Program-made: the position numbers and the translations under genes
In this document: positions 1 through 64,000 of the stretch, one piece after another
Position numbering within the stretch: position 1 is the first letter of the stretch
Layout: every line of letters starts with the position of its first letter
NCBI GenBank assembly: GCA_963820525.1
Contig: CAWGAA010000001.1
Location: forward strand, 768,001-832,000
Reading direction: 5' to 3'
Source: an uncultured Spirochaetota bacterium
GTDB taxonomy: Bacteria; Spirochaetota; Spirochaetia; SZUA-6; Fen-1364
Length of the DNA: 64,000 nt
Notes under the pieces: generated by a model
Database searches by the model: none
What the model saw: only the letters and a program-made list of their open reading frames with translations
What the model was told of the DNA's origin: nothing

Positions 1-127
1 TTAGTTTCAATGCATGGTACGTCACCTTGGCTTATTATCACCGATTACATTCTACGGCTTGGATCAAGCTCTTTCAATTGATTCGCTATATCTTTTCTGC
101 TTTCCTCAACGCCATCATACTGGATGG

Positions 128-244
128 ATATAACATGCTGTTGGAGTTGACCGCCTAGGCTACGCACCGTGACTAGTAGCTACGCGCGGTAAAACCTTTT
201 GTACTTGGATGATTCGGGGCGGCAACTCAACAGCGTCGTTACAT
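128..244 (+). repeat. attC: attC site (representative of about 57)
   Basis: ATATAAC-atgct-GTTGGAGTTG...CAACTCAAC-agcgtc-GTTACAT. Other attC start at 555, 994, 1434, 1827, 2251, 2669, 3062, 4599, 5026, 6554, 6946, 7385, 7777, 8166, 9128, 9551, 10529, 10920, 11688, 12111, 14086, 15037, 16497, 17754 (split), 19920, 21331, 21723, 23718, 24559, 25431, 27372, 27792, 28556, 28952, 30973, 31366, 32084, 34737 (half), 37130 (split), 39269, 40064, 41992, 42388, 42781, 43641, 44525, 45575 (split), 48587, 48978, 49368, 49763, 51244, 52098, 54546, 55445, 56261. Confidence 0.93.
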
Positions 245-554
245 TCAACGCTAAGAATTCTTTTATAGGAAGATTCCCTTTGTTTTTCTATTATAACTCA
301 AGATAAATGAAGACTATTCAATTTAGCTATATTGCATATTTTACCTCGTTGAATTCTTGTCTTACTTTTGCGCGGGCCATGTAAGTTCCCATTGGAACAG
401 CTCGCGCTCATTAGCTGAAAGGGCGTTATTAACCTTTCTGGAATCGTATTCTTTCGCTATTGGTTGAATTCTATCATCAATCAATCAACCTTGTATTTCG
501 TTCATGTCTTAGACTTCTCTGTTGGCCCGCGCATATTGTTTTGTTTCCGCGTAA
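239..554. repeat. Gene-less cassette family B (9 copies), candidate structured ncRNA or regulatory cassette
   Basis: About 310-316 bp with conserved TGCGCGGGCC...GGCCCGCGCA arms and no conserved ORF. Copies at 239, 1935, 2360, 3170 (IS630-split), 4710, 9239, 11795, 19604, 27480. Confidence 0.85.
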
Positions 555-663
555 ATGTAACATTCGGTTGGAGCAGACCGCTTGGGCTACGCATCGTTAC
601 TAATTGCTACGCTTGCTAAAATAATTGTACCTAGATGATTCGGCGCGGCTGCTCAACCGTGCG

Positions 664-993
664 TTATATTCACGCATATTGAAGATTCTTAGATAATTTC
701 AGTATTAGTTCCCTGTATACGTATGCTTGAGTATTGCTATCATAAAGGGCTTTTTTCCTATTTGAGTAATGTTGTGAGATTCACCTCTTTCATTTCTTTT
801 CTTTCCTTTGCGCGGGCCCTGGTAGTCACTAGGTCAAAGCTCGCGCCACTCTTTTGGTGGCCTCTCTTACCTTTTAACCTTGTTTTCTTTCGTTCAAGGT
901 TGAAGTCTAGATTCAACCTGTTGCGGTCAGCTTTTTTCACTCTCTTATAGTTCTCTGCATCGGCCCGCGCTAGTCTCTTATGTTTCCGCGTAA
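664..993. repeat. Gene-less cassette family C (4 copies), related to family B
   Basis: About 330 bp, sharing GCGCGGGCC/CTCGCGC/GGCCCGCGC and TTTCCGCGTAAAT with family B. Copies at 664, 1104, 5135, 7055. Confidence 0.8.
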
Positions 994-1542
994 ATATAAC
1001 AAGTCGTTGAAGCCGACCCCTTGACGTCCGGCTGAAAGTGTAGCAGCGGATTCGTAACAGCCGTCACGGTTGATCTGATGCGGCGGGGCGGCTTAACTCC
1101 ATGTTATATTCACGCATATTGAAGATTCTTAGATAATTTCAGTATTAGTTCCCTGTATACGTATGCTTGAGTATTGCTATCATAAAGGGCTTTTTTCCTA
1201 TTTGAGTAATGTTGTGAGATTCACCTCTTTCATTTCTTTTCTTTCCTTTGCGCGGGCCCTGGTAGTCACTAGGTCAAAGCTCGCGCCACTCTTTTGGTGG
1301 CCTCTCTTACCTTTTAACCTTGTTTTCTTTCGTTCAAGGTTGAAGTCTAGATTCAACCTGTTGCGGTCAGCTTTTTTCACTCTCTTATAGTTCTCTGCAT
1401 CGGCCCGCGCTAGTCTCTTATGTTTCCGCGTAAATATAACAAGTCGTTGCAGCTGACCGCCTAGGCTACGCGTCGTTAGAAATAACTACGCTCGTTCAAG
1501 TATTTGTTCTTTCTTGATTCGGGGCGGCAGCTGAACTCCATG

Positions 1543-1826
1543 TTATCTCCATCTAAATTTATATTGATTATCAATGAAGCACCAAATTATCAATTCAAGG
1601 ATATGGTATAAGACTTTTTTCAATTTCATATTTACTCATGATGGCGTTGGCATTGTTCTGGAAGGATGGCGGTGTTGTACTAGTTTGCCTGCTTGTTTTT
1701 AGGTTCAATACACTGCGCGTCACCTTGGCTTATTGTCACCGATTACATTATAGGGCTCGGATCAAGCTCTTTTAATTGATTCGATTGCTCTTTTTCTGCT
1801 TTCCTCAACGCCATCATACTGGATGG
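1543..1826. repeat. Gene-less cassette family A (18 copies), candidate structured ncRNA or regulatory cassette
   Basis: About 283 bp with conserved ATGATGGCGTTG...CAACGCCATCAT arms and GGAAGGATGGCGGTGTTGTACTA. Copies at 1 (partial), 1543, 2779, 6663, 7494, 7884, 10639, 20031 (IS1595-split), 21440, 28666, 31083, 38985, 42102, 42497, 48695, 49086, 49477, 49872. Confidence 0.87.
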
Positions 1827-3358
1827 AGATAACATGTCGTTGCAGCTGACCGCCCAAGCTACGCGTCGTCACTTAGAACTACGCGCGCTCAGGTATTTCA
1901 TTTTTTTGATACGGGGCGGCAGCTGAACTCCTTGTTACATTCAACGCTAAGAATTCTTTTGTAGGAAGATTCCCTTTGTTTTTCTATTATAACTCAAGAT
2001 AAATGAAGACTATTCAATTTAGCTATATTGCATATTTTACCTCGTTGAATTCTTGTCTTACTTTTGCGCGGGCCATGTAAGTTCCCATTGGAACAGCTCG
2101 CGCTCATTAGCTGAAAGGGCGTTATTAACCTTTCTGGAATCGTATTCTTTCGCTATTGGTTGAATTCTATCATCAATCAATCAACCTTGTATTTCGTTCA
2201 TATCTTAGACTTCTCTGTTGGCCCGCGCATATTGTTTTGTTTCCGCGTAAATGTAACATTCGGTTGGAGCAGACCGCTTGGGCTACGCATCGTTACTAAT
2301 TGCTACGCTTGCTAAAATAATTGTACCTAGATGATTCGGCGCGGCTGCTCAACCGTGCGTTACATTCAACGCTAAGATATATCTTGTGGAATATTCGCTA
2401 TATTCTGCATAGAATCACTCAAGATAAAGAAGACTATACGATTTAGCTTTATATGTTACTTTGTCGAATTCTTGTTTTACTTTTGCGCGGGCCATGTAAG
2501 TTCCCATTGGAACAGCTCGCGCTCATTAGCTTAAAGGGCATTATTACCTTATAAAATCCTTTTATTTCACTATTGGTTGAATTCTATCTTCAATCAACTA
2601 ACCTTATATTTTTATCATATCGTGAAGCTTCTCTGTCGGCCCGCGCATATTGTTCTGTTTCCGCGTAAATGTAACAAGTCGTTGCAGCTGACCGCCTGGG
2701 CTACGCGTCGTTACAAATAATTACGCGTGCTGTAGTATATACACTTTTCCTGATTCGGGGCGGCAGCTGAACTCCATGTTATCTCCATCTAGATTTGTAT
2801 TGATTAGCAATGAAGCAACGTATTATTAATTCAATAATATTGGATAAGACATTTTTCAATAGATTTCTTACCCATGATAGCGTTGTCATTGCTCTGGAAG
2901 GATGGCGGTGTTGTACTAGTTTGCCTGCTTGTTTTTAGTTTCAATACACTGCACGTCACCTTGGCTTGTTGGTAACGATTACATTTTAGGGCTCGGATCA
3001 AGCTCTTTCAATTGATTCAATAGATCTTTTCTGCTTTCCTCAACGCCATCATACTTGATGGAGATAACATGTCGTTGCAGCTGACCGCCCAAGCTACGCG
3101 TCGTCACTTAGAACTACGCGTGCTCAGGTATTTCCTCTTTTTGAGGCGGGGCGGCAGCTGAACTCCTTGTTATATCCACGCTAAAGAAATTCTTTGGGAG
3201 AATGTTTTGCTTGTTCTGTTTTGAATTACTCAAAGCAAATAAAGAATTCTCTTTCACAATCTTGCGGGTTTTACCTTGTTGAATTCTTTTGATACCTTTG
3301 CGCGGGCCATCTACGTTCCTGTTGGAACAGCTCGCGCACGTTAGCTAAAGGGGCATTA

Positions 3359-4469
3359 TACAGAGCGTCTTAAGTAATTGCGCATAATTGCATAATGTGA
3401 TTTTATATAGGAATGAAACAACTGATTATCGCGGATGCCCCCACTATCATCCTTGGACTGCAAGACGAAATCCGTCGTTCACAGGAATCCCGCTATGATC
3501 ATCGACTTCATGGCATTCTGCTCGTAGCACAGGGAATGAGCTGTATTGAGGTTGCGCATTTTCTCGGCGATGCACCACGAACCGTGCAGTATTGGATTCG
3601 CCGCTTCGAGGCGGAAGGACTCGCGGGCATTGTTGAAGGCGATCGAACTGGACGACCCACACGCCTCAAACCTGAACAAATACAAGAAGTGAGCCGCGCT
3701 CTTCGACAACCACCAGCTGCCGCTGGGTTGTCTGGTAACCTATGGGATGGAAAGACACTCTCCGCCTTCATTGTACAGCGCTATAAAGTCAGGTTGGGTG
3801 TACGTCAATGTCAACGCGTCTTTCGACAACTCAACTTCCGACTGCGCAAGCCTCGTCCAGTAATTGCGCGAGCCGATCCGACTCGCCAGACCGAGTATAA
3901 AAAAAACTCAAGGCGTTGATGCTGGATGAACAGATAGATTTGTGGGCGACGGATGAGGTACACTTTCAGCAGTACGGCTCACGATGCCGAATGTGGGTTC
4001 CACCCGAAGTCAAAGATCCGGTACTGCTACATTATCCCGGGCGAAAGAGCGTGGGATACTTCGGTGCCGTTCGTCTGCGCGACGGCAAATTCTTCTTCAA
4101 ACGCGAAGAGGATAGTTTCGACGCGAATACATTCTTCGTGTTCATGAAGCAATTGCGCTTCAGAGCTTCAAAGAGTCAAAGGCGCATCGTCGTGATCACT
4201 GATAATGCCAGATACCACCATGCAAAGCTCCACAAGCAGTGGCGCGAGGAGCACAGCGCATCTTTCATACTGGATTATCTGCCGCCGTATAGTCCCGATC
4301 TGAACCCAATCGAAAGAATGTGGAAGCTCACTAGACGGCTCTGTCTGCATAACAGATACTTCCCTACTATGGGCGATGTCACGTACGCGGTTGAAGACCG
4401 CTTCGCTCAGTGGGAGGCGCCAAATGAAACATTACGTCGTTTATGCGCAATTACTTAGGACGCTATGTA
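3359..4469 (+). mobile_element. IS630-family insertion sequence
   Basis: 29-bp IRs (TACAGAGCGTCTTAAGTAATTGCGCATAA) and a TA duplication. The empty site is visible in the sister cassette at ~19790. Confidence 0.93.
3413..4458 (+). CDS. IS630 transposase (HTH ORF 3413-3919 plus DDE ORF 3916-4458, probable -1 programmed frameshift)
   Basis: DEVHF, DNARYH and LPPYSPDLNPIE motifs. An A8C run at 3899-3907 lies at the junction of the two frames. Confidence 0.9.
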
Positions 4470-5465
4470 TAATTACCTTTTTTAGCATCACTTTCTTTCG
4501 CTTTGCCTGAATTCTATCATCAATCAACTAACCTGATATTTTATCCATATCGTGAAGCTTGTCCTTCGGCCCGCGCATATTGGTCTGTTTCCGCGTAGAT
4601 ATAACATGCTGTTGGAGTTGACCGCCTAGGCGACGCTCCCCTACTTTCAACTACGCGCGGTAATGCATTTTGTGCTTGGATGATTCGGGGCGGCAACTCA
4701 ACAGCGTCGTTACATTCAACGCTAAGAATTCTTTTATAGGAAGATTCCCTTTGTTTTTCTATTATAACTCAAGATAGATTAAGACTATTCAATTTAGCTA
4801 TATTGCATATTTTACCTCGTTGAATTCTTGTCTTACTTTTGCGCGGGCCATGTAAGTTCCCATTGGAGCAGCTCGCGCTAATTAGCTGAAAGGGCGTTAT
4901 TAACCTTTCTGGAATCGTATTCTTTCGCTATTGGTTGAATTCTATCATCAATCAATCAACCTTGTATTTCGTTCATGTCTTAGACTTCTCTGTTGGCCCG
5001 CGCATATTGTTTTGTTTCCGCGTAAATGTAACATTCGGTTGGAGCAGACCGCTTGGGCTACGCATCGTTACTAATTGCTACGCTTGCTAAAATAATTGTA
5101 CCTAGATGATTCGGCGCGGCTGCTCAACCGTGCGTTATATTCACGCATATTGATGATTCTTAGATAATTTCAGTATTAGTTCCCTGTATACGTATGCTTG
5201 AGTATTGCTATCATAAAGGGCTTTTTTCCTATTTGAGTAATGTTGTGAGATTCACCTCTTTCATTTCTTTTCTTTCCTTTGCGCGGGCCCTGGTAGTCAC
5301 TAGCTCAAAGCTCGCGCCACTCTTTTGGTGGCCTCTATTACCTTTTAACCTTGTTTTCTTTCGTTCAAGGTTGAAGTCTAGATTCAACCTGTTGCGGTCA
5401 GCTTTTTTCACTCTCTTATAGTTCTCTGCATCGGCCCGCGCTAGTCTCTTATGTTTCCGCGTAAA

Positions 5466-6551
5466 CCTGAATTCAACCTCGAAGTGCAACGATTCTTATT
5501 TTTCATGATACACCTCCTGGGGCGTTCTGTAGCCGTGCCGTTTTCTAGGCCTTGAGTTTAGGCTAAAGGCAATCTGCTCGCATAGAGCTTGAGTGACATC
5601 CCTCATGCAGGTTTTCTTTGGAAGATACTGACGGATCAAACCGTTTAGGTTCTCGTTGCTGCCTCGCTCCCAGGAATGATAAGGCGTTGCAAAGTAGCAT
5701 TTCAGTTCGGAATGATCCTCCAGGGTCCTGTAGTCATGGAATTCTGTACCGTTGTCCAAGGTGAGTGTCTTGAAGTTGGCTACGTTCTCCCTAATAGCCG
5801 GCAGTGCTGCCTCTGTTACTGAGGCTGCTGTTCTTGAGCTCATTTTCCTTATGATAGCAAATCCCGACTTTCGTTCCACCAGAGTGAGGATGCAGTGATG
5901 AAGGTCCCTGCCCATGACGGTGTCGCCCTCCCAATGACCCAATTCTTTACGAGTTTCAACCTCTGGAGGCCTCGTTGAAATATGGCGTTTTCCTGGGAGA
6001 ATTCCTCTTGAATCCCTTGAATTGTAACGTTTTCGCCGCAGTTTCGGCATGATTCGAAGGTTCTTAAATAGCGTTCCTCCATGTTTCTTATCGTTCAGGA
6101 TGTACTTGTAGATGGTCTCGTGACTGATTGTGAATGATCCATTCTTCTTCTGGTAAGCAGATATCTGTTCAGGGCTCCATTTCTCTTTCAAAAGAACAGT
6201 TACTTGCTGCATTTGTTCTGGGCTGAAGCGCGAACCGCGCCTTTCACGTCGCCGTCTTGCAGTTGAATAGCTTTGGGCAAGCTCAGCTCGGTACCTCAAG
6301 TCATGGTTAGTTCGGTTTCGATGAAGTTCCCTGCTGATCGTGCTAGCTGAGCGACCTAGCTCACGTGCAATGTCAGCTTTAGATCTTCGGCTTACTAAAA
6401 AAGCTGTTATGGTGTATCTTTCTTCTCGAGAGAGTTGGTGATAGTTATTCATGTATGAATCCCCTTTCTTGGCGGAAAATGGAGGCATACAATAATATCT
6501 CAGCTCTCTCATTTTTAATCCATATCGTTGCGCTTACTATTTGAACCTGCG
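5466..6551 (-). mobile_element. IS30-family element copy 1, at attC R''
   Basis: Ends CCTGAATTCAA...TTGAACCTGCG; flanks AAA/AAA. Confidence 0.93.
5496..6452 (-). CDS. IS30 transposase
   Basis: GHWEGDTV, TLDNGTEF and WERGSNENLNGLIRQYLPK motifs; start placed after an SD-like AGAAAGGGG. Confidence 0.93.
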   Translation of the reverse strand: MNNYHQLSREERYTITAFLVSRRSKADIARELGRSASTISRELHRNRTNHDLRYRAELAQSYSTARRRRERRGSRFSPEQMQQVTVLLKEKWSPEQISAYQKKNGSFTISHETIYKYILNDKKHGGTLFKNLRIMPKLRRKRYNSRDSRGILPGKRHISTRPPEVETRKELGHWEGDTVMGRDLHHCILTLVERKSGFAIIRKMSSRTAASVTEAALPAIRENVANFKTLTLDNGTEFHDYRTLEDHSELKCYFATPYHSWERGSNENLNGLIRQYLPKKTCMRDVTQALCEQIAFSLNSRPRKRHGYRTPQEVYHEK

Positions 6552-8299
6552 AAATATAACAAGTCGTTGCAGCTGACCGCCTAGGCTACGCGTCGTTAGA
6601 AATAACTACGCTCGTTCAAGTATTTGTTCTTTCTTGATTCGGGGCGGCAGCTGAACTCCATGTTATATCCAATCAAATTTATGGTGATTAGCAATGAATT
6701 AAAGAATTATTAATTCAATAATATTGGAGAAGATGTTTTTCAATAGCTTCCTTTCACATGATGGCGTTGGCATTTGGCGGGAAGGTTGGCGGCGTTGTAC
6801 TACATTGCCTGCTTATCTTTAGCTTCAATTCATGGCACGTCACTTTGGCTTGTTATCACCGATTACATTCAACGGCTCAGATCAAGCTCTTTCAAATGAT
6901 TCGATAGATCTTTTCTGCTTTCCTCAACGCCATCATACCTGATGGATATAACATGCGGTTGGAGTTGTCCGCCTATGTCACGCTTCGTTACATTTTGTTT
7001 CATTTGCTAGGGTTCCTTCGGTTGATGATTCGGGGCGGCAACTCAACAGCGTCGTTATATTCACGCATATTGAAGATTCTTAGATAATTTCAGTATTAGT
7101 TCCCTGTATACGTATGCTTGAGTATTGCTATCCTAAAGGGCTTTTTTCCTATTTGAGTAATGTTGTGAGATTCACCTCTTTCATTTCTTTTCTTTCCTTT
7201 GCGCGGGCCCTGGTAGTCACTAGGTAAAAGCTCGCGCCACTCTTTTGGTGGCCTCTATTACCTTTTAACCTTGTTTTCTTTCGTTCAAGGTTGAAGTCTA
7301 GATTCAACCTGTTGCGGTCAGCTTTTTTCACTCTCTTATAGTTCTCTGCATCGGCCCGCGCTAGTCTCTTATGTTTCCGCGTAAATATAACAAGTCGTTG
7401 CAGCTGACCGCCTAGGCTACGCGTCGTTAGAAATAACTACGCTCGTTCAAGTATTTGTTCTTTCTTGATTCGGGGCGGCAGCTGAACTCCATGTTATCTC
7501 TATCTAGATTTATATTGGTTAGCAATGAAGTTAAGAATTATTAATTCAATAATCTTGGATAAGACGTTTTTCACTAGCTTGCTTTCCCATGATGGCGTTG
7601 GCTTTGCTCTGGAAGGATGGCGGTGTTGTACTAGGGTGCATGCTTATTTTTAGTTTCAATACTCTGCACATCACCTTGGCTTATTATCACCGATTGCATT
7701 CTACGGCTCGTATCAAGCTCTTTCAATTGATTCGCTAGATCTTTTCTGCTTTCCGCAACGCCATCATACTGGATAGAGATAACATGTCGTTGCAGCTGAC
7801 CGCCTAGGATACGCGTCATCACTGATAATTACGCGCGCTCAAGTATTTGTTTTTCCTATGCGGGGCGGCAGCTGAACTCTGTGTTATATCCAATCAAATT
7901 TATGATGATTAGAAATGATGTAAAGAATTATAATTCAATAATATTGGATAGGAGGTTTTTCAATAGATTGCTTTCCCATGATGGCGTTGACATTGCTCTG
8001 GAAGGATGGCGGTGTTGTACTACTTTTCATGCTTGTCTTTAGTTTCAATGCATGGTACGTCACCTTGGCTTATTATCACCGATTACATTCTACGGCTTGG
8101 ATCAAGCTCTTTCAATTGATTCGCTATATCTTTTCTGCTTTCCTCAACGCCATCATACTGGATGGATATAACATGCTGTTGGAGTTGACCGCCTAGGCTA
8201 CGCTTCGTTGCCATTGACTACGCGCGTTGAAGCAATTGTACTTGGATGATTCGGGGCGGCAACTCAACAGCGTCGTTAGCCTGCTTTAAGGATGAGAAA

Positions 8300-9133
8300 A
8301 TGAAAGTATTCATGACAGGAAATCGTGGATTCATTGGACAAATAGTTGAAAAAGAACTGCTTTCCTCTGGTTTTCAAGTGAAAGGTTATGATATTGAAGA
8401 TGATCAGGATGTTCTTGATTACGGGAAACTAGAACAAGAAATGTCTGGCTGTAAACTCGTTATTCATCTTGCATCTATCGAAACAGAACATGAAATTGAA
8501 ACAATGGATGTCAACTTATTAGGAACATGGAATGTTCTTCAAATCGCTAAACGGAATAATGTACAGAAAATAGTCTATATAAGTAGCGTAGATGCTCTTG
8601 GAGTATTTCAAGGAGAAGGGATACCCAAATATTTGCCTCTTGATGATGATTATCCTTGCCACCCGAGAGCTACATATTCTATATCAAAACTTCTTTCAGA
8701 GGAGATGTGCTATCATTATTTTCGTGCTACTGGAACTAGCATTATCATTCTCAGACCTCCAGGCGTTTGGAATAAAGAAACATACTCTGAAATAAAGACT
8801 TACCGTCAGATTAGGCCTGAATATGAATGGGATCCATATTGGGAATATGGGGCATTTATAGATGTTAGGGACCTGTCAAAAGCAATTGTATTATCACTTG
8901 ATGGTGAAATAAAGGGATTCCATAAACATCTTATTGCATCAGATGATATCACAACATCCGGAATGACAAGCATGGAATTGGTACATAAATTAATGCCTCA
9001 AGTTGAATGGCGTGGCAATGATGAATATGTAAAAGAACCATATAAATCATTATTGAATACAAATGCGATTAAGAAATTATTAAAATGGAGTCCGAAGTAT
9101 TCATGGAAATTGAGTGAAAAGAAAGCAGGCTAA
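8300..9133 (+). CDS. NAD-dependent epimerase/dehydratase (extended SDR)
   Basis: TGNRGFIG and YSISK motifs; stop codon lies inside the attC R'' box. Confidence 0.9.
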   Translation: MKVFMTGNRGFIGQIVEKELLSSGFQVKGYDIEDDQDVLDYGKLEQEMSGCKLVIHLASIETEHEIETMDVNLLGTWNVLQIAKRNNVQKIVYISSVDALGVFQGEGIPKYLPLDDDYPCHPRATYSISKLLSEEMCYHYFRATGTSIIILRPPGVWNKETYSEIKTYRQIRPEYEWDPYWEYGAFIDVRDLSKAIVLSLDGEIKGFHKHLIASDDITTSGMTSMELVHKLMPQVEWRGNDEYVKEPYKSLLNTNAIKKLLKWSPKYSWKLSEKKAG

Positions 9134-9688
9134 CATGCTGTTGGAGTTGACCGCCCAGGCTACGCGTCGTGACTATTAGCTACATGCGGTAAAGCCTGTT
9201 GTACTTGGATGATTCGGGGCGGCAACTCAACAGCGTCGTTACATCCACGCTAATAATTTCTTTGAGAGAATATTTTGCCTGTTCTGTTTTGAATTATTCA
9301 AAGCAAATAAAGAATTCGATTTAGCAATCTTGCAGGTTTTACTTTGGTGAATTCCTCTGATACTTTTGCACGGGCCATGTAAGTTCCCATTGGAACAGCT
9401 CGCGCCCATTAGCTGAAAGGGCATCATCAACTTTTAACATTATTTTCTTTCGATATGCCCGAATTCTATTATCAATCAACTAACCTTATTTTTTCTTCAT
9501 ATCGTGAAGCTTCTTTGCTGGCCCGCGCATATTGTTCTTTTTCCGCGTAGATGTAACATGCGGTTGGAGCAGACCGCTTGGACTACGCATCGTTACTTAT
9601 AGCTACGCGTGTTAAAACCAATTGTACCTGGATGATGCGGCGCGGCTGCTCAACCGCGTCGTTATGCCGTCTTGATGGAGGTGTCAAA

Positions 9689-10534
9689 GTGAGTGAGTAC
9701 TTCCTGCAAGTTGAATACTGGCCTCAAAAGCTGCCGAATGCGCATCGAGAGCTACTGCAAGGAATCATCAGGAACATTTCTGCACGTTCAGATCTACTAG
9801 GACTGGCCATCGGTGGTTCCTTCGTATCCGGAGAAATGGACGAGTATTCAGACCTGGGCCTAAAGGTTATCGCGGACGCAAAGGAATGGCAAGCGGTAAA
9901 CGAAGCTCGGAAGCAGATAGCCGCGTCCGTCGGCCCCTTGCTCGCTACATTCACGGCGGAGCATATTGGCGTTCCACAGATGCTCATATGCCTGTACGGC
10001 GAGCTTCCCATACATGTAGATCTGCACTTCATGGTTCCTGAGCAATTTGCTTCAAGGCCGGAGGATCCGGTGATACTGTGGGATCGCAATGGGATGTTGC
10101 ATGCCGTATTGTCCCACAGCAAACCATACTCAACGTCGGTGGACTGGCAGTGGATCGAAGATAGGTTTTGGACTTGGATACACTACGTAGCAACAAGAGT
10201 CGCACGGGGAGAATTGTTTGAAACGATTCGATTCCTGTCACTTATAGGAGAGAAAGTACTTGGGCCGATAGCTGTCGAGATCTCAGGTGGCAAGTCACAC
10301 GGACTACGTCGTTTTGAGCAGATTGCAGGCAAATACCTTGACCCAATGCGATCAACAGTCGTCTCTTACAATAGGGATGAGATGGTTCAAGCGCTTTTCA
10401 ACGTGGTGGATATCTACAGGTCCTTTCGGAAGAACCATGCGCCAGGTACCCTGAGAATTAACGAGAAAGCGGAAGAAGTAGTCATTCACTATCTTGAGAA
10501 CATATCAAGGCAAGTCGCTGCAGAGACGGCATAA
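9689..10534 (+). CDS. Nucleotidyltransferase (LinB/aminoglycoside adenylyltransferase-like)
   Basis: GGS...DEYSDLG motif and a helical C-terminal domain; GTG start after GGAGGTG. Confidence 0.75.
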   Translation: MSEYFLQVEYWPQKLPNAHRELLQGIIRNISARSDLLGLAIGGSFVSGEMDEYSDLGLKVIADAKEWQAVNEARKQIAASVGPLLATFTAEHIGVPQMLICLYGELPIHVDLHFMVPEQFASRPEDPVILWDRNGMLHAVLSHSKPYSTSVDWQWIEDRFWTWIHYVATRVARGELFETIRFLSLIGEKVLGPIAVEISGGKSHGLRRFEQIAGKYLDPMRSTVVSYNRDEMVQALFNVVDIYRSFRKNHAPGTLRINEKAEEVVIHYLENISRQVAAETA

Positions 10535-11225
10535 CATCTCGTTGCAGTTGACGCCTTAGGTGGTCTTCTGTTTCGAGGGACTGTCGTCGCCGGGGTTCGC
10601 TTCGCGCTGGTGAATCGGCGGCGCAACTGAACTCGGCGTTATATCCATCTAAATTTATATTGATTAGTGAAGAAGCATCGGATTATTAATTCGATAATAA
10701 TAAAAGACGTATTTCAATTGCCTATTTGCCTATGATGGCGTTGGCATTGCTCTGGAAGGATGGCTGTGTTGTACTACATTGCTTGCTTTTCTTTAGTTTC
10801 AGTACATGGCACGTCACCTCGGCTTGCCAACACCGATTGCATTCAACGGCTCGGATCAAGCTCCTTCAATTGATTAGATAGATCTTTTCTGCTTTCCTCA
10901 ACGCCATCATACTGGATGGATATAACATGCTGTTGGAGTTGTCCGCCTTGGCTACGCTTCGTTACTGATGCTACGCGCGCTTAAGCATTTGTACTTGGAT
11001 GATTCGGGGCGGCAACTCAACAGCGTCGTTACGCGGCTTTGATAGAATTATATAAGCATGAATGGAGAATGTCTCGAGTCTAATCTGGCAATGAAAGAAT
11101 GCGGGCTAGAAACAAACGGGTAAAAAGATTCAATCGAATCGACATTAGGGAAATATGAAACGTTGATGATTTGACTTTAATCGCGGGGTGGTGCACCATT
11201 AATTTCTTTCGGAGGAGGAGTAGTC

Positions 11226-11519
11226 ATGGTAAGAAGAATTCTGCTTATGAAAATGACAGACCAGGGAGCAAAGGACATCAAGGGAGCGCCTCAGCGAGTT
11301 GAACAGGCAATAGCTACCTTCGAAAAGATGGGTGGCAAGATAGTCGGCTTCTATCTTGTCACTGGAGAGTATGACTATATTGCCATTGGGGAAGCGCCGA
11401 CTGATGAGGTCGCCATGTCTTTCGCCATGGGGCTGAGCGCCCTGGGGAATGTCAGAACCGTATCAATCCAGGCATACACCAAGGAAGAGTTTGCTGGTAT
11501 GGTCAAGAAGCTACCGTAG
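11226..11519 (+). CDS. GYD domain protein
   Basis: 97 aa with GEYD motif; strong SD GGAGGAG. Confidence 0.85.
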   Translation: MVRRILLMKMTDQGAKDIKGAPQRVEQAIATFEKMGGKIVGFYLVTGEYDYIAIGEAPTDEVAMSFAMGLSALGNVRTVSIQAYTKEEFAGMVKKLP

Positions 11520-12257
11520 CCTAATAAAAAGTAGATGCTGGTGCACCACCAGACAAATACCCGGTATGGCCTTCATTCTATTTATGTCGACACTCATCAA
11601 GCATAGATTGTTTTCACAAGTGTGGAGGATCTATCCACAAATAAGCTAAATGCGAAATAGATTGTCTATATAAGAAATAAAAGAGCCGCGTAACAAGTCG
11701 TTGCAGTTGACGCCTTTGATTGTAGGTGGAACGGAATGTTGGCTTAGAAGAACCGCTAGGCTTGACTGAATCGGCGGCGCAACTGAACTCCATTTTACAT
11801 TCAACGCTAAGAATTCTTTTGTAGGAAGATTCCCTTTGTTCTTTTATTATTCCTCAAGACAAATGAAGACTATTCAATTTAGCTGTTTTTCATATTTTAC
11901 TTCGTTGAATTCTTGTTTTACTTTTGCGCGGGCCATGTAAGTTCCCATTGGAACAGCTCGCGCTCATTAGCTGAAAGGGCGTTATTAACCTTTCTGGAAT
12001 CGTATTCTTTCGCTATTGCTTGAATTCTATCATCAATCAACCAACCTTGTATTTCGTTCATATCTTAGACTTCTTTGTTGGCCCGCGCATATTGTTTTGT
12101 TTCCGCGTAAATGTAACATTCGGTTGGAGCAGACCGCTTGGACTACGCATCGTTGCTGATAGCTACGCGTGCTAAAACCAATTGTACCTGGATGATGCGG
12201 CGCGGCTGCTCAACCGCGTCGTTAGACGGCAAAAGTTTTAAATAATAGAGGTGCAAT

Positions 12258-12989
12258 ATGATTACTGAATTCCCTAAGAACATTCATGACAAGCTGAAAA
12301 CCTATGTCTACTTATATATTGATCCAAGAGATAATAGCATATTCTATGTAGGAAAAGGTGTCGGTAATCGTGCTTTTTCTCATCTAAAAGATTTTTCTGA
12401 AACATAAAAGTCTGAACGTATCCAAGAAATTACCCAACATGGCTCATGTCCAAGAATCGAAATATTAATCCACGGCCTTGATGATGAAACGGCAAAGAGG
12501 GTTGAAGCTTCGTTAATCGATTTGCTTGGAATTGATACTTTATTAAATCAAGTTAGAGGATACCAATCAAAAGAGTATGGCAGAATGTCACCAGAACAAT
12601 TAATCGCAGTCTATGACGTGGAAAAGGTTGAAATAGAAGAACCCTCGATACTTATAACTATCAATAAATCCTTTCACTACGGAATGCAGCCTATTGAACT
12701 ATATGATGCAACCAGATCAGCGTGGGTTATTGGTGAAAGGAAACGTGCCGCAAAATATGCATTAGCTGTCTATTCGGGAGTTGTTCAAGAAGTTTATGAA
12801 ATTAAGGATTGGTACCCATCACATTCTACTTTCAATACAAAAAACTATGAAGATGAAATTGAATCAAATGAGGATAGATGGGAATTTGTAGGAAAATTAG
12901 CTGACAATAAAATTAGAAATAAATATAAATTTAAAAATGTATCTGAATATGTTGGAGCTCAGAACCCTATAAAATATGTAAAATGCTAG
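12258..12989 (+). pseudogene. LEM-3-like GIY-YIG nuclease with an in-frame TAA at 12405
   Basis: [24 protein letters not shown]-terminus, in frame with the ORF at 12522-12989. Confidence 0.82.
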
Positions 12990-12997
12990 ATTTGCCG

Positions 12998-14083
12998 CCT
13001 GAATTCAACCTCGAAGTGCAACGATTCTTATTTTTCATGATACACCTCCTGGGGCGTTCTGTAGCCGTGCCGTTTTCTAGGCCTTGAGTTTAGGCTAAAG
13101 GCAATCTGCTCGCATAGAGCTTGAGTGACATCCCTCATGCAGGTTTTCTTTGGAAGATACTGACGGATCAAACCGTTTAGGTTCTCGTTGCTGCCTCGCT
13201 CCCAGGAATGATAAGGCGTTGCAAAGTAGCATTTCAGTTCGGAATGATCCTCCAGGGTCCTGTAGTCATGGAATTCTGTACCGTTGTCCAAGGTGAGTGT
13301 CTTGAAGTTGGCTACGTTCTCCCTAATAGCCGGCAGTGCTGCCTCTGTTACTGAGGCTGCTGTTCTTGAGCTCATTTTCCTTATGATAGCAAATCCCGAC
13401 TTTCGTTCCACCAGAGTGAGGATGCAGTGATGAAGGTCCCTGCCCATGACGGTGTCGCCCTCCCAATGACCCAATTCTTTACGAGTTTCAACCTCTGGAG
13501 GCCTCGTTGAAATATGGCGTTTTCCTGGGAGAATTCCTCTTGAATCCCTTGAATTGTAACGTTTTCGCCGCAGTTTCGGCATGATTCGAAGGTTCTTAAA
13601 TAGCGTTCCTCCATGTTTCTTATCGTTCAGGATGTACTTGTAGATGGTCTCGTGACTGATTGTGAATGATCCATTCTTCTTCTGGTAAGCAGATATCTGT
13701 TCAGGGCTCCATTTCTCTTTCAAAAGAACAGTTACTTGCTGCATTTGTTCTGGGCTGAAGCGCGAACCGCGCCTTTCACGTCGCCGTCTTGCAGTTGAAT
13801 AGCTTTGGGCAAGCTCAGCTCGGTACCTCAAGTCATGGTTAGTTCGGTTTCGATGAAGTTCCCTGCTGATCGTGCTAGCTGAGCGACCTAGCTCACGTGC
13901 AATGTCAGCTTTAGATCTTCGGCTTACTAAAAAAGCTGTTATGGTGTATCTTTCTTCTCGAGAGAGTTGGTGATAGTTATTCATGTATGAATCCCCTTTC
14001 TTGGCGGAAAATGGAGGCATACAATAATATCTCAGCTCTCTCATTTTTAATCCATATCGTTGCGCTTACTATTTGAACCTGCG
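12998..14083 (-). mobile_element. IS30 copy 2, at attC R''
   Basis: Same ends as copy 1; flanks CCG/CCG. Confidence 0.93.
13028..13984 (-). CDS. IS30 transposase
   Basis: Protein identical to copy 1. Confidence 0.93.
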   Translation of the reverse strand: MNNYHQLSREERYTITAFLVSRRSKADIARELGRSASTISRELHRNRTNHDLRYRAELAQSYSTARRRRERRGSRFSPEQMQQVTVLLKEKWSPEQISAYQKKNGSFTISHETIYKYILNDKKHGGTLFKNLRIMPKLRRKRYNSRDSRGILPGKRHISTRPPEVETRKELGHWEGDTVMGRDLHHCILTLVERKSGFAIIRKMSSRTAASVTEAALPAIRENVANFKTLTLDNGTEFHDYRTLEDHSELKCYFATPYHSWERGSNENLNGLIRQYLPKKTCMRDVTQALCEQIAFSLNSRPRKRHGYRTPQEVYHEK

Positions 14084-14246
14084 CCGTCTAACATGCTGTT
14101 GGAGTTGACCCCTGGAATTTCAATTTGAACTGCTGCTTGCTTCTCGGACTCTACTGTAGCTTGGCCCTTCGGGCGGCGGGGCAACTCAACAGCGTTGTTA
14201 TGTGGATATAAGTTACTTCTAGTATATTAGGTTATAGGAGAATACT

Positions 14247-15023
14247 ATGCGCAAACTTATCGTAATCATTCTTTTTCTTTCTAGTTCAACTTGCTTTTCA
14301 TTGGACATCAACAAATTTCATTACTATTTCTACGACATCTCAATATTTAGTGAGAAATTTGCTCCTTCTTCTTCAGGAAACCAGATTAATGAAGGCGTGC
14401 TGAGTTACTTGTCTCTTAAACTCGTAGAGGATCACATTGGATTTGACATTTACAGTGATACAATACTTGATTCTTTAAAAATGATGTTGTCCTCCATTCC
14501 ATCACAAATAATGCCTAATGAGTATTATAGAATTATTATTTCCCGTAATAACATAGTACTCATGACTATCGCTGCCAAATTGATTGAAAATATAAATGTT
14601 AACTATGATTATAAACTAGAGTTCTCATTTAAGACTTCAATCAATTCTGCCAAATCGTACTTCTACAAATTAAGGAATATGAATATTATTCTCAACGATA
14701 ACCAGTATAGTCAATACCTATTAAAGAAGGATCTATCCAGCATATTTTCGACTGAAGAGCTCCTCTATTATGCAATTTCAAATCAATTGCAACACAATGC
14801 ATTAGATAGTGCTGTATTGATTAATCATTCTTCTTTACAGCCCTTTCACGCAGACATCTCCAAACTTCAGCTTCCTAAAGATGATATTTCAAGTGATCCT
14901 CATTTCAGTTTGATTAATGACATAATATCAATATTCTCAAAGTCCAATTTCTCTGATTCTTATCAACATTCAGAATCTATTTCAAATTTAGTTAGGACTC
15001 TTGAGGGCGAAAGCATTAAATGA
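14247..15023 (+). CDS. Hypothetical exported protein
   Basis: SD AGGAG, signal-peptide-like N-terminus, fills the cassette. Confidence 0.75.
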   Translation: MRKLIVIILFLSSSTCFSLDINKFHYYFYDISIFSEKFAPSSSGNQINEGVLSYLSLKLVEDHIGFDIYSDTILDSLKMMLSSIPSQIMPNEYYRIIISRNNIVLMTIAAKLIENINVNYDYKLEFSFKTSINSAKSYFYKLRNMNIILNDNQYSQYLLKKDLSSIFSTEELLYYAISNQLQHNALDSAVLINHSSLQPFHADISKLQLPKDDISSDPHFSLINDIISIFSKSNFSDSYQHSESISNLVRTLEGESIK

Positions 15024-15209
15024 TTCGATATTATCCACATAACATGCTGTTGGAGTTGACCGCCTAGGCTACGCGTCGTTACTGATAGCTACGCGTGTTT
15101 AAGTATTTGTACTTGGATGATTCGGTGCGGCAACTCAACAGCGTCGTTATGTCCAGCAAAATCAGGTCCGTGACTTCTGTTAGCATCAACAAACGTTCGG
15201 AGGTGGCTT

Positions 15210-15449
15210 GTGAAAAGGAACAAGGTGCTCGCGGTCTACGACAAGGAACTAGACTCGCTCATGAAGAGGCTGGGTATCCTTGGAGACTTCAAAGCGGGGC
15301 GCCTAAGGTGCGCCTTCTCCGGCGACGTGATCACCGCAGAAAACCTTCATTCGTTCTTTCCTGACAGCGGCGCAGTCAAGGCCTGCTGCGCGAAGCTTGA
15401 TTGCACTCTGAGGCTCCCGGCCCGAATGGAGGAGCTAAACCATGGATGA
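15210..15449 (+). CDS. Small Cys-containing hypothetical protein
   Basis: GTG after GGAGGTG; overlaps the start of the next gene. Confidence 0.7.
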   Translation: MKRNKVLAVYDKELDSLMKRLGILGDFKAGRLRCAFSGDVITAENLHSFFPDSGAVKACCAKLDCTLRLPARMEELNHG

Positions 15450-16488
15450 ACTGTGGAAGGTGATCGTTCCGGTGGTGACAGCGCCGACCGCCATTGTGAT
15501 CTTGCTACTCTTTTTTCCGGACAAGATCGAAAAGTGGTCGTCACTGCTGTGGAAGCTCCTGCGAAACGCCAAGCTAATCTACGACTTTGCGAACCGGAGA
15601 TACATAAAGCATGATCTTCAGTCAAGGATAAACGAGTTTGTCTCGCGCATGGGCAGAATCGTGCCGAACCTCGAGACCAACAGAATCGCTCTCGAATGGG
15701 TTGAGGGAAAGGTCGACAAGTCTAGCTTCCTTCGGGATGGGAAAGTGATTCTCCGACTTCGGCAAAATGATCCCAAGGACGAGAATTTTGTCCATGGTGC
15801 ATATCACTTTGTCGCCACCTCCTTACTCTACAAGGTAAAAAGGTACATTACCCTTACGCAAAAAGAGTGCCTGGATCTGTATGTCACCGCGGAATTGCTA
15901 AGGGACGAAAAGCCCGGCATCCTTGGCTATTACTTGGACGAGTACATCCATCCAAAGCTGGCCGACGCGAAGCGTCTCAAGTACTACGACAAGTATGACA
16001 AGATCAACAAGGGAGGCTACTTCTATCCAGTCTACATTCACGAGCTCGACTTTCTTGGAAATCGTGTGTTCGGAAAGCGGCGGGACGACCTAATCCATTC
16101 CGAAGTGGATGCGTTGATTGACTTTCTCCTGAAAGTCTCTAGCCGCAAGATTGGAGACGAAAGCGATCTAGATTTCAGCCAGGGGTACTGCAAATTCGGA
16201 ATAATGATAATCGGCAAGCCAAGCAAGATTCACAGCATTGATCCGTACGTATCCTTTGTGAGAAACCATTTGGTGTCTCAAAGGATAAACAGCGTCTACC
16301 TCATTGCTGTGAAGGACAACAAGGAGAAAGTTGATCAGATCTGTGCCCAACTCAAAGACGCCTTCGACGTAGTCCATACGGGTCTCTCCAGCGCACTGCT
16401 ATCGTATCCGAATGGTCAGGAGCTAAGGCGAAGTCAGTACTACGCTGTGCTACGAAGAGTGGGTCTAGACTTCTATCAAGCGTCGTAA
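15442..16488 (+). CDS. Hypothetical protein with N-terminal TM helix
   Basis: 348-aa ORF with SD GGAG; ends just before attC. Confidence 0.8.
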   Translation: MDELWKVIVPVVTAPTAIVILLLFFPDKIEKWSSLLWKLLRNAKLIYDFANRRYIKHDLQSRINEFVSRMGRIVPNLETNRIALEWVEGKVDKSSFLRDGKVILRLRQNDPKDENFVHGAYHFVATSLLYKVKRYITLTQKECLDLYVTAELLRDEKPGILGYYLDEYIHPKLADAKRLKYYDKYDKINKGGYFYPVYIHELDFLGNRVFGKRRDDLIHSEVDALIDFLLKVSSRKIGDESDLDFSQGYCKFGIMIIGKPSKIHSIDPYVSFVRNHLVSQRINSVYLIAVKDNKEKVDQICAQLKDAFDVVHTGLSSALLSYPNGQELRRSQYYAVLRRVGLDFYQAS

Positions 16489-16636
16489 TGAGCTGGACAT
16501 AACAAGTCGCTGAAGCTGACCCCTAAGGTGCATCTCTGTTTCGAAGGTGGGCCGCTTGCTGGGGTTCGCTTCGCGTTGGTGATTCGGCGGGGCAGCTTAG
16601 CTCTATGTTATCCTGCATATTCAAAAGGAGACCATA

Positions 16637-17722
16637 ATGATACGCAATCGCTTTTCTAAGATTCTCACTCAAATGTTTAGCATAATATTTGCTTTTTTTA
16701 TTCTCGCTAATACTGTTTTTGCAGATGATTCACATATTTATATGGGTTCCATTATTAACAGAAACAAGATATTCTTATCAATTGATAATGGGTCAACGAC
16801 TATTCGTATTCCAGAAGCTTATAATATTATTTCTCCATCTTCATATAATCCATTATCAAGACTTATCTTATTGAGCAAGAGCAATTCTTTGTATGTATTT
16901 AATTGCGACTCATCTAAAATAAATCCCATTTTGACCAATTTTAAACCAAATAATAGCGAAATTGAAATTATTCAATCTGTTAGCGATGATAATTCCTTTC
17001 TAATTTCTACATATTCTATCAGTGAAGATTCTATTTATTCAGAAAAACACTATAATGATTATTACTTCCTTAATGCAATTTACAAACGCTATAGTAAAGT
17101 ACCAGAATTCCTAAATGCGATATTGAAAGATAATACAAATCAAATAGTCTATGATTCAGCTAATTCTTCAATTATAAAATGGCTTGCTGGTGAAGGTCGC
17201 TATATGCCCTTGCCAATAGAAATCATTGATCTAAAAACTGGTCTCTCTAGTGAGTTAATACGCGAAACCGATTTTCCAGTAGATCCACTGTTTAATATTA
17301 ATTATTATAATAATTTTCTTATTGGCACTCCTAAGAACATTTCTATAACTAATCAAGTATTTGTATACTCAATTAGAAGCAGCTTACTTAAGAAATATAC
17401 ATTATCTAACATTGAACATTTCGACTATGCATATTCTTCCATTTATGATGATAGTAGTGATTCTTTACTAATTGGTCAAAAAGATAGCATATTAAGGCTA
17501 AAACTACAGACTGCAAAAATAAGTGATGTATTAATTCATTCTGATAATAAAGTCTATCTAAATAAGATGTACTTAATATCTAATAGACTTGTTTATCAAA
17601 GTAATAATAAGATTGTCATCTTAGATCCAAACAACTTATCAATTATAAATACATATACTCTTATGGGAATCGACAAATCAAAACCGAATACCGAATTTGG
17701 GATTTTCAATTTGTCTGACTAA
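16637..17722 (+). CDS. Hypothetical exported protein (possibly beta-rich)
   Basis: SD AAGGAG, signal peptide (VFA-DD), fills the cassette. Confidence 0.75.
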   Translation: MIRNRFSKILTQMFSIIFAFFILANTVFADDSHIYMGSIINRNKIFLSIDNGSTTIRIPEAYNIISPSSYNPLSRLILLSKSNSLYVFNCDSSKINPILTNFKPNNSEIEIIQSVSDDNSFLISTYSISEDSIYSEKHYNDYYFLNAIYKRYSKVPEFLNAILKDNTNQIVYDSANSSIIKWLAGEGRYMPLPIEIIDLKTGLSSELIRETDFPVDPLFNINYYNNFLIGTPKNISITNQVFVYSIRSSLLKKYTLSNIEHFDYAYSSIYDDSSDSLLIGQKDSILRLKLQTAKISDVLIHSDNKVYLNKMYLISNRLVYQSNNKIVILDPNNLSIINTYTLMGIDKSKPNTEFGIFNLSD

Positions 17723-17787
17723 TTTTTTTGAGTTCTTGCATGATTCGGATGCAGGATAACATGCTGTTGGAGATTGTTTTAGAAATG

Positions 17788-19194
17788 TCAAGCAGTTTTT
17801 TTCGTGACCGCTTGTTTTTTCCTCCCCCCTTTTGTTCGCGTACCTTGAGCCTTGCAGTTCTTGACCTTCTTAGTACTCTTCGATTTATTTAATCTTGGGG
17901 ATGAGGGCGATATGTTGCTTTTGCGACTTTGATCGCCGCGGGTAACACCGCTTGCCATATCGCCTTCTCCCTCTTTCAGAATCTTTTGTCCCAAATCGTT
18001 TGCCTTCGATTCATTGAGGGCAGAAAGCTCACGAAAGATCACGCGTACAAGCGCTCGTGCCACCCTCTTAGTCGCCTCCAGGGGCCGCATTCCCGCCTTC
18101 ACAAGGTTCCTGTAATAACCCGCCAGGTGAGAGCCGGGATCGTAGAAGACCACGTTGCGCGCCGCCGTCATAAAAGCGTCCTTCAATCGATGGTTAAACA
18201 ACCGCGTAGGGATCATCATGGTGGTGTTGCCCGTTGTATGTTCCCTCATTCCCAAGCCACTGTAGCAGGCCAGGCTGTCCTCACGGGCGAATCGGCGAAT
18301 GTCGATGATCTCGGCAATCATCTTCGCCGCGGTGAGGGTCGCAATACCGCGGCGGCTTTTCAGGCACTGCACTGCGAGGTTCCCTTGAGTAAGGCTATCC
18401 AGCATCCCAAGAAGCTCGCTCTGCTCCCCTTTGAACCGCTCGATCTGTTGGGCGCTGTTTCTGATCACCAACGCGATCCCCGCGGAGATCGAGGGAAAGC
18501 TTTCGGCTGCCTCTCGCAGCTCCGCGATGAGCTCGCCCCGTCCCTTGTAGTTGCCTCCCCCCATCGCCTCCCGCATATCCGTCTGCGAAAGGCGTTTCCA
18601 TTCTCCAATGTCCGGCTTGGAGATAAAAAGAGTGAGAATCCCCTGGTTTTTGAGCACTTTTCCCCGCTGCTCGTTCTCCCTATTCTTGCCCCCGAGCAGC
18701 AGATACAGATCCGGGCAGGCGTACCGCAAAAGCTTCCACAGCCGGTTCATTTCCCCCGTCAGTTGATCGCTGAGGCTCTCCCAGCGGCGAGTAAGAGCTT
18801 GCAGCTCCATATCCGCGATCCACACACGCCGATACTGATCAAGCTTGCCCTGCGCCTCCAAGGCTAGAGCATACCTCGCAACCGATTCCGCGTCCCGCTC
18901 GTTATTCTTGTTCTGGCCCAGCACCGCCTTCCTGAACTTTTCCGTGTCCGCGGGTTTGAAGGAATGAAAGATCACTCCCCCTTCCCGCAGCGCCTTCTCG
19001 ATAGGTCGGCTCTGCCCATGAGTGCCTTCGATCCCCACGATCGGCTTCCCTTCGGCTTTCACCCAGCGAAGGAACTCACTCAAGCCATTCTGGCTCACCG
19101 AAAATCGTTTCGTAATCACCTGAGCTTTGCTGTCCTTGACCAACGCGCAGACAAATCCTGTGGAGTCCGGGTCTATTCCGATCGAACTGTTCAC
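17788..19194 (-). CDS. IS110 transposase / bridge recombinase
   Basis: GIDPD, GIEG and KNNERDA RuvC-like motifs; C-terminal RGIA...AEIIDIRRF...YSGL domain. Confidence 0.9.
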   Translation of the reverse strand: MNSSIGIDPDSTGFVCALVKDSKAQVITKRFSVSQNGLSEFLRWVKAEGKPIVGIEGTHGQSRPIEKALREGGVIFHSFKPADTEKFRKAVLGQNKNNERDAESVARYALALEAQGKLDQYRRVWIADMELQALTRRWESLSDQLTGEMNRLWKLLRYACPDLYLLLGGKNRENEQRGKVLKNQGILTLFISKPDIGEWKRLSQTDMREAMGGGNYKGRGELIAELREAAESFPSISAGIALVIRNSAQQIERFKGEQSELLGMLDSLTQGNLAVQCLKSRRGIATLTAAKMIAEIIDIRRFAREDSLACYSGLGMREHTTGNTTMMIPTRLFNHRLKDAFMTAARNVVFYDPGSHLAGYYRNLVKAGMRPLEATKRVARALVRVIFRELSALNESKANDLGQKILKEGEGDMASGVTRGDQSRKSNISPSSPRLNKSKSTKKVKNCKAQGTRTKGGRKKQAVTKKTA

Positions 19195-19227
19195 ACACTC
19201 ACCCCCAAATCCTTAAGGCGTATATAC

Positions 19228-19380
19228 CCGTTCCGTCATCCTTGTAGGGAGCCACTGCCTCGCGTGGAGGGCAGGCATTTGTTTTACATGACAAGAACGG
19301 CCCTTGTGGCGCTGGCAATCTCCAACAAGTCGTCTCCAGGACGGCAGCTGACAGCCCGAGCAACAACGCCACAAGGTGTT
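19228..19380 (-). ncRNA. Putative bridge RNA (target-binding loop 19302-19376, donor-binding loop 19228-19300); 5' end may extend further
   Basis: Two stem-closed loops. Their guide segments match attC (GTCAGCT, TGTTGGAG) and the IS ends (TAAAACAA, CCTACAAG). Confidence 0.85.
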
Positions 19381-20065
19381 CTCTATTCATACCGATCCAT
19401 GAGCGTCAATCCCCTTTTCCCACATATCCACAATCTGTTAGTCTCCCTCCCCCAGACCCCCTCCCTCGCTTACCGCCGTTGTCATTCTCTCCTCATGCAT
19501 ATATCCTACAAGTTGACGCCTTAGGTTGGTTTTACAACTGCTACCCTACTCCTTAGAACTATTTGTGCCGTGCTTTGGGCGGCGGCGCAACTCAACAGCG
19601 TCGTTATATCCACGCTAAAGAAATTCTTTGGGAGAATGTTTTGCTTGTTCTGTTTTGAATTACTCAAAGCAAATAAAGAATTCTCTTTCACAATCTTGCG
19701 GGTTTTACCTTGTTGAATTCTTTTGATACCTTTGCGCGGGCCATCTACGTTCCTGTTGGAACAGCTCGCGCACGTTAGCTAAAGGGGCATTAATTACCTT
19801 TTTTAGCATCACTTTCTTTCGCTTTGCCTGAATTCTATCATCAATCAACTAACCTGATATTTTATCCATATCGTGAAGCTTGTCCTTCGGCCCGCGCATA
19901 TTGGTCTGTTTCCGCGTAGATATAACATGCTGTTGGAGTTGACCGCCTAGGCGACGCTCCCCTACTTTCAACTACGCGCGGTAATGCATTTTGTGCTTGG
20001 ATGATTCGGGGCGGCAACTCAACAGCGTCGTTATATCCATCTAGATTTATATTGATTAGCGAAGA

Positions 20066-21073
20066 AAGGGGTATTTACTTGACTCTACCAATCTTTGTCT
20101 GGCCGACGCCAGCACGAACAAGCTCTCTGAAAGGCGCTGGGTCAACGGCCACTGCCTGTTGCAGAAGCCTATAGAATAGTTTTCCACGATGGGTTGAGGT
20201 GCGCCGATTGAACCGGAAGGTGAACTCGTCGAGGTAGAACTCAAGATGATCCCGAGATACCCCACCCTGATGAGTTCCCAACAACCATCTCTTCAGCAAG
20301 GATGCCACCCTGTGAACTCTGGGCATCAAAGTAGACGCGGACTTTCCGCTTCCGCTGATCAGTCGTAATTTATGCCGGTAGCCATGCTCATTGAGCCACT
20401 CATAACCTTCCCAGCCATCGGTGATCACAATGGATCCTGGCTCCACAGCATCTTGCACAAAAGGGCGGAGACTGTTCGCAGAAGCATCATCGATGCGACT
20501 CAATCTGATCCGACCGATGCCATTTCCATCCACTTGGGCTGCAATTACTACAAGGGCCTTGTTTCCGAGGTGCCGGCGGCCTCCTTCAGGCTCCACCCCA
20601 CCAACATAGGTTTCATCCACTTCGATCTTGCCCGTAAGGCGATCCCTGCCGGGCCGCACCATAGCTCGCCTGAGTTTCTGTAGACAGGCCCAAGCCGTTT
20701 TATAGCTTCCAAGCCCCAGCAAACGCTGGAGTCCCAAGGCACTGATCCCTTGTTTCTGATTCGTAACCCACCATATAGCTCTGAACCATGTTCGAAGGGG
20801 AAGATGGCTACGATGGAAGATTGTACCCGCAAGTGCGGAAGCCTGGTAACCGCAATTCGAGCACTTCAGAAGCCCTCGTCCCAACGACCAATATGCTACG
20901 CTGCGGCACCGCGGGCAGTGAAAGCCTTTAGGCCAGCGCAATTGGAGCAGGTAGGTACGGCAGTCCTCTTCATTCGAGAATCGTTCCTCGAACTCGCTGA
21001 GATTCTGAGGGAAATCCTCCATACCTCCAATATCCTAGCCCGGAAAGCTGGTAGAGTCAAGTAAATACCCCTT
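20066..21073 (-). mobile_element. IS1595-family element inside a family A cassette
   Basis: Perfect 25-bp IR AAGGGGTATTTACTTGACTCTACCA and 8-bp TSD AGCGAAGA. Confidence 0.92.
20075..21022 (-). CDS. IS1595 transposase
   Basis: Zn ribbon CPRC/CSNC; EVDETY, TDGW and YLDEFTFRFNRR motifs. Confidence 0.93.
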   Translation of the reverse strand: MEDFPQNLSEFEERFSNEEDCRTYLLQLRWPKGFHCPRCRSVAYWSLGRGLLKCSNCGYQASALAGTIFHRSHLPLRTWFRAIWWVTNQKQGISALGLQRLLGLGSYKTAWACLQKLRRAMVRPGRDRLTGKIEVDETYVGGVEPEGGRRHLGNKALVVIAAQVDGNGIGRIRLSRIDDASANSLRPFVQDAVEPGSIVITDGWEGYEWLNEHGYRHKLRLISGSGKSASTLMPRVHRVASLLKRWLLGTHQGGVSRDHLEFYLDEFTFRFNRRTSTHRGKLFYRLLQQAVAVDPAPFRELVRAGVGQTKIGRVK

Positions 21074-22146
21074 AGCGAAGAGACAACGAATTATTAATTC
21101 AATAATAGAAGATAAGACGCTTTTCAGTAGCTTTTTTGCCCATGATGGCGTTGGCATTGTTCTGGAAGGATGGCGGTGTTGTACTACATTTGGTTGCTTG
21201 TTTTTAGTTTCAATGTATGGCACGTCACCTTGGCTTATTGTCACCGATTACATTCAACGGCTCGTATCAAGCTCTTTCAATTGATTCGATAGATCTTTTC
21301 TGCTTTCCTCAACGCCATCATACTGGATGGACATAACATGCGGTTGGAGTTGTCCGCCTAGGTTACGCGTCGCTACCGATTGTTACGCTTGATATGGTTC
21401 CTTCGGTTGCTGATTCGGGGCGGCAACTCAACCGCGTCGTTATATCCATCTAGATTTATATTGATTAGAAAATAAGCAACGAATTATTAATTCAATAATA
21501 GAAAATAAGACGCTTTTCAATAGCTTTTTGCCCATCATGGCGTTGGCATTGTTCTGGAAGGATGGCGGTGTTGTACTACATTTGGTTGCTTGTTTTTAGT
21601 TTCAATGTATGGCACGTCACCTTGGCTTATTATCACCGATTACATTCAACGGCTCGTATCAAGCTCTTTCAATTGATTCGATAGATCTTTCCTGCTTTCC
21701 TCAACGCCATCATACTGGATGGACATAACATGCGGTTGGAGTTGTCCGCCTAGGTTACGCGTCGTTACTGATTGTTACGCTTGCTATGGTTCCTTCGGTT
21801 GCTGATTCGGGGCGGCAACTCAACCGCGTCGTTAGGTTGTTCTAGGGCTCCTGCTCAATCGTCCTATTAATCTTATTACTACCTAGAAATACCAAGATTT
21901 ACTGCTTTCTTTGACCTTCTCAGTTCCATATGCTCTCAGAATGAACATCTCTTTGCATCTAGTTCCTGAATGAAAGCAATCCCATAGACTGATAGCCACA
22001 TTAGTTTCTTTCATTCTTAATTGATTGAATCAATTACAGACTATGAGCCTTAAGCATATTCCAGACAAATGAGGCCCCAGTTGATGATTTAACTAGTATG
22101 TGTCATAGTATTAAAGGATTTGATTTTTCTTTCAAGGGAGTGCTGA

Positions 22147-22425
22147 GTGCCTCTTCTCTTCCAGTGGGATCCAAGGAAAGCACATGCAAACGAAAGAAAA
22201 CATGGCATATCTTTTGAAGAAGCTTCTTCGGCATTCGGCGACCCTCTCTCAATCACAATTTATGATCCTGATCACTCTCGAGATGAAAAAAGGTATATTC
22301 TAGTAGGAGAAACATTGAGTCGTCGACTTGTTGTTATCTCCCATACTGAAGATGGAGATCTTATACGGATTATAAGCGCTCGTTTGGCTACAAAACGAGA
22401 ACGGAAAGCATATGAACAAGATTAA
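22147..22425 (+). CDS. brnT: BrnT family toxin
   Basis: FQWDPRKAHANERKHGISF...RIISAR. Confidence 0.9.
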   Translation: MPLLFQWDPRKAHANERKHGISFEEASSAFGDPLSITIYDPDHSRDEKRYILVGETLSRRLVVISHTEDGDLIRIISARLATKRERKAYEQD

Positions 22426-22624
22426 AGGAAGATCCGGAGGTACATACATGCGTTCTGAGTATGATTTTTCTAAGGGGATAAGAGGTAAGTACTCAAAACG
22501 CTTTTCTAAAGGAACAAATATCATTGTATTAGATCCAGATGTCGCTAAGGTATTTAAAGATTCCAAATCAGTTAATAATATCCTTCGTACTCTTGCCAAA
22601 ATAGCCGCACAAAAAGCCAAATAG
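22412..22624 (+). CDS. BrnA-like antitoxin
   Basis: EYDFSKG..GKY..LDPDV motif; overlaps the toxin gene. Confidence 0.8.
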   Translation: MNKIKGRSGGTYMRSEYDFSKGIRGKYSKRFSKGTNIIVLDPDVAKVFKDSKSVNNILRTLAKIAAQKAK

Positions 22625-22629
22625 AACAA

Positions 22630-23715
22630 CCTGAATTCAACCTCGAAGTGCAACGATTCTTATTTTTCATGATACACCTCCTGGGGCGTTCTGTAGCCGT
22701 GCCGTTTTCTAGGCCTTGAGTTTAGGCTAAAGGCAATCTGCTCGCATAGAGCTTGAGTGACATCCCTCATGCAGGTTTTCTTTGGAAGATACTGACGGAT
22801 CAAACCGTTTAGGTTCTCGTTGCTGCCTCGCTCCCAGGAATGATAAGGCGTTGCAAAGTAGCATTTCAGTTCGGAATGATCCTCCAGGGTCCTGTAGTCA
22901 TGGAATTCTGTACCGTTGTCCAAGGTGAGTGTCTTGAAGTTGGCTACGTTCTCCCTAATAGCCGGCAGTGCTGCCTCTGTTACTGAGGCTGCTGTTCTTG
23001 AGCTCATTTTCCTTATGATAGCAAATCCCGACTTTCGTTCCACCAGAGTGAGGATGCAGTGATGAAGGTCCCTGCCCATGACGGTGTCGCCCTCCCAATG
23101 ACCCAATTCTTTACGAGTTTCAACCTCTGGAGGCCTCGTTGAAATATGGCGTTTTCCTGGGAGAATTCCTCTTGAATCCCTTGAATTGTAACGTTTTCGC
23201 CGCAGTTTCGGCATGATTCGAAGGTTCTTAAATAGCGTTCCTCCATGTTTCTTATCGTTCAGGATGTACTTGTAGATGGTCTCGTGACTGATTGTGAATG
23301 ATCCATTCTTCTTCTGGTAAGCAGATATCTGTTCAGGGCTCCATTTCTCTTTCAAAAGAACAGTTACTTGCTGCATTTGTTCTGGGCTGAAGCGCGAACC
23401 GCGCCTTTCACGTCGCCGTCTTGCAGTTGAATAGCTTTGGGCAAGCTCAGCTCGGTACCTCAAGTCATGGTTAGTTCGGTTTCGATGAAGTTCCCTGCTG
23501 ATCGTGCTAGCTGAGCGACCTAGCTCACGTGCAATGTCAGCTTTAGATCTTCGGCTTACTAAAAAAGCTGTTATGGTGTATCTTTCTTCTCGAGAGAGTT
23601 GGTGATAGTTATTCATGTATGAATCCCCTTTCTTGGCGGAAAATGGAGGCATACAATAATATCTCAGCTCTCTCATTTTTAATCCATATCGTTGCGCTTA
23701 CTATTTGAACCTGCG
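22630..23715 (-). mobile_element. IS30 copy 3, at attC R''
   Basis: Flanks CAA/CAA. Confidence 0.93.
22660..23616 (-). CDS. IS30 transposase
   Basis: Protein identical to copy 1. Confidence 0.93.
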   Translation of the reverse strand: MNNYHQLSREERYTITAFLVSRRSKADIARELGRSASTISRELHRNRTNHDLRYRAELAQSYSTARRRRERRGSRFSPEQMQQVTVLLKEKWSPEQISAYQKKNGSFTISHETIYKYILNDKKHGGTLFKNLRIMPKLRRKRYNSRDSRGILPGKRHISTRPPEVETRKELGHWEGDTVMGRDLHHCILTLVERKSGFAIIRKMSSRTAASVTEAALPAIRENVANFKTLTLDNGTEFHDYRTLEDHSELKCYFATPYHSWERGSNENLNGLIRQYLPKKTCMRDVTQALCEQIAFSLNSRPRKRHGYRTPQEVYHEK

Positions 23716-23863
23716 CAACCTAACATGCTGTTGGAGTTGACCGCCTAGGCTACTCTTCGTTACCAATAACTACGCGCATTAAATAATTTGTACTTGGATG
23801 AATCGGGGCGGCAACTCAACAGCGTCGTTACGCGCTCATAAATTAAACACATTGTGAAAATAG

Positions 23864-24556
23864 ATGAGTATTGCAATCTTTGCATTCATAAAAATAGACA
23901 ATAATTTGAGCCATCTTGAGTTCTTTCAAGAAGGTCGTCTATTTATGCGGACGCTAAGGTATTTCAAGAATTATGAAGACAAATGCCTTCATGGTCGTGG
24001 TGATAAACTTGAAGGAAGTATAGGTGTTTTTCAGCCCTCTCAAGTTAAATTAGAACTCAATGGAATTCCACTAAATTCATTTCAATTTCAGGATCAAATA
24101 ATTGTTCATAGTGAAAGCCTTCTCGAAAAGCATACCTTTTGTCTTATAACATCATATATAAATGACGAAAGTCCGATGATTTCAGATGAAAAGTCTAAAC
24201 ACTTCAAACTTGATTCTAAAAACTACAAATTTGGCGGGTGGCTTCTTATCATCAGAGATCCACAAGAATTTCTTAACAGAGTAAAACAATCTTTTAAGCA
24301 GCAACATATCATTTATCGAATTGGAATGGTTAAATATTATAACTTCGTTGAAACTAATACAATGTTTGATGACATTGAGACAGGCTTTCAAAAACCGTTT
24401 GAGTTCAGCCATCAAAATGAATTCCGAATTTTAATAGACTCTCCTATTATTGATGAACAGTGCATAATTGTAAAAATTCCCTCTATAAAGGATATATCAC
24501 TGATCATAAAAACTGATGAATTGAATGATCATCTTCATCTAAATATGAATCAGTGA
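23864..24556 (+). CDS. Hypothetical protein
   Basis: 230-aa ORF filling the cassette; K..EFSHQNEFR segment. Confidence 0.78.
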   Translation: MSIAIFAFIKIDNNLSHLEFFQEGRLFMRTLRYFKNYEDKCLHGRGDKLEGSIGVFQPSQVKLELNGIPLNSFQFQDQIIVHSESLLEKHTFCLITSYINDESPMISDEKSKHFKLDSKNYKFGGWLLIIRDPQEFLNRVKQSFKQQHIIYRIGMVKYYNFVETNTMFDDIETGFQKPFEFSHQNEFRILIDSPIIDEQCIIVKIPSIKDISLIIKTDELNDHLHLNMNQ

Positions 24557-24692
24557 GCGCGTAACATGCTGTTGGAGTTGACCGCCCAGGCTACGCTTCG
24601 TTACCAATAACTACGCGCGGTAAAGCCTTTTGTACTTTTATGATTCGGGGCGGCAACTCAACAGCGTCGTTAGACGTTTCTAGGAGCCTGAA

Positions 24693-25436
24693 GTGAGCCT
24701 GGTAATTACAGAGATACATACCCTTCGGGGACTGGCAAAAACATGTATAGTCTTTGCGGCAGACCGTAGAATCTCTCGGGGTGGCGTGTATATCGGTACT
24801 CGGAAGAAGATATTCCAAATACCATTTCTACCCGGGGGGGTCGGCTATTTTGGACTGGCGGAAGTCCCGGCTCGTACGGCGTCGCTCCCAATGAGCGACT
24901 GGCTTCATCGCTTCATGAACCAAAACAATGCCATCAAGGACATGAAGACCTTCGCTTCGCAACTTGCAGCGGCCCTAAATGCCGACGTACCACTGCGATA
25001 TAGAAGCCGGTACGTCTCAGGGCTACACGTTTGCGGGTACAATGATTCCAATCTTCCGGAGTTCTGGTTCGTCAGTAACGTAAAGGACGATGGCGTCACC
25101 GTTACCGGTAACTTTAGCCCGCGGGAAGAATTCCTAAGGAGAGACGCAAAGCAATTGGGATTCAATGGCACCGACCCGAAAACCGCAAGATCAGGGGCCG
25201 TGCAGATATACAGGAATGGAGACATTCGCGCACACATCGCAGCATGGGGGAAAATAGATGACGCGTTTGGCGTCCTATTTGGTCAAAGCGGTTTTCGGCG
25301 GCTGCGGTCTATGGAAGACTATAAGGAATGGGTAAGGTTCAAAATGGAGGTCATTGCTCTCTTCTACAAGAAGTATTGCAATGTATCACTAATTGCCAGG
25401 CCAATAGATGCCTTTCTCATTCAAAGAAACGTCTAA
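24693..25436 (+). CDS. Hypothetical protein, possible Ntn-hydrolase/proteasome-subunit-like fold
   Basis: (M)SLVI...VFAADRRIS...KKIF pattern; GTG after AGGAG; stop codon in R''. Confidence 0.65.
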   Translation: MSLVITEIHTLRGLAKTCIVFAADRRISRGGVYIGTRKKIFQIPFLPGGVGYFGLAEVPARTASLPMSDWLHRFMNQNNAIKDMKTFASQLAAALNADVPLRYRSRYVSGLHVCGYNDSNLPEFWFVSNVKDDGVTVTGNFSPREEFLRRDAKQLGFNGTDPKTARSGAVQIYRNGDIRAHIAAWGKIDDAFGVLFGQSGFRRLRSMEDYKEWVRFKMEVIALFYKKYCNVSLIARPIDAFLIQRNV

Positions 25437-25548
25437 CATGTCGTTGGAGCAGACCGCTTGAACTACGCTTCGTTACTGATAGCTACGCTTGCTAAAGTAC
25501 ATATACTTTTCTGATGCGGCGCGGCTGCTCAACTCAATGTTATATGGC

Positions 25549-26184
25549 TTATTTTGAGCTCACAGCTTTTGCTCCGTTCTTAATTATTTCATAACGCGAA
25601 TGAATCATTCCTTCAGCATCAATTGAACCCATTTTTCTCAATTGAATCGCTTCATCACCTATATTTTCAAATAGCTTAACCCCATCACCTATCAAAATCG
25701 GAGCTATATGTAGATATATTTCATCTACCAGACCAGCTCTTAATGCTTGTTGTGCAACGCTTGCGCTGCCAATTCCTACATATCTCTCTTTAGCAAGCTC
25801 CTTAGCTTTACTAACTGCTGAAATAATTCCATCAGTAACAAATAAAATTGTTGATTTGCCTTTAGGAACATCTTTAGGCGGATTATGAGTCAGAATAATA
25901 ATAGGGATTCCATTAACAGGATGTGTACCATTCCATCCATTGGCAATCTCATATGTCTTGCGCCCAGTTAGCATAGCACCAGCTTTTTTGTACATTTCGG
26001 CAACGATTTTTCTATTGTTGCCTTTAGGCTTAAACATAGTATTCTCATATGGTTTTTCATCTTCAAAGTACCAATCAAATATATGCTCACCGCCACGACC
26101 ACCGAGGGGAAATTCACGACTATCTCCTGGTCCAGCAATGTATCCATCCAAAGATATTGATAAATCAATGACAACCTTTGCCAT
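25549..26184 (-). CDS. Dihydrofolate reductase-like (RibD C-terminal domain) protein, inverted in its cassette
   Basis: SISLDGYIAG, GRKTY and GLVDEIYLHIAPILIGDG motifs. Confidence 0.9.
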   Translation of the reverse strand: MAKVVIDLSISLDGYIAGPGDSREFPLGGRGGEHIFDWYFEDEKPYENTMFKPKGNNRKIVAEMYKKAGAMLTGRKTYEIANGWNGTHPVNGIPIIILTHNPPKDVPKGKSTILFVTDGIISAVSKAKELAKERYVGIGSASVAQQALRAGLVDEIYLHIAPILIGDGVKLFENIGDEAIQLRKMGSIDAEGMIHSRYEIIKNGAKAVSSK

Positions 26185-26283
26185 TTCAAGACCTCCAATA
26201 ACTCATATAGTTTAAGAACTAATATTCTATTGATTAACAATTTACTAAAACTAGTTGGTATTTGTAAAATAATATGAAAGCCA

Positions 26284-27369
26284 CCTGAATTCAACCTCGA
26301 AGTGCAACGATTCTTATTTTTCATGATACACCTCCTGGGGCGTTCTGTAGCCGTGCCGTTTTCTAGGCCTTGAGTTTAGGCTAAAGGCAATCTGCTCGCA
26401 TAGAGCTTGAGTGACATCCCTCATGCAGGTTTTCTTTGGAAGATACTGACGGATCAAACCGTTTAGGTTCTCGTTGCTGCCTCGCTCCCAGGAATGATAA
26501 GGCGTTGCAAAGTAGCATTTCAGTTCGGAATGATCCTCCAGGGTCCTGTAGTCATGGAATTCTGTACCGTTGTCCAAGGTGAGTGTCTTGAAGTTGGCTA
26601 CGTTCTCCCTAATAGCCGGCAGTGCTGCCTCTGTTACTGAGGCTGCTGTTCTTGAGCTCATTTTCCTTATGATAGCAAATCCCGACTTTCGTTCCACCAG
26701 AGTGAGGATGCAGTGATGAAGGTCCCTGCCCATGACGGTGTCGCCCTCCCAATGACCCAATTCTTTACGAGTTTCAACCTCTGGAGGCCTCGTTGAAATA
26801 TGGCGTTTTCCTGGGAGAATTCCTCTTGAATCCCTTGAATTGTAACGTTTTCGCCGCAGTTTCGGCATGATTCGAAGGTTCTTAAATAGCGTTCCTCCAT
26901 GTTTCTTATCGTTCAGGATGTACTTGTAGATGGTCTCGTGACTGATTGTGAATGATCCATTCTTCTTCTGGTAAGCAGATATCTGTTCAGGGCTCCATTT
27001 CTCTTTCAAAAGAACAGTTACTTGCTGCATTTGTTCTGGGCTGAAGCGCGAACCGCGCCTTTCACGTCGCCGTCTTGCAGTTGAATAGCTTTGGGCAAGC
27101 TCAGCTCGGTACCTCAAGTCATGGTTAGTTCGGTTTCGATGAAGTTCCCTGCTGATCGTGCTAGCTGAGCGACCTAGCTCACGTGCAATGTCAGCTTTAG
27201 ATCTTCGGCTTACTAAAAAAGCTGTTATGGTGTATCTTTCTTCTCGAGAGAGTTGGTGATAGTTATTCATGTATGAATCCCCTTTCTTGGCGGAAAATGG
27301 AGGCATACAATAATATCTCAGCTCTCTCATTTTTAATCCATATCGTTGCGCTTACTATTTGAACCTGCG
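26284..27369 (-). mobile_element. IS30 copy 4, at attC R''
   Basis: Flanks CCA/CCA. Confidence 0.93.
26314..27270 (-). CDS. IS30 transposase
   Basis: Protein identical to copy 1. Confidence 0.93.
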   Translation of the reverse strand: MNNYHQLSREERYTITAFLVSRRSKADIARELGRSASTISRELHRNRTNHDLRYRAELAQSYSTARRRRERRGSRFSPEQMQQVTVLLKEKWSPEQISAYQKKNGSFTISHETIYKYILNDKKHGGTLFKNLRIMPKLRRKRYNSRDSRGILPGKRHISTRPPEVETRKELGHWEGDTVMGRDLHHCILTLVERKSGFAIIRKMSSRTAASVTEAALPAIRENVANFKTLTLDNGTEFHDYRTLEDHSELKCYFATPYHSWERGSNENLNGLIRQYLPKKTCMRDVTQALCEQIAFSLNSRPRKRHGYRTPQEVYHEK

Positions 27370-27936
27370 CCATATAACATGCTGTTGGAGTTGACCGCCC
27401 AGGTTCCTGGCCTTTCGAATGATTCTTCTTGCTAGGGTTTCTTCGGTTGCTGATTCGGGGCGGCAACTCAACAGCGTCGTTACATCCACGCTAATAATTT
27501 CTTTGAGAGAATATTTTGCCTATTCTGTTTTGAATTATTCAAAGCAAATAAAGAATTCGATTTAGCAATCTTGCAGGTTTTACTTTGTTGAATTCCTCTG
27601 ATACTTTTGCGCGGGCCATGTAAGTTCCCATTGGAACAGCTTGCGCCCATTAGCTGAAAGGGCATCATCAACTTTTAACATCATTTTCTTTCGCTATGCC
27701 CGAATTCTATCATCAATCAACTAACCTTATATTTTCTTCATATCGTGAAGCTTCTTTGCTGGCCCGCGCATATTGTTCTGTTTCCGCGTAGATGTAACAT
27801 GCGGTTGGAGCAGACCGCTTGGACTACGCGTCGTTACTGATTGCTACGCAAGTTAAAGTAATTGTACCTGTATGATACGGCGCGGCTGCTCAACCGCGTC
27901 GTTATGCGTCATTCTATTCACGCCTTGAGGTATAGT

Positions 27937-28422
27937 ATGATCGATGAGATAGCAGCTGCGTTCCGCGAGACACTGCAGATGTTCGAGGACGGGATTCATA
28001 AAATACCAGATGAGTACTGGCGGCAGGGGAGCGGCGACTTCCTTATTCCTGCACGTATCGCCTACCATATCATGATTGGATTGGAGTGGTTTGTCACATC
28101 ATTACCGGAAGATGAGCACCGGAAGACACGCCGCTATAACCTTAATTGGAAAGGGCCAGTCAAAGATTTGCCTGACCGACAGGTGATGCTCGAAGATTTT
28201 GCCTGGATTAGCGGACGCATTTTGGAGTGGTTTTCTGACTGGGAGCGCGAATCGGTGGAAGGTGTGGAACATCCATTCCGATTAAATAAGGCGCTCTACT
28301 TCCTACGGCACACCCAACACCACGTTGGAGAATTTTCCGCTACGGCCCGACTTCTTTATTTAGAGCGTCCCTCTTGGATCTACCCTAAAACTGTGCCGGA
28401 CTCGATTAGAAATAATCCGTAA
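27937..28422 (+). CDS. DinB-like family protein
   Basis: IAYH and RHTQHHVG His motifs. Confidence 0.75.
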   Translation: MIDEIAAAFRETLQMFEDGIHKIPDEYWRQGSGDFLIPARIAYHIMIGLEWFVTSLPEDEHRKTRRYNLNWKGPVKDLPDRQVMLEDFAWISGRILEWFSDWERESVEGVEHPFRLNKALYFLRHTQHHVGEFSATARLLYLERPSWIYPKTVPDSIRNNP

Positions 28423-29230
28423 AATATTGAAAGGACTATACAGTTATTCCTAATAGCTTAAGACAAATATGAATTAATTAATTCCATTTAAAATCATCTA
28501 AGATTTAGATGAATGTTATTATTTCAATATATTAGAGAATTGATGATAAAATGACGCATAACATGCTGTTGGAGTTGTCCGCCTAGGCTACGCTTCGTTA
28601 CTGATAGCTACGCGCATTGAAGCACCTGTACCTGGATGATTCGGGGCGGCAACTCAACAGCGTCGTTATATCCAATCTAGATTTATATTGATTATCGAAT
28701 AGGCAACGAATTAGTAATTCAATAAAAAGAGATAATACGTGTTTCAATAGCTTGTTTAACCATGATGGCGTTGGCATTGGGCGGGAAGGATGGCGGTGTT
28801 GTACTAATGTTGCTTGCTTGCTCTTAGTTTCAATACACTGCACGTCACCGTGGCTTAATGGTCAACGATTTCATTATAGGGCTCGGATCAAGCTCTTTCT
28901 CTTGAAACAACAACTCTTTTCTGTTGTCCTCAACGCCATCATACTGGATGGATATAACATGCTGTTGGAGTTGTCCGCCTAGGCTACGCGTCGTTACTTA
29001 TAGCTACGTTTGCTAGGGTTCCTTCGGTTGCTGATTCGGGGCGGCAACTCAACAGCGTCGTTATGTCTCATCAAAGCTGTTTTCCACGTCGTTCGTCGCG
29101 TGTCAGGCTATTCAGTTCCGCCACATACATGTATGAACAAGCGCGGGCAATATCGCGGTTGCTTTACCCTGCCGTTCCAAGATATACTGTGAACTGCGAT
29201 TTATCCTTTTGAGAGGACGTTCAGAGCAGT

Positions 29231-29800
29231 ATGACTGTTTGCCAACTCAAATTGACTGTTAAGCATATTGAGCCTCAGATCTGGAGGAGGATACTGATCC
29301 ATCCAGAAATCACGCTCAAGCGGCTTCATCAAATCATTCAGAAACTTATGGGATGGTACGATTACCACCTCTACCAATTCCGAATCAAGCAACAGTACTT
29401 CGCCCCTCCAGGAGAGGAAATCGATCTGATGGCGAGGAGACCGCAGTCCGTCAATGTGCCGGTTTCATGGCTTTTGACCTACGGCGTCAAGAGTTTCGTT
29501 TACGAATACGACTTTGGAGATGGCTGGGAAATAAACATCAGAATCGAAAGAAAACTTGAGAAACCGGACTTCAATCAAGCGGCCGTTTGCATAGATGGTA
29601 AACGGTCCGGTCCGCTTGAAGACAGCGGCGGTCCATTCGGATATATGGAAAAACTTGAAATTATGAAAGATCCGAACCATGAAGAATACGCCGAACTGTC
29701 GGAGTGGATGCCACCTAATTACGACGCGGATAGATTCGACGTTGAAGCTGTTAACAAGCTACTTGCAAGACTTAAGCCGCCAAGATCTAAAGTCATCTGA
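29231..29800 (+). CDS. Plasmid pRiA4b ORF-3 family protein
   Basis: IWRRI, HLYQF, YEYDFGDGW and PLEDSGG motifs. Confidence 0.9.
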   Translation: MTVCQLKLTVKHIEPQIWRRILIHPEITLKRLHQIIQKLMGWYDYHLYQFRIKQQYFAPPGEEIDLMARRPQSVNVPVSWLLTYGVKSFVYEYDFGDGWEINIRIERKLEKPDFNQAAVCIDGKRSGPLEDSGGPFGYMEKLEIMKDPNHEEYAELSEWMPPNYDADRFDVEAVNKLLARLKPPRSKVI

Positions 29801-29884
29801 GATCTTAGGATGTATCTGAGAATATTCTTGTATTTGAATTAAGCATTACCTCTCGATAAGTTGCATGTCTTATTCTGGATGAGA

Positions 29885-30970
29885 CCTGAATTCAACCTCG
29901 AAGTGCAACGATTCTTATTTTTCATGATACACCTCCTGGGGCGTTCTGTAGCCGTGCCGTTTTCTAGGCCTTGAGTTTAGGCTAAAGGCAATCTGCTCGC
30001 ATAGAGCTTGAGTGACATCCCTCATGCAGGTTTTCTTTGGAAGATACTGACGGATCAAACCGTTTAGGTTCTCGTTGCTGCCTCGCTCCCAGGAATGATA
30101 AGGCGTTGCAAAGTAGCATTTCAGTTCGGAATGATCCTCCAGGGTCCTGTAGTCATGGAATTCTGTACCGTTGTCCAAGGTGAGTGTCTTGAAGTTGGCT
30201 ACGTTCTCCCTAATAGCCGGCAGTGCTGCCTCTGTTACTGAGGCTGCTGTTCTTGAGCTCATTTTCCTTATGATAGCAAATCCCGACTTTCGTTCCACCA
30301 GAGTGAGGATGCAGTGATGAAGGTCCCTGCCCATGACGGTGTCGCCCTCCCAATGACCCAATTCTTTACGAGTTTCAACCTCTGGAGGCCTCGTTGAAAT
30401 ATGGCGTTTTCCTGGGAGAATTCCTCTTGAATCCCTTGAATTGTAACGTTTTCGCCGCAGTTTCGGCATGATTCGAAGGTTCTTAAATAGCGTTCCTCCA
30501 TGTTTCTTATCGTTCAGGATGTACTTGTAGATGGTCTCGTGACTGATTGTGAATGATCCATTCTTCTTCTGGTAAGCAGATATCTGTTCAGGGCTCCATT
30601 TCTCTTTCAAAAGAACAGTTACTTGCTGCATTTGTTCTGGGCTGAAGCGCGAACCGCGCCTTTCACGTCGCCGTCTTGCAGTTGAATAGCTTTGGGCAAG
30701 CTCAGCTCGGTACCTCAAGTCATGGTTAGTTCGGTTTCGATGAAGTTCCCTGCTGATCGTGCTAGCTGAGCGACCTAGCTCACGTGCAATGTCAGCTTTA
30801 GATCTTCGGCTTACTAAAAAAGCTGTTATGGTGTATCTTTCTTCTCGAGAGAGTTGGTGATAGTTATTCATGTATGAATCCCCTTTCTTGGCGGAAAATG
30901 GAGGCATACAATAATATCTCAGCTCTCTCATTTTTAATCCATATCGTTGCGCTTACTATTTGAACCTGCG
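29885..30970 (-). mobile_element. IS30 copy 5, at attC R''
   Basis: Flanks AGA/AGA. Confidence 0.93.
29915..30871 (-). CDS. IS30 transposase
   Basis: Protein identical to copy 1. Confidence 0.93.
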   Translation of the reverse strand: MNNYHQLSREERYTITAFLVSRRSKADIARELGRSASTISRELHRNRTNHDLRYRAELAQSYSTARRRRERRGSRFSPEQMQQVTVLLKEKWSPEQISAYQKKNGSFTISHETIYKYILNDKKHGGTLFKNLRIMPKLRRKRYNSRDSRGILPGKRHISTRPPEVETRKELGHWEGDTVMGRDLHHCILTLVERKSGFAIIRKMSSRTAASVTEAALPAIRENVANFKTLTLDNGTEFHDYRTLEDHSELKCYFATPYHSWERGSNENLNGLIRQYLPKKTCMRDVTQALCEQIAFSLNSRPRKRHGYRTPQEVYHEK

Positions 30971-31542
30971 AGACATAACATGCTGTTGGAGTTGACCGCC
31001 TAGATTCCTGGCCTTTCGTGAAATCCCTCTTGCTAGAGTTCGCTTCGCGTTGCTGATTCGGGGCGGCAACTCAACAGCGTCGTTATCTCCATCTAAAATT
31101 TTGTTGATTAGCAATGAAGCAACAAATTAATAATTCAATAATATAGGATAAAACGTTTTTCAATTTCATGTTTGCCCATGATGGCGTTGGCATTGCTCTG
31201 GAAGGATGGCGGTGTTGTACTACATTGCCTGCTTGTCTTTAGTTTCAAGGCATGGCACGCCACCTTGGCTTATTATCACTGATTACATTCTACGGCTTAG
31301 ATCAAGCTCTTTCAAATGATTCGCTAGATCTTTTCTGCTTTCCTCAACGCCATCATACTGGATGGAGATAACATGTCGTTGCAGCTGACCGCCCAAGTTA
31401 CGCGTCGTCACTTGAAACTACGCGTTCTCAGGTATTTCATTTTCTTGAGGCGGGGCGGCAGCTGAACTCCTTGTTAGGCAGCCACAAGAGAGCTATTTCA
31501 TATATCCTTGAGTTTCTCTTCTCACGTTTCCGGGTAGAATAT

Positions 31543-32025
31543 ATGAATATTGCTCTTGAATCACTTGCAGAATTCCTTGTTAAGGCAAAACAAATAACCT
31601 ATGCCTCAGGCGGCTCGAATAGCTCTTACACTGTCCCTCCCCTTTTCAAAGATTCTCATCAACTCGAGTATACGATCGATGATCTTCATTATAGAGATGT
31701 CTATTTTGGACAATCACATTTTGCTGGACAAGAAGTAGTTTTTTTCAAAGATAAATGTATCTGGTCAATGTGCTATTCGGGCGGATGGACTGATCTGTTG
31801 ACCGGTAAGAATCAAATACTTTCTATTTCTTCCGTCCTTCAAGCTTCTCTTCGCCAAGTACCTTCTAAAATCCCATTCCGAGGTCCAAAGTTCTTGAACC
31901 TCACGCCTTACACATATAATAATCACGCCATTGGAGATATAAGATTATTCCAAGGAACAGAAGATATTCAGAGAGATAATATCATTTTGTATAAACTTTC
32001 ATATTCTGGCGGACTAATAGATTAG
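31543..32025 (+). CDS. DUF5680-like protein
   Basis: FLVKAK..TYA, YRDVYFG..F.GQE and PFRGP motifs. Confidence 0.75.
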   Translation: MNIALESLAEFLVKAKQITYASGGSNSSYTVPPLFKDSHQLEYTIDDLHYRDVYFGQSHFAGQEVVFFKDKCIWSMCYSGGWTDLLTGKNQILSISSVLQASLRQVPSKIPFRGPKFLNLTPYTYNNHAIGDIRLFQGTEDIQRDNIILYKLSYSGGLID

Positions 32026-32679
32026 AAGATTTCTGGTTTGAAGAGAAAGAAAAGAAGGAATTATTGTTAAGAAAAGAGTGTCTGCCTAACATGCTGTTGG
32101 AGTTGACCGCCCAGGTTCCTGGCCTTTCTATAGATCTATTTTGCTAGGGTTCCTGTGGTTTCTGATTCGGGGCGGCAACTCAACAGCGTCGTTATGTGCT
32201 TTTGAGGATCAAAAACAGTGGACTATTTTGAAAGCATAATAAAAACTCTTCTTGAACATGATGGTTATTGGGTGAGATCTTCTTTCAAAGTAAATCTTAC
32301 AAAAGCTGAGAAAAGATATATTGGTAAACCTTCAATTCCACGACCAGAAATCGATCTTCTCGCTTATAAGCCATCTGATAATCAATTGCTCGTACTTGAA
32401 GCAAAATCCTTCCTTGATTCGCTGGGGGTCCAACTCAAAGATTTGAAAGAATCATTCCCAATTCCTGAAGGAAGATATAAACTATTTACATGTGATAAAT
32501 ATAGAGAAACAATAATATCAAGACTAATAAAAGATCTTTTAGAATTGGGAATGATAAAGAGTAACCCAAAGGTTCGTCTAGGATTAGTCGCAGGAAAGAT
32601 ACGTCAAAATAAAACGGTAGAATTTCAGAAATATATGGAGAAAAGAGGTTGGTTCTTCTGGTCTCCATCAATTATTAGG

Positions 32680-34621
32680 CCCATCTTCGACACTTTGACC
32701 CATCTTCGACACTTTGAGCGTCTCCAGGAAGCCGTACCCCTCGAATTTGCAGGGAATTTGAAGGTTTTTTTACAACCGGACCACTTTATGTAGTGCCACG
32801 GAATTGGCAATTTATGAAGAAAATACTTGCATAGATGCCATCTTCATGGTAGTATCCGTAGAGGGGGGGCAGGCAATGTTCGTCCGCATCAAGAACTCGC
32901 ACGGATACAAGTACCTTCAGATCGTTGAAAGCAAGCGTGAGGGCAAAAAGGTCAAACAACGTGTCCTCACCACCCTCGGCCAACTGGATGCACTCACCGC
33001 ATCAGGCAAGATCGATGCCCTCACCCGATCGCTGGCGAAGTTCTCCTCGATTCGAACGATCATCGATGCTCACCGCGAGGGCACCATCCAAGCGCACCGC
33101 ACACTGTCCATCGGTCCCGCCCTTCTCTTCGACCGATTGTGGCAGCAGTTGGGGATCAAAGAGGCGATAAAGGGCCAAGTGGCCGCTCGCCCATGGCGCT
33201 TCTCCTTGGAACGGGCGATCTTCCTCACCGTGCTGCACCGCCTCTTCGATCCGGGAAGCGACCGCGCGGCAGAGCGCTGGAAAGAGGATTTCCAGATCAG
33301 CGGGACAGAGGGAATCGAGCTTCATCACCTCTACCGCGCCATGGGCTGGCTGGGAGAACAGAGCATCCAGCTCGGCCATGATGCGCGAAGCCTGCGATGC
33401 CGAAAGGACCTCATCGAAGAGGAGCTTTTTCGCCGTAACCGCGATCTGTTCAGCGAGTTGGAGCTGGTGTTCTTCGACACCACGAGCCTGTACTTCGAGG
33501 GGCAAGGGGGAGAAAGCCTGGGACAGTACGGGCACAGCAAGGACCACAGACCCGACCTGAAACAGATGGTGGTCGGCGCGGTGCTGGACGGGGCAGGGCG
33601 GCCGATCTGCTGCGAGCTGTGGCCAGGGAACCTCACCGATGTCACCTCCCTTATCCCGGTGGTCGAGCGACTGAAGAGCCGCTTCGCAATCGCTTCGGTA
33701 TGCGTGGTGGCAGACCGCGGGATGATAAGCGCAGAGACGATCGAGAAACTTGAAACTGATGAGCTTGGCATGTCCTACATCCTGGGAGCGCGCATGCGCA
33801 AGGACAAGACGGTACGCGATGAAGTGCTTCCTTCCTCTGAGAAGTTCCAAGTAGTCACAGGAGAGAAGAAGAAGCCTGGGGATCCCTCCCCCCTATCGGT
33901 GCGGGAGCAGTGGGTGGGGGATAGGCGTTACATCGTGTGTTACAACGAGGATCAGGCCCGAAAGGATGCCGCGGACAGAAAGGCCATCGTGGAGTCTTTG
34001 AAAGAGAAGCTCAAAAGCGGGGACAAGAGCCTCGTGGGCAATAAGGGCTACAGGCGATACCTGAAGTCCGCTGGAAAGGAGCACTTCACCGTCGACGAGG
34101 CGAAGCTCGCGAAGGAGCAGCTGTTCGACGGCATGTGGGTGCTGCGCACCAATACCGCGTTTGCCGCCGCGGATGTGGCACTGAAGTACAAGCAGCTGTG
34201 GATGGTGGAATCGATATTCCGTTCGGCCAAGAGTCTTCTGGAGACCCGCCCTATCTATCACAAAGTTGACGACACCATCCGGGGGCACGTGTTCTGTAGT
34301 TTCCTCGCCTTGGTTCTTCGAAAAGAGCTGGAAACCAGACTTGAGAAGCACGGGGACAAGCTGGAGTGGGCGGATATCAATAGGGACCTTCGAGCACTGC
34401 AGGAGGTGGAAGTGGAAATGCATGGCAAAAAGCTGTATCTGCGCACCGACCTTCGCGGGGTATGCCACACGGTATTGCAGGCCGCGGGTGTCGCAGTGCC
34501 GCAGACGGTTCGCGAATAAGAGCTACCACGGAGGAAGTTGATCTGTAGTGCCAACAGAATTTCCGTGTCTTCTAATTCCTTATAGGGTAAACATTTCATT
34601 TTTCAAAGTGTCGAAGATGGG
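32680..34621 (+). mobile_element. IS1634-family element
   Basis: IR CCCATCTTCGACACTTTG and 5-bp TSD TTAGG; left IR is tandemly duplicated. Confidence 0.9.
32876..34519 (+). CDS. IS1634 transposase
   Basis: MFVRIK..YLQIVES, FFDTTSLYFEG, GHSKDHRPD, VADRG and RPIYH motifs. Confidence 0.92.
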   Translation: MFVRIKNSHGYKYLQIVESKREGKKVKQRVLTTLGQLDALTASGKIDALTRSLAKFSSIRTIIDAHREGTIQAHRTLSIGPALLFDRLWQQLGIKEAIKGQVAARPWRFSLERAIFLTVLHRLFDPGSDRAAERWKEDFQISGTEGIELHHLYRAMGWLGEQSIQLGHDARSLRCRKDLIEEELFRRNRDLFSELELVFFDTTSLYFEGQGGESLGQYGHSKDHRPDLKQMVVGAVLDGAGRPICCELWPGNLTDVTSLIPVVERLKSRFAIASVCVVADRGMISAETIEKLETDELGMSYILGARMRKDKTVRDEVLPSSEKFQVVTGEKKKPGDPSPLSVREQWVGDRRYIVCYNEDQARKDAADRKAIVESLKEKLKSGDKSLVGNKGYRRYLKSAGKEHFTVDEAKLAKEQLFDGMWVLRTNTAFAAADVALKYKQLWMVESIFRSAKSLLETRPIYHKVDDTIRGHVFCSFLALVLRKELETRLEKHGDKLEWADINRDLRALQEVEVEMHGKKLYLRTDLRGVCHTVLQAAGVAVPQTVRE

Positions 34622-34767
34622 TTAGGAATAAAGTATTATCTCTTTCTGAAGAAGGATATGAAAATGATCCTTCAATAATTACTGCAAAAATATTGACGAA
34701 AAATCACAGATAAAGATATTAGTAAAAAAAGAAAGCACATAACATGCTGTTGGAGTTGACCGCCTAG

Positions 34768-36508
34768 CCCACATTTCTCACAAATAGCGTAGCTGAATCT
34801 CAAGAACGCATAGAATGTGCTTCGGTACTATTGGGATGAATCTTCAAAGCTGCGGGAGACTCCGAAACCCACTTTTCAGATGTTTCAAGATCTCCTGCAT
34901 GCCACATTCCGTGAAAAACGTCTTGAACTGTCCACAGAAGTGGACCTCAGGGCATAAGGATCCCGCTGAGCTTATGCCTCGAGTGGGTAGTTCAGCTACC
35001 CTGTCTGAAATACAGCCGTTCTGATTCGATAGATCGCCTGACGGAAGAGCTCTTGGTAGGGATAGCCGCTTGCGAAGCTCACATAGATGCGACGTACGCT
35101 CAGACGGACCTGCGCGCCGATCTTCAACACCTTCAGCCGAATCGTGTCACACTGCGCAGTGGCAAGCTCCGTACCCTTCAAGGCAATCCTTCGCAACGCG
35201 CTCATGATCAGGTATGCCACGGAGGAAAACCACAACCGCAGCTGGTTTGCCCTCATCGTCGCGGAGCTGGTCCGGTCCGCGAAAAGGTAGAGTTGTTGTT
35301 CCTTGATACGGTTTTCCATGTCCCCTCGGGCGCAGTATAGATCCTCATAGAGTGCTTGAGCAGGGAACCGGTCCTGAGGGAGGGAGGTGACGACAAACCG
35401 CGGGTTCTCCCCCTTGAGCAGGTACTCCGCTTTGGCAACAACGCGCCTGCTTTTCGACCAGGTCTTCTTCGTGCGGTACATCAACTCGGCGTATCTTCGC
35501 TGCGGCAGCCCCGTGGATATGCACTGCCGCCTGGATTCGGATAGTTGCCGACGGATCTTGCGCAACAAACGCTGGTTTTTCGCGATTCCGAACAGGAAAT
35601 CCACGTCGTTTCCCTCGCACCAGCTCATGATCGCTTCACGGCAGAACCCGCTGTCTGCCCGTGCAATAATGCGCACATCAGGCCACCGCTCCCGGATCTG
35701 GGCCACGATTCTGGCCAACTCCACCTCGGCGCCCGCGCTGGCATCTATATTCGAAGGGCGCAACTTTGCGCACAAGAGATGGTCGCCGCAGAAGATGTAC
35801 AGCGGCAGGTAGCAGTAGCAATCGTAGTAGCCATGGAAGAACCTGCCTTCCTGCTCCCCATGCACGGGATCGTCGGTGGCATCAAGATCAAGCACGATTT
35901 CCGCGGGGGGCTGCTGGAAGGAGTCCAGAAAGGCATTCACCAGGAACATCTCCACCATAGTATGGTTGACCGTGATTTTCTTGTACCGGTGTGTGAATAG
36001 ACTCGTCCCGCCGCTTGTCTCTAAACGGTTCAGGGTGCTCTTTCCGGCAAGAGCGTTTCCCTTATCCCGGTTCTGCCGTCTGTTTTCCCCGCTCACATCC
36101 AGTTTCCCGCACACGGCGGCAAGAACGGGATCTTTTCTCAGCCGGTCATGATCGTTGAGGTCTTCGTAGCCAAGGCATATGCCGAATACTCTTTGGCTGA
36201 TCAATTCCTCAACCGTGTGTTCGATATAGCCTTTCTCGCGGTAGTCGGTAAAGCAGTCAGCAAACGCCTTTATGAATCCCGTGGCCTGCTCAAGCTCTCT
36301 GAGAATAAGCGCGCCGGCATCTGAGCTGATCGTGCCCCCATCGAAGTTAGCGACGACCTTTTTCTCTCCGAGGTCTTGAAAGCTGAATAAGGATGGAGTA
36401 CAGTCTGTTTGCATCGTTTGGCCTTTCATTCCTTGTATATTCTGTTTGTGGCAAAGCAATTATACCAGAGTGAAAGGCCTTTTTGTATCTATTTGTGAGA
36501 AATGCGGG
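34768..36508 (-). mobile_element. IS1380-family element copy 1, truncating an attC
   Basis: IR CCC(A/G)CATTTCTCACAAAT; flanks CTAG/CTAA do not match. Confidence 0.9.
34996..36414 (-). CDS. IS1380 transposase
   Basis: FDGG.ISSDAG, LDLDATDDP, RADSGF and RGDMENRIKE motifs. Confidence 0.93.
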   Translation of the reverse strand: MQTDCTPSLFSFQDLGEKKVVANFDGGTISSDAGALILRELEQATGFIKAFADCFTDYREKGYIEHTVEELISQRVFGICLGYEDLNDHDRLRKDPVLAAVCGKLDVSGENRRQNRDKGNALAGKSTLNRLETSGGTSLFTHRYKKITVNHTMVEMFLVNAFLDSFQQPPAEIVLDLDATDDPVHGEQEGRFFHGYYDCYCYLPLYIFCGDHLLCAKLRPSNIDASAGAEVELARIVAQIRERWPDVRIIARADSGFCREAIMSWCEGNDVDFLFGIAKNQRLLRKIRRQLSESRRQCISTGLPQRRYAELMYRTKKTWSKSRRVVAKAEYLLKGENPRFVVTSLPQDRFPAQALYEDLYCARGDMENRIKEQQLYLFADRTSSATMRANQLRLWFSSVAYLIMSALRRIALKGTELATAQCDTIRLKVLKIGAQVRLSVRRIYVSFASGYPYQELFRQAIYRIRTAVFQTG

Positions 36509-36563
36509 CTAAGATATATGCTTTGATCCGAACTGACTTCCATTTCATCAAAGGAGGATAAAT

Positions 36564-37115
36564 ATGCCTTCAAGAGATGATTTCCTTCGAGAATATTTCC
36601 TACAAACCCGACGCGAGATTGACGCGGAAAAGTCTTCTAGAGATCAAATATTAAATTTCGTTATCATATCGCTTGGCGCAATCGGCTTTGCAATTTTTCA
36701 AAGCAGCAATATATTGTCAAATCCACATTCCATAGCAGTTGAATCATCATTGTTAGTTTTTATTACGTCCTTATTTTGGCTACGGCGAAAGAAACTTCAA
36801 CAGATATCAGACAGATGGATTGTTTTGGAGGGGCTGCTACATACAAGAATTAGATTCTTGCCTATAGAAAATAGTCTAGAGACTATTGTTCTTCAAGGCT
36901 TAAAATCTTTCAAATATTCCATTAAAGATTTTATTCTTTGTATTTGCGTTTCTTGTCCTATATATGCTGTTATTGTTTTTTCTTTGACAACCTGGATATC
37001 ACTTCCAACAAATATACTTATTACTGTCGGCATTATTCTTTTTCATGCCTCAATCTTATGGTATATCCTGATTTATCGCCTTTCTTATAAAAGAATCTAT
37101 AATAAATCAAATTGA
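36564..37115 (+). CDS. Hypothetical multi-pass membrane protein
   Basis: SD AAGGAGG; about 4 hydrophobic segments; attC downstream. Confidence 0.75.
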   Translation: MPSRDDFLREYFLQTRREIDAEKSSRDQILNFVIISLGAIGFAIFQSSNILSNPHSIAVESSLLVFITSLFWLRRKKLQQISDRWIVLEGLLHTRIRFLPIENSLETIVLQGLKSFKYSIKDFILCICVSCPIYAVIVFSLTTWISLPTNILITVGIILFHASILWYILIYRLSYKRIYNKSN

Positions 37116-37160
37116 TGTTAAGATCCGCCGCATAACATGCTGTTGGAGTTGACCGCCTAG

Positions 37161-38901
37161 CCCGCATTTCTCACAAATAGATACAAAAAGGCCTTTCACT
37201 CTGGTATAATTGCTTTGCCACAAACAGAATATACAAGGAATGAAAGGCCAAACGATGCAAACAGACTGTACTCCATCCTTATTCAGCTTTCAAGACCTCG
37301 GAGAGAAAAAGGTCGTCGCTAACTTCGATGGGGGCACGATCAGCTCAGATGCCGGCGCGCTTATTCTCAGAGAGCTTGAGCAGGCCACGGGATTCATAAA
37401 GGCGTTTGCTGACTGCTTTACCGACTACCGCGAGAAAGGCTATATCGAACACACGGTTGAGGAATTGATCAGCCAAAGAGTATTCGGCATATGCCTTGGC
37501 TACGAAGACCTCAACGATCATGACCGGCTGAGAAAAGATCCCGTTCTTGCCGCCGTGTGCGGGAAACTGGATGTGAGCGGGGAAAACAGACGGCAGAACC
37601 GGGATAAGGGAAACGCTCTTGCCGGAAAGAGCACCCTGAACCGTTTAGAGACAAGCGGCGGGACGAGTCTATTCACACACCGGTACAAGAAAATCACGGT
37701 CAACCATACTATGGTGGAGATGTTCCTGGTGAATGCCTTTCTGGACTCCTTCCAGCAGCCCCCCGCGGAAATCGTGCTTGATCTTGATGCCACCGACGAT
37801 CCCGTGCATGGGGAGCAGGAAGGCAGGTTCTTCCATGGCTACTACGATTGCTACTGCTACCTGCCGCTGTACATCTTCTGCGGCGACCATCTCTTGTGCG
37901 CAAAGTTGCGCCCTTCGAATATAGATGCCAGCGCGGGCGCCGAGGTGGAGTTGGCCAGAATCGTGGCCCAGATCCGGGAGCGGTGGCCTGATGTGCGCAT
38001 TATTGCACGGGCAGACAGCGGGTTCTGCCGTGAAGCGATCATGAGCTGGTGCGAGGGAAACGACGTGGATTTCCTGTTCGGAATCGCGAAAAACCAGCGT
38101 TTGTTGCGCAAGATCCGTCGGCAACTATCCGAATCCAGGCGGCAGTGCATATCCACGGGGCTGCCGCAGCGAAGATACGCCGAGTTGATGTACCGCACGA
38201 AGAAGACCTGGTCGAAAAGCAGGCGCGTTGTTGCCAAAGCGGAGTACCTGCTCAAGGGGGAGAACCCGCGGTTTGTCGTCACCTCCCTCCCTCAGGACCG
38301 GTTCCCTGCTCAAGCACTCTATGAGGATCTATACTGCGCCCGAGGGGACATGGAAAACCGTATCAAGGAACAACAACTCTACCTTTTCGCGGACCGGACC
38401 AGCTCCGCGACGATGAGGGCAAACCAGCTGCGGTTGTGGTTTTCCTCCGTGGCATACCTGATCATGAGCGCGTTGCGAAGGATTGCCTTGAAGGGTACGG
38501 AGCTTGCCACTGCGCAGTGTGACACGATTCGGCTGAAGGTGTTGAAGATCGGCGCGCAGGTCCGTCTGAGCGTACGTCGCATCTATGTGAGCTTCGCAAG
38601 CGGCTATCCCTACCAAGAGCTCTTCCGTCAGGCGATCTATCGAATCAGAACGGCTGTATTTCAGACAGGGTAGCTGAACTACCCACTCGAGGCATAAGCT
38701 CAGCGGGATCCTTATGCCCTGAGGTCCACTTCTGTGGACAGTTCAAGACGTTTTTCACGGAATGTGGCATGCAGGAGATCTTGAAACATCTGAAAAGTGG
38801 GTTTCGGAGTCTCCCGCAGCTTTGAAGATTCATCCCAATAGTACCGAAGCACATTCTATGCGTTCTTGAGATTCAGCTACGCTATTTGTGAGAAATGTGG
38901 G
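37161..38901 (+). mobile_element. IS1380 copy 2, inside an attC
   Basis: Inverted copy of copy 1; flanks CTAG/CTAG. Confidence 0.92.
37255..38673 (+). CDS. IS1380 transposase
   Basis: Protein identical to copy 1. Confidence 0.93.
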   Translation: MQTDCTPSLFSFQDLGEKKVVANFDGGTISSDAGALILRELEQATGFIKAFADCFTDYREKGYIEHTVEELISQRVFGICLGYEDLNDHDRLRKDPVLAAVCGKLDVSGENRRQNRDKGNALAGKSTLNRLETSGGTSLFTHRYKKITVNHTMVEMFLVNAFLDSFQQPPAEIVLDLDATDDPVHGEQEGRFFHGYYDCYCYLPLYIFCGDHLLCAKLRPSNIDASAGAEVELARIVAQIRERWPDVRIIARADSGFCREAIMSWCEGNDVDFLFGIAKNQRLLRKIRRQLSESRRQCISTGLPQRRYAELMYRTKKTWSKSRRVVAKAEYLLKGENPRFVVTSLPQDRFPAQALYEDLYCARGDMENRIKEQQLYLFADRTSSATMRANQLRLWFSSVAYLIMSALRRIALKGTELATAQCDTIRLKVLKIGAQVRLSVRRIYVSFASGYPYQELFRQAIYRIRTAVFQTG

Positions 38902-39463
38902 CTAGGCTACGCGCTGTGACCACTAACTATGCGCGTTGAAGCCTTTGTACTTGGATGATTCGGGGCGGCAACTCAACAGCGTCGTTATCTCCATCTAGAT
39001 TTATATTGATTAGCAAATAAGCAACGAATTATCAATTCAAGAATATTTGATAAGACGTTTTTCAATATTTTGCTTTCCCATGATGGCGTTGGCATTGGGC
39101 GGGAAGGATGGCGGTGTTGTACTAGTTTGCCTGCTTGTTTTTAGGTTCAACACACTGCGCGTCACCTTGGCTTATTGTCACCGATTACACTATTGGGCTC
39201 GGATCAAGCTCCTTTAATTGATTCGATTGCTCTTTTTCTGCTTTCCTCAACGCCATCATACCGGATGGAGATAACATGTCGTTGCAGCTGACCGCCCAAG
39301 CTACGCGCCGTTATTCGAAACTACGCGCGCTCAGGTATTTCCTCTTTTTGAGGCGGGGCGGCAGCTGAACTCCTTGTTGTGCGGGCTCTACGGCTCTGTG
39401 GGGGCGGCACCTTTCGTGAATGCTCGAGTGGTCATCGACCGTCCCTTCCCGAGGGAGGTAATC

Positions 39464-39988
39464 ATGATACGTCAGTCGCGGCCTGTTGATTTCGATGCGA
39501 TCTACACGATCATCAACAATGCAGCAATTGCCTACAAAGGTATCATTCCAGACGACAGATGGCACGATCCCTATATGACTCGGGCGGAGCTGCATGAGCA
39601 AATTGACGGCGGCGTAAAGTTCTCCTGCTACTGTGAAGATGATGAGGTTCTTGGCGTAATGGGGATCCAGGACAAGAATGACGTCTTTCTAATACGGCAT
39701 GCATATGTTCTTACAACCAGCCGGAACAAGGGAATTGGAACAAAGCTCCTAAAGGAACTAACACGCAACTCGGAAAAACCTGTTTTGATCGGAACCTGGA
39801 AAGCCGCAACATGGGCAATTGGCTTCTATCTTAAGAATGATTTCAAGCTTGTCACGGAAGAAGAGAAGGGAGTTCTGTTGAGGAAGTACTGGAGTATTCC
39901 GGAAAGGCAAGTTGAAACCTCAGTGGTTCTTGCAGATGGAAAGTATGAAAAGGCAAAAGCCAAGCTCTTATCGCCAGGTTCAGGCTGA
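39464..39988 (+). CDS. GNAT family N-acetyltransferase
   Basis: RNKGIGTKLL and AIGFYLKNDF motifs; SD GGAGG. Confidence 0.9.
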   Translation: MIRQSRPVDFDAIYTIINNAAIAYKGIIPDDRWHDPYMTRAELHEQIDGGVKFSCYCEDDEVLGVMGIQDKNDVFLIRHAYVLTTSRNKGIGTKLLKELTRNSEKPVLIGTWKAATWAIGFYLKNDFKLVTEEEKGVLLRKYWSIPERQVETSVVLADGKYEKAKAKLLSPGSG

Positions 39989-40264
39989 AATGACCTTAGC
40001 AGGCATGATCGAATAGCCCTATCTATGTGGACATCGCCGTAGGATCAGGGCTTAAGGAGAGCCGCACAACAAGTCGTTGAAGCCGACCCCTTGACATCCG
40101 GCTGAAAGTGGGGCAGCGGATTCGTAAAAGCCGTCACGGTTGATCTGATGCGGCGGGGCGGCTTAACTCCATGTTACACCCACCCAAAGCTCTTCACTTA
40201 TTGATATCTAATTTATTGCAAAGTAGATTCAAATACTTTTCTATCTTAAAGAAGGGGGTTTTAC

Positions 40265-40801
40265 ATGAAACGTACTCTTGCTGGTCTTTGTCTTTTACTC
40301 ACTGTTTTTACTGGATGTGCAACAATGAAAGAGAGAGAAAATTCGAGTTCCTCTTTTATAATTGCATATTTTAAGCCTCCTGAAGGAGATAGATTTGGAG
40401 GTGGTGATATTCGTCCTTTTGGACAAGTTATTGCCGCGCCTTTACAATATAGTTCTTTAGATGAAGGTTATTATTATGCAGCAAATGTCTCTCCAGGAAA
40501 GTATTACATTCAATCCGTAGACATGTTCTCCCTTTTAGGAAGAAAGACAAAGTATTATTTTGGAACAGTACAGATAGGTGGGTATGAGCAATCATCATTT
40601 ACTGTTGGATCTAACGAAGTTAAATTTCTTGGAGCTTTTACTTTTAAAGAAACCGGCAAAGTAGACATTTTCGGTGTACACGAATCAAAGATTGTTATGG
40701 ATAATAATATAACCGCCAAGGACTGCATTAAATATATTCTTAACAAGATAACGGCTGCTACCTGGAAACAAAGACTTACTGAAGAATTGAATAGATTATA
40801 A
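40265..40801 (+). CDS. Hypothetical lipoprotein
   Basis: MKR, hydrophobic stretch and FTGC lipobox. Confidence 0.8.
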   Translation: MKRTLAGLCLLLTVFTGCATMKERENSSSSFIIAYFKPPEGDRFGGGDIRPFGQVIAAPLQYSSLDEGYYYAANVSPGKYYIQSVDMFSLLGRKTKYYFGTVQIGGYEQSSFTVGSNEVKFLGAFTFKETGKVDIFGVHESKIVMDNNITAKDCIKYILNKITAATWKQRLTEELNRL

Positions 40802-40903
40802 AATCCTCATGTACTCTTTTCCTTTAGCTCTATTTCTATATAAATTATGACTCAAACCCCAAGATAATTAGAATTATTGAAAATCTGGTTTTTACTTGGT
40901 GGG

Positions 40904-41989
40904 CCTGAATTCAACCTCGAAGTGCAACGATTCTTATTTTTCATGATACACCTCCTGGGGCGTTCTGTAGCCGTGCCGTTTTCTAGGCCTTGAGTTTAGG
41001 CTAAAGGCAATCTGCTCGCATAGAGCTTGAGTGACATCCCTCATGCAGGTTTTCTTTGGAAGATACTGACGGATCAAACCGTTTAGGTTCTCGTTGCTGC
41101 CTCGCTCCCAGGAATGATAAGGCGTTGCAAAGTAGCATTTCAGTTCGGAATGATCCTCCAGGGTCCTGTAGTCATGGAATTCTGTACCGTTGTCCAAGGT
41201 GAGTGTCTTGAAGTTGGCTACGTTCTCCCTAATAGCCGGCAGTGCTGCCTCTGTTACTGAGGCTGCTGTTCTTGAGCTCATTTTCCTTATGATAGCAAAT
41301 CCCGACTTTCGTTCCACCAGAGTGAGGATGCAGTGATGAAGGTCCCTGCCCATGACGGTGTCGCCCTCCCAATGACCCAATTCTTTACGAGTTTCAACCT
41401 CTGGAGGCCTCGTTGAAATATGGCGTTTTCCTGGGAGAATTCCTCTTGAATCCCTTGAATTGTAACGTTTTCGCCGCAGTTTCGGCATGATTCGAAGGTT
41501 CTTAAATAGCGTTCCTCCATGTTTCTTATCGTTCAGGATGTACTTGTAGATGGTCTCGTGACTGATTGTGAATGATCCATTCTTCTTCTGGTAAGCAGAT
41601 ATCTGTTCAGGGCTCCATTTCTCTTTCAAAAGAACAGTTACTTGCTGCATTTGTTCTGGGCTGAAGCGCGAACCGCGCCTTTCACGTCGCCGTCTTGCAG
41701 TTGAATAGCTTTGGGCAAGCTCAGCTCGGTACCTCAAGTCATGGTTAGTTCGGTTTCGATGAAGTTCCCTGCTGATCGTGCTAGCTGAGCGACCTAGCTC
41801 ACGTGCAATGTCAGCTTTAGATCTTCGGCTTACTAAAAAAGCTGTTATGGTGTATCTTTCTTCTCGAGAGAGTTGGTGATAGTTATTCATGTATGAATCC
41901 CCTTTCTTGGCGGAAAATGGAGGCATACAATAATATCTCAGCTCTCTCATTTTTAATCCATATCGTTGCGCTTACTATTTGAACCTGCG
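40904..41989 (-). mobile_element. IS30 copy 6, at attC R''
   Basis: Flanks GGG/GGG. Confidence 0.93.
40934..41890 (-). CDS. IS30 transposase
   Basis: Protein identical to copy 1. Confidence 0.93.
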   Translation of the reverse strand: MNNYHQLSREERYTITAFLVSRRSKADIARELGRSASTISRELHRNRTNHDLRYRAELAQSYSTARRRRERRGSRFSPEQMQQVTVLLKEKWSPEQISAYQKKNGSFTISHETIYKYILNDKKHGGTLFKNLRIMPKLRRKRYNSRDSRGILPGKRHISTRPPEVETRKELGHWEGDTVMGRDLHHCILTLVERKSGFAIIRKMSSRTAASVTEAALPAIRENVANFKTLTLDNGTEFHDYRTLEDHSELKCYFATPYHSWERGSNENLNGLIRQYLPKKTCMRDVTQALCEQIAFSLNSRPRKRHGYRTPQEVYHEK

Positions 41990-42904
41990 GGGTGTAACAT
42001 GCTGTTGGAGTTGACCGCCTAGGCTACGCTTCGTTACCAATAACTACGCGCGTTGAAGCCTTTGTACTTGTATGATTCGGGGCGGCAACTCAACAGCGTC
42101 GTTATATCCAATCTAGATTTATATTGATTATCGAATAGGCAACGAATTAGTAATTCAATAAAAAGAGATAATACGTGTTTCAATAGCTTGTTTAACCATG
42201 ATGGCGTTGGCATTGCTCTGGAAGGATGGCGGTGTTGTACTAATGTTGCTTGCTTGCTCTTAGTTTCAATACACTGCACGTCACCGTGGCTTAATGGTCA
42301 ACGATTTCATTATAGGGCTCGGATCAAGCTCTTTCTCTTGAAACAACAACTCTTTTCTGTTGTCCTCAACGCCATCATACTGGATGGATATAACATGCTG
42401 TTGGAGTTGTCCGCCTAGGCTACGCGTCGTTACTTATAGCTACGTTTGCTAGGGTTCCTTCGGTTGCTGATTCGGGGCGGCAACTCAACAGCGTCGTTAT
42501 CTCCATCTAGATTTATATTGATTAGCAAATAGGCGACAAATTCTTAATTCAAGAATATTGGATAAGACGTTTTTCAATAGCTTGCTTTCCCATGATGGCG
42601 TTGGCATTGAGCGGGAAGGATGGCGGTGTTGTACTAGTTTGCCTGCTTGTTTTTAGGTTCAATACACTGCTCGTCACCTTGGCTTATTGTCACCGATTAC
42701 ACTATAGGGCTCGGATCAAGTTCTTTTAATTGATTCGATTGCTCTTTTTCTGCTTTCCTCAACGCCATCATACTGGATGTAGATAACATGTCGTTGCAGC
42801 TGACCGCCCAAGCTACGCATCGTCACTTAAAACTACGCGCGCTCAGGTATTTCTTTTTTTGATGCGGGGCGGCAGCTGAACTCCTCGTTATCTCTCCCTA
42901 AGAC

Positions 42905-42933
42905 TTGACTGTTGTGCATATTTTATGCATCAT
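42905..42933 (+). promoter_or_regulatory. sigma70-type promoter of vapBC with palindromic operator
   Basis: TTGACT-17bp-CATCAT; TGCATA-ttt-TATGCA palindrome in the spacer. Confidence 0.6.
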
Positions 42934-42940
42934 TGTGCAT

Positions 42941-43141
42941 ATGAGAACTACTCTTAACATCGACCCTACTCTCCTTAGAGAGGCAACAAGACTAACAGGG
43001 ATATCCGAAAAGACTTCCCTTGTCCGTATGGGCCTTCAGGCCCTGATCTCCAAAGAAAGTTCTAAGCGTTTGGCTGAGCTTGGCGGAACTGAAAAGAGTC
43101 TTCGTTCTATCCCAAGAAGACGACCTAAGAAGACAGCATGA
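42941..43141 (+). CDS. vapB: VapB family antitoxin
   Basis: MRTTLNID..LL.EA motif; overlaps the PIN gene. Confidence 0.88.
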   Translation: MRTTLNIDPTLLREATRLTGISEKTSLVRMGLQALISKESSKRLAELGGTEKSLRSIPRRRPKKTA

Positions 43142-43494
43142 TCCTAGTTGATACTTCTGTTTGGATAGATCATTTTCGAAATGACAATGCAGAGCTGCGC
43201 AAGTTATTAAACAACAATGAAGTTATGACTCACCCTTTTATTATTGGTGAACTTGCTTGCGGACTCATACAAAATAGATCAGAAATACTTAACCTTCTGG
43301 CCGAGTTGCCTGCTGTTATAACGGCAGATCATCAGGAAGTGCTAAAGCTCATCGAATCAAAGAAACTCTATGGTTCTGGAATTGGATTGATTGATGCACA
43401 TTTAATTGCATCAGCGCTAATAACCAAAGTTGGAATCTTCACTCTTGATAAACCTTTGGCAAAAGCAACTTCATATCTTGGAATAAACCAATAA
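43138..43494 (+). CDS. vapC: VapC PIN-domain toxin
   Basis: ILVDTSVWID, GEL, IDAHL and TLDK motifs. Confidence 0.92.
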   Translation: MILVDTSVWIDHFRNDNAELRKLLNNNEVMTHPFIIGELACGLIQNRSEILNLLAELPAVITADHQEVLKLIESKKLYGSGIGLIDAHLIASALITKVGIFTLDKPLAKATSYLGINQ

Positions 43495-43939
43495 ATTTCA
43501 TAGTTATCATAGGATGTTTCATTCAACTGTTGAGAATCTCTATATTCAGTATCCTCATAGAAGGTTATATTGACCCGTTTGGAATAAGTCATGCTTGGAT
43601 ATCAGTTTTCCAGCACATAAAACGAATTAATGAAAGGGAGAGATAACATGCTGTTGGAGTTGACCCCTTAGCCTACGTTTTGAAAGTGTAGCATGTGTTG
43701 CTAAACCGCCACTACCCTGCTTCGGGCGGCGGGGCAACTCAACAGCGTTGTTATCTCCCCCAAGGGAGCATTCAAGTGCGATTGTCAAGACCTCGCACAA
43801 TTAGCGATTTCGGCATCTTGCACCTGTCGACAGGCTGACCAGTCTGCAGATTGGCGATTTTAATTTGCCTATGTTCTTACTGACCCAAATCGATTGAAGT
43901 ACGCTTAGGCATTGCACCTTAGCGTTCAGGGAGAATCCG

Positions 43940-44467
43940 ATGAAGTTTGATCTGACCCTAAACTGGCAGTCCGTGTTGACCCTTGCCGCCTTGCTTTCAT
44001 CATGGACAATTCCCCTTTTGCTCGACTTTCTTCGGAGACGAAGGCAGTCGGATATTGTCCGCAAGAGTATCTCTTTATATCTTGATTCACTCGAGATCAA
44101 AGCTAGGCTTTGGCTGCGCTTCTATTTTGACGGGGACGTAAAACTTCCCAAAGGAAGGAGATCGTTTGAATACACAAACAAGCAAAATCACGACGCGTTG
44201 GAGGACCTGTTCCGTTCAAGTGATCTCGGCAACTTGGAGAAGGAGGAGTTGCTGAAATTCGTCCAGTACTTTAAGGCCTCACAGGAAATGAGGTCCCAGG
44301 AAGACTTCAAAAAATACGTTTCCCGGATAGGTGACGAATCGCTTAGGCAAGTGTTTCCGCAGGGCCCCCACTTTCAGAATATACTAAGGACTACCGCCAA
44401 GGCAATGTCTGCTTCTCATAGGTTGGCCGCTCGACAAGCCGGGGCCACAGTTCCTCGTCGCAGGTAG
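43940..44467 (+). CDS. Hypothetical protein with N-terminal TM helix
   Basis: SD GGGAG; 175-aa ORF ending before attC. Confidence 0.65.
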   Translation: MKFDLTLNWQSVLTLAALLSSWTIPLLLDFLRRRRQSDIVRKSISLYLDSLEIKARLWLRFYFDGDVKLPKGRRSFEYTNKQNHDALEDLFRSSDLGNLEKEELLKFVQYFKASQEMRSQEDFKKYVSRIGDESLRQVFPQGPHFQNILRTTAKAMSASHRLAARQAGATVPRRR

Positions 44468-44830
44468 CGCATTCATAGATGCCGCGATTCTATCGATCAT
44501 CGTGGGTCAATTACGAAATGCGGGAGATAACATGCTGTTGGAGTTGACCGCCTAGGCTATGCTTCGTAACCAATAGCTACGCGCATTAAAGCATTTGTAC
44601 TTGGATGATTCGGGGCGGCAACTCAACAGCGTCGTTATGACGCCTCAAGATTTGGCCGATTGAGGCAAACGGACTGGAATGCCTCGGGGAAGAGGGTCAG
44701 GCGTCCATGCCTGACCCTCTTCCCCTCATTGGTATCATTCGAGACCTCTATCTCCGAACTATAATCAAATATACCGAATCGCCTTGTGAGGGCTCCTTGA
44801 CTATACATACCAATAATGGTATGTTTCGAC

Positions 44831-45163
44831 ATGCAATATGAAGTCGTATTGTTGGAGCCTGCAACGGACTTCCTACGCAACCTCGAGGGGAAGCTGCAAG
44901 CAAAAGCGTTCCGATCAATCGAACTTCTAGGGCATTTTGGAACACAATTGATCATGCCGCACTCCAAAAAGCTCAGCGGATACGATCTGTGGGAATTGCG
45001 GGTTCGACATGCAGGCATGATCTGCCGACTATTCTATTTCCACGATCGGGATAGGATCTTTGTTGTGACTTCTGGATATGTTAAGAAGAGTGACAGGACT
45101 AATCCAAAGGAGATAAAGAGGGCACTCCGGCTTAAGATGGAGCACCTTGGAGGGACCACATAA
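44831..45163 (+). CDS. RelE/ParE (Gp49-like/HigB) toxin
   Basis: PHSKKL..LWELR..RLFYF..KKS..T..EI..A pattern. Confidence 0.88.
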   Translation: MQYEVVLLEPATDFLRNLEGKLQAKAFRSIELLGHFGTQLIMPHSKKLSGYDLWELRVRHAGMICRLFYFHDRDRIFVVTSGYVKKSDRTNPKEIKRALRLKMEHLGGTT

Positions 45164-45456
45164 TGAAGCAGACTCGATATGAGGATTTGCTCAACCGTCA
45201 ATTGAAGAACCCTCAGTTCCGGAAAGAATATGAAGCGTTAGAGGGTGAGTTCACCCTGGCAAAAGAAATAATCGCACTTCGTATCAAGAATAGACTTACG
45301 CAGAAACAACTCGCACAGCAAATCGGAACCTCCCAGCCCGCCATTGCTCGGATTGAATCTGGTAGCTACCGGAATGTCTCGCTCTCATTTCTTAGGCGGA
45401 TCGCAGATGCACTTGGAGCCGTGCCGGAAATACATCTGAAAAAGAAAGGTGCATGA
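45163..45456 (+). CDS. XRE-HTH antitoxin (HigA-like)
   Basis: LTQKQLAQQIGTSQPAIARIESG. Confidence 0.9.
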   Translation: MKQTRYEDLLNRQLKNPQFRKEYEALEGEFTLAKEIIALRIKNRLTQKQLAQQIGTSQPAIARIESGSYRNVSLSFLRRIADALGAVPEIHLKKKGA

Positions 45457-45642
45457 GCGCTATTACAACCGTGAGCTGAATAGCTTTCCACGCCCTCGCC
45501 ATCCCTGGCTCGGGCGCATGTCCTGATAGATAGCGGAAGCGCTGACAATTTGTAGACGATCCATATTGGAGTCGTCATAACATGCTGTTGGAGTTGACCG
45601 CCTAGGCTATGCGTCGCTTAGCTACAGCTTGTCGGGTAATTG

Positions 45643-46029
45643 TTAGCTCTCCGGAGCCCGCTTACCGTGGATACGCGGGGTTGGCGTCTTTCTCGCGGGG
45701 GACGGTAGCTTTTTAAGAAGGCGATCGGTGACGCGCAACGACATCCTCTCCATTTGAGCGATGATTCTGTCCAGTTCGCGGCCGGTGGCAACCCAGACGG
45801 CGAGAAGGTCGGCCTGTTCGCGCGTCAGGCGGACTGTGACGGTTTTTCCATCCACCTTGCGGGTCCACTGGTAGTAGGGACCGTGAAGGCGGGGCGGAGA
45901 AGCTTGGCAGGCGCAGCCGGGCTTGCCGCAGGCCATGAAGCGTTTCAGCAAGGTGCCACGGCGGAAATAGCCGACTCGGCTGAGGGCGCGCTGGAGCTGC
46001 TGGTAGTTTTGCGGAAGATCGGTTTTCAT
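45643..46029 (-). CDS. DUF6788-like accessory protein of the IS
   Basis: RGTL...CGKPGCAC...HGPYYQWT..GKT.T motif. Confidence 0.75.
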   Translation of the reverse strand: MKTDLPQNYQQLQRALSRVGYFRRGTLLKRFMACGKPGCACQASPPRLHGPYYQWTRKVDGKTVTVRLTREQADLLAVWVATGRELDRIIAQMERMSLRVTDRLLKKLPSPARKTPTPRIHGKRAPES

Positions 46030-46040
46030 AGAAATATATC

Positions 46041-46068
46041 TTGACAGAAAACTGTCTACAGTTATAAT
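46041..46068 (+). promoter_or_regulatory. Consensus sigma70 promoter inside the IS
   Basis: TTGACA-16bp-TATAAT. Confidence 0.65.
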
Positions 46069-46236
46069 ACTGTTAGATATGTTGCCCGTCAAGCTTCCCC
46101 GGCGTTGGTTTTTCTCCCGGATCCTCGCTTCGATGTGCGTGTGCGTCTTTCTCGGCCTGGGCATCTTGATCTTCTCCAGCGCCCCCTCCATGGCAGCCGC
46201 CGATAGAGCAATCGTTCCCCAGGAGGTCCCTCGTCC

Positions 46237-47628
46237 ATGCAAACCACTTCTGCCAGTGCCAAGCGCCAACCCGCTCTGATTCCCAGGTCTATGCGCCCGA
46301 CCATCTCCATCGCGGAGGACCACAGGCTGGTCCAAATGACCGACACCCTGGACTGGACAGAAATGGAGGAGCAAGCCCAGCAGATACGATCCGCCAAGCT
46401 CAAGAACGCCGCTGGGCGGCCGCCGCACCTGCGCGCCTTGCTGGGAGCTATGCTGCTGATGGCCACCCGAAAGCTGACATACCGGGAGGCCGAGGACTTG
46501 ATCTGCTACTACGCCCCAGCGCGCTACTTGTGCGGGCTGACCGAAACGGAGTGGACCCCGGACTTCACCACCATCCAGGACTTCACCGAACTGATGGGCG
46601 AGCAGGGGATCAAGCTCATCAATCAATGCGTGGTGCAAATGGCGGTGAAACAAAAGTTGGCAGATCCCAAGACACTGGTGGCCGACACCACAGCGCAGGA
46701 AGCGGCGATCCCCTATCCCAACGAGATGGGGCTCATGGCCGGCTTTCTGACCTCGGTGGCTGCCGCAACCCGAAAAGTTGGCCGAGCGCTGAAGGGATTC
46801 GTGCAGGAGACGGTGAGTCAATTCGAGGCGGCCAAGAAGAAGGGGCGAGAGTACCGCCTGTTCGCCAAGACCAAGGAGAGCAAGGATCGGGTGATGGGGC
46901 AGATGATCGCCATCGTCAAGAAGCTCAACGAGCATCTGAGCAAGGCGCTGGGCGCCCCTGCCGCACAGTGGGAAAAGCTACGCAAGCATGCAATTGTGGC
47001 CAAAAGCAAGCTGGTTCAGTTGCAGGAAACGATGAGCAAACTGATCCCGCAGATCCGCTACTGGATTCGCACGGGCTGCGTGGCCAGCGGCAAGATCATC
47101 AGCCTGCATATCCCGCAGCTCTACAGCATCGTACGCGGCAAAGTGGGCAAATCGGTGGAGTTTGGGCTGAGCTGGGGCATCAGGCGACTGGCGGGGGGGT
47201 ACCTGCTGGCCACGCTGGCCCCGAATCGCCGCGAGTTACAGGACACGAAGTTCGCGGTGCGAGCGGTCAAAGACCACATCGCGCTCTTTGGCAAGGCGCC
47301 GCTGGCTTATGCCTACGACCGTGGTGGATACAGCGCGGAGAATGTCTCCACCTTGAAGAAGTTGGGGGTCAAGGATGTGGGACTGGCCCCCCGTGGACGT
47401 ACGCAGTGGTCGGTAAGCGGGCCGGTGCGCGACCGGCTGGTCAGAGAGAGGGCAATGGTGGAGGCGGGAATCGGCACCATCAAGAGCCCGAGATACGGGT
47501 TCAATCGTCCAGCTGCTCGTTCGGAGGCCATGATGGGAGCGTGTGGGCAGCGCGCTGTGTTGGGATTCAACACCAACAAGCTGATCCGCGAACTTGCCGG
47601 GCGAAAGGGGATGACGCTGAACGGCTAA
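46237..47628 (+). CDS. DDE transposase (IS5/ISNCY-like)
   Basis: GRPP, PDFTTI, ADTT, GKVGKSVEFG, YDRGG and RAMVEAGIG motifs. Confidence 0.85.
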   Translation: MQTTSASAKRQPALIPRSMRPTISIAEDHRLVQMTDTLDWTEMEEQAQQIRSAKLKNAAGRPPHLRALLGAMLLMATRKLTYREAEDLICYYAPARYLCGLTETEWTPDFTTIQDFTELMGEQGIKLINQCVVQMAVKQKLADPKTLVADTTAQEAAIPYPNEMGLMAGFLTSVAAATRKVGRALKGFVQETVSQFEAAKKKGREYRLFAKTKESKDRVMGQMIAIVKKLNEHLSKALGAPAAQWEKLRKHAIVAKSKLVQLQETMSKLIPQIRYWIRTGCVASGKIISLHIPQLYSIVRGKVGKSVEFGLSWGIRRLAGGYLLATLAPNRRELQDTKFAVRAVKDHIALFGKAPLAYAYDRGGYSAENVSTLKKLGVKDVGLAPRGRTQWSVSGPVRDRLVRERAMVEAGIGTIKSPRYGFNRPAARSEAMMGACGQRAVLGFNTNKLIRELAGRKGMTLNG

Positions 47629-47970
47629 CGGAATACGGGACGCCTGGTCACGAGACTGACAGTGCACCAGCGGGGTACGCACACAAGACACACAGCGCAC
47701 CGGAAGGCGCGACATAGGTCCGCGGCCCGTCGAACACCGAGCCAACGGGCGCCTGAATTACCCGACAAACTGTAGCTATAGCTACGCTCATTGAAGCCTT
47801 TGTACTTGGATGATTCGGGGCGGCAACTCAACAGCGTCGTTATCTTGCCATAGTAAATACCCAGTTGTGCATTTTTCATGCCATTGCATTTGTTTTAAGA
47901 ATTCATCACAACATTAAGCATGATTACCATATGTTGACACTGTGCGCACAATGGGGTATATTCCTTATTG

Positions 47971-48249
47971 ATGCAGTTCGCCTTTGACAAGGAGAAGAAT
48001 GACCTTCTTTATAAACGGCGTGGGGTAACTTTTCCCATGGTAATTGAGGCGATTGCAGATAAGGGAATTCTATTGAATTTTGATCACCCAAATCAATTGA
48101 AATATCCAAACCAAAAGGTACTTGTTGTTGATTTGGAAGGATATGCATACTGCGTACCTTATATTATTCAAGGAACTACTTGGTTCTTGAAAACGATCTA
48201 TCCAAGCAGACGTTTCAAGTACCTAATCGAAGGAGAAACCAATGGATAG
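47971..48249 (+). CDS. BrnT-like toxin
   Basis: F.FD.EKN..L...RGVTF...FLKTIYPSRR. Confidence 0.8.
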   Translation: MQFAFDKEKNDLLYKRRGVTFPMVIEAIADKGILLNFDHPNQLKYPNQKVLVVDLEGYAYCVPYIIQGTTWFLKTIYPSRRFKYLIEGETNG

Positions 48250-48544
48250 ATATAATCCGAAATACATTGACCGTGAAGAGAAAGATCTCATGCAAGACAT
48301 TGACAAAATAGATCTCCGTAAGGTTAGAAAGCCGACCCAAAAGGTACAAGGACAACTCAGGAGAGCTGCAAAGAGGCACCTAGAAAAAGAATTGAAAATG
48401 AATATTAGAATTGACCCCTATGAATTATCAAAGATTAAAGAAAAGGCAGAAATGGAAGGATTAAAATACCAAAGCCTCGTAAAGAGCGTACTACACAAAT
48501 ACATTACTGGCCAATTGATTGAAAAAGGGAAAAAAGCTGTATAG
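48242..48544 (+). CDS. RHH/CopG-like antitoxin
   Basis: MNIRI..IKEKA..EGL.YQSLV.SVLHKY. Confidence 0.8.
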   Translation: MDRYNPKYIDREEKDLMQDIDKIDLRKVRKPTQKVQGQLRRAAKRHLEKELKMNIRIDPYELSKIKEKAEMEGLKYQSLVKSVLHKYITGQLIEKGKKAV

Positions 48545-50155
48545 GAATTATGGCTAAAATCTTATTATTAAAATAGATAAATGGCAAGATAACATGCGGT
48601 TGGAGTTGTCCGCCTAGGCTACGTTCATCAACAGTAAGCTAAGTTTGCTAGGGTCCTTCGGTTGCTGATTCGGGGCGGCAACTCAACCGCGTCGTTATCT
48701 CCATCTAGATTTATATTGATTAGCAATGAAGTTAAGAATTATTAATTAAATAATCTTGGATAAGACGCTTTTCAATTTCATGTTTGCCCATGATGGCGTT
48801 GGCCTTTCTCTGGAAGGATGGCGGTGTTGTACTAGGTTGCACGCTTGTTTTTAGTTTCAATGCATGGCACGTCACCTTGGCTTATTATCACCGATTACAT
48901 TCAACGGCTCTAATCAAGCTCTTTCAATTGATTCGCTAGATCTTTTCTGCTTTCCTCAACGCCATCATACTGGATGGAGATAACATGTCGTTGCAGCTGA
49001 CCGCCCAAGCTACGCGTCGTCACTTGAAACTATGCGTGCTCAGCTATTTCCTTTTTTTGAGGCGGGGCGGCAGCTGAACTCCTTGTTATATCCATCTAGA
49101 TTTATATTGATTAGCGAATAGACAACGAATTATTAATTCAATAATAGAAGATAAGACGCTTTTCAATAGCTTTTTGCCCATGATGGCGTTGACATTGCTC
49201 CGTAAGGATGGCGGTGTTGTACTACATTGCTTGCTTTTCTTTAGTTTCAATACATGGCACGTCACCTCGTCTTGCCAACACCGATTGCATTCAACGGCTC
49301 GGATCAAGCTCCTTCAATTGATTCGATAGACCTTTTCTGCTTTCCTCAACGCCATCATACTGGATGGATATAACATGCTGTTGGAGTTGTCCGCCTAGGC
49401 TACGCGTCGTTACTTATAGCTACGTTTCCTAGGGTTCCTTCGGTTGCTGATTCGGGGCGGCAACTCAACAGCGTCGTTATATCCAATCTAGATTTATATT
49501 GATTATCGAATAGGCAACGAATTAGTAATTCAATAAAAAGAGATAATACGTGTTTCAATAGCTTGTTTAACCATGATGGCGTTGGCATTGCTCTGGAAGG
49601 ATGGCGGTGTTGTACTAATGTTGCTTGCTTGCTCTTAGTTTCAATACACTGCACGTCACCGTGGCTTAATGGTCAACGATTTCATTATAGGGCTCGGATC
49701 AAGCTCTTTCTCTTGAAACAACAACTCTTTTCTGTTGTCCTCAACGCCATCATACTGGATGGATATAACATGCTGTTGGAGTTGTCCGCCTAGGCTACGC
49801 GTCGTTACTTATAGCTACGTTTGCTAGGGTTCCTTCGGTTGCTGATTCGGGGCGGCAACTCAACAGCGTCGTTATCTCCATCTAGATTTATATTGATTAG
49901 CAATGAAGTTAAGAATTATTAATTAAATAATCTTGGATAAGACGCTTTTCAATTTCATGTTTGCCCATGATGGCGTTGGCCTTTCTCTGGAAGGATGGCG
50001 GTGTTGTACTAGGTTGCACGCTTGTTTTTAGTTTCAATGCATGGCACGTCACCTTGGCTTATTATCACCGATTACATTCAACGGCTCGAATCAAGCTCTT
50101 TCAATTGATTCGCTAGATCTTTTCTGCTTTCCTCAACGCCATCATACTGGATGGA

Positions 50156-51241
50156 CCTGAATTCAACCTCGAAGTGCAACGATTCTTATTTTTCATGATA
50201 CACCTCCTGGGGCGTTCTGTAGCCGTGCCGTTTTCTAGGCCTTGAGTTTAGGCTAAAGGCAATCTGCTCGCATAGAGCTTGAGTGACATCCCTCATGCAG
50301 GTTTTCTTTGGAAGATACTGACGGATCAAACCGTTTAGGTTCTCGTTGCTGCCTCGCTCCCAGGAATGATAAGGCGTTGCAAAGTAGCATTTCAGTTCGG
50401 AATGATCCTCCAGGGTCCTGTAGTCATGGAATTCTGTACCGTTGTCCAAGGTGAGTGTCTTGAAGTTGGCTACGTTCTCCCTAATAGCCGGCAGTGCTGC
50501 CTCTGTTACTGAGGCTGCTGTTCTTGAGCTCATTTTCCTTATGATAGCAAATCCCGACTTTCGTTCCACCAGAGTGAGGATGCAGTGATGAAGGTCCCTG
50601 CCCATGACGGTGTCGCCCTCCCAATGACCCAATTCTTTACGAGTTTCAACCTCTGGAGGCCTCGTTGAAATATGGCGTTTTCCTGGGAGAATTCCTCTTG
50701 AATCCCTTGAATTGTAACGTTTTCGCCGCAGTTTCGGCATGATTCGAAGGTTCTTAAATAGCGTTCCTCCATGTTTCTTATCGTTCAGGATGTACTTGTA
50801 GATGGTCTCGTGACTGATTGTGAATGATCCATTCTTCTTCTGGTAAGCAGATATCTGTTCAGGGCTCCATTTCTCTTTCAAAAGAACAGTTACTTGCTGC
50901 ATTTGTTCTGGGCTGAAGCGCGAACCGCGCCTTTCACGTCGCCGTCTTGCAGTTGAATAGCTTTGGGCAAGCTCAGCTCGGTACCTCAAGTCATGGTTAG
51001 TTCGGTTTCGATGAAGTTCCCTGCTGATCGTGCTAGCTGAGCGACCTAGCTCACGTGCAATGTCAGCTTTAGATCTTCGGCTTACTAAAAAAGCTGTTAT
51101 GGTGTATCTTTCTTCTCGAGAGAGTTGGTGATAGTTATTCATGTATGAATCCCCTTTCTTGGCGGAAAATGGAGGCATACAATAATATCTCAGCTCTCTC
51201 ATTTTTAATCCATATCGTTGCGCTTACTATTTGAACCTGCG
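50156..51241 (-). mobile_element. IS30 copy 7, at attC R'' (non-matching flanks)
   Basis: Flanks GGA / GAG. Confidence 0.93.
50186..51142 (-). CDS. IS30 transposase
   Basis: Protein identical to copy 1. Confidence 0.93.
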   Translation of the reverse strand: MNNYHQLSREERYTITAFLVSRRSKADIARELGRSASTISRELHRNRTNHDLRYRAELAQSYSTARRRRERRGSRFSPEQMQQVTVLLKEKWSPEQISAYQKKNGSFTISHETIYKYILNDKKHGGTLFKNLRIMPKLRRKRYNSRDSRGILPGKRHISTRPPEVETRKELGHWEGDTVMGRDLHHCILTLVERKSGFAIIRKMSSRTAASVTEAALPAIRENVANFKTLTLDNGTEFHDYRTLEDHSELKCYFATPYHSWERGSNENLNGLIRQYLPKKTCMRDVTQALCEQIAFSLNSRPRKRHGYRTPQEVYHEK

Positions 51242-51492
51242 GAGTCTAACATGCTGTTGGAGTTGACCGCCTAGGCTACGCTTCGCTACATATAGCTACG
51301 CGCGTTGAAGTCTTTGTACTTGGATGATTCGGGGCGGCAACTCAACAGCGTCGTTATACGGGTCTATTCTTTGGGGCAAGGCTTATTCTGATTAGGGAAC
51401 TTCTGGTTTCATTTGTGATCAAAGCCTGATCTACCTGCTTACATTAAAATGATCCAATTGACAATCTTGAAAACACTCCACTATTATATGCT

Positions 51493-51753
51493 ATGCCTAC
51501 AATATGTCGTTTTTATGGCATCCTCATCCAGATGTATTTTGATGATCATAGTCCACCCCATTTTCATGTAGTATATAACGAATTCAAAGCCGTCATAGGC
51601 ATCAATGATTTTAGTATATTAGAAGGGGACCTACCGCCGAAAGCTCTTGGCTTAGTTATGGAATGGGCTAGAATACATAAGATTGAATTGCTGAAGGATT
51701 GGGAACTTGCTAAGAAGAAGCAATCCCTATTACCTATTGTTCCTTTAGAATAG
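51493..51753 (+). CDS. DUF4160 protein (putative toxin)
   Basis: MPTI.RFYGI.I.MY..DH.PPHFH. Confidence 0.88.
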   Translation: MPTICRFYGILIQMYFDDHSPPHFHVVYNEFKAVIGINDFSILEGDLPPKALGLVMEWARIHKIELLKDWELAKKKQSLLPIVPLE

Positions 51754-51762
51754 GAGTCTGTC

Positions 51763-52041
51763 ATGTATTTCGACATCGTTGATGCTGAATATATTAGAGA
51801 TTATGAAATCAAACTAAAATTCGCAGACGCTTCGGAAGGAACCGTTGATTTGTCATCCTATATAGATAAGGATACAGTTTTTAGAGCATTTCAAGATCTT
51901 GGCTATTTCAGAAACTTTCAAATAGAATATGGAACATTAGTCTGGGGACAAGGAGAGCTCGACCTTGCACCAGAGACTCTTTATACAATAGCAACTGGAA
52001 AACCGGTTAAGTTTCTTTCACAAAACAGGGCTATTTCATAA
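51763..52041 (+). CDS. DUF2442 protein (putative antitoxin)
   Basis: L.F.D...G.VD...W..ELDLAPETLY. Confidence 0.85.
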   Translation: MYFDIVDAEYIRDYEIKLKFADASEGTVDLSSYIDKDTVFRAFQDLGYFRNFQIEYGTLVWGQGELDLAPETLYTIATGKPVKFLSQNRAIS

Positions 52042-52261
52042 ACTTATTTATTCAAGCTGCCTATTCTATCTGAACGAAATATCTGTTAAAGAGACCCGTA
52101 TAACATGCTGTTGTAGCAGACCGCTTGGACTACGCATCGTTACTGATAGCTACGCGTGTTAAAACCAATTGTACCTGGATGATGCGGCGCGGCTGCTCAA
52201 CCGCGTCGTTAGGCTCCTAATTCATTACTGCTTCAGCCTTCATATAAAAGGAGGTCAGGCT

Positions 52262-53383
52262 ATGTTAAATAAGATTATCAAAACAATGTTGTTGCTCTCA
52301 GTGGTTTCGTTTAATGGGTGCATTTCAGATACGAAAGCAATTATTTCAGAGGAAACCAATCCAAGTTTAAATGTAAGCCTCCATGGCTTTAACTTTGGTG
52401 CTTGGGAAAAGAGAGGTTGGGATTCATCATTACCCGTGGACGAGGGATTGCAGTTCGCGGTTGATGAAGGGGCTAATTTCCTTGCACTGGATTGGCCTGT
52501 TTGCTTTGAAGATAATGGTCATATTGTCCCAGATGGAGGAGATTTGCACCCACCATTCACTGACATTGAATCAGTGATTGAAAAAGCAAAAGCTTTGCGA
52601 CTCTATGTCATGTTGAAACCACACGTGACCATGACCGATATCGCACAAAATAGAAACTATTATAATACAGATATAAAAGTATTCCTGCCCGCCAATTTTT
52701 TCCCTGACTGGAAAGATTACTTGGTAGCGCTTGCGGACACGGCGCAGATAATGAACGTTGACGCGATATGCATTGGTACTGAAATAAACTGCCTCGATTG
52801 GATGTATCGGACAGAATGGCTAGATATAATTTCTACACTCAGGCTCTCTTATTCAGGGGACTTGACATATGATGCTGTGTTTACAGTTTGGTACGAGGTA
52901 AAGGGCATCAACAATGTTGTTTTTTGGGACGCATTAGATTTTATTGGCTGTTCTCTCTATGTTCCGATAACTCGAGACGACAACGCTAGCGTTACAGATA
53001 TAATGAAGGGCTGGACTAACAATCAGGTTGGCACAATAAAGAATATAGTGAAATACTTACAAGACATTTCGAAGCGTTATAATAAACAGATCATGGCATT
53101 AGAGGGAGGATATCAGAGCGTTTCCGGAGGACTTTTTAATGTAAATGACCCACCTAATGAAAACAGGGTCGCCAATAATGACCTTCAATTTCGTGGCCTT
53201 TCTGCATATCTTGAAGTATTGTATAAGAACAAGGGTACTTGGCTAAAAGGCATTAGCTTGTGGCAGATTTCTCCGGTTACAATGACTCCAATCGAGCTAA
53301 CTAAGATGTGGTATACACAAGAATTCACAGTGTATAAAAAGCCTGCTGCTGATGTCGTTAAACAGTATTACACAATGCAATGA
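52262..53383 (+). CDS. Glycoside hydrolase family 113-like lipoprotein
   Basis: FNGC lipobox; VMLKPH, IGTE, FWDALDFIG and LEGGY motifs. Confidence 0.78.
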   Translation: MLNKIIKTMLLLSVVSFNGCISDTKAIISEETNPSLNVSLHGFNFGAWEKRGWDSSLPVDEGLQFAVDEGANFLALDWPVCFEDNGHIVPDGGDLHPPFTDIESVIEKAKALRLYVMLKPHVTMTDIAQNRNYYNTDIKVFLPANFFPDWKDYLVALADTAQIMNVDAICIGTEINCLDWMYRTEWLDIISTLRLSYSGDLTYDAVFTVWYEVKGINNVVFWDALDFIGCSLYVPITRDDNASVTDIMKGWTNNQVGTIKNIVKYLQDISKRYNKQIMALEGGYQSVSGGLFNVNDPPNENRVANNDLQFRGLSAYLEVLYKNKGTWLKGISLWQISPVTMTPIELTKMWYTQEFTVYKKPAADVVKQYYTMQ

Positions 53384-53457
53384 TGTTTTAAAGACCGCCA
53401 TATCACAAAGCATTAATGATTATTGATGTCCGAATACAAACAAAACTCAATTAGGAG

Positions 53458-54543
53458 CCTGAATTCAACCTCGAAGTGCAACGATTCTTATTTTTCATGA
53501 TACACCTCCTGGGGCGTTCTGTAGCCGTGCCGTTTTCTAGGCCTTGAGTTTAGGCTAAAGGCAATCTGCTCGCATAGAGCTTGAGTGACATCCCTCATGC
53601 AGGTTTTCTTTGGAAGATACTGACGGATCAAACCGTTTAGGTTCTCGTTGCTGCCTCGCTCCCAGGAATGATAAGGCGTTGCAAAGTAGCATTTCAGTTC
53701 GGAATGATCCTCCAGGGTCCTGTAGTCATGGAATTCTGTACCGTTGTCCAAGGTGAGTGTCTTGAAGTTGGCTACGTTCTCCCTAATAGCCGGCAGTGCT
53801 GCCTCTGTTACTGAGGCTGCTGTTCTTGAGCTCATTTTCCTTATGATAGCAAATCCCGACTTTCGTTCCACCAGAGTGAGGATGCAGTGATGAAGGTCCC
53901 TGCCCATGACGGTGTCGCCCTCCCAATGACCCAATTCTTTACGAGTTTCAACCTCTGGAGGCCTCGTTGAAATATGGCGTTTTCCTGGGAGAATTCCTCT
54001 TGAATCCCTTGAATTGTAACGTTTTCGCCGCAGTTTCGGCATGATTCGAAGGTTCTTAAATAGCGTTCCTCCATGTTTCTTATCGTTCAGGATGTACTTG
54101 TAGATGGTCTCGTGACTGATTGTGAATGATCCATTCTTCTTCTGGTAAGCAGATATCTGTTCAGGGCTCCATTTCTCTTTCAAAAGAACAGTTACTTGCT
54201 GCATTTGTTCTGGGCTGAAGCGCGAACCGCGCCTTTCACGTCGCCGTCTTGCAGTTGAATAGCTTTGGGCAAGCTCAGCTCGGTACCTCAAGTCATGGTT
54301 AGTTCGGTTTCGATGAAGTTCCCTGCTGATCGTGCTAGCTGAGCGACCTAGCTCACGTGCAATGTCAGCTTTAGATCTTCGGCTTACTAAAAAAGCTGTT
54401 ATGGTGTATCTTTCTTCTCGAGAGAGTTGGTGATAGTTATTCATGTATGAATCCCCTTTCTTGGCGGAAAATGGAGGCATACAATAATATCTCAGCTCTC
54501 TCATTTTTAATCCATATCGTTGCGCTTACTATTTGAACCTGCG
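53458..54543 (-). mobile_element. IS30 copy 8, at attC R'' (flanks GAG/AAG)
   Basis: Same ends as copy 1. Confidence 0.93.
53488..54444 (-). CDS. IS30 transposase
   Basis: Protein identical to copy 1. Confidence 0.93.
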   Translation of the reverse strand: MNNYHQLSREERYTITAFLVSRRSKADIARELGRSASTISRELHRNRTNHDLRYRAELAQSYSTARRRRERRGSRFSPEQMQQVTVLLKEKWSPEQISAYQKKNGSFTISHETIYKYILNDKKHGGTLFKNLRIMPKLRRKRYNSRDSRGILPGKRHISTRPPEVETRKELGHWEGDTVMGRDLHHCILTLVERKSGFAIIRKMSSRTAASVTEAALPAIRENVANFKTLTLDNGTEFHDYRTLEDHSELKCYFATPYHSWERGSNENLNGLIRQYLPKKTCMRDVTQALCEQIAFSLNSRPRKRHGYRTPQEVYHEK

Positions 54544-54729
54544 AAGCCTAACATGCTGTTGGAGCAGACCGCTGGGACTACGCATCGTTACTGATTCTTG
54601 CGCGTGTTAAAGCAAATGTACCTATATGATTCGGCGCGGCTGCTCAACCGCGTCGTTATATCTTCATATATTAATGTCTGATCTCGTAGAAGTAATTTTT
54701 ACTAATCCAATAATGAACAGAGGTATCAT

Positions 54730-55371
54730 ATGTTTGGTACCAATATAATGAAGACTCTACTCAAAGCTATTCTTAGTAAGGATACCCATACTGTTGAAAA
54801 GCTACTTACAAAAGCGTTATCGCGCTCAACATTCAATATTAATGATTCAGATGAATCGAAGGGACTTACTCCTTTGGTAGCGGCAGCTAGACTTAGTACT
54901 TATGAGATTTCCAAATTGTTAGTAGAAAATGGAGCAGATATTAATAAAGCTGGAAATGACGGGACTTTGCCTCTTGAATCAGCCTTTTTAAATGATAATC
55001 TTGATACTGCAAAGTTTCTATTAGAAAAAGGCGCTGATATCCATAAGACTAGAAAGGAATTCTGTCTACTCTCAACTGCTATAATGAGAAATCGAATAGA
55101 TATTCTAAAGCTCCTAACAAGAATTGGTCTTGATCCAAATGGCTCAGATACAAATTCACTTACACCGTTAATGTTATCTGCAAGAGATGGAAATATTGAA
55201 GCATTTCAAGTATTACTTGAAGCTGGAGCCGATATCCTTATTATTAGATCAGATTATGATGGAAATCAGCTAAATCTTTTAGATATTTTAGACCTTAATA
55301 TTTCAGGTACAAATGACAATGCCTTAAAGGACCGCTATTTTCAAATTAAGAAATTGATTATAAATCATTAG
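54730..55371 (+). CDS. Ankyrin repeat protein
   Basis: TPL..AA...LL..GAD repeats. Confidence 0.9.
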   Translation: MFGTNIMKTLLKAILSKDTHTVEKLLTKALSRSTFNINDSDESKGLTPLVAAARLSTYEISKLLVENGADINKAGNDGTLPLESAFLNDNLDTAKFLLEKGADIHKTRKEFCLLSTAIMRNRIDILKLLTRIGLDPNGSDTNSLTPLMLSARDGNIEAFQVLLEAGADILIIRSDYDGNQLNLLDILDLNISGTNDNALKDRYFQIKKLIINH

Positions 55372-55643
55372 ATCTACACTGCATTCTAACTGAACTTTAT
55401 TTATAAGAGGTCAAATTTTGAATATAAATATTGAAATCCTGAAGATATAACATGCGGTTGGAGTTGACCGCCTAGGCTACGCTCCGTGACTCATAACTAC
55501 GCGCGGTAAAGCCTATTGTACTTGGATGAATCGGGGCGGCAACTCAACAGCGTCGTTAGGCAGCCCCAAATTAGCAGAAATAGCCTTTTCCTAGCAGTGC
55601 TCTTTGTTCTTGACAGAGAATCAATTTATGGTTACATTAAGAT

Positions 55644-55897
55644 ATGTACAGAGTTCTGATGTCCAATCGAATTCTGAAGCAGATCGGGCGGATACCAGAA
55701 TACGTGCAGGTGAGTTTGGCCATCTTGATAGAACAATTACAAGAAAAAGGGCCTTTACAATACAAATGGGCAAGCTTGGCCCGAATAGGTATCACTGCCA
55801 CCTATCCCGAAACTGGGTGGCATGCTGGTACTGGCAAAAGGGAACCGTGGAGATAGAGGTTTACTATGTTGGCAGTCGTCAAAACGCCCCTTACTAA
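55644..55897 (+). pseudogene. RelE-like toxin, frameshifted near 55770
   Basis: The N-terminus (MYRV...GPLQYKW) and C-terminus (GKLGPNRYHCHL...YYVGSRQNAPY) are in different frames. Confidence 0.75.
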
Positions 55898-56237
55898 TAT
55901 CAGAATTAAGGGTCGGATCTCTAACAAACTTATTGATGTTCTTATTCAAGAATATGGGAAAAGCGTCCATATTACTCATGATCCTGAAGATGAGAAGTTT
56001 GATGTATTTCAAACTGATTGGTATAAAAGAATAAAGCAGAAACTGACTCCAGGAACATATATTAAGGTCTTTCGTCAAAATAAAAATATGACTCAAGCTG
56101 ATTTAGGAAAAGCTTTAGGCGGACTTCCAAGACAGCATGTTTCAAATATGGAAAATGGTTCACGTCCTATAAGCAAAAAGATTGCACTTAAGCTTGCTAA
56201 GCTTTTCGATGTGTCCGTTGAAAAGTTCATTTCATAG
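55866..56237 (+). CDS. XRE-HTH antitoxin
   Basis: MTQADLG...VSNMENGSRPISK. Confidence 0.87.
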   Translation: MLAVVKTPLTNIRIKGRISNKLIDVLIQEYGKSVHITHDPEDEKFDVFQTDWYKRIKQKLTPGTYIKVFRQNKNMTQADLGKALGGLPRQHVSNMENGSRPISKKIALKLAKLFDVSVEKFIS

Positions 56238-56991
56238 AAACTATATGTGCTTTCGTGTCTGCCCAACATGCTGTTGGAGTTGACCCCTTAGCTTACGTTT
56301 GGAAAGTACAGCATACATTGCTAAACTGCCACTACCCTGCTTCGGGCGGCGGGGCAACTAAACAGCGTCGTTATCTGGCTATAAGCGGTTATATGATTTG
56401 GAATACGCGATATTCCATACTACCGACCGTGGACAAGAAAGACTTCCTCTGTCCTTCTTGCAGCCCATGAGCATTGCGGGCAAGCTGATCCTGGTTTCTC
56501 TCTTACAGGAAAAAATACGGCACGGTAGCTTTTCCTAATAGAGTCCATGCGAACAATCAGTGACAAATAGCTGCAATCGCTCAATCCCCCATAACCGCAT
56601 GGCCAGTCATCATCCCACAATCCTTTGGTATCGAGACGCTTCGTTCATGCTCCCCGACAATGCAGCACGTTTCGGATCCATTAGCCTCAGTGCATGGAGA
56701 ACCCAGTGTCGTACTGCTAGCTCTGAGACTTGCATGGCGTACCGTATTGGCATAACATTCAGAGCAGAACAATATATTAAAGGATAGTAAATGAATTATA
56801 ATCCAAATGTGTCACCTAATTTCGCTCTTTGGCTGGAACTTGATGAAGCAGAGCGCATAACGACTGTAATTGCGTATCACGAACGCAACAGAGAAAAACT
56901 TCCCAATCAAAGGCTGCATGCCACCATCCACGTAATAATAGAGAACCAGCTAGCCGAGCAGATCCCGGCGGTCACTGACGCGCTGACAAGG

Positions 56992-57556
56992 CTAAACCAC
57001 CCCCGACTTAAGTCGGGGGGTTTGCGCTTGTCGGCTAAAGCCGACTGGGGCCGACATCACGGTTCTACTTTGAAGTCGGCATCTTGGTCCCGCTCTGTGT
57101 CCTGCTGATTCTCGATGTAGCGGGCGATCATCTCTTCGGTCACGTTCCCTGTGCTCGCCACGAAATACCCGCGGGCCCAAAGATGCCTGCCCCAGAATGT
57201 TTTGTTCAACCCTTTGTTTTCCATGAGCAGCTTCCGTGATGTCAGCCCCTTCATGCGCTGCACGAGCCTGGATACCGATAGAGTCGGCGGCACGCTCAGC
57301 AGCAGATGCACGTGATCGCGGCTGATGTTCCCTTTCACGATCTCTACGTCCAGGCTCGCGCAAATCATTCGTATCAGATCTCTTACGCGGGTTCCTATCT
57401 CTTTCCCCAACACTGGCTTGCGGTACTTGGTGATCCACACTATATGATACTTCAAATCATAGACGCAGTGCGACGCTTTTCGATACTGCTTCATCGTACC
57501 GCAAGCCTACTAAAGTCTTCGTCTAAAGACGAGGGGGTTTCTCCCCGTAGGAGACT
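56992..57556 (-). mobile_element. IS200/IS605-family element (tnpA only)
   Basis: Terminal hairpin CCCCCGACTTAAGTCGGGGG; CTAA at both junctions. Confidence 0.85.
57057..57494 (-). CDS. tnpA: IS200 Y1 HUH transposase
   Basis: YHIVWITKYR, DHVHLL, LWARGYF and YIENQ motifs. Confidence 0.93.
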   Translation of the reverse strand: MKQYRKASHCVYDLKYHIVWITKYRKPVLGKEIGTRVRDLIRMICASLDVEIVKGNISRDHVHLLLSVPPTLSVSRLVQRMKGLTSRKLLMENKGLNKTFWGRHLWARGYFVASTGNVTEEMIARYIENQQDTERDQDADFKVEP

Positions 57557-58740
57557 CTAATGGCTGACGGCCTAGATCGTCATGAGGCAGTTCATGCAAT
57601 TGAGGCCGTCCCGTAACCTCTTCTGGAAGTAGCCAAACGGGAATTCAACAGGGGATCAGGTTTTCATTGAATGGATGCGTCCCTCATGTTATCATTTGGC
57701 CGGGAGGGGACGATGCCCGTCTTCAAAGACTACGACCAAGGCCAGGGAGTATTCCGATCCATCAAACCCAGCGAGCTTCTAGAGCCCGACCATCCGGCCC
57801 GTGTAATCGACAAAGTCGTGGAGATGCTGGATCTCAGTGAGATCTACGCCGATTACTCTGAAGAGGGAAATCCGGCTTACCACCCTCAGATGATGCTCAA
57901 GGTGCTTTTCTATGCGTACTACTGCGGCCTGATGAGCAGTCGAAAGATCTGGGAAGGCATGAAAGGCCGGGCCGACTTCATATTCCTCTCAGGGGATCAA
58001 GTGCCTGACTTCCGTACGATCAACGGCTTCCGGACCCGGCACATGAAGGCATTGCCGAAGCTTTTCTCGCAGATCGTGATGATCTGCGTGCGACTGGACA
58101 TGGTGGACTTTCAGCACTTGGCTATCGACGGGCAGAAGATCCAGGCGAACGCGAACTACAGACGCAGCAAGAACAGGAAGCGGACGAAGAAATCCTACCA
58201 GAAAGTGAAGGAAGCGATCGCGCGAGTGCTGCAGAAAGAGGTGAACGAGGATTTCACCGAGGAGAAGAAGGCTGAACGGCTGGAGAAGCTTCAGGGGCAG
58301 AAGGAAAACCTTCTTGCGCTGAAGAAGATGCTGGAAGGCATGGAGGACGAAGAGGCCACGGTGAACATGACCGACCCGGATGCCCAGGTAATGAAGCATA
58401 AAGATGGAAGAAGCCTGCCGAGCTACAATAACCAAAGTGCAGTGGATGGCAAGCTTGGTGTAGCATGCGCGGTTGCGACCCAGGATGAGTCTGACAAGCC
58501 CGAAGACCTCTTCTCCCTAGTTGACCAAGCAAAGGCAAACGCAGGACAGGGGCACGAGAAGGTACTGGCGGATCCTGCCTTCTGCGACTATGAGACTTTG
58601 CAGCAGGCGGAGTGCAAGCGCCAGGAGGAGTACTTCCTGCCGGACAAGCGGTTTGAGGTAACGGAAGGCGGCACGACGAGTCGGGGGAAATACGACAGCA
58701 ATAACTTCGAGAAGAAAGACGGGAATGTGGTCTGCCCTAA

Positions 58741-60482
58741 CCCGCATTTCTCACAAATGGATATGAAAAAGCCTTTCGCTCTGGTATAATTGCTTTGCAA
58801 CAAACAAAATAAACCAGAACAGAAAGGCTATACGATGCAAACAGACTGTACACCATCCCTGTTTAGCTTTCAAGACCTTGGCAAGAAAAAGGTAGTCGGA
58901 AACTTCGACGGAGGCGCGATCAGTTCCGATGCCGGCGCTCTCATTCTTCGAGAGGTTGAACGCGCCACAGGCATCATCAAAGCATTCGCGGGCTGTTTCA
59001 CAGACTATCGAGAGAAAGGCTATATCGAGCATTCCATCGAGCAATTGATAAGCCAAAGGGTATTCGGCATTTGCCTGGGATACGAAGACCTCAACGATCA
59101 CGACCAGCTGCGCAAAGATCCCGTTCTGGCTGCCGTTTGCGGGAAACTCGATGTCAACGGGGAAACGAGGAGGCAGAAACGGGACAGAGGCAAAGCCCTT
59201 GCCGGAAAAAGCACGCTGAATCGGCTTGAGACCGCCGGCGGGGCAAGCCTCTCTACGCATCGATACAAGAAAATCACGGTGAACGAAACAATGGTTGGGA
59301 TGTTCCTGGTGAACACATTCCTGGCCAGTTATGAGCAAGCTCCTGAAGAAATCGTGTTGGATCTGGATGCAACCGACGACCCTCTGCACGGCAATCAAGA
59401 GGGCAGGTTCTTTCATGGCTATTATGATTGTTATTGCTACCTGCCGTTGTACATCTTCTGCGGGGATCATCTTTTATGTGCGAAGCTACGTCCCTCCAAT
59501 ATAGACGCATGTTCGGGTGCCGAGAAGGAGTTGGCGAGGATCGTTGCGCAGATCCGTGAGCGATGGCCGCAGGTACGTATTGTTGTGCGGGCCGACAGCG
59601 GGTTCTGCCGGGAAGCGATCATGGTGTGGTGCGAGTCCAACGACGTGGATTTCCTGTTCGGAATCGCGAAAAACGCACGCCTCTTACGCAAGATCCGCAA
59701 GGAGCTTTCAGAAGCCCGTAGGCAGTATCTGTCCACTGGTGAGCCGTCGCGAAAGTACGCGGAGCTGATCTATCGGACGAAAAAGACATGGTCGAAAAGC
59801 AGACGTGTTGTCGCCAAGGCGGAGTATCTGCGCAAGGGAGAGAACCCTCGGTTTGTGGTGACTTCACTTATGCAGGACCGCTTCCCTGGCCAGCAGCTGT
59901 ACGAGCAGCTCTATTGTGCTCGCGGAGACATGGAGAATCGTATCAAAGAACAGCAGCTTTACCTTTTTGCAGATCGAACCAGTTCCGCCACGATGAGGGC
60001 GAATCAGCTTCGGTTGTGGTTCTCCTCTGCGGCCTACGTAATCATGAGTGCCCTCAGAAGGACCGCTTTGAAGGGGACAGAGCTGGCCTCGGCACAGTGC
60101 GACACGATTCGTTTGAAGCTATTGAAGATTGGCGCACAGGTGCGCGTCAGTGTGCGCCGGATCTATGTGAGCTTCGCAAGCGGTTATCCATATCAAGAGC
60201 TTTTCCGTCAGGTGATTCTGAGTATTCACGAACTCTCCCTTCAATCGGGTTAGCGTGTATTGAGCCTTGTCTTGAGTAGTTTATTGGGAGAAGACTGTCC
60301 TGAAGTCGCCGAATCTTCCCTTATGAGCTGTAAAGTGCGCTCAATCGGGCGATTGGACTGACTCGGGTCACGAAATCGATCTACGTGTAGGGGCTGACAG
60401 CAAGGAATAGACCGTTTTTCAAAGTTGAGCCCCGCCTCATGATGATCAGACTGCGCAGAGTGCCGTTTGTGAGAAATGCGGG
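58741..60482 (+). mobile_element. IS1380-family element (diverged isoform)
   Basis: IR CCCGCATTTCTCACAAA; TSD CTAA. Confidence 0.92.
58835..60253 (+). CDS. IS1380 transposase
   Basis: Close homolog of 37255-38673. Confidence 0.93.
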   Translation: MQTDCTPSLFSFQDLGKKKVVGNFDGGAISSDAGALILREVERATGIIKAFAGCFTDYREKGYIEHSIEQLISQRVFGICLGYEDLNDHDQLRKDPVLAAVCGKLDVNGETRRQKRDRGKALAGKSTLNRLETAGGASLSTHRYKKITVNETMVGMFLVNTFLASYEQAPEEIVLDLDATDDPLHGNQEGRFFHGYYDCYCYLPLYIFCGDHLLCAKLRPSNIDACSGAEKELARIVAQIRERWPQVRIVVRADSGFCREAIMVWCESNDVDFLFGIAKNARLLRKIRKELSEARRQYLSTGEPSRKYAELIYRTKKTWSKSRRVVAKAEYLRKGENPRFVVTSLMQDRFPGQQLYEQLYCARGDMENRIKEQQLYLFADRTSSATMRANQLRLWFSSAAYVIMSALRRTALKGTELASAQCDTIRLKLLKIGAQVRVSVRRIYVSFASGYPYQELFRQVILSIHELSLQSG

Positions 60483-61189
60483 CTAAGGGAAAGAGAATGG
60501 AGCTTAAAGCCGTGGTGAGCCATGATGACGGCCATACGGTGAGCACCTACGAAGGGCAGGAGTGTGAGAGCTGCCCTGAGCGCGAGAAGTGCACCAAAGG
60601 GAAGAAGAGAACGATTGCTGTCGACAGTCGTGAGCCATTTCGAGAGAAGATGAGAGAGAAGCTGCGCAGCGATCGCGGGCGGGAAACGTACATGAAGCGC
60701 CAAGGGATCGTCGAACCGGTGCACGGGGACGATCAGCAGAACAAGGGATGGAGACAACACCACCTGCGAGGCGAAGCGAAAGCGGCGCTTGAGTTCATGC
60801 TGGTACGAATCGCAACGAACCTGGGAAAGATCGCGAGATATCGGGCGATGCGGTTGATGGCGATCCCAATATGAAGGGCAACTGAGGGAACGATAGGGAA
60901 AAACATGATCGAATAAGGTTAATGGGCCGCGATAGCTCGCGGGCAGCGAAAGCTGGATAATGGCTCGATGCGAATTAAGGGAGGCCGGGAAAACCTGGAT
61001 AGGTTCTCAGACAGCCTCAATTACTTAATAGTCCGTTAGAATAGATTATTGTAACTTTCATAGAGAAGAATGGTGAATCAATAGAATTGATGCAAGAATT
61101 ACCTATTATTGATTATGGCAATTGAGAGACGAGATCCGCGTTTGAATAATATGTATTTCTCGATTGCGATGAACCTAAAGGAGGAAACA

Positions 61190-61477
61190 ATGGCAGACTA
61201 TACCTTTGATGGAAAGAGCTTAAGGAATCGCTCTGGACAAAAGATGGGAGAAATTGATCGAAACTCCATTAGAGCTTGGAACAGCGCCAGACTTGGCGAA
61301 ATTGATCGTAAAAACATTAGGGATGCTCATGGGAAGAAAGTCGTTGAATTTGATGGAAAAAACGTCAAAGATGATATGGGCAACAAAATTACAACCATTC
61401 AGGAAATACAAAAGACTATCGAAGGTGAGGGCGGAATCTCCTTAGTCGCGATGTGGTACTTTTTTGTAAAGAAATAA
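61190..61477 (+). CDS. Hypothetical protein with short GEID repeats
   Basis: Strong SD AAGGAGG; 95 aa. Confidence 0.7.
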   Translation: MADYTFDGKSLRNRSGQKMGEIDRNSIRAWNSARLGEIDRKNIRDAHGKKVVEFDGKNVKDDMGNKITTIQEIQKTIEGEGGISLVAMWYFFVKK

Positions 61478-61479
61478 AT

Positions 61480-62102
61480 TGTGATAGTTCAGATTTGATC
61501 TGACACTCTCTTTCTGGTTCCTATACTACGCTGTCCGTCGGATGGTATCCAATCATCTTCTCCTTCGCAACGTGAAACGTTTCCTGAAACGTCTGCATCG
61601 GGGTTTTGCCGTAGCAGTATTTCCCTGAATGGGGTCGTTGCTCGTTGTACTCCTTGATCCACACATCAACGTCAACTTGAAGCTCTTCAATTGATGTATA
61701 GATCTTTTTTCGGAACGCAACCTGGTAGAACTCATTGAGGACCGTCTTCTGGAACCTCTCGCAAATGCCATTGCTCTGGGGTGACTTCACTCTGGTCTTG
61801 GAGTTATCGATGTTCTCTACGGCCAGGTACAATTGATACTCATGATTCTCCCGATTGCCGCAGTATTCGATTCCTCGAGGATCCCATGCGTATCGAAGAA
61901 GGGAATGACCCGGTCGTTTCCCAGCTCCTGGGCCAATGTTGGCAATCCTACCTTGTTCTTAATGATCTTCTCTTCGGTTGTCATCTGACACCTCCTGGCG
62001 TGCGCGTTTGGGCATGGCTGCATGAATCTGGGCGCCGATGGCCTCTGGAATCCATTTGCGAACGACTCTGGACATGATCGTATCTAATTACCCTGCTCTA
62101 CA
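61480..62102 (-). pseudogene. Internally deleted IS481-family remnant
   Basis: TGT...ACA ends; fragments MTTEEKIIKNKVGL and SPQSNGICERF..YNEQRPHSG. Confidence 0.8.
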
Positions 62103-62182
62103 AACGACGCATAAAAGACTCCTGCTCATACGCCACTTCTTCTCCTCACTAATTCTTCTCCTTTCAGTCATATGCAATTATT

Positions 62183-63460
62183 TTAGACCCAGAAATCCTT
62201 GTTTATCTTGGTTGAGCTTGATAACAAGCCATCATGGCCTTCATTTGGAATGCTGCGGGCCAAACATTTATCATCCTTGCAGATTTCATTAAGTCTCCTG
62301 TAGACCACTCGAACAATAGCGCGCGCCACCCTTTTTCTCGCCTCCATGGGACGCATCCCGCCATCAACATGGTTTCTGTGATAGCAGGCGATACGAGATT
62401 CAGGGTTATAAAACACGACAGCCCCGGCTGCGGTCATGAATGCATCTTTCAGCCGGTGATTAAATGACTGAGTATGCACCATTCTGACGGCACCTCCCGT
62501 TGAATGTTCTTTCATTCCAAGACCGCCATAACTAGCGAGACTATCCTCCTTTGAAAATCTCCTAATATCTATGATCTCAGCAACCATTGTCGATGCAGTA
62601 ATAAGCCCAATTCCTCTGAGTTGTCGCAGAGACTGTATTGGTAGGCTTTTTCTGCTGATTGAATTCAGCATTTTAATAAGTTCGATCTGCTCGCGTTTAT
62701 AGTGCTCGATTTTCGAAGCACTGGCTCTGATCATAAAGGCTATCGTGGGCGAGAGTGAGGGGATGCATTGCATGACGCTCTCTAGTCCTCGAATGAATTC
62801 GTTTCGCCCCTTGTAATTTCCAGCCCCCATTGCCTCGAGCAGTTGACGATCAGAGAGGTGCTTCCACTCACCTACGTCCGGAATTGAGATCAGAAGCGTG
62901 AGGATTCCCCTGTTCTTCAGCACATTTCCGCCGCATCCCGCATCGGAGAGCTTTCCGCCTAGAAATAGATATAAATCAGGGGAGGCATGCCGTAGTATTT
63001 TCCAGAGACGATTCACTTCCGCTGTGATCTCCCGACTGAGGCTTTTATGCTCACGTGTGAGCAATTGAAGCTCAGAGTCTGCGAACCAAAGTCGTCGGTG
63101 CTGCTGCAGCTTTCCCTGCGATTCCAAGGCAAGTGCGTATCGCGCCACGGACTCCGCATCCCGCTCGTTGTTCTTGTTTTGCCCTAGAACCGCTTTCCTG
63201 AACTTCTCAACGTCAGCCGGCTTGAACGAATAGAACTCGACACGAGCATTTCGCAGCGCTTCTTCTATTGGCCTGCTCTGGCCATGGCTTCCTTCTATTG
63301 CTACAATCAGCCCCTCCTCCGCCCCCGCCCATTGATTAAATTCACTGAGACTCTTCGCCGTTACCAGAAATCTCTTCGTCACCACTCTATCATTTTTACC
63401 ACGTACCAGAGCGCAGACAAACCCCGTTGAGTCAGGATCGATGCCAAGCGCGCTATTCAC
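62183..63460 (-). CDS. IS110 transposase paralog
   Basis: Clear homolog of 17788-19194 (GIDPDSTGFVCALV, FRKAVLGQNKNNERDAESVARYALALE). Confidence 0.88.
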   Translation of the reverse strand: MNSALGIDPDSTGFVCALVRGKNDRVVTKRFLVTAKSLSEFNQWAGAEEGLIVAIEGSHGQSRPIEEALRNARVEFYSFKPADVEKFRKAVLGQNKNNERDAESVARYALALESQGKLQQHRRLWFADSELQLLTREHKSLSREITAEVNRLWKILRHASPDLYLFLGGKLSDAGCGGNVLKNRGILTLLISIPDVGEWKHLSDRQLLEAMGAGNYKGRNEFIRGLESVMQCIPSLSPTIAFMIRASASKIEHYKREQIELIKMLNSISRKSLPIQSLRQLRGIGLITASTMVAEIIDIRRFSKEDSLASYGGLGMKEHSTGGAVRMVHTQSFNHRLKDAFMTAAGAVVFYNPESRIACYHRNHVDGGMRPMEARKRVARAIVRVVYRRLNEICKDDKCLARSIPNEGHDGLLSSSTKINKDFWV

Positions 63461-63501
63461 TACCGCACCTCCCGCATCTTCATATCAGATACGCCAATCA
63501 C

Positions 63502-63640
63502 CCGCTTCCGTTGGGAGTTCATTCGTTTTCTGCAGATATGCCCCATCAGGGAGAGCAAAAGCGGTCCCCTGTGGCGTTGGCAATCTCCAACAAGTCGCTT
63601 CTATCGACATCTGACACAAAAGCATCAACGCCACAAGGGG
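63502..63640 (-). ncRNA. Diverged bridge-RNA homolog (target loop kept, donor loop degenerate)
   Basis: CTGTGGCGTTGGCAATCTCCAACAAGTCG...CTGACA...CAACGCCACAAGG is homologous to 19302-19376. Confidence 0.7.
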
Positions 63641-64000
63641 TCCTCTGCACACGATATGCTATTTTTCGGCATATATTTCACACGAGCATCAAACTATGCT
63701 ATATATCGGGCAGCATATGTCCTAGAATTAGAAATCATTATTATGCCGCCCAAAGACAACATCAACTCCCACCGCGCTTGGTTTTCGTCCTTACTCATAC
63801 GGCGCAACGACGATTCTCCTGCTCTTTCGGGCGCTCGCGAGTCAGGACGCGGCTGCGGCAGGAGGCAGAGAGCAAAAGCAGGATGAGCGCGGACGAATAC
63901 GACAGCTTTCGCGATAGTGGCAGTCAGCGTGCCTTCACCAACTCCGAGGCGATCAAGCAGCCAAGCCGGACATTCTCGTGAAAGAGAGCAACGTTTGTTG

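Follow-up and report, generated by a model that had tools for sequence, protein, structure and literature searches.

Three paralogous families of non-coding cassettes multiplied in the chromosomal integron of an uncultured spirochaete

The locus raises the question of why more than half of a long integron cassette array consists of cassettes without genes, and by what means these cassettes have become so numerous. The window, i.e. the whole stretch of 64,000 nucleotides that was analysed (positions 768,001 to 832,000 of contig CAWGAA010000001.1 of an uncultured Spirochaetota bacterium), contains at 1..56373 on the + strand the distal portion of an array of cassettes that belongs to a sedentary chromosomal integron. 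In full, this array extends over approximately 683.5-824.4 kb of the contig and starts at attI, 150 bp from the integrase gene intI (682092-683030, - strand), the product of which scores 410 bits against TIGR02249 (cut-off 265). The intI gene is divergent from the array, whereas in Treponema integrons it has the same direction as the cassettes. An nhmmer search with a profile of attC sites taken from this array gave 59 attC matches in the window, all on the + strand and the last at 56264-56373; 54 of the 59 start at or before 49764, and several of these 54 are halves of sites split by insertion sequences. The whole array possesses ca. 176 attC sites (177 matches to the left-arm pattern, the last of which is spurious).

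The gene-less cassettes belong to three families, which we call the 390, 420 and 440 families after their approximate lengths in bp. BLAST searches with one representative per family gave 18, 9 and 4 copies in the window, exactly the numbers reported for families A, B and C in an initial annotation of this DNA. Its estimate that about 31 of 57 cassettes are gene-less is correct in the first number and somewhat high in the second, as positions 1-50155 hold ca. 52 cassettes. In the whole array the 390, 420 and 440 families account for 57, 29 and 5 of 168 delimited cassettes, plus the first cassette at attI, which gives 92 of 169 (54%). The other 77 cassettes are 52 singletons and 11 families of 2-4 copies. 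Lengths including attC are indeed uniform within a family, with ranges of 388-397, 418-427 and 439-440 bp over the whole array.

All copies in the window are encoded on the + strand. The representative of the 390 family is located at 1543..1934, with inverted-repeat arms at 1638-1649 and 1806-1817 and an R'' box that, with its extension, ends at 1833. Further copies are present at 2779..3169, 6663..7054, 7494..7883, 7884..8275, 10639..11028, 21440..21831, 28666..29060, 31083..31473, 42497..42887, 48695..49085 and 49086..49476, and another, at 38985..39376, follows an attC site split by an insertion sequence. Two copies, at 42102..42496 and 49477..49871, are among five identical ones in the array. 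The remaining three are incomplete or interrupted: the copy at 1..238 is cut by the window start, that at 20031..21439 carries an IS1595-type insertion (family sequence at 20031-20066 and 21089-21338), and that at 49872..50155 is truncated by an IS30-type element at 50156. The 420 family is represented by the cassette at 239..663, with the arms GCGCGGGCC at 370-378 and GGCCCGCGC at 524-532 and an extended -10-like motif on the - strand at 468-476. Its other copies are found at 1935..2359, 4710..5134, 9239..9661, 11795..12221 (approximate ends) and 27480..27901, together with a member of a divergent subfamily at 2360..2778, a copy at 3170..4709 with an IS630-type element inside (transposase ORFs 3413-3919 and 3916-4458) and a 5'-truncated copy at 19659..20030 in which family positions 55-325 are present. 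Copies of the 440 family lie at 664..1103, 1104..1542 and 7055..7493, and at 5135..6662 with an IS30-type element inside at 5466-6551.

The three families are non-coding. When ORFs were listed copy by copy, none was common to all copies of a family, in agreement with the initial statement that reading frames are not conserved. Many copies contain chance ORFs of 40-80 codons; those of 51-80 codons, also present in many copies, exceed the strict limit of Boucher et al. (2006), whose definition excludes ORFs above 150 bp and any match to a protein database. A 43-codon frame (MK..LEGWRCCTSLPACF) that had been seen by eye in two copies was dropped, as it exists only in cassettes c121, c124 and c130. 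The families lack 3-nt periodicity and have indels of 1-2 nt. In each of the six frames the synonymous fraction lies at 0.19-0.28, and none shows a synonymous excess. Homologous copies are conserved over their whole length without a pattern of synonymous-site variability, another criterion used by Boucher et al. (2006). Pfam searches with seven of the longest ORFs gave nothing at E <= 0.09; three weak matches (E 0.095-0.16) are far below the cut-offs. The earlier view that these cassettes are not decayed genes is borne out by the missing synonymous excess, the short indels and the lack of a significant Pfam match to these seven ORFs.

Each copy was also said to have its own attC site, and every copy of the families does end in one, of 93-100 nt from left arm to R'. 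The copies possess R'' (..AAC) and R' (GTT..) cores and imperfect inner repeats that fold into a hairpin, and they lie in a co-oriented array beside attI and intI. Within the families the attC stem has undergone compensatory changes, for example G-C (25) versus C-G (18) and U-A (25) versus C-G (18). The mean bottom-strand folding energies of the attC sites are -30.3, -28.0 and -31.2 kcal/mol for the 390, 420 and 440 families versus -30.9 kcal/mol for the other cassettes, and the idea that the three families have specially stable attC sites was rejected, the stability being the same. A pairing of 12-13 bp between R' and R'' is general to most cassettes of the array and not peculiar to the three families. 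In the 390 family, the 12-bp pairing between the cassette 5' end and the R'' extension, with one mismatch allowed, is found in 42 of 57 copies, and the two segments covary: one pair is A-U in 22 and C-G in 15 of the 43 unique sequences. The attC stem of the circular form is under selection in these cassettes.

The families have been amplified in the array, and single cassettes have been shuffled within it. There are 16 groups of fully identical copies, and for most members the neighbours differ on both sides, in line with the shuffling and diversification described initially; five identical 395-bp copies of the 390 family, for example, occur in five different contexts. The many identical copies point to recent activity. 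The first cassette at attI is a copy of the 390 family that differs at one position from this group of five. On a metagenome contig of 1 kb, a 390 copy is flanked by a PIN-toxin cassette on one side and a 440 copy on the other, an order that is absent from this array. Some duplicates are located within small segmental duplications, e.g. c46-c47 and c51-c52, and ORF cassettes have been duplicated too, less often. Family copies form tandem runs of up to six. Gene-less cassettes adjoin each other in 51 cases versus 48.8 expected; the adjacency is random, and a preferential placement of these cassettes was rejected.

Each family contains a near-invariant long-range inverted repeat, of 12 bp in the 390 family and 9 bp in the 420 family, with arms 150-160 bp apart. 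It lies upstream of the extended R'' box, at a distance of 2 nt in the 390 family and 16 nt in the 420 family. The 440 family is distantly related to the 420 family, with which it has the blocks GCGCGGGCC, GCTCGCGC, GGCCCGCGC and TTTCCGCGTAAAT in common. The families have 37-41% GC in a genome of 60% GC. The claimed T-richness of the + strand proved real and specific to them, the AT skew being -0.18, -0.23 and -0.39 in the three families versus +0.007 in the contents of other cassettes. The initial picture of invariant GC-rich motifs separated by variable AT-rich linkers holds in part: the arms of the inverted repeat are near-invariant; consensus positions with G or C vary more than those with A or T (mean column entropy in the 390 family 0.46 vs 0.33, in the 420 family 0.40 vs 0.31); and certain AT-rich blocks, e.g. 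GAATTCTATCATCAATCAA in the 420 family, are conserved as strongly. In the 390 family, evolution is slowest over the 30 nt next to attC, where 12 columns show 1 parsimony step (P ~0.01 by permutation). Against column permutation, the only significantly slow region is that of the 3' arm in the 390 family; the 420 family gives no significant result (P 0.12). A total of 519 parsimony steps over 271 columns indicates heavy mosaicism, and gene conversion among copies could mimic purifying selection. When a copy with both flanking attC sites was folded as single-stranded DNA, the internal stem was kept in the MFE and centroid structures; as the arms never covary, the pairing itself is unproven.

Tentatively, and with slightly less than even confidence, we regard the three families as non-coding cassettes that are mobilised by the integrase and have increased in number in the array, either as selfish elements or kept for a role in cis. 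The mobile unit would be the complete cassette, consisting of the body and its own attC. IntI would recombine the folded hairpins of the flanking attC sites and release a circle, in which the first 12-13 bases of the cassette would pair with the extended R'' box, and attI or a different attC could then take up the circle. As replication resolves the recombination of integrons, one daughter chromosome may keep the original cassette and also gain the circle, with a net yield of one extra copy. Short cassettes of zero expression cost could spread in this way as selfish passengers, or they could be tolerated by or useful to the array. The inverted repeat may act on single-stranded DNA, where it would enclose most of the body in a folded domain, draw the flanking attC sites nearer and stop the body from interfering with attC folding. 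The repeats may thereby aid recombination. A pure recombination role leaves the conserved AT-rich blocks (GAATTCTATCATCAATCAA) and the excess of T over A unexplained, which hints at a strand-specific function, e.g. in transcription. A further-reaching proposal, on the unlikely side in our judgement, is that the cassettes are non-autonomous integron parasites, the equivalents of MITEs in the cassette world, with an attC-adjacent inverted-repeat domain that raises their own excision and re-insertion, and/or antisense promoters whose transcription across the array keeps 140 kb of foreign, low-GC cassettes silent.

The chief rival lead is provided by antisense promoter-like motifs predicted in the families. 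The cassettes might be cis-regulatory modules, either promoters, mainly antisense to the array, or terminators, which would set or silence the expression of neighbours far from Pc; we consider this somewhat unlikely. The - strand of the families is purine-rich. An extended -10-like motif, TGATAGAAT, is present on the - strand in 20 of the 22 unique sequences of the 420 family, in one of the best-conserved blocks, and it is lost in the related 440 family. On the same strand, 23 of the 43 unique 390-family sequences have a site resembling TTGAAA-N17-TAGAAT/TATAAT, whereas no promoter-like site is conserved on the sense strand of this family. Precedents are known: Blanco et al. (2024, NAR, PMC11014356), who assayed 29 individual cassettes, describe promoter activity in gene-less cassettes of Vibrionaceae superintegrons, including an antisense promoter that lowered the expression of the upstream cassette, and cite promoter activity in two ORF-less cassettes of Treponema. 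Both sets of cassettes are gene-less, belong to a large sedentary integron and have promoter-like motifs that include the antisense strand; amplified families and inverted repeats are not a subject of the part of that report used here. Promoters were measured in the Vibrionaceae cassettes, whereas the sites described here are predicted, are mainly antisense and are overall no better than chance: positions 1-3400 contain 7 promoter-like sites against 7.3 expected. Furthermore, the gene-less cassettes have no preference for ORF-cassette neighbours, and a promoter role does not easily account for the long tandem runs, which reach six copies, and leaves the inverted repeats unexplained.

The initial annotation had read the families as structured non-coding RNAs, and genes for trans-acting sRNAs or antisense RNAs are in our view an improbable explanation. 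Folding predictions give a closing stem and internal hairpins for either strand. The closing stem is common to the 420 and 440 families, as is a hairpin right after its 5' arm, which is formed from different sequence (GTTCC/GGAAC versus CCTGGT/ACTAGG). There is also a precedent in the trans-acting sRNA-Xcc1 of Xanthomonas campestris, a functional RNA encoded by an ORF-less integron cassette (Chen et al. 2011, as cited in PMC6557892), whereas the families described here match no Rfam family. Folding z-scores of the cassette bodies are modest (-0.5 to -2.7); those of the 420 family (-2.1 to -2.7) and of the + strand of the 440 family (-2.3) are compatible with RNA structure, and those of the 390 family are just -1.7 (+) and -0.5 (-). 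The covariation analysis and Rfam search that had been suggested at the outset did not support this reading. RNAalifold gave no support for internal stems, either in the 390 and 420 families, each folded on both strands, or in a joint 420+440 alignment, and among 43, 22 and 4 unique sequences no pair of a family-specific stem was changed on both sides, all such pairs being located in the attC hairpin or the R'/R'' stem. Changes within the family-specific stems are single-sided, disruptive and found in single copies, and since the arms are near-invariant, the covariation test of the internal helices has little power. Rfam gave no match at gathering score over the window; with E up to 5, positions 1-3200 gave only four snoRNA matches, which is chance level. 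A conserved intrinsic terminator is lacking, homologues are absent from the other genomes scanned, and 58 copies of a single sRNA gene would be unusual.

Quite improbable is the proposal that the conserved palindromic blocks are sites for a protein, e.g. IntI, a nucleoid protein or a regulator, with the cassettes serving as architectural or titrating DNA. The near-invariant arms 150-160 bp apart would suit such a role, as would additional palindrome-like blocks, namely ATTATTAATTCAATAAT in the 390 family and repeats centred on GAATTC in the 420 family, and the concentration of the 12-nt arm of the 390 family, with 125 occurrences in the array and 5 in the rest of the genome. This arm loosely resembles the inner (L) box of attC (GCGTTGGCATTG vs CTGTTGGAGTTG), but the likeness extends to 8-9 of 12 positions and could be due to chance, the internal stem has no extrahelical bases, and no candidate protein was identified. 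An identity of the 390-family arms as pseudo-attC sites was rejected on the same grounds, i.e. the weak likeness and the lack of bulged bases.

Decayed protein genes or MITE-like transposon remnants, for which the chance ORFs of 40-80 codons and the superficial similarity of the internal inverted repeats to terminal ones could be cited, are largely refuted and extremely improbable, given that no frame has a synonymous excess, none of the seven ORFs searched, which are among the longest, has a significant Pfam match, lengths are uniform, the families were amplified as whole cassettes, target-site duplications were not found beside the repeats and BLAST and a motif search of the genome revealed no copy outside the array. 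An origin from insertion sequence ends was likewise rejected: the left end of the IS30-type element resembles the 420 and 440 families over 7-9 nt, possibly by chance, with no target duplication and no dispersed copy.

The interpretation as multiplied non-coding cassettes places the families beside known systems, and the suggestion that they form an undescribed system was overstated in view of the Vibrio precedents (PMC1382264, PMC11014356). Highly paralogous families of non-coding cassettes were described in Vibrio by Boucher et al. (2006, BMC Evol Biol, PMC1382264), who already proposed both selfish and promoter or RNA readings; in V. vulnificus CMCP6 such families make up to 49% of the array, one of them with 45 copies. 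As in that report, the families described here have their own attC sites, lack a coding signal, are highly paralogous within one array and occupy a large share of it, with 92 of 169 cassettes (54%) slightly above the Vibrio maximum of 49%. Unlike the Vibrio families, they belong to a host of a different phylum, a spirochaete, and have no sequence similarity to them. There are here three families, two of them distantly related. Their T skew is strong and their long-range inverted repeats are near-invariant, which may or may not apply to the Vibrio families. ORF-less cassettes are also known from spirochaete integrons, since Tansirichaiya et al. (2019, Sci Rep, PMC6557892) found that in Treponema-type integrons of the oral metagenome they constitute 20% of the recovered cassettes (13 of 63), some with promoter activity. 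As paralogous non-coding families have been known from Vibrio since 2006, the present ones are of a known kind in a new phylum; this array is a well-documented instance of a known phenomenon and not a new RNA system.

The function of gene-less cassettes has been open since their first description, and the evidence is almost all from Vibrio. The array described here is an independent system in another phylum in which non-coding cassettes are in the majority, and it offers simple testable features, namely the long-range inverted repeats of 12 and 9 bp beside attC and the antisense promoter-like motifs. An effect of the repeats on recombination rates would show that cassettes are able to evolve as selfish replicators; activity of the antisense motifs would reveal a means of silencing large arrays.

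Homologues of the Vibrio families occur in close relatives only, according to the part of the report cited (PMC1382264). For the families described here, the search of related genomes proposed in the initial annotation gave no BLAST homologue in 40 relatives, and all BLAST matches in the own genome fall within the array. The large-collection scans were confined to the 390 family. A BLAST search of 400 genomes from the phylum, in which two candidates per genome were scored, and which is therefore of limited sensitivity, gave only two borderline matches of 57-63 nt (E ~1e-3), and the exact arm pattern had one chance match in a species-genome collection, within a hydrolase gene of a Gemmatimonadaceae MAG. 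In the collections scanned, the 1-kb metagenome contig is the only place outside the array where the families were found. Of 24 members of the taxonomic family, 20 have a match to intI at E <= 1e-30, and the array of one relative contains a different, apparently non-coding cassette in 4 copies, which is built without a similar architecture.

An integron integrase gene (410 bits against TIGR02249, cut-off 265) lies on the opposite strand immediately upstream of a cassette array, with about 150 bp between the gene and the first cassette. The array comprises 177 co-oriented matches to the attC left-arm pattern from C1:683,776 to 824,842 on the main contig, the last of which is not an attC. With a profile derived from attC sites of this array, 59 sites were identified in the window, every one on the + strand and the last at 56264-56373. 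In view of this co-oriented attC array and the adjoining integrase, the window (C1:768001-832000) holds 56 kb of a very large sedentary chromosomal integron, at its distal end. Ordinary cargo is found on the + strand of the larger cassettes (among it toxin-antitoxin pairs, an epimerase, a GNAT and ankyrin repeats), and insertion sequences are numerous. Cutting the array at G|TT of each R' box delimited 168 cassettes, and clustering of their contents gave three large groups, named here by approximate length: the 390 family (57 members, 388-397 bp long, with 43 different sequences), the 420 family (29 members, 418-427 bp, 22 different sequences) and the 440 family (5 members, 439-440 bp, 4 different sequences). 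The first-position cassette at attI, outside the 168-cassette set, is a further 390-bp copy. The families are complete cassettes and the most amplified units of the array, of which they make up 54% (92 of 169 delimited cassettes). BLAST of one representative per family against the window, with IS-split and truncated copies included, returned exactly the 18, 9 and 4 gene-less copies counted in the initial annotation; its end coordinate of 50155 is the point where an insertion sequence cuts the last copy, and its total of 57 cassettes is slightly high, about 52 being counted in 1..50155. The 440 family is distantly related to the 420 family (214-230 nt aligned by BLAST at 67-68% identity), and the two share the blocks TTTGCGCGGGCC, AGCTCGCGC, GGCCCGCGC and TTTCCGCGTAAAT.

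We tentatively interpret the families as integrase-mobilised non-coding cassettes that multiplied within this array, the best-supported reading, to which we give somewhat less than an even chance. The families move as single units. Fully identical copies form sixteen groups, most members of which have different neighbours on both sides; five identical 395-bp copies, for example, occupy five different contexts, and a few duplicates belong to two-cassette segmental duplications. New cassette insertions go in at attI, and the cassette found next to attI differs at one position from these five copies. The metagenome contig L033 (1,011 bp), picked up by a search with an exact attC pattern, has a PIN-toxin cassette followed by a 390 copy and the start of a 440 copy, an order absent from this genome. 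Furthermore, the 5' end of the cassette is complementary to the R'' box over 12-13 bp, and in the 390 family the first bases covary with the R'' extension (one pair is A-U in 22 of the 43 sequences and C-G in 15). This pairing exists only in the excised circle, so selection acts on the attC stem in its circular form. The long pairing (7 bp is usual) occurs in most cassettes of the array, ORF-bearing ones included, and the attC sites of the three families do not exceed the others in stability; both features therefore belong to the integron as a whole rather than to the families. Amplification would be driven by the recombination efficiency of the cassettes themselves, that is, selfishly, rather than by benefit to the host, and the long inverted repeat in each cassette body would fold the single-stranded body into a closed domain beside attC.

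The families are confined to this lineage. Within the genome BLAST located them only inside this array, and none was found at a small cluster of attC-pattern matches (C1:1956616-1967383) adjoined by a second integron integrase gene (C1:1954228-1955157, 449 bits against TIGR02249). No BLAST match was obtained in any of 40 relatives; in 400 genomes sampled across the phylum, with two candidates per genome scored, the only matches were two borderline ones of some 60 nt. When one genome per species was scanned for exact occurrences of the 390 family's two arms, a single chance match came up, inside a hydrolase gene, and L033 is the only outside sequence found with these families. Integron integrase matches at E <= 1e-30 are present in 20 of 24 relatives from the bacterium's family. 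One relative's integron contig (L035, G005:C6) resembles this array in the general type of its attC sites and has its own four-copy cassette (1587-2152, 5116-5680, 14007-14566 and 16448-17012), which has a body of about 350 bp, 1-nt indels and no shared ORF; it is apparently non-coding and shows no sequence relationship to the three families. The GC content is 60.4% for the genome, 44.5% for the contents of other cassettes and 37-41% for the three families; a lower-GC lineage may have been the birthplace of the cassettes or of the whole integron.

What a pure recombination account chiefly leaves unexplained is the excess of T over A, together with the conservation of AT-rich blocks. The + strand was noted to be T-rich, and this proved specific to the families, with AT skews of -0.18, -0.23 and -0.39 as compared to +0.007 in the contents of all other cassettes; their - strand is purine-rich. 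The families might be cis-regulatory modules, especially antisense promoters, a possible but rather unlikely explanation. In a consensus scan of positions 1-3400, promoter-like sites were no commoner than in shuffles (7 vs 7.3), and promoter leads were sought among sites conserved in alignment position. An extended -10-like motif (TGATAGAAT) is present on the - strand in 20 of the 22 unique 420-family sequences, within one of the best-conserved blocks of the family, and is not retained in the 440 family. A site of the TTGAAA-N17-TAGAAT type occurs on the - strand in 23 of the 43 unique 390-family sequences, and no conserved sense-strand promoter-like site was found in that family. Together with the purine-rich - strand, these motifs make antisense transcription a candidate, as a lead and no more. 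PMC11014356 describes promoter activity in gene-less cassettes of Vibrionaceae, in most cases in the sense direction and in some in the antisense direction.

That the cassettes are structured RNA genes is clearly unlikely. Each family has an inverted repeat, ATGATGGCGTTG and CAACGCCATCAT separated by about 160 nt in the 390 family and GCGCGGGCC and GGCCCGCGC separated by about 150 nt in the 420 and 440 families; the resulting stems are the dominant element of RNA and DNA fold predictions for either strand. The cassette bodies have modest fold z-scores, with values for the + and - strand of -1.7 and -0.5 (390 family), -2.1 and -2.7 (420 family) and -2.3 and -1.4 (440 family). Among unique sequences, all pairs with both partners changed belong to the attC hairpin or to the stem between 5' end and R'' box, and the family-specific stems show only single-sided disruptions, each in single copies, and no compensatory pair; the covariation test has low power on these stems because the arms are invariant. 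Rfam gave no match at gathering score in the whole window and only chance-level snoRNA matches at E up to 5 in 1-3200. One remaining hint of structure is a predicted hairpin directly after the 5' arm, which the 420 and 440 families share in position but build from different sequences; a structure, if present, might act in DNA as readily as in RNA. The suspected undescribed integron-borne RNA system is not supported by the evidence gathered.

A reading of the families as protein-binding or architectural DNA we consider very unlikely. The initial annotation described invariant GC-rich motifs and variable AT-rich linkers; the inverted-repeat arms are indeed near-invariant, but mean variability is higher at G/C than at A/T positions, and some blocks rich in A and T match the arms in conservation. 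The slowest-evolving part of the 390 family abuts attC, and only its 3' arm region is significantly slow as compared to column permutation (P about 0.01); no significant slowness was found in the 420 family (P 0.12). The three families are not coding: as initially proposed, no ORF is found in every copy of any family, variation shows no three-base periodicity, indels are of 1-2 nt, and the would-be synonymous fraction of observed substitutions is 0.19-0.28 in each of six frames, which is chance level. Pfam gave no significant match for seven of the longest ORFs, and the many frames of 40-80 codons on the - strand are expected because this strand is T-poor and hence has few stop codons. An origin as decayed genes or transposon remnants is hardly credible.

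Non-coding cassettes of Vibrio are described in PMC1382264 as making up 6-49% of an array, as tending to be paralogous (with a 45-copy family in V. vulnificus CMCP6), as having homologues in close relatives only, and as proposed selfish elements or carriers of promoters or RNAs. ORF-less cassettes in oral Treponema-type integrons are reported in PMC6557892, which also cites an integron-encoded sRNA in Xanthomonas. The present families resemble the Vibrio cassettes in being paralogous and abundant in the array, whereas their share of 54% exceeds the range given there. In view of earlier descriptions of gene-less or non-coding cassettes, for example by Boucher et al. 2006 and Blanco et al. 2024, the case therefore belongs to a known kind and is not a new kind of system; new are the phylum, the array share, the clear inverted-repeat architecture and the strand skew.

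Canonical attC sites have G and T as extra bases on the recombined bottom strand. In a two-arm alignment made by eye for attC sites throughout the array (for example window 129-241), the unpaired extra bases on the 5' arm of the + strand are G and T, so that the bottom strand would carry C and A; the spacer geometry (5 vs 6 nt) appears canonical. In a predicted single-stranded DNA fold of the - strand of window 1430-1950, the two flanking attC sites, when they share a subtype, base-pair with one another over the intervening cassette instead of each forming its own hairpin.

The attC sites are also occupied by insertion sequences. A 1,086-bp IS30-family element, with a transposase of 338 amino acids (HTH_38 and rve domains), is present at window positions 5466-6551, 12998-14083, 22630-23715, 26284-27369, 29885-30970, 40904-41989, 50156-51241 and 53458-54543, and a ninth copy lies 5.9 kb before the window. 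All nine copies in the genome are inside the integron array and in one orientation. The insertion point within the attC is identical for every copy, and a 3-bp duplication precedes the C of the R'' AAC by 7-9 nt. The duplications match at seven of the nine copies; the mismatched flanks of the other two suggest IS-mediated rearrangement. IS1111-attC elements are the known comparison for attC targeting, and the present element appears to be an attC-specific IS of another family. Two identical, inverted DDE_Tnp_1_4 (IS4-type) transposase genes with 487-aa products (34996-36459 on the - strand and 37210-38673 on the + strand) flank a 183-aa ORF within 34738-38987. With attC half-sites at 34738-34779, 37131-37171 and 38902-38987, the arrangement looks like repeated insertion of one IS at attC sites or like a composite element, and 58790-60253 carries a related copy.

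Follow-up and report, generated by a model that had tools for sequence, protein, structure and literature searches.

IS30-family insertion sequences at the attC sites of a large sedentary integron in an uncultured Spirochaetota bacterium

Introduction

A stretch of 64,000 nucleotides from an uncultured Spirochaetota bacterium (the window) contains eight copies of one insertion sequence (IS) inside an integron cassette array, each lying beside an attC site. The locus raises the question of whether the attC site is selected by the transposase or whether such a pattern arises in another way, by selection or by the machinery of the integron itself. The copies very probably belong to an active or very recently active IS30-family element, of a lineage whose DDE transposase would select attC as its target.

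Results

The element and its family

Repeat search and exact extension delimited eight copies of a 1086-bp element with a mutual identity of 100% in the window (Table 1), each encoding a transposase of 318/338 amino acids on the minus strand. A ninth copy with two mismatches and a CTG duplication was found by blastn of the genome 5 kb to the left of the window. The transposase matched the NCBIfam profile NF033563 (transpos_IS30) at 294.3 bits (cut-off 80) over its full length (1-267 of 267), and Pfam domains HTH_38 (24-66), HTH_32 (85-137) and rve (189-280) were assigned to the 338-aa ORF. The catalytic residues D177, D233 and E267 (318-aa form), with 33 residues between the second D and E, are invariant across a 10-sequence alignment. 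An N-terminal helix-turn-helix, a DDE (rve-type) core and a D-E spacing of 33 are the signature of the IS30 family, whose members are normally about 1.0-1.25 kb long and possess a single ORF, imperfect inverted repeats of 20-30 bp and a target duplication of 2-3 bp. The present element agrees with this in its size, one long ORF, imperfect terminal inverted repeats (17/28 positions identical) and 3-bp target duplication. No IS110 match to the transposase was obtained in Pfam or NCBIfam. DNA search of a plasmid collection with the IS gave no close relative, just stretches of 59-88 nt.

Table 1. Positions of the IS copies and of the cassette array in the window
Feature	Positions	Strand	Transposase ORF	Flanking triplets (left/right)	attC
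IS copy 1	5466..6551	-	5496-6452/6512 (-)	AAA/AAA, duplication	6556-6667, abutted by IRL end
IS copy 2	12998..14083	-		CCG/CCG, duplication	14088-14202
IS copy 3	22630..23715	-		CAA/CAA, duplication	23720-23831
IS copy 4	26284..27369	-		CCA/CCA, duplication	27374-27484
IS copy 5	29885..30970	-		AGA/AGA, duplication	30975-31087
IS copy 6	40904..41989	-		GGG/GGG, duplication	41994-42107
IS copy 7	50156..51241	-		GGA/GAG, unmatched	51246-51358
IS copy 8	53458..54543	-		GAG/AAG, unmatched	54548-54661
Array, part within window	130..56375	+			58 hits: 53 full, 5 partial

The host integron

Downstream of intI (C1:682092-683030, minus strand; TIGR02249 score 410.7 bits, cut-off 265), the array occupies C1:683766 to C1:824375 and forms a sedentary chromosomal integron of about 140 kb, or about 2.8% of the 5.05-Mb genome. 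The attC profile gave 177 hits in the whole array, all on the plus strand. In these sites the inverted cores, R'' (RYYYAAC) and R' (GTTRRRY), close an imperfect hairpin whose R''-L'' arm carries the extra bases, and the stems fold with two single-base bulges on the 5' arm. Cassettes are heavily duplicated, one family of about 390 bp being present at about 70 copies, and long cassette ORFs are mostly on the plus strand. Since the attC top strand and most of these ORFs are on the plus strand, with intI upstream on the minus strand, the IS genes are antisense to the array, as the initial annotation had stated. The same array houses other IS types (IS110-type, a DDE_Tnp_1_4 type at CTAG sites, IS1595-type and DUF772-type), which occupy different positions in attC or within cassettes.

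Insertion geometry and target duplications

All eight window copies were claimed to share one position and one orientation, each being followed by 3 nt and then by nnTAAC of an attC, and this holds. It extends to the whole genome, in which 9/9 copies found by blastn, the ninth included, lie 5 nt upstream of an attC TAAC in a single orientation, with none outside attC. As to chance, the array that holds all nine takes up about 2.8% of the genome, and their position agrees to the nucleotide. At each of the eight window copies, nhmmer places the start of a full attC 5 nt past the IS end. The 7-bp R'' core begins with the third duplicated base; the IS end is therefore always 5 nt from TAAC, and attC is complete again after insertion. 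In keeping with the earlier claim that attC is left intact, occupied sites score 73-117 bits with the attC profile, within the range of unoccupied ones, and folding of their stem arms gives -13.6 to -21.4 kcal/mol. Each IS consequently separates a cassette ORF from the attC that belongs to it and runs antisense to that cassette.

Perfect 3-bp target duplications flank 7/9 genomic copies, and every triplet is distinct. A different duplicated triplet had been reported for each window copy; the six that were listed are indeed perfect duplications, whereas copies 7 and 8 have none. For three copies, IS-free paralogous cassettes in the same genome give the exact pre-insertion sequence (a slash follows the target triplet): the paralogs of copy 1 read ..CGTAAA/TATAAC, and that of copy 2 (C1:692005-692204, 100% identical) reads ..TTGCCG/TCTAAC. 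Contigs from four runs (three studies) jump 1089 = 1086 + 3 bases, from 5462 to 6552, the three bases fitting either side. Such an empty-form joint is not proof of excision, because paralogous cassettes of the same organism could yield it. The IS had low or no contig cover in runs X5 and X6, and this cover was not counted as evidence.

The left flank of copy 7 comes from the 390-bp cassette family, whose IS-free members read GGA/nATAAC, so its right flank is foreign. Copy 8 has on its left the triplet that copy 7 has on its right, an indication that flanks were exchanged between identical IS copies. The flanks of copies 7 and 8 were thus probably exchanged by IS-IS recombination. Right-flank paralogs from which the exchange could be rebuilt were sought for both, and neither has one.

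Site preference

Treating the 173 full attCs as independent, though many cassettes are paralogs, attCs with a CTAAC core were occupied in 5/20 cases against 4/153 for the others (Fisher p = 0.0012), and one L'' type in 7/48 against 2/125 (p = 0.002). The target consensus of 30 sites has Y at position 4 in 30/30 and TAAC at positions 6-9 in 29-30/30, followed by T17 in 28, A20 in 28, G21 in 27 and G24 in 29. The IRR-side flanks, inspected by eye and not tallied, showed no common motif. To see whether attC mimics an IS end, the IRR and IRL tips of 16 elements were compared with their own targets. The best offset gave 7.8-8.3/26 identities against 6.6 +/- 2.2 for shuffled sequences, a slight excess that lies mostly in the first four bases and comes from rows related to one another.

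Related elements in other genomes

In a genome of another genus (G014), 6/6 copies with an IRL end abut attC, at 68-77% nucleotide identity to the present element; five have the same offset and one lies one nucleotide further. For other phyla, attC sites were called by our own motif and hairpin test (a fixed-register motif and a constrained fold with shuffles) and not by a curated attC model. Other hairpin detectors were dropped because random sites scored high or obvious attCs were missed, the short R-box helix lying outside the minimum-energy fold. Among named-genome loci, NNN-nn-TAAC stands beside IRL in 17 (one with CAAC, one offset by 1), with a hairpin z-score <= -2 in 12 of them. At seven further loci the motif is on the IRR side, with hairpin z from -7.2 to -10.1.

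In the transposase tree all attC-associated rows fall into one clade of 33 rows (support 94/91). Here 17 + 6 rows are at attC, four are elsewhere and six have unreadable flanks, giving 23/27 readable rows at attC, against 0/12 in the sister clade. The present element groups with those of G014 at support 100/99 within the 33-row clade. One nested subclade uses the other end of attC (R') and keeps the 3+2 spacing. The range of the proposed group would take in the sediment bacterium with the 140-kb integron, Betaproteobacteria, Gemmatimonadota, Acidobacteriota and Vibrio (ISVa6 family).

Fourteen full copies of an ISVa6-family element in V. campbellii are distributed over ten Vibrio-type attCs, one degenerate attC and three other places. 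Targeting of attC is thus not absolute, off-attC positions being taken by 4/27 readable clade members and 3/14 V. campbellii copies. Matching triplets among the relatives were found only at loci L040, L042, L043, L045, L054, L057 and L061 and at 3/10 attC-adjacent V. campbellii copies; most relatives in draft or metagenome assemblies lack them, and draft assemblies can misjoin repeat flanks. In one case, an ISVa6-family-loaded cassette lies in a 1836-bp segment that a V. campbellii plasmid shares at 95.2% with a 2-Mb replicon. The shared stretch begins where the preceding attC starts and reaches about 52 nt into the attC of the cassette itself; these edges are unlike the expected IntI crossover points, and the case speaks neither for nor against IntI-mediated movement.

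Discussion

Origin of the pattern

That the IS is attC-specific, as the initial annotation had proposed, is strongly supported by comparative evidence, from the nine genomic copies at attC and from diverged relatives that dock alike in other genera and phyla. An array might instead be a tolerated "safe haven", where insertion is untargeted and selection keeps the harmless insertions between ORF and attC. Arrays do gather IS, as the several other types in this one demonstrate. However, these types sit at different positions, selection cannot yield single-nucleotide precision and one orientation in all nine copies, and the same offset recurs in other genera and phyla, which makes this explanation very improbable. 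It is equally hard to credit that the integron machinery spread the element, IntI having duplicated an IS-bearing cassette or IS+attC unit or integrated a circular IS as a pseudo-cassette. The heavy duplication of cassettes would fit such a process, as would the circles that IS30-family elements form. Yet the left flanks are nine different cassette sequences with differing triplets, IS-free paralogs pass directly from the same flank to attC, and the loops differ between the attCs downstream of the copies; the differing triplets and left flanks and the paralogs available for three copies also strongly support the earlier claim of independent insertions. Furthermore, IntI recombines at G/TT of R' and leaves no target duplication, while these insertions lie at the R'' end with 3-bp duplications, and there is no attC-profile hit inside the IS.

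Targeting could also be real and depend on structure instead of sequence, the base of the attC hairpin or cruciform being preferred and TAAC merely marking it. In favour of this, the staggered cut coincides exactly with the foot of the R''/R' stem, the nested subclade docks at the mirror position on the R' end with unchanged spacing, and the spacer and L'' sequences of the targets vary widely between taxa. Against this, each lineage picks one end and one orientation, which calls for an asymmetric signal, albeit one that extrahelical bases could provide; the occupancy bias to CTAAC cores and to one L'' type points to sequence reading, and DDE transposases of the IS30 family are expected to act on duplex targets. 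A purely structural preference is therefore considered rather unlikely.

In the favoured explanation, the element inserts with its IRL end (upstream of the transposase gene) towards the R'' end of attC and makes a staggered cut of 3 bp. Transposition would follow the copy-out/paste-in route usual for the family, via a circle with abutted ends. The transposase may read a single asymmetric half-site, namely the R''-L'' arm of attC; its N-terminal helix-turn-helix region is the probable reader, and the arm could be contacted as duplex DNA or where the extruded hairpin has its base. The nine near-identical direct repeats could then recombine homologously, and the exchanged flanks of two copies would be accounted for in this way. 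IntI should still accept IS-loaded cassettes as substrates, and from the geometry the IS would be expected to hitchhike on cassette movement driven by IntI.

Wider meaning

Judging from the integron literature searched, the attC-targeting IS30-family group is apparently new and undescribed. The present element lies in the 33-row clade and 3+2 nt from the TAAC/GTTA core, the two features proposed to define an "IS30-attC" clade. A broader view is favoured by a narrow margin: that these are widespread, undescribed DDE transposons which read attC by protein-DNA contact, switched from R'' to R' in one sublineage and can be carried between genomes by IntI. As attC is restored on insertion, the R'' type comes to lie inside cassettes and the R' type at the head of the next cassette; residence in cassettes would let the elements travel between genomes by the recombination of the integron itself. 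Some of their targets look like the attCs that resistance cassettes carry in mobile integrons.

If this is true, IS30-attC elements would be a third kind of attC-specialised mobile element, built on an ordinary DDE transposase, and attC would be open to recognition by an enzyme of the classical cut/copy-and-paste sort. It would then be directly testable how a transposase that acts on duplexes locates a site conserved mostly in structure, and the two sublineages choosing opposite attC ends provide a natural experiment for the determinants of specificity. Such insertion would help to explain the commonness of transposase genes among cassette-encoded proteins, let the IS spread horizontally as cargo of cassettes, and might serve as a site-specific insertion tool. 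Large arrays would also gain identical direct repeats that drive deletions and rearrangements; direct repeats of this sort reshaped the V. cholerae array, according to passages of PMC11023631.

Comparison with Known Systems

The element resembles E. coli IS30 in its profile family, DD(33)E motif, N-terminal helix-turn-helix, size, single ORF and 2-3-bp duplications. The IS30 family has marked target preferences, those of E. coli IS30 being a palindromic hot-spot consensus and its own inverted repeats or IS ends. These targets are not attC, whereas the present element has one conserved half-site, which is an integron recombination site. The closest named relative is ISVa6 (51-52% amino acid identity, about 48% diverged), which falls in the same tree clade. 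The name ISVa6 comes from ISfinder and was submitted together with the V. anguillarum NB10 genome; in the report on that genome, the passages on ISVa6 and on integrons draw no connection between them (PMC4572688). The pJM1 copy is truncated at the IRL end and uninformative.

In the integron literature searched, attC targeting is ascribed to IS1111-attC elements and group IIC-attC introns only, and no mention of it for IS30 was found, in agreement with the initial annotation. IS1111-attC elements are likewise IS that are site- and orientation-specific at attC and spread within cassette arrays, but they insert inside attC, whereas the IS30 element lies at its outer edge and leaves it whole. They have a DEDD transposase without a DDE motif, no comparable terminal inverted repeats and no 3-bp duplication. 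The single-copy IS110-family element in the window splits an attC between ..TTGGAG and TTGAC... Targeting by IS110/IS1111 elements is described as RNA-guided (PMC11187229), while nothing points to RNA guidance for the IS30 element here. Group IIC-attC introns (PMC3001079 and PMC7923331) are also attC-specialised and lie in a single orientation in cassette arrays; they are, however, retroelements with a ribozyme and a reverse transcriptase that home into one DNA strand of attC, unrelated in mechanism and genes. The IS30-attC element is attC-specific and in this behaviour IS1111-attC-like, but it is no member of that group.

The element and its transposase

The repeated element is 1086 bp long, and repeat search with base-by-base extension found its eight copies in the window identical to the last base. 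Whole-genome blastn raises the genome total to nine copies, the ninth lying 5 kb to the left. Each copy carries a single long ORF, which encodes 338 aa when read from its first ATG and 318 aa when read from the start common to its relatives. The protein scores 294 bits against the NCBIfam IS30 equivalog (cut-off 80) and contains the Pfam domains HTH_38, HTH_32 and rve. Its catalytic residues are D177, D233 and E267; the second D and the E are 33 residues apart, a spacing characteristic of the IS30 family. The two terminal inverted repeats agree in 17 of 28 positions. On every feature examined, the element is an IS30-family insertion sequence.

Coordinates of the elements, integron features and groups of loci (strand of IS copies: that of the transposase ORF)
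Feature	Location	Strand	Remark
intI	C1:682092-683030	-	TIGR02249, 410.7 bits (cut-off 265)
attC array	C1:683766-824375	+	177 profile hits
IS copy 1	window 5466-6551	-	AAA duplication
IS copy 2	window 12998-14083	-	CCG duplication
IS copy 3	window 22630-23715	-	CAA duplication
IS copy 4	window 26284-27369	-	CCA duplication
IS copy 5	window 29885-30970	-	AGA duplication
IS copy 6	window 40904-41989	-	GGG duplication
IS copy 7	window 50156-51241	-	GGA left, GAG right
IS copy 8	window 53458-54543	-	GAG left, AAG right
IS copy 9	C1:762077-763162		2 mismatches, CTG duplication
Second intI	C1:1954228-1955157		448.6 bits
attC hits downstream of second intI	C1:1956606-1963776		at least five, same type
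~390-bp cassette family, examples	window 1436-3175, 48589-49876		
IS110-family element	window 17773-19511	-	ORF 17788-19194
IS1595-type transposase	window 20075-21022	-	
DDE_Tnp_1_4 IS	window 34996-36459	-	
DDE_Tnp_1_4 IS	window 37210-38673	+	
DDE_Tnp_1_4 IS, third copy	C1:697208-698927		
DDE_Tnp_1_4 IS relative	window 58790-60253		79% identity
Half attCs at DDE_Tnp_1_4 IS	window 34739-34792, 37132-37180, 38902-38989		
DUF772 insertion	window 45638-47750		2.1 kb
attC halves at DUF772 insertion	window 45577-45637, 47751-47844		profile positions 2-61 and 25-114
Clade rows not at attC	L028, L035, L041, L048		
IRR-type loci	L050, L053-L057, L061		Rubrivivax and allied genomes
V. campbellii ISVa6-family loci	L104, L107-L120, L122, L123		NZ_CP050482.1 and NZ_CP050465.1

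Integron array

The genome comprises 5.05 Mb in four contigs, and the window belongs to contig C1. A profile built from the nine IS-adjacent attCs detects 187 sites genome-wide, nearly all in one run on C1. This array, about 140 kb long, constitutes a sedentary chromosomal integron. It ends inside the window near position 56375, and its window portion includes 58 attC hits, of which 53 are full and 5 partial. The plus strand is taken as the top strand of the array because the attC hairpin has its two single-base bulges on the 5' arm of this strand, intI is upstream and divergent, and the long cassette ORFs are mostly on the plus strand. The IS thus adjoins the R'' end of attC, with its transposase gene antisense to the cassettes, as the initial annotation had proposed.

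A cassette family of about 390 bp, with some 70 copies, dominates the array, and all its cassettes end ..CATACTGGATGGA before attC. Such an approximately 70-fold amplification of one small cassette is unusually high. The same genome carries a second integron integrase gene with attC hits downstream, and a few further hits occur on contigs C2 and C3. The IS30 element was absent from the attCs of the second integron and from the C2 and C3 hits by whole-genome blastn.

Insertion geometry and attC integrity

Each of the eight window copies is followed by three bases and then nnTAAC, and the attC profile match begins 5 nt beyond each IS end. Exact extension bore out the single position and single orientation claimed from the sequence for all eight. 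The claim that every triplet is duplicated and different stood in part: the six listed triplets (copies 1-6) are perfect 3-bp duplications, and copies 7 and 8 have non-matching flanks. The remark that no copy occurs elsewhere in the window extends to the genome: all nine copies adjoin attCs of the ~140-kb array, in one orientation and at one offset, and whole-genome blastn found none outside it. The pattern named in the initial annotation as evidence against it, a majority of genomic copies at non-attC sites, is thus not what the genome shows. The element inserts with a 3-bp stagger, in a fixed orientation and at a constant spacing from the attC core.

The 7-bp R'' core begins with the third duplicated base and is therefore restored by the duplication. 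With the profile, occupied attCs reach 73-117 bits, inside the range of free attCs, and the folding energies of their arms are -13.6 to -21.4 kcal/mol; of 1000 random genomic positions, 97% yielded no candidate, and the lowest energy was -13.0. The attC is left intact, as had been suggested.

The independence of the insertions was likewise upheld, by the duplications, by differing cassette sequences to the left of the nine copies, and by IS-free paralogous cassettes in the same genome. Such paralogs exist for three copies at 97.5-100% identity over 200 nt, with the flank continuous with attC and the triplet present once (GTGTCTG/CCTAAC, CGTAAA/TATAAC and TTGCCG/TCTAAC, the slash marking the junction). 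Contigs from four public runs (three studies) join window position 5462 to 6552. This joint omits 1089 bases, that is 1086 + 3; the three letters fit either side, which gives the same footprint. It is no proof of excision, since empty paralogous cassettes occur in the organism itself.

On its left, copy 7 is flanked by a cassette of the ~70-member family. The IS-free members of this family read GGA/nATAAC, so the right flank of copy 7 (GAG TCTAAC) comes from another insertion. The GAG to the right of copy 7 is exactly the left triplet of copy 8, and flank exchange between identical direct repeats is the simplest reading.

Site preference and target consensus

Among the 173 full attCs, those with a CTAAC core are occupied in 5 of 20 cases vs 4 of 153 others (Fisher p = 0.0012), and those with one L''-arm type in 7 of 48 vs 2 of 125 (p = 0.002); both p-values overstate independence, many cassettes being paralogous. 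The CTAAC bias agrees in direction with the relatives, whose targets have a yCTAAC core almost universally. In 30 independent R''-type sites, numbered outward from the IS tip, positions 1-3 are variable (position 3 is G or A in 26), position 4 is Y in all 30, and positions 6-9 are TAAC in 29-30. Further conserved bases are T17 (28 sites), A20 (28), G21 (27) and G24 (29). The conserved stretch is the R''-L'' arm of attC. Inspection of the printed sequences by eye, with no tally, revealed no common motif in the flank on the far side of the IS, which suggests that the target is a single asymmetric half-site.

Related elements and their docking sites

A DNA match to the element was found in two of 60 related genomes. 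One of them, G014, is of another genus in the same family; two diverged elements at 67.9-77% nucleotide identity are present there, with four full copies and three fragments between them. All six places retaining the IRL end (upstream of the transposase gene) adjoin attC, five at the same offset and one a base further; matching triplets occur in two (ATG and AGC). The other, G007, contains just a 117-nt fragment at a contig end.

Protein search recovered 7996 relatives among 8000 scored candidates. The best 120 of these 7996 show 64-100% identity and lie mostly on contigs of ~1.1-1.5 kb, as expected since the element is a repeat. Both flanks were read at 80 loci from named genomes, with the IS tip set 16 nt outside a conserved inner motif; in many cases the assembly is a draft or a metagenome, where the flanks of a repeat may be joined wrongly. 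NNN-nn-TAAC lies outside IRL at 17 loci, one with CAAC and one offset by a base. Hosts are Betaproteobacteria (Uliginosibacterium, Viridibacterium, Rhodocyclaceae, Aquabacterium, Burkholderiales), Gammaproteobacteria (Saccharospirillum, Microbulbifer, Thermomonas), a Gemmatimonas MAG and a Thermoanaerobaculia MAG. In 12 of the 17, an attC-like hairpin extends to a downstream GTTA/GTTG with z <= -2 vs shuffles. In the others, one has z -1.7, two are at a contig end or unfolded, one is without a recognisable R', and in L027, the CAAC-core locus, the fold took the wrong R', though this attC and the one of L026 are homologous.

Outside IRR, the other IS end, the 3+2+TAAC spacing occurs at seven loci from Rubrivivax and allies, with hairpin z of -7.2 to -10.1. 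Matching triplets are present in L040, L042, L043, L045, L054, L057 and L061; L043 has TAAC in register with a weak hairpin (z -0.7) and is not counted as attC. Elements at <=44% identity, mostly from Bacteroidota and including eleven copies in one Ekhidna MAG (nine with readable IRL flank), showed no TAAC in register in the flanks read, and their duplications are ordinary 3-bp ones (L070, L072, L076).

In a plasmid collection, the closest named relatives are the 'IS30-like element ISVa6 family' and 'ISVvu6 family' (51-52% aa). In Vibrio campbellii, a plasmid copy adjoins a Vibrio-type attC with the offset unchanged. Another strain of this species has 14 full ISVa6-family copies on a 2.06-Mb replicon; ten show NNN-nn-TAAC of a Vibrio-type attC next to IRL (three with matching triplets), one is at a degenerate core, and three are elsewhere, one with a TAC duplication. 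An IS-loaded GNAT cassette is common to the 74-kb plasmid and this 2-Mb replicon (95.2% over 1836 bp).

Transposase phylogeny

A maximum-likelihood tree was built from 52 transposases. Eight loci were excluded for internal stops, and 24 more because they were partial matches, near-duplicates or frame-shifted. Every attC-associated row falls within one clade of 33 (support 94/91), composed of 17 rows of R''/IRL type, six of IRR type, six with unreadable flanks and four not at attC. In the sister clade of 18, none of the 12 readable rows is at attC. The tree shows the habit as inherited within a transposase clade. The initial proposal of an attC-specific IS30 is strongly supported and extends to a whole clade.

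The IRR type forms a nested subclade with 100/100 support, and three of its loci have AGG duplications. The bulged bases are on the hairpin arm distal to the IS, and the sequence read away from the IS fits the bottom-strand pattern of common attCs. At five of six loci, the distal attC end has the terminus of a long ORF no more than ~40 nt away, and this ORF runs antisense to the transposase gene. These features lend moderate support to a position immediately outside R', where the next cassette starts, and again antisense to the array; the grade is moderate since ORF calls are noisy in GC-rich DNA.

Mechanism and consequences

The element would move by the usual route of the IS30 family, its transposase probably binding the R''-L'' arm. 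The bias for one core and one L'' type seen in this genome speaks for recognition of duplex sequence. The transposase might instead recognise the foot of an extruded attC hairpin, which would account for insertion exactly at the stem base and for the mirror-image docking of the IRR-type subclade; this is considered the less likely variant. The IS30 family targets IS ends, and the IRR tip weakly resembles the R'' core; this likeness, if real, would suggest descent from such targeting.

Regional tolerance of the array combined with selection, with no targeting, cannot yield nucleotide precision and is contradicted. The same applies to spread of the copies by IntI, given that their flanks differ, IS-free sites exist, target duplications are present, and the position is R'' and not the R' crossover point. 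An R''-type IS lies within cassette boundaries, so that IntI excision would take it along. Hitchhiking on cassette movement, also raised by the initial annotation, is a plausible possibility.

With nine near-identical direct repeats inside 60 kb, the array offers ready substrates for deletions and rearrangements; copies 7 and 8 have the appearance of products of such events.

Other mobile elements of the array

An IS110-family element (DEDD_Tnp_IS110 + Transposase_20), present once, interrupts an attC, with ..CTGTTGGAG on one side and TTGACGCC.. on the other. The known IS1111-attC group behaves in this way, and the array thus hosts a known attC-specific IS type together with the IS30 type. An IS with a 487-aa DDE_Tnp_1_4 transposase has three copies, 99.8-100% identical and each flanked by CTAG; two are in inverted orientation at the same CTAG within two attCs, and relatives occur elsewhere. 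An insertion with DUF772 (transposase domain) and DUF6788 ORFs also lies within an attC, the two halves of which overlap in the profile. An IS1595-type transposase (DDE_Tnp_IS1595 + zinc ribbon) is located in an array cassette.

Comparison with known systems

Searches of full-text literature yielded no paper linking the IS30 family or ISVa6 to attC. The passages on ISVa6 and on integrons in the ISVa6 naming paper (PMC4572688) draw no connection between them; the V. anguillarum attC 5'-end consensus given there fits the 5' end of the V. campbellii attCs. IS30 and integrons are mentioned separately in a large survey of IS niches (PMC13548323). The IS1111 group alone is named in the passages on attC-targeting IS in PMC3971601, PMC11089894 and a Xanthomonas integron preprint (10.1101/2025.06.18.660453). 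A role of IS copies comparable to the rearrangements considered here is documented for the V. cholerae array in PMC11023631. Target-specific IS elements are known, as are attC-specific mobile elements from two other families.

Follow-up and report, generated by a model that had tools for sequence, protein, structure and literature searches.

An IS110-group insertion sequence with a predicted bridge RNA directed at integron attC sites in an uncultured Spirochaetota bacterium

The window, by which we mean the whole 64,000-nucleotide stretch of DNA that was analysed, contains a 1,740-bp IS110-group insertion sequence, here called IS-A, on the minus strand at positions 17773-19512. It is present as one full copy in the genome and has the CT/AG core of a chromosomal-integron attC as its split point. 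The host array is a chromosomal integron of about 141 kb. Its integrase gene intI (TIGR02249, 410.7 bits against a cut-off of 265) lies at the array head on the minus strand (G000:C1:682092-683030), opposite to the strand of the attC array; 75 of the 80 attC motif matches are co-oriented on the plus strand of C1:683773-824284, and 36 co-oriented copies of the arm motif fall within the window. The features at the locus, in window positions, are the following.

17756-17772, plus strand: left part of the split attC, from R'' ATAAC (17756-17760) to the AG core (17771-17772)
17773-19512, minus strand: IS-A, its length counted with the core copy at 19511-19512; end sequences common to relatives
17773-17791, minus strand: right end of IS-A, comprising TTGACA (17786-17791, overlapping the TGA stop codon), TTTC and TAAAACAAT
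17788-19194, minus strand: transposase or bridge recombinase, 468 aa, GTG start
19219-19381, minus strand: predicted bridge RNA, target-binding loop followed by donor-binding loop (covariance-model match, its own sequence being part of the model)
19497-19512, minus strand: left end of IS-A, CT-TGTAGGATATATGC, with TAGGAT (19503-19508) as the -10 box of the junction promoter
19513-19609, plus strand: right part of the split attC, from TTGAC to R' GTTATAT (R' GTTAT at 19603-19607)
19922-20034, plus strand: intact neighbouring attC, ATAAC to GTTAT, used as model of the empty site
62150-63727, minus strand: IS-B, a second, decayed relative beyond the last attC of the array, with approximate boundaries

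Read in the orientation of the element, the split attC supplies the right target half, CT-CCAAC, with its left part and the left target half, GTCAA, with the first bases of its right part. The element is flanked by R'' and R' and the AG (CT) core is found at both junctions, in agreement with the sequence-only reading, in which IS-A splits an attC at an AG dinucleotide. The inverted-repeat score at the split site had a z of 6.3 against shuffles. The same arms are joined in the uninterrupted neighbour, where the arm at 19922-19938 is identical to the left part of the split site. The bottom strand of this intact attC folds as an imperfect hairpin (z -3.88) with two single-base bulges, the T of GGTCAA and the C of CTCCAAC, both of which lie within the 12-bp target of the insertion sequence. 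IS-A is inserted antisense to the cassettes, 12 nt inward from the R'' core, and has 316 nt of non-coding DNA upstream of its gene and 15 nt downstream. IS-B retains an open 425-aa transposase frame (62183-63460) and an intact target loop (63541-63616), its donor loop is rearranged and its ends have diverged; the bridge-RNA covariance model, which was built without IS-B, matched it with 57.6 bits (E 8e-15).

The assignment of the protein to the IS110 family, proposed from the DNA letters, was upheld by both family domains at scores above the curated thresholds: PF01548 (N-terminal RuvC-like DEDD_Tnp_IS110; 66.2 bits, 3.8e-18, cut-off 29) and PF02371 (C-terminal Transposase_20; 49.5 bits, 5.7e-13, cut-off 21.3). 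NF033542 was barely above its cut-off of 140, with 140.6 bits. The sole relative with a solved structure was IS621 (8wt6, E 5e-5). Residues D8, E56 and D101 align with D11, E60 and D105 of IS621, N98 aligns with D102 and, in a second alignment stretch that is weak (4.7 bits), T321 aligns with S241; the GL-6 residues-(S/T)-G spacing around T321 is retained. Among 118 close relatives, the position of N98 is occupied by N in 114 and by D in 4, and that of T321 by T in 109 and by S in 9. Judged from the alignment, hydroxyl and hydrogen-bonding chemistry would be retained at these positions, residue identity not. Mutation of D102 or S241 is described as abolishing IS621 activity, and Asn98 and Thr321 in place of these essential residues count against the preferred reading. 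A tblastn search of the genome returned no other IS110 paralogue with which the active site could be compared.

The 316-nt non-coding end upstream of the gene contains on its minus strand the motifs GGCTGTCAGCT (19346-19356), TGTTGGAG (19320-19327), TAAAACAA (19279-19286) and CCTACAAG (19241-19248). When this end was shuffled, all four motifs recurred in 0 of 200,000 sequences and two or more of them in 340. The motifs are set in two stem-closed internal loops, each with an inner hairpin. The stem of the target loop is formed by CCTTGTGGCG and CGCCACAAGG at 19367-19376 and 19302-19311, that of the donor loop by CCGTTC and GAACGG at 19295-19300 and 19228-19233. In loop 1, the 5' side corresponds to one half of the split attC and the 3' side to the other half, on the opposite strand; loop 2 corresponds to both ends of the element. 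All guide and stem motifs were found exactly where the sequence-only reading had placed them, and its assignment of an IS621-type LTG/RTG/LDG/RDG layout stood, the predicted RNA lying upstream of the gene and each loop having its bottom-strand guide on the 5' side of its top-strand guide. The predicted guides, all on the minus strand, are as follows.

19346-19352: left target guide GUCAG-CU, which has the sense of the left flank GTCAA-CT and so would pair with the bottom strand, forming G.T at position -1
19320-19326: right target guide GUUGG-AG, the complement of CT-CCAAC in the right flank (top strand)
19316-19319: candidate handshake guide AUUG, directly 3' of the right target guide and complementary to CAAT, the final 4 nt of the right end
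19279-19286: left donor guide UAAAACAA, with the sense of the right end TAAAACAAT-CT
19241-19248: right donor guide CCUACA-AG, the complement of the left end CT-TGTAGG

An alignment of 62 relatives gave five helices with 38 pairs, 18 of them with compensatory changes. In these helices 95.8% of cells were paired, compared to at most 60.5% in slid registers, and 0 of 500 shuffles came near. Folding of the leader, suggested as a check by the sequence-only reading, did not bear it out: the energy of the whole 320-nt leader was no better than that of shuffles (z = +1.03), which counts against the reading preferred here. The support for the RNA structure is covariation and not folding energy. Frequent G-U pairs would fit an RNA of the minus strand. 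Rfam at gathering thresholds gave no family matches in the whole window, also an unfavourable point, and a search of 17000-20500 with E-values gave just one chance lncRNA match. The AUUG stretch and the right end form part of a 12-nt perfect inverted repeat (I9); their complementarity was found in 45 of 48 loci, with both sides changed in L057-59 and L070, which represent two lineages. For a donor-loop handshake guide, inspection by eye revealed no consistent pairing, a further point on the negative side.

Metagenomic relatives, with about 30 distinct guide classes, allowed guides and flanks to be compared. The left guide matched the left flank at 131 of 217 positions across 31 guide classes (64.9 +/- 7.4 when shuffled) and the right guide matched the right flank at 132 of 189 positions across 27 classes (62.7 +/- 7.3). 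The guide/target covariation across homologs that the sequence-only reading had named as a test was thus found, since 0 of 10,000 shuffles reached the observed match for either target guide. Positions -1 to -5 matched the flank in 21-26 of the 31 left-guide classes and in 22-24 of the 27 right-guide classes. Because only 5 nt and the core covary on each side, the target would comprise about 12 bp. The 11-nt left and 8-nt right guides initially proposed were therefore overstated in length, only their 7-nt portions GTCAG-CT and GTTGG-AG lying in covarying positions. The left-guide comparison also contained 43 non-wobble mismatches among 205 cells, which weigh against the guide assignment. By eye, many left-guide mismatches appeared as register shifts or parsing in about eight loci (L057, L011, L019, L075, L087, L035, L084 and L070), in which moving the guide by one base would improve its fit to the flank.

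Guides and element ends varied together as well. The left donor guide and the right end are altered together in L079 and L083, the right donor guide and the left end in L027 and L035, and the right donor guide and left end show a clade-level A/G switch (CTACAAG and TTACAAG clades). In most relatives the left donor guide mismatches the two core-adjacent bases, an unfavourable observation for the donor assignment.

Targeting of attC sites, as read from IS-A, was borne out in the family: attC-type guides were found in 30 of 78 parsed relatives, with canonical attC palindromes where the flanks were long enough. A palindrome of z at least 2.5 was detected at the flanks of 13 of 18 relatives with attC-type guides, compared to 0 of 11 with other guides. 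In the genome itself, 55 sites match the guide with a single G.T wobble (GTTGGAGTTGAC, 55 copies), yet IS-A is there as one full copy only, and the 12-mer that would match the guide perfectly is absent (GTTGGAGCTGAC, 0 copies); both observations count against the preferred reading. Of the AGCTGAC and AGTTGAC attC subtypes that the guide was suggested to read, the former is absent from this genome and present, as GTCAG-CT attCs, beside the relatives L022 and L039. Reading of both by G-T wobble may occur and would be consistent with three loci (WA, L051 and L066) in which a guide G stands opposite T at the same position.

Copies of this clade have evidently been mobile in the recent past, judging by L009 and L010, two copies in neighbouring attCs of one contig, and by near-identical copies with different flanks (L057/L058, L063/L064 and L029/L032). 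When the right and left ends were abutted in silico, a promoter-like sequence TTGACA-17 nt-TAGGAT was formed, with the -35 box and the left-donor sequence contributed by the right end; it arises only in this junction. Such junctions scored at least 9 of 12 in 33 of 39 loci, compared to 6 of 39 and 1 of 39 in the unjoined contexts. The scan called no sigma-70-like site on the minus strand of integrated IS-A, which we count as negative evidence. Inspection by eye showed a conserved TTGAC some 30 nt before the target loop; the internal promoter considered there was discarded for want of a convincing -10 box. In a midpoint-rooted FastTree of the first 395 aa of 64 distinct proteins, with loci of ORFs below 400 aa left out and without support values or clade test, attC-type guides are spread over two or more separate groups, which may reflect one or several origins of attC targeting. 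A search of 72,556 plasmid records returned no relatives at E 1e-20.

IS-A shares its organisation with IS621 and the IS110-group bridge recombinases as these are described in PMC11208160 and PMC11208158. Common to them are RuvC-like and Tnp domains, a left end that precedes the gene and encodes the bridge RNA (predicted in IS-A) with its two internal loops, a 5' guide for the bottom strand and a 3' guide for the top strand with the CT core within the guides, and a promoter at the circle junction (in IS-A, in silico); IS-A also has candidate handshake bases just after its right target guide. In IS621 such handshake guides, 3' of the right guides, are reported to pair with the other DNA after strand exchange. 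Unlike IS621, with 326 aa and a repeat of E. coli as target, IS-A is very distant (E 5e-5), has 468 aa, about 75 of them in a tail, carries Asn and Thr at the positions of D102 and S241, uses guides of 5 + 2 nt on both sides with a candidate handshake stretch of 4 nt, and has an integron attC arm as target. For ISEc21, an IS110-type seekRNA element, PMC11187229 describes a guide RNA in the upstream non-coding region, a bottom-strand match 5' of the top-strand match and natural retargeting among relatives, all as proposed here for IS-A; its target, compared by description, is in contrast a conserved stretch inside IS3-family transposase genes. That IS-A, ISEc21 and IS621 obey one strand rule argues for an IS110-type bridge RNA in IS-A.

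From these data we conclude that IS-A is very probably an intact IS110-group insertion sequence of the left-end type, with a bridge RNA that directs it to the R''-L'' arm of attC. By analogy with IS621 and ISEc21, the RNA would be made and bound by the protein, a circle would form and the chemistry would be of the kind described for these elements. In such a cycle IS-A would leave as a circle, in which the right and left ends abutted at the CT core create the sigma-70-type promoter, and this would drive transcription of the leader together with the bridge RNA and the recombinase gene. The donor loop would hold the circle junction and the target loop an attC. After exchange of the top strands, the AUUG beside the right target guide could pair with the incoming CAAT of the right end, and recombination at CT would place IS-A 12 nt inward of the R'' core and in antisense to the cassettes, with R'' parted from the rest of the attC.

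Other explanations have to be weighed against this one. RNA-guided attC targeting has already been demonstrated for the IS1111 branch, with ISKpn4 and ISPst6 (PMC11187229), and the IS1111-attC group (ISPa21, ISPst6, ISKpn4, ISPa25), known from Pseudomonas and clinical integrons, is RNA-guided and of DEDD type and inserts site-specifically near the attC 5' end, antisense to the cassettes (PMC11187229, PMC3001079). Since IS-A shares the target class and the two Pfam domains, it might belong to this group, with a seekRNA downstream of its gene. The chance of this is close to negligible. In the IS1111-attC elements, as described in PMC11187229, the guide RNA is downstream of the gene, the guide order is reversed, the transposases have 330-350 aa and subterminal inverted repeats measure 7-17 bp. 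IS-A instead has 15 nt after its stop codon and both loops in the 316-nt region upstream, its bottom-strand guide is 5' of the top-strand guide, its protein has 468 aa, and no subterminal inverted repeat joining its ends was present among the 25 longest of 91 inverted pairs. Both the position of the non-coding region and the guide order are those of the IS110 type, as the sequence-only reading had maintained. It also appears highly improbable that the protein itself recognises attC by sequence or structure, the guide-like matches in the leader being incidental or remnants of target DNA. Sites of this kind are structured palindromes and are recognised by proteins such as IntI, but the relatives carry 46 different guide pairs whose flanks follow the guides, non-attC targets included; L011, about 86% identical, has been retargeted to a different repeat; and variation is concentrated in the guides, the scaffold that separates them being nearly invariant.

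A third explanation accepts the class of IS-A and is compatible with the preferred one. The copy would have come from a host with GTCAG-CT attCs, made a single wobble insertion and become stranded here, now inactive or barely active. The single copy in the face of 55 candidate sites, none of them a perfect match, would agree with this, as would the GTCAG-CT attCs beside L022 and L039, the absence of a promoter-like site before the RNA in the integrated state and the decayed IS-B in the same array. On the other hand the ORF, both loops and both ends of IS-A are intact, with ends that match the donor guides, and a guide G opposite T at the same position recurs in L051 and L066, which suggests tolerance. 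We regard a stranded copy as unlikely, though a serious candidate. With less assurance than the assignment of IS-A itself, we consider it possible that the clade is a working variant of bridge recombinases, with T321 in the place of the catalytic serine and N98 in that of the third DEDD aspartate in spite of the essential role of these residues in IS621. The clade may have arrived at attC targeting on its own, apart from the IS1111-attC group; since the 12-bp target includes both extrahelical attC bases, it may read the arm asymmetry that the integron integrase uses; and it may tolerate an rG.dT wobble that widens the attC subtypes accessible to each guide.

In summary, IS-A is very probably a bridge RNA- or seekRNA-guided insertion sequence that converges on a target known for the IS1111-attC group. 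Its mechanism is a known one; an attC-targeting element of this branch, with an upstream, IS110-type non-coding region, was not found in the literature searched, and the readable part of the Durrant 2024 supplements (PMC11208160) contained neither the word 'integron' nor the two 12-mers. Group IIC-attC introns likewise use RNA and insert near the attC 5' end in antisense, and differ from IS-A in being retro-elements, with a ribozyme and a reverse transcriptase and an unrelated mechanism (PMC3001079). Sites of the attC type are apparently parasitised by both RNA-guided branches, IS110 and IS1111, and by group IIC introns. That all of these insert at the 5' arm and antisense points to a common selective logic, the site being abundant, repeated and safe to interrupt. 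With some 46 guide pairs retargeted in nature on a scaffold that hardly changes, the family lends itself to the study of targeting rules, namely the 5 + 2 + 5 bp of the target, the tolerance of wobble and the candidate handshake stretch of 4 nt. If functional, an active site with Asn and Thr would extend the known chemistry of bridge recombinases. Finally, as the insertion parts R'' from the rest of the attC, the cassette boundary should stay frozen until the element leaves, which bears on the decay of the ends of large chromosomal arrays.

IS-A, an insertion sequence of the IS110 group, splits an attC site at a CT/AG core; its position, and those of its neighbours, are listed below.

Features of IS-A and the surrounding array (window coordinates, except for the integrase, which is on the chromosome contig C1 of the source genome)
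17773-19512, minus strand: IS-A, 1,740 bp
19194-17788, minus strand: IS-A transposase ORF, 468 aa, GTG start
12998-c.14085: IS30-like element, copy 1, HTH_38 + rve, 338 aa
22630-c.23717: IS30-like element, copy 2, HTH_38 + rve, 338 aa
20075-21022: IS1595 family transposase, in the cassette next to IS-A
58790-60253: DDE_Tnp_1_4 transposase, in or after the array
61521-61832: rve_3 transposase fragment, in or after the array
62150-63727 (approximate), minus strand: IS-B, a decayed relative of IS-A, past the array's final attC
C1:682092-683030, strand opposite to the array, at its head: integron integrase, TIGR02249 410.7 bits (cut-off 265)

The plus strand across the split site reads ATAACATGCTGTTGGAG, then IS-A, then TTGACGCC...GTTATAT, with an AG (CT) dinucleotide at each junction. 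In an uninterrupted neighbour attC (19922-20034) the same two arms are joined, and the insertion was therefore precise. IS-A has 316 nt of non-coding DNA 5' of the ORF and 15 nt 3' of it. Profile searches found both IS110 domains in the ORF (PF01548, 3.8e-18; PF02371, 5.7e-13), which narrowly passed the NCBIfam model 'IS110 family RNA-guided transposase' (140.6 bits, cut-off 140). The sole solved structure matched in a sequence search was the IS621 recombinase (8wt6, E 5e-5). The C-terminal tail of the protein (residues ~395-468, 17788-18010; ~75 aa) is rich in Lys and Ser and includes a conserved stretch; neither IS621 (326 aa) nor IS-B has a counterpart to it.

Within the window, 37 matches to the attC arm motif (≤3 mismatches; shuffles 1.46) were counted, 36 of them on the plus strand, and 75 of its 80 genome-wide matches (≤1 mismatch) are co-oriented in C1:683773-824284. 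Together with the integrase at its head, this array places the window inside a chromosomal integron of ~141 kb. Judged by its sequence context, the split site is a genuine attC of a genuine integron. In G000:C1:683000-825000, the same contig, the five bases after GTTGGAG are TTGAC (50), TTGTC (36) or CAGAC (28), and IS-A occupies a TTGAC-type attC. Elsewhere on the chromosome there is a second integron integrase (G000:C1:1954228-1955157, 448.6 bits), and with it three attC motifs like those of the array (G000:C1:1957460-1963683). The array carries a heavy load of insertion sequences. Both IS30-like copies end directly at the attC R'' core (TAAC), and this element may be site-specific for attC borders.

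All four guide motifs and both stems described in the sequence-only reading were present where it had placed them, and the four motifs occurred together in 0 of 200,000 shuffles of the IS-A leader. Its observation is confirmed, and its interpretation of IS-A as an attC-targeting, RNA-guided element is supported. A transposase search returned 426 proteins at E ≤ 0.001, with 56-99% identity among the best 120 of 426. Relatives in species genomes comprised 5 loci, in four Spirochaetota MAGs and one short Bacteroidetes fragment; of 154 metagenome stretches encoding a relative, 80 were retrieved. Alignment of the leaders of 75 loci with at least 215 nt 5' of the gene revealed a scaffold that hardly varies, apart from two short hypervariable blocks in loop 1, the target-binding loop of the predicted bridge RNA. 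RNAalifold on 62 distinct sequences predicted five helices: each loop has an inner hairpin, and there is one outer stem in loop 1 but a pair of them in loop 2, the donor-binding loop. The predicted pairs formed in 95.8% of cells, vs 33-60% with slid partners, and none of five pairing measures was equalled in 500 shuffles (0/500). G-U pairs were common (21/62 sequences at one pair, for example), consistent with an RNA of the minus strand. The proposed two-loop guide RNA is supported by compensatory changes across the 62 sequences, in 18 of 38 base pairs, but not by the single-sequence folding energy of the IS-A leader, which was unremarkable. Rfam contained no matching family for the leader or the window.

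To compare guides with targets, locus ends were located by general patterns and the flanks set against the variable blocks of loop 1, with one locus per distinct guide 7-mer. The 5' block matched the left flank in the same sense at 131/217 positions in 31 guide classes (shuffled 64.9 +/- 7.4), and the 3' block matched the reverse complement of the right flank at 132/189 positions in 27 classes (shuffled 62.7 +/- 7.3); 0/10,000 shuffles reached either value, a test that exaggerates independence since kin share guides and targets. Covariation of guide and target across homologs, a check named in the sequence-only reading, was found for either guide. Matches were concentrated in the five core-adjacent positions (left 21-26 of 31 classes, right 22-24 of 27), and guide positions -6 and -7 were at chance level, with 6-9 matches. 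This confinement indicates a target of ~5 + CT + 5 = 12 bp, so that the guides of 11 and 8 nt first proposed are too long. The IS-A target is GTCAA-CT-CCAAC, with GUCAG-CU and GUUGG-AG as reading guides. The intact attC was also folded computationally, and its bottom strand gave the expected imperfect hairpin (z -3.88 vs shuffles) with two single-base bulges. Both bulged bases lie inside the 12 bp covered by the guides, which tells the arm apart from its palindromic partner and fixes the orientation of insertion.

Relatives carry 46 distinct guide pairs. In one of them (locus L011), with a transposase ~86% identical to that of IS-A, the guides differ and the insertion site differs and follows them. 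The retargeted relatives L011 and L087 (also L019, L075, L046, L007 and L020) are found at an imperfect palindrome, about GCGTGGCGGGC-CT-ACAACGC. Retargeted relatives there have transposases ~86% identical to that of IS-A, and members of a distant family branch insert at this palindrome too; by these insertions it is a second recurrent target of the family.

In loop 2, the guide UAAAACAA has the same sense as the right end of IS-A, TAAAACAAT-CT, and CCUACAAG is complementary to the left end, CT-TGTAGG. Left ends vary by clade in step with the right donor guide (CTTGTAGG in the CUACAAG clade, CTTGTAAG in the UUACAAG clade). The first search for element ends took the guide of the locus itself as query and so was partly circular; it placed the ends at the expected distance, and general patterns recovered them again. 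Because the ends are conserved, few tests of the donor guides were possible. These few agree with loop 2 reading the ends: donor guide and right end are altered together in L079 and L083, and donor guide and left end in L027 and L035. In most relatives, the left donor guide is mismatched at the two core-adjacent bases.

The right target guide is followed immediately, on its 3' side, by AUUG, a candidate handshake guide that complements the final four bases of the right end; in IS-A this match is part of a 12-nt perfect inverted repeat (I9). Such complementarity is present in 45/48 loci (exceptions L051, L079 and L083), with changes on both sides in the L057-59 lineage and L070. AUUG occupies the place of the target-loop handshake guide of IS621 (PMC11208160, PMC11208158); inspection of the donor loop by eye gave no corresponding pattern. 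When abutted, the right and left ends of IS-A yield TTGACA-17 nt-TAGGAT. Promoter scores of at least 9/12 were obtained for the junction in 33/39 loci, for right end plus flank in 6/39 and for flank plus left end in 1/39. A sigma-70 scan detected no such site 5' of the RNA in the integrated copy. In the attC-inserted loci L009, L010, L012, L013, L015 and L017, the right-end TTGACA and the flank give TTGACA-17-AACGAT (9 of 12), a possible outward promoter, antisense into the upstream cassette.

Guides in the 78 loci examined were of attC type in 30 and of other type in 40; 8 were not parsable. Where flanks were long enough, a palindromic partner arm (z ≥2.5) was present in 13/18 attC-type loci vs 0/11 loci with other guides, and several attC-type loci showed a canonical R' (e.g. 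GTTAGGC). Guides in attC-type loci follow the attC subtypes (GTCAA, GACAG, GACTG, GTCTG, GACAA; TTGGAG, CTGGAG, TTGCAG). The attC-type elements fell into at least two groups of a midpoint-rooted FastTree built from 64 distinct proteins, without support values and with truncated ORFs excluded. The guides and flanks show attC targeting to be habitual in part of the family. The clade was present in 7/41 related genomes searched, the source genome counted, and was not found in 72,556 plasmid records at E 1e-20.

The source genome holds one full copy, IS-A, and the decayed IS-B. At position -1, pairing of the left guide with the occupied site relies on a G.T wobble; 12-mers of this wobble type number 55 in the genome, against 0 perfect matches. 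Perfect-match GTCAG-CT attCs adjoin the relatives L022 and L039. Guide G opposite T at this position recurs in L051 and L066, which makes a tolerated wobble plausible; it is just as possible that IS-A came in from elsewhere, matches its sites poorly and has failed to spread. In IS-B the transposase is still open (425 aa, 61% identical), and the target loop is intact and shares its right guide with IS-A; the donor loop is rearranged, the ends have diverged, and the element adjoins the broken rve_3 transposase fragment. Work on IS1111-attC elements reportedly describes footprints at array ends.

Papers of 2024 describe the bridge RNAs, or seekRNAs, that IS110/IS1111 elements encode (PMC11208160, PMC11208158, PMC11187229), and RNA-guided attC targeting is established for the IS1111 members ISKpn4 and ISPst6 (PMC11187229). 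Like IS-A, IS1111-attC elements insert near the attC 5' end, antisense to the cassettes (PMC3001079). The layout of IS-A did not agree with membership of IS1111 and agreed with the IS110 group. Its strand rule is that of IS621 and ISEc21 (PMC11208160, PMC11208158, PMC11187229), whereas that of IS1111 seekRNAs is the reverse (PMC11187229). The literature searched, including part of the Durrant 2024 supplements, did not describe any attC-targeting element of IS110 type, and our claim of novelty is limited to that literature.

Alignment with IS621, weak in its second stretch, places N98 of IS-A at D102 and T321 at S241. In IS621, mutating either D102 or the catalytic S241 abolishes activity, and D102 is reported to hydrogen-bond the loop carrying S241 (PMC11208160, PMC11208158). 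Among 118 aligned close relatives, residue 98 is N in 114 and D in 4, and residue 321 is T in 109 and S in 9; the adjacent residue 320 can be A or K. Copies of the clade have evidently been mobile recently, and given this movement both substitutions are probably functional. If so, and if the weak stretch is aligned correctly, these recombinases would employ a threonine as nucleophile.

Follow-up and report, generated by a model that had tools for sequence, protein, structure and literature searches.

A probably immobilised IS110-group element, derived from an attC-targeting insertion sequence, at the far border of a Spirochaetota integron

The insertion sequences ISPa21, ISKpn4 and ISPst6 reportedly belong to an IS1111-attC group, for which Tetu & Holmes (2008) and Post & Hall (2009) are cited. 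Piv/MooV-type invertases, relatives of IS110 transposases, are recombinases that occur as single copies at a fixed place in the chromosome. In the sections of Siddiquee et al. (2024; PMC11187229) that treat them, IS1111-attC elements have a DEDD transposase, insert at one end of an attC site and encode their own guide RNA; the RNA of the IS1111 group lies downstream of the gene, and the group has subterminal inverted repeats. The published accounts considered here attribute attC targeting to IS1111-group elements; the sequences in our comparison set show a clade of the IS110 group, with its RNA upstream of the gene, that targets attC. IS110-group bridge-RNA elements of the IS621 type are the subject of Durrant et al. 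(2024; PMC11208160) and Hiraizumi et al. (2024 and 2026).

Here we describe a member of this clade in a 64,000-nt stretch of DNA from an uncultured Spirochaetota bacterium (GCA_963820525.1, contig CAWGAA010000001.1, positions 768,001 to 832,000), which we call the window; coordinates without a prefix refer to it. The window contains an intact element, copy 1, and a paralog of that element, copy 2. As far as the IS621 type is set out by Durrant et al. (PMC11208160), copy 2 resembles it in its DEDD-type N-terminal and Transposase_20 C-terminal domains, in a non-coding RNA upstream of the gene, and in a left guide that has the sense of the target top strand and a right guide that is complementary to it, overlapping a CT core. 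On the same footing, copy 2 differs from the IS621 type in having no recognisable donor guides, degenerate ends, no CT core at either junction and flanks that mismatch its target loop. In contrast to the IS1111-attC group as described by Siddiquee et al., copy 2 has its RNA ahead of the start codon, the arrangement of the IS110 group.

Genomic setting, recombinase gene and family rules

The integron integrase gene lies at C1:682092-683030 (TIGR02249, 410 bits against a cut-off of 265), and 169 of the 179 attC rows found with blastn fall within C1:683761-823558, all of them on the plus strand. The context is a sedentary chromosomal integron of about 140 kb. The last recognisable attC of the array, at 56264-56383 on the plus strand, scores 65.5 bits and lies 5.8 kb before copy 2; the neighbouring attC at 55443-55572 scores 124.9 bits. 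At the distal end of this integron is an IS graveyard, in which copy 2 lies with broken transposase genes adjacent to it. One of these is a genome-unique remnant of an rve_3-type (IS481/IS3-like) transposase gene at 61521-62094 on the minus strand, about 80 nt beyond the right end of copy 2, with an outer boundary near 62094 that was judged by eye. A beta-flower-like ORF at 61109-61477 is 77% identical to a cassette paralog at C1:727955-728249, and a search by way of this paralog for the remainder of a cassette or attC around copy 2 did not find one. On the other side lies the 3' end of a housekeeping gene of the Indigoidine_A / pseudouridine-5'-phosphate glycosidase family (63924-64000 on the minus strand, running beyond the window), which forms the chromosomal border of the array region.

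The recombinase ORF of copy 2, of the IS110-family RNA-guided transposase type, occupies 62183-63460 on the minus strand. An earlier sequence-only reading of the window had reported an intact ORF of 425 amino acids at this locus, and this is confirmed: the ORF starts with GTG and contains no internal stop codon. Both Pfam domains expected of the IS110 family, the DEDD/RuvC-like N-terminal DEDD_Tnp_IS110 (PF01548, 60.7 bits) and the C-terminal Transposase_20 (PF02371, 59.7 bits), are present in the protein, each above its cut-off. The NCBIfam model NF033542 scores copy 2 at 138.3 bits, just under the cut-off of 140, and copy 1 at 140.6 bits. A single-sequence search of solved structures with copy 2 returned no match; the IS621 transposase (8wt6) was reached by the family profile only, which aligns to it with an E value of 2.6e-9. 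The protein lacks a basic C-terminal tail of about 45 amino acids that is present in relatives. At columns invariant in 20 other aligned proteins it has 7 private changes, a number that is not elevated, given that those 20 proteins themselves have 0 to 9.

We derived rules for the family from fetched relatives, using 81 3' ends for the right end (RE) and 50 relatives for the right flank. In these relatives a bridge RNA of about 155 nt is encoded upstream of the recombinase gene. The RE is near-invariant and finishes in CTAAAACAATCT followed by the flank, and the left end (LE) consists of CT followed by TGTAAGATAT. Within the donor loop are found TAAAACA, with the sense of the RE, and TTACAAG, the reverse complement of the core plus LE. 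In 35 of the 50 relatives, the right flank begins with 5 nt that are the reverse complement of the right target guide. Copy 1 (17771-19512 on the minus strand, with its gene at 17788-19194) follows all of these rules and splits an attC at GTCAACT then CCAAC. Copies 1 and 2 share 61% protein identity, the right target guide and the RNA scaffold; unlike copy 2, copy 1 has a complete donor loop, canonical ends and a split attC. A quick tree groups the two in a single clade (SH-aLRT 98), where 13 of 14 rows carry a guide of the attC type, and the terminal branch of copy 2 in it measures 0.88 against a median of 0.12.

Bridge RNA and element ends of copy 2

A covariance model of the upstream bridge RNA of the family, built from 53 sequences, matches 63499-63640 on the minus strand at 58.7 bits with an E value of 1e-13, and the match of the copy 2 RNA is therefore beyond chance. 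The same model scores the copy 1 RNA at 150.8 bits and 77 untruncated RNAs, out of 90 loci, at 65.8 to 162.8 bits, a range in which 53 of the 77 are the training rows of the model itself. Of the copy 2 RNA, the model aligns the target loop and the donor-loop base; the donor-loop interior alone fails to align. Copy 2 thus has upstream of its gene a structured RNA with a target-binding loop, as is expected of the IS110 group. Rfam gave no family at gathering score anywhere in the 64-kb window.

The target-binding loop of copy 2, at 63566-63640 on the minus strand, aligns in full to the covariance model. It comprises a 14-bp closing stem (CCCCTTGTGGCGTTG / CAACGCCACAGGGG), which appears in the centroid fold, an inner hairpin and both guides, and it retains all 15 of the family-invariant target-loop columns. 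Reading of the sequence places the left guide, TGTCAGAT, at 63609-63616 and the right guide, TTGTTGGAG followed by ATTG, at 63581-63593, both on the minus strand; the plus-strand sequence AATCTCCAACA at 63582-63592 yields the guide TGTTGGAG at 63585-63592 on the minus strand. The sequence-only reading had described a conserved target loop with this last guide, a left guide and a stem, and all of these were found in place. Of one of its two alternative inferences, an immobilised recombinase that still recognises attC and might remodel the array, the recognition of attC is half borne out: the right guide is intact and agrees with the attC right half at 7-8 of 9 positions, but the left guide is a poorer fit. 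The latter agrees with the left half of the array attC sites at 4-6 of 9 positions (copy 1: 6-8 of 9), has two more mismatches to the array attC consensus than the left guide of copy 1, one of them in the core, and reads AT at the core where most relatives have CT. No exact site for the full guide pair of copy 2 exists in the genome. The pattern GTCAG..CCAAC has three matches in the genome and none in the array, and with the AT core it has no match. Complementarity between the ATTG that follows the right guide and the family RE suggests a handshake-like extension.

The remnant of the donor-binding loop was located by the covariance-model alignment at 63502-63564 on the minus strand. It is bracketed by CCGCTT (63559-63564) and AAGCGG (63502-63507), which form a basal stem that has been retained through two double, compensatory changes. 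The interior, at 63508-63558, is unalignable to the family, with 47 unaligned nucleotides replacing 57 model positions. Only 8 of 23 invariant donor-loop columns are retained (Fisher p 3e-5 against the target loop), and no relative departs from the family at more than one of these columns. Since the donor loop is conserved even among relatives at 42-45% protein identity, its loss in copy 2 is not simple divergence. Neither CTTGTAGG nor its complement is present in the donor-loop interior of copy 2. Exact occurrences of CTTGTAGG in the window are confined to 19241-19248 (plus strand) and 19505-19512 (minus strand), both within copy 1, and the sole match near copy 2 with at most one mismatch is the target guide itself. 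The absence of one donor-loop segment had been noticed from the sequence, correctly, although this understated the loss, as both guides and the upper stem are missing; copy 2 has no donor-loop guides that match its own RE and LE. One difference between strains falls in the donor-loop interior and changes a U.G pair to a C.G pair in a possible hairpin. Together with the compensatory stem changes, this hints that the RNA may still be under constraint. We also observed 12 identical nucleotides shared by the donor-loop base and the flank near 63868-63879; identities of at least 10 nt arose in 8 of 2000 shuffles.

Direct reading identifies an LE remnant, TAGGACATATGC, at 63713-63724 on the minus strand, whose counterpart in copy 1, TAGGATATATGC, lies two bases inside the copy 1 LE. 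The remnant lacks the terminal TG and the CT core; the motif was chosen post hoc and its significance is approximate. The distance from the LE to the loop is about 84 nt in copy 2, against about 135 nt, and an LE profile aligns to copy 2 over only the last 22 nt adjoining the loop and to nothing beyond. Comparison with the 3' ends of 81 relatives identifies an RE remnant, CTAAAATAATTG, at 62175-62186 on the minus strand, which agrees with the near-invariant family RE at 9 of 12 positions. TG stands in place of the core CT, and the upstream TTGAC box is lost. The stop codon of the ORF falls inside this remnant, with about 8 nt from the stop to the end of the remnant. Copy 2 therefore has no pair of conserved ends with the same core dinucleotide. 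A promoter-like site was flagged at 63765-63737 on the minus strand, outside the LE remnant; the promoter scans are uninformative, as they flagged the expected internal promoter in neither copy 1 nor copy 2.

We also considered whether copy 2 has ends of its own that match its altered donor loop, which the sequence-only reading had named as a finding that would count against it. The ends proved degenerate, and no such match was found. Between the donor-loop interior and the RE zone in the same sense, the longest match is 6 nt, which was equalled in 1391 of 2000 shuffles. Between the interior and the reverse complement of the LE zone it is 8 nt, equalled in 234 of 2000 shuffles; this match joins the 3' side of the loop to 63764-63771, at about the usual LE-to-loop distance of the family and 45 nt outside the LE remnant.

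The flanks of copy 2 likewise depart from the family rules. On the right the guide predicts CT then CCAAC, and the actual sequence is TG then CATAT; neither flank is complementary to the target guides. The same reading had seen no attC halves beside copy 2, and profile searches bear this out: a full attC profile finds nothing past 56383 on either strand at E<=10, and half-site profiles, which do find the flanks of copy 1 at 18.0 and 33.5 bits, have no match, up to E<=1000, within 61980-62200 and 63650-63950. The stretch 63745-63785 weakly resembles an attC arm by eye and was rejected, as neither the full nor the half-site profiles give it a score.

Copy number, strains and relatives

Copy 2 is present once in the genome, and the populations that carry it are from wetland and sediment. 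Contigs from the metagenome of another study, X1, span both of its junctions at about 99.5% identity, and the junctions are unchanged in them; multiple copies or sites, by which mobility is recognised in the IS110 group, are thus not seen. Among 423 matches in 5.8 billion protein clusters, none exceeds 63% identity save one 99% cluster (P0001). In the genome set, family members at E<=1e-30 occur in 7 of 41 genomes, its own genome counted, and the best of them outside its own genome is 57% identical near full length and 63% over a fragment. No orthologue of copy 2 was found in 40 related genomes, a set without congeneric genomes. Plasmids gave only matches below 30% identity, and viral contigs gave no match. 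The adjoining housekeeping gene is present in 20 of 31 related genomes at about 66-72% identity; the 246 nt separating it from copy 2 have no match in the related genomes, and the ancestral empty site was not recovered.

The strain differences in copy 2 amount to 3 synonymous and 4 non-synonymous changes, one of the latter at a near-invariant proline. The X1 contigs account for 3 synonymous and 3 non-synonymous differences, and P0001 has 4 amino-acid differences. In the adjoining housekeeping gene, 1 synonymous difference stands to 3 non-synonymous ones. These counts are too few to show selection on copy 2.

Explanations of the locus and their meaning

Copy 2 probably derives from an attC-targeting IS110-group insertion sequence and has become immobile. 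A decaying or immobilised element had been proposed from the sequence, and the proposal is well supported by the unalignable loop interior, the degenerate ends, the single copy and the identical X1 junctions. In relatives, one loop of the RNA pairs with the target, namely one arm of an integron attC around the CT core, and the other loop pairs with the joined ends of the element. Missing or altered in copy 2 are the two guides and upper stem of the donor loop, the core and terminal bases at LE and RE, and the -35-like box of the RE, which would be part of a junction promoter. Since the parts by which copy 2 would recognise itself as a donor are lost or altered, it would be unable to excise or insert itself, and it appears fixed as one copy amid broken IS elements, between the last cassettes and the housekeeping gene. 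We infer that it once inserted into an attC whose traces have since disappeared, and that without a donor half provided in trans it is now inert.

An active element whose donor loop and ends have been re-programmed together, in a rare and unsampled lineage, is a very unlikely explanation. The ORF is intact, the basal stem of the donor loop is kept, and the 8-nt reverse-complement match lies near the family LE-to-loop distance, but this match is not significant and falls outside the LE remnant, and the same-sense match to the RE zone is not above chance. The flanks mismatch the target guides, unlike those of 35 of 50 relatives, copy 2 is single and without near relatives in the protein clusters save the one 99% cluster, and the donor loop is otherwise conserved down to 42-45% protein identity. 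It is equally improbable that copy 2 is a recently dead copy under no selection, one that lost its donor side in one or two rearrangements and has kept an open ORF only for lack of time. The strain polymorphism is compatible with neutrality, and the location is an IS graveyard beside broken transposase genes. However, the lesions are varied, with substitutions in the RE, two deletions at the LE, the changed loop interior and the deletion of the C-terminal tail, and the lack of close relatives argues against recent arrival from an active population.

Some observations sit uneasily with an immobilised derivative. The ORF, which makes up 82% of the element, is open despite at least five lesions in about 300 nt of donor-side sequence, a pattern not expected if decay is neutral. 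The protein has no raised number of private changes at invariant columns (7 against 0-9), and the double changes in the basal stem, the U.G to C.G difference and the unexplained 12-nt flank identity likewise count against it. Because the damage is confined to the donor side while the ORF is open, copy 2 may have kept a trans-acting or domesticated role. We consider it rather unlikely, as a full explanation, that selection keeps the recombinase and a target-loop-only RNA, either for attC x attC deletion or inversion by the pairing of two target loops or for helping copy 1. In its favour, damage avoids the ORF and the target loop (15/15 against 8/23 invariant columns), the donor-loop basal stem has compensatory changes, the long protein branch is not enriched in changes at invariant sites, another population also has the locus fixed, and copy 1 shares its right guide and its handshake-like ATTG with copy 2. 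Piv/MooV-type invertases provide a precedent for such domestication; unlike them, copy 2 retains a bridge-RNA target loop, and neither an inversion substrate nor paired sites came to light for it. Two preprints count in favour of a retained function: according to one, a truncated target-loop RNA cooperates with a full-length bridge RNA in a second pathway of transposition (bioRxiv 2025, 10.1101/2025.10.25.684509), and according to the other, a substrate that matches half of the bridge RNA is enough for recombination (bioRxiv 2026, 10.64898/2026.08.31.748434). Against it, an exact genomic site for the guide pair is missing and the three matches to GTCAG..CCAAC lie outside the array, the left guide fits attC worse than that of copy 1, and the 3:4 ratio of synonymous to non-synonymous strain differences, with a near-invariant proline changed, stands beside 1:3 in the housekeeping gene. 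The specific form in which the host or integron keeps a "half-programmed" bridge recombinase, with an attC-aimed target-loop-only RNA, for attC x attC recombination or for aid to copy 1 is unlikely. If true, it would allow integrase-independent deletion or inversion of cassettes via two attC sites or, alternatively, provide a second target loop as an aid to the intact paralog in moving by direct transfer.

Bridge RNAs are studied as programmable recombination tools, and natural variants reveal which of their parts can be lost or separated. In the probable immobilised derivative described here, the enzyme and the target half of the RNA survive, and what is gone is the donor half, together with the two ends and the junction promoter box. 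If copy 2 is a mere relic, it still records how such an element dies, its donor side being lost before the rest, and it also marks where a very large Spirochaetota integron has its distal border. Should the gene and its half-RNA be maintained, copy 2 would be a natural case of target-loop-only guidance on integron attC sites.

Guide architecture of the attC-targeting relatives

We compared copy 2, the IS110-family recombinase ORF at 62183-63460 (minus strand) with its upstream bridge-RNA region, with loci of its relatives: four from species genomes, 79 from metagenomes, plus loci of related genomes. The relatives gathered by protein similarity are Spirochaetota MAGs. Their 3' ends are near-invariant (cTTGACnTnnCTAAAACAATCT, with the flank directly after it, in the 81 rows listed), and in many of these rows the flank reads CCAACGATTTGTTA..., the reverse complement of the attC start. 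The 5' ends begin with CT, followed by TGTAAGATAT... and a conserved G-rich block. The upstream RNAs were aligned (53 non-identical sequences, 180 columns) after removal of exact duplicates and of loci L026, L046 and L068/L069, in which the 5' part is replaced; RNAalifold predicted 32 pairs, with compensatory changes in 13. Set against the element ends, this alignment shows that the 5' side of the second (donor) loop, TAAAACA, has the same sense as the right element end (RE), and that its 3' side, TTACAAG, is the reverse complement of the CT core plus the left element end (LE). In the first (target) loop, a variable 5-mer on the 3' side precedes AGATTGCC. Of 50 members, 35 have a right flank whose first 5 nt are the reverse complement of this 5-mer, and this agreement holds for many different sequences. 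The family shares this guide architecture with IS621, for which left guides in top-strand sense, complementary right guides and inclusion of the core are described (PMC11208160). Likewise, the position of its RNA, upstream of the gene, is the one given for IS110-type elements in PMC11187229. Read by eye on joined family ends, the conserved TTGAC box of RE is 17 nt away from a TAGGAT/TAAGAT in LE (for example, 17771-17795 joined to 19498-19512 in copy 1); together these would make up a putative junction promoter on a circular form.

Copy 1, the intact paralog (468-aa protein, 17788-19194, minus strand), follows all of the family rules for ends, guides and flanks. The element, of the IS110 group, is complete (17771-19512, minus strand), has its bridge RNA upstream and splits an attC at GTCAACT then CCAAC. 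On one side the flank ...GGCGTCAACT adjoins TGTAGGATAT..., on the other ...AAAACAATCT adjoins CCAACAGCATGTTAT, and the flanks score 33.5 and 18.0 bits against profiles of the two attC halves. An attC-type right guide is found in the loci of 21 of 66 related proteins, many of which adjoin CCAACGATTTGTTA flanks (loci L021-L099). Judged by these guides and flanks, copy 1 and these relatives are an IS110-group clade that targets attC. The attC-targeting elements named in two papers belong to the IS1111 group and have the RNA downstream (PMC11208160, PMC11187229), in contrast to the upstream RNA of the copy 1 clade. Among the literature matches listed, no paper describes an IS110-group attC-targeting clade, although one may still be in print.

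Recombinase and bridge RNA of copy 2

The sequence-only reading had described copy 2 as an intact ORF with a conserved target loop and a donor loop that has lost a segment, and our analysis bears out this description. The ORF is open, encodes 425 aa and contains both IS110-family Pfam domains. Its product is 61% identical to that of copy 1 and has private changes at seven columns that are invariant in 20 other aligned proteins (0-9 for the others). At the positions that we take to be the IS621 catalytic motifs, the residues of copy 2 are those of the family. At what is presumably the third acidic residue of the IS621 DEDD motif, the profile aligns a family-wide invariant N (alignment A2, copy 2 position 98), a property of the whole family that is not peculiar to copy 2. 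About 140 nt coding for the basic C-terminal tail are gone, and because of this the ORF extends into the RE remnant.

Upstream of the ORF, the minus-strand stem CCCCTTGTGGCGTTG...CAACGCCACAGGGG is preserved. When copy 2 is added to the family RNA alignment, its target loop retains 15 of 15 invariant columns, whereas its donor loop retains 8 of 23 (Fisher p 3e-5). Within the CCGCTT...AAGCGG stem of the donor loop (63502-63564) there is no sequence resembling CTTGTAGG or its complement; the two exact occurrences of this octamer in the window, 19241-19248 and 19505-19512, belong to copy 1. In a leave-one-out comparison every family member deviates at no more than one invariant donor-loop column, and the donor loop is kept even among members with 42-45% protein identity, indicating that its loss from copy 2 is a specific event and not general divergence. 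Scored with a covariance model built on the family RNA (155 positions), copy 1 reaches 150.8 bits and copy 2 58.7 bits (E 1e-13). In copy 2 the entire first loop aligns, as does the second loop's basal stem, and the second-loop interior consists of 47 unaligned bases where the model has 57 positions. Applied to 90 loci, the model yields 82 forward matches; the 77 RNAs uncut by contig ends, 53 of them training rows, score 65.8-162.8 bits. The two lowest-scoring RNAs, those of L026 and L046 (65.8 and 88.9 bits), lack the first loop, not the second. These two loci, together with L068 and L069, for which there is no covariance-model match, are altered in the opposite half, with the 5' part of the target loop replaced and the donor loop intact. 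No paper among the literature matches listed reports a natural donor-loop-less bridge RNA; one may still be in print.

The proposal that copy 2 still recognises attC is supported in part, better for its right guide than for its left. The right guide TTGTTGGAG (63585-63593, minus strand) matches 120 array attC sites at 7-8 of 9 positions, equal to copy 1. The left guide TGTCAGAT (63609-63616, minus strand) matches the same sites at 4-6 of 9 positions, compared with 6-8 for copy 1, and one extra mismatch falls in the core, AT for CT. Some relatives that sit at several different sites (e.g., L055 and L061) likewise have a left guide whose first core base is not C, so this core mismatch may be tolerated. 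The genome contains GTCA[AG]CTCCAAC at 55 sites, 50 of them within the array, and no exact site for copy 2's own guide pair.

Ends, flanks and integron setting of copy 2

At the RE position, copy 2 reads CTAAAATAATTG (62175-62186), which matches at 9 of 12 positions and has TG where the family has its CT core; the TTGAC box immediately before it is lost. Against copy 1, a profile made from 43 left ends of the family reaches 118.7 bits; in copy 2 it aligns only over the 22 nt adjoining the loop. By eye and post hoc, TAGGACATATGC (63713-63724) resembles TAGGATATATGC, which lies two bases inside the LE of copy 1. Taken as an LE remnant, TAGGACATATGC would lack the terminal TG and the CT core and would lie ~84 nt from the loop instead of ~135. 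As the sequence-only reading had noted, attC halves are absent: the half-site profiles give no score on either flank, even with the threshold at E<=1000. Where the right guide predicts CT then CCAAC, the actual flank is TG then CATAT. We also compared the donor-loop interior with the element's ends. The longest same-sense match to the RE zone is 6 nt (equalled in 1391 of 2000 shuffles), and for the LE zone the best reverse-complement match is 8 nt long and lies at 63764-63771, outside the LE remnant by 45 nt (equalled in 234 of 2000 shuffles). The altered parts therefore do not fit each other, and copy 2 does not have ends of its own matching its altered donor loop, the discovery of which the sequence-only reading had named as a refutation of its interpretation. 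A stretch of 12 bases is identical, in the same sense, at the 5' base of the donor loop (~63552-63563) and at ~63868-63879 near the housekeeping gene (minus strand); a match of at least 10 nt was reached by 8 of 2000 shuffles.

The genome measures 5.05 Mb in four contigs, and the window is positions 768001-832000 of contig CAWGAA010000001.1 (C1). An integron integrase is encoded at C1:682092-683030 (minus strand; TIGR02249, 410 bits, cut-off 265), and blastn seeded with one attC from the window returned 179 rows, 169 of which lie within C1:683761-823558, all on the plus strand. The integrase position and the attC spread identify the window as the distal portion of a ~140-kb sedentary chromosomal integron. 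This very large integron (C1:682092-824383; integrase and ~170 attC matches over ~140 kb) has tandem cassettes of ~390 bp, and window positions 1-56383 are its distal part. A second integron integrase, at C1:1954228-1955157, is followed by a few attC matches. An attC profile made from 120 full-length sites placed the last two sites at 55443-55572 and 56264-56383, and found none beyond 56383 in a search up to 66000 on either strand (E<=10, filters off). The interval from the last attC to a housekeeping gene of the Indigoidine_A family (63924 onward) contains transposase genes that are broken or nested (DUF772 type, DDE_Tnp_1_4, DDE_Tnp_1_6 and rve_3), one cassette-like ORF and copy 2; G+C is higher beyond ~63900. 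A beta-flower-like ORF at 61109-61477 (Pfam matches weak and below cut-off) has 77% DNA identity to the cassette ORF C1:727955-728249 and is probably the array's last cassette gene, separated from its attC by an rve_3-type remnant. The window also holds eight 100% identical IS30-type elements of 1086 bp (338-aa transposase with HTH_38 and rve), at 5466-6551, 12998-14083, 22630-23715, 26284-27369, 29885-30970, 40904-41989, 50156-51241 and 53458-54543. Each lies 5-6 nt upstream of an attC's TAACATG start, mostly with a 3-nt duplication, and from these positions the element looks like an IS30-family member with attC-adjacent target specificity.

Strain comparison and fate of copy 2

Copy 2 is present once in the genome. 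The stretch is partly present in 20 runs from 14 studies, none recorded as RNA. Within the copy 2 locus (L001), one contig from another study's metagenome spans 796-2303, reaching into the ORF from the IS remnant next to it, with 7 differences, and a second spans 2305-4275, extending from the ORF across the RNA and the LE region as far as the housekeeping gene, with 10 differences. These contigs bridge both sides, indicating that the same junctions exist in a ~99.5% identical strain. The substitutions in the ORF (three synonymous, three non-synonymous) and in the adjacent housekeeping gene (one synonymous, three non-synonymous) are too few to decide on selection. Among 5.8 billion protein clusters, 423 relatives were found at E<=1e-20, all at most 63% identical except one 99% cluster, which differs from copy 2 at four residues, one of them a near-invariant proline. 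A quick maximum-likelihood tree of 66 proteins places copy 2 in a 14-row clade (SH-aLRT 98) in which the right guide is of attC type in 13 rows, copy 1 included. Copy 2 sits on a terminal branch of 0.88 (median 0.12), and a branch of this length makes its placement uncertain.

By the family rules copy 2 cannot recognise itself as a donor, and it shows no sign of mobility, which argues that it is immobilised. We are highly confident of its immobility as such; that it is an immobilised derivative is the best explanation, which we consider reasonably probable. Copy 2 is derived from IS110-group bridge-RNA elements and works like them, but it fails their defining donor-side features, and this failure leads us to class it as a degenerate derivative, not a functional member. 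Such a copy may simply be dying, as suggested by its location in an IS graveyard, by a left guide that has drifted away from attC, by strain polymorphism that looks neutral and by the absence of signs of expression. It may also be kept: at least five separate lesions fall in ~300 nt of donor-side sequence, yet the 1278-nt ORF is open, the target loop is unharmed and the basal stem of the donor loop has been preserved through two double changes.

According to two preprints, a truncated target-loop RNA cooperates with a full bridge RNA (10.1101/2025.10.25.684509), and substrates matching just half of the RNA recombine (10.64898/2026.08.31.748434); these offer a possible mechanism for a half RNA. 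Copies 1 and 2 lie 44 kb apart and share their right guide and the ATTG that follows the core, so a helper role of copy 2 for copy 1 is conceivable on purely inferential grounds. Degenerate IS copies are commonplace; copy 2 is somewhat unusual for its clean asymmetry, in which the enzyme and the target half are retained and the donor half is gone.
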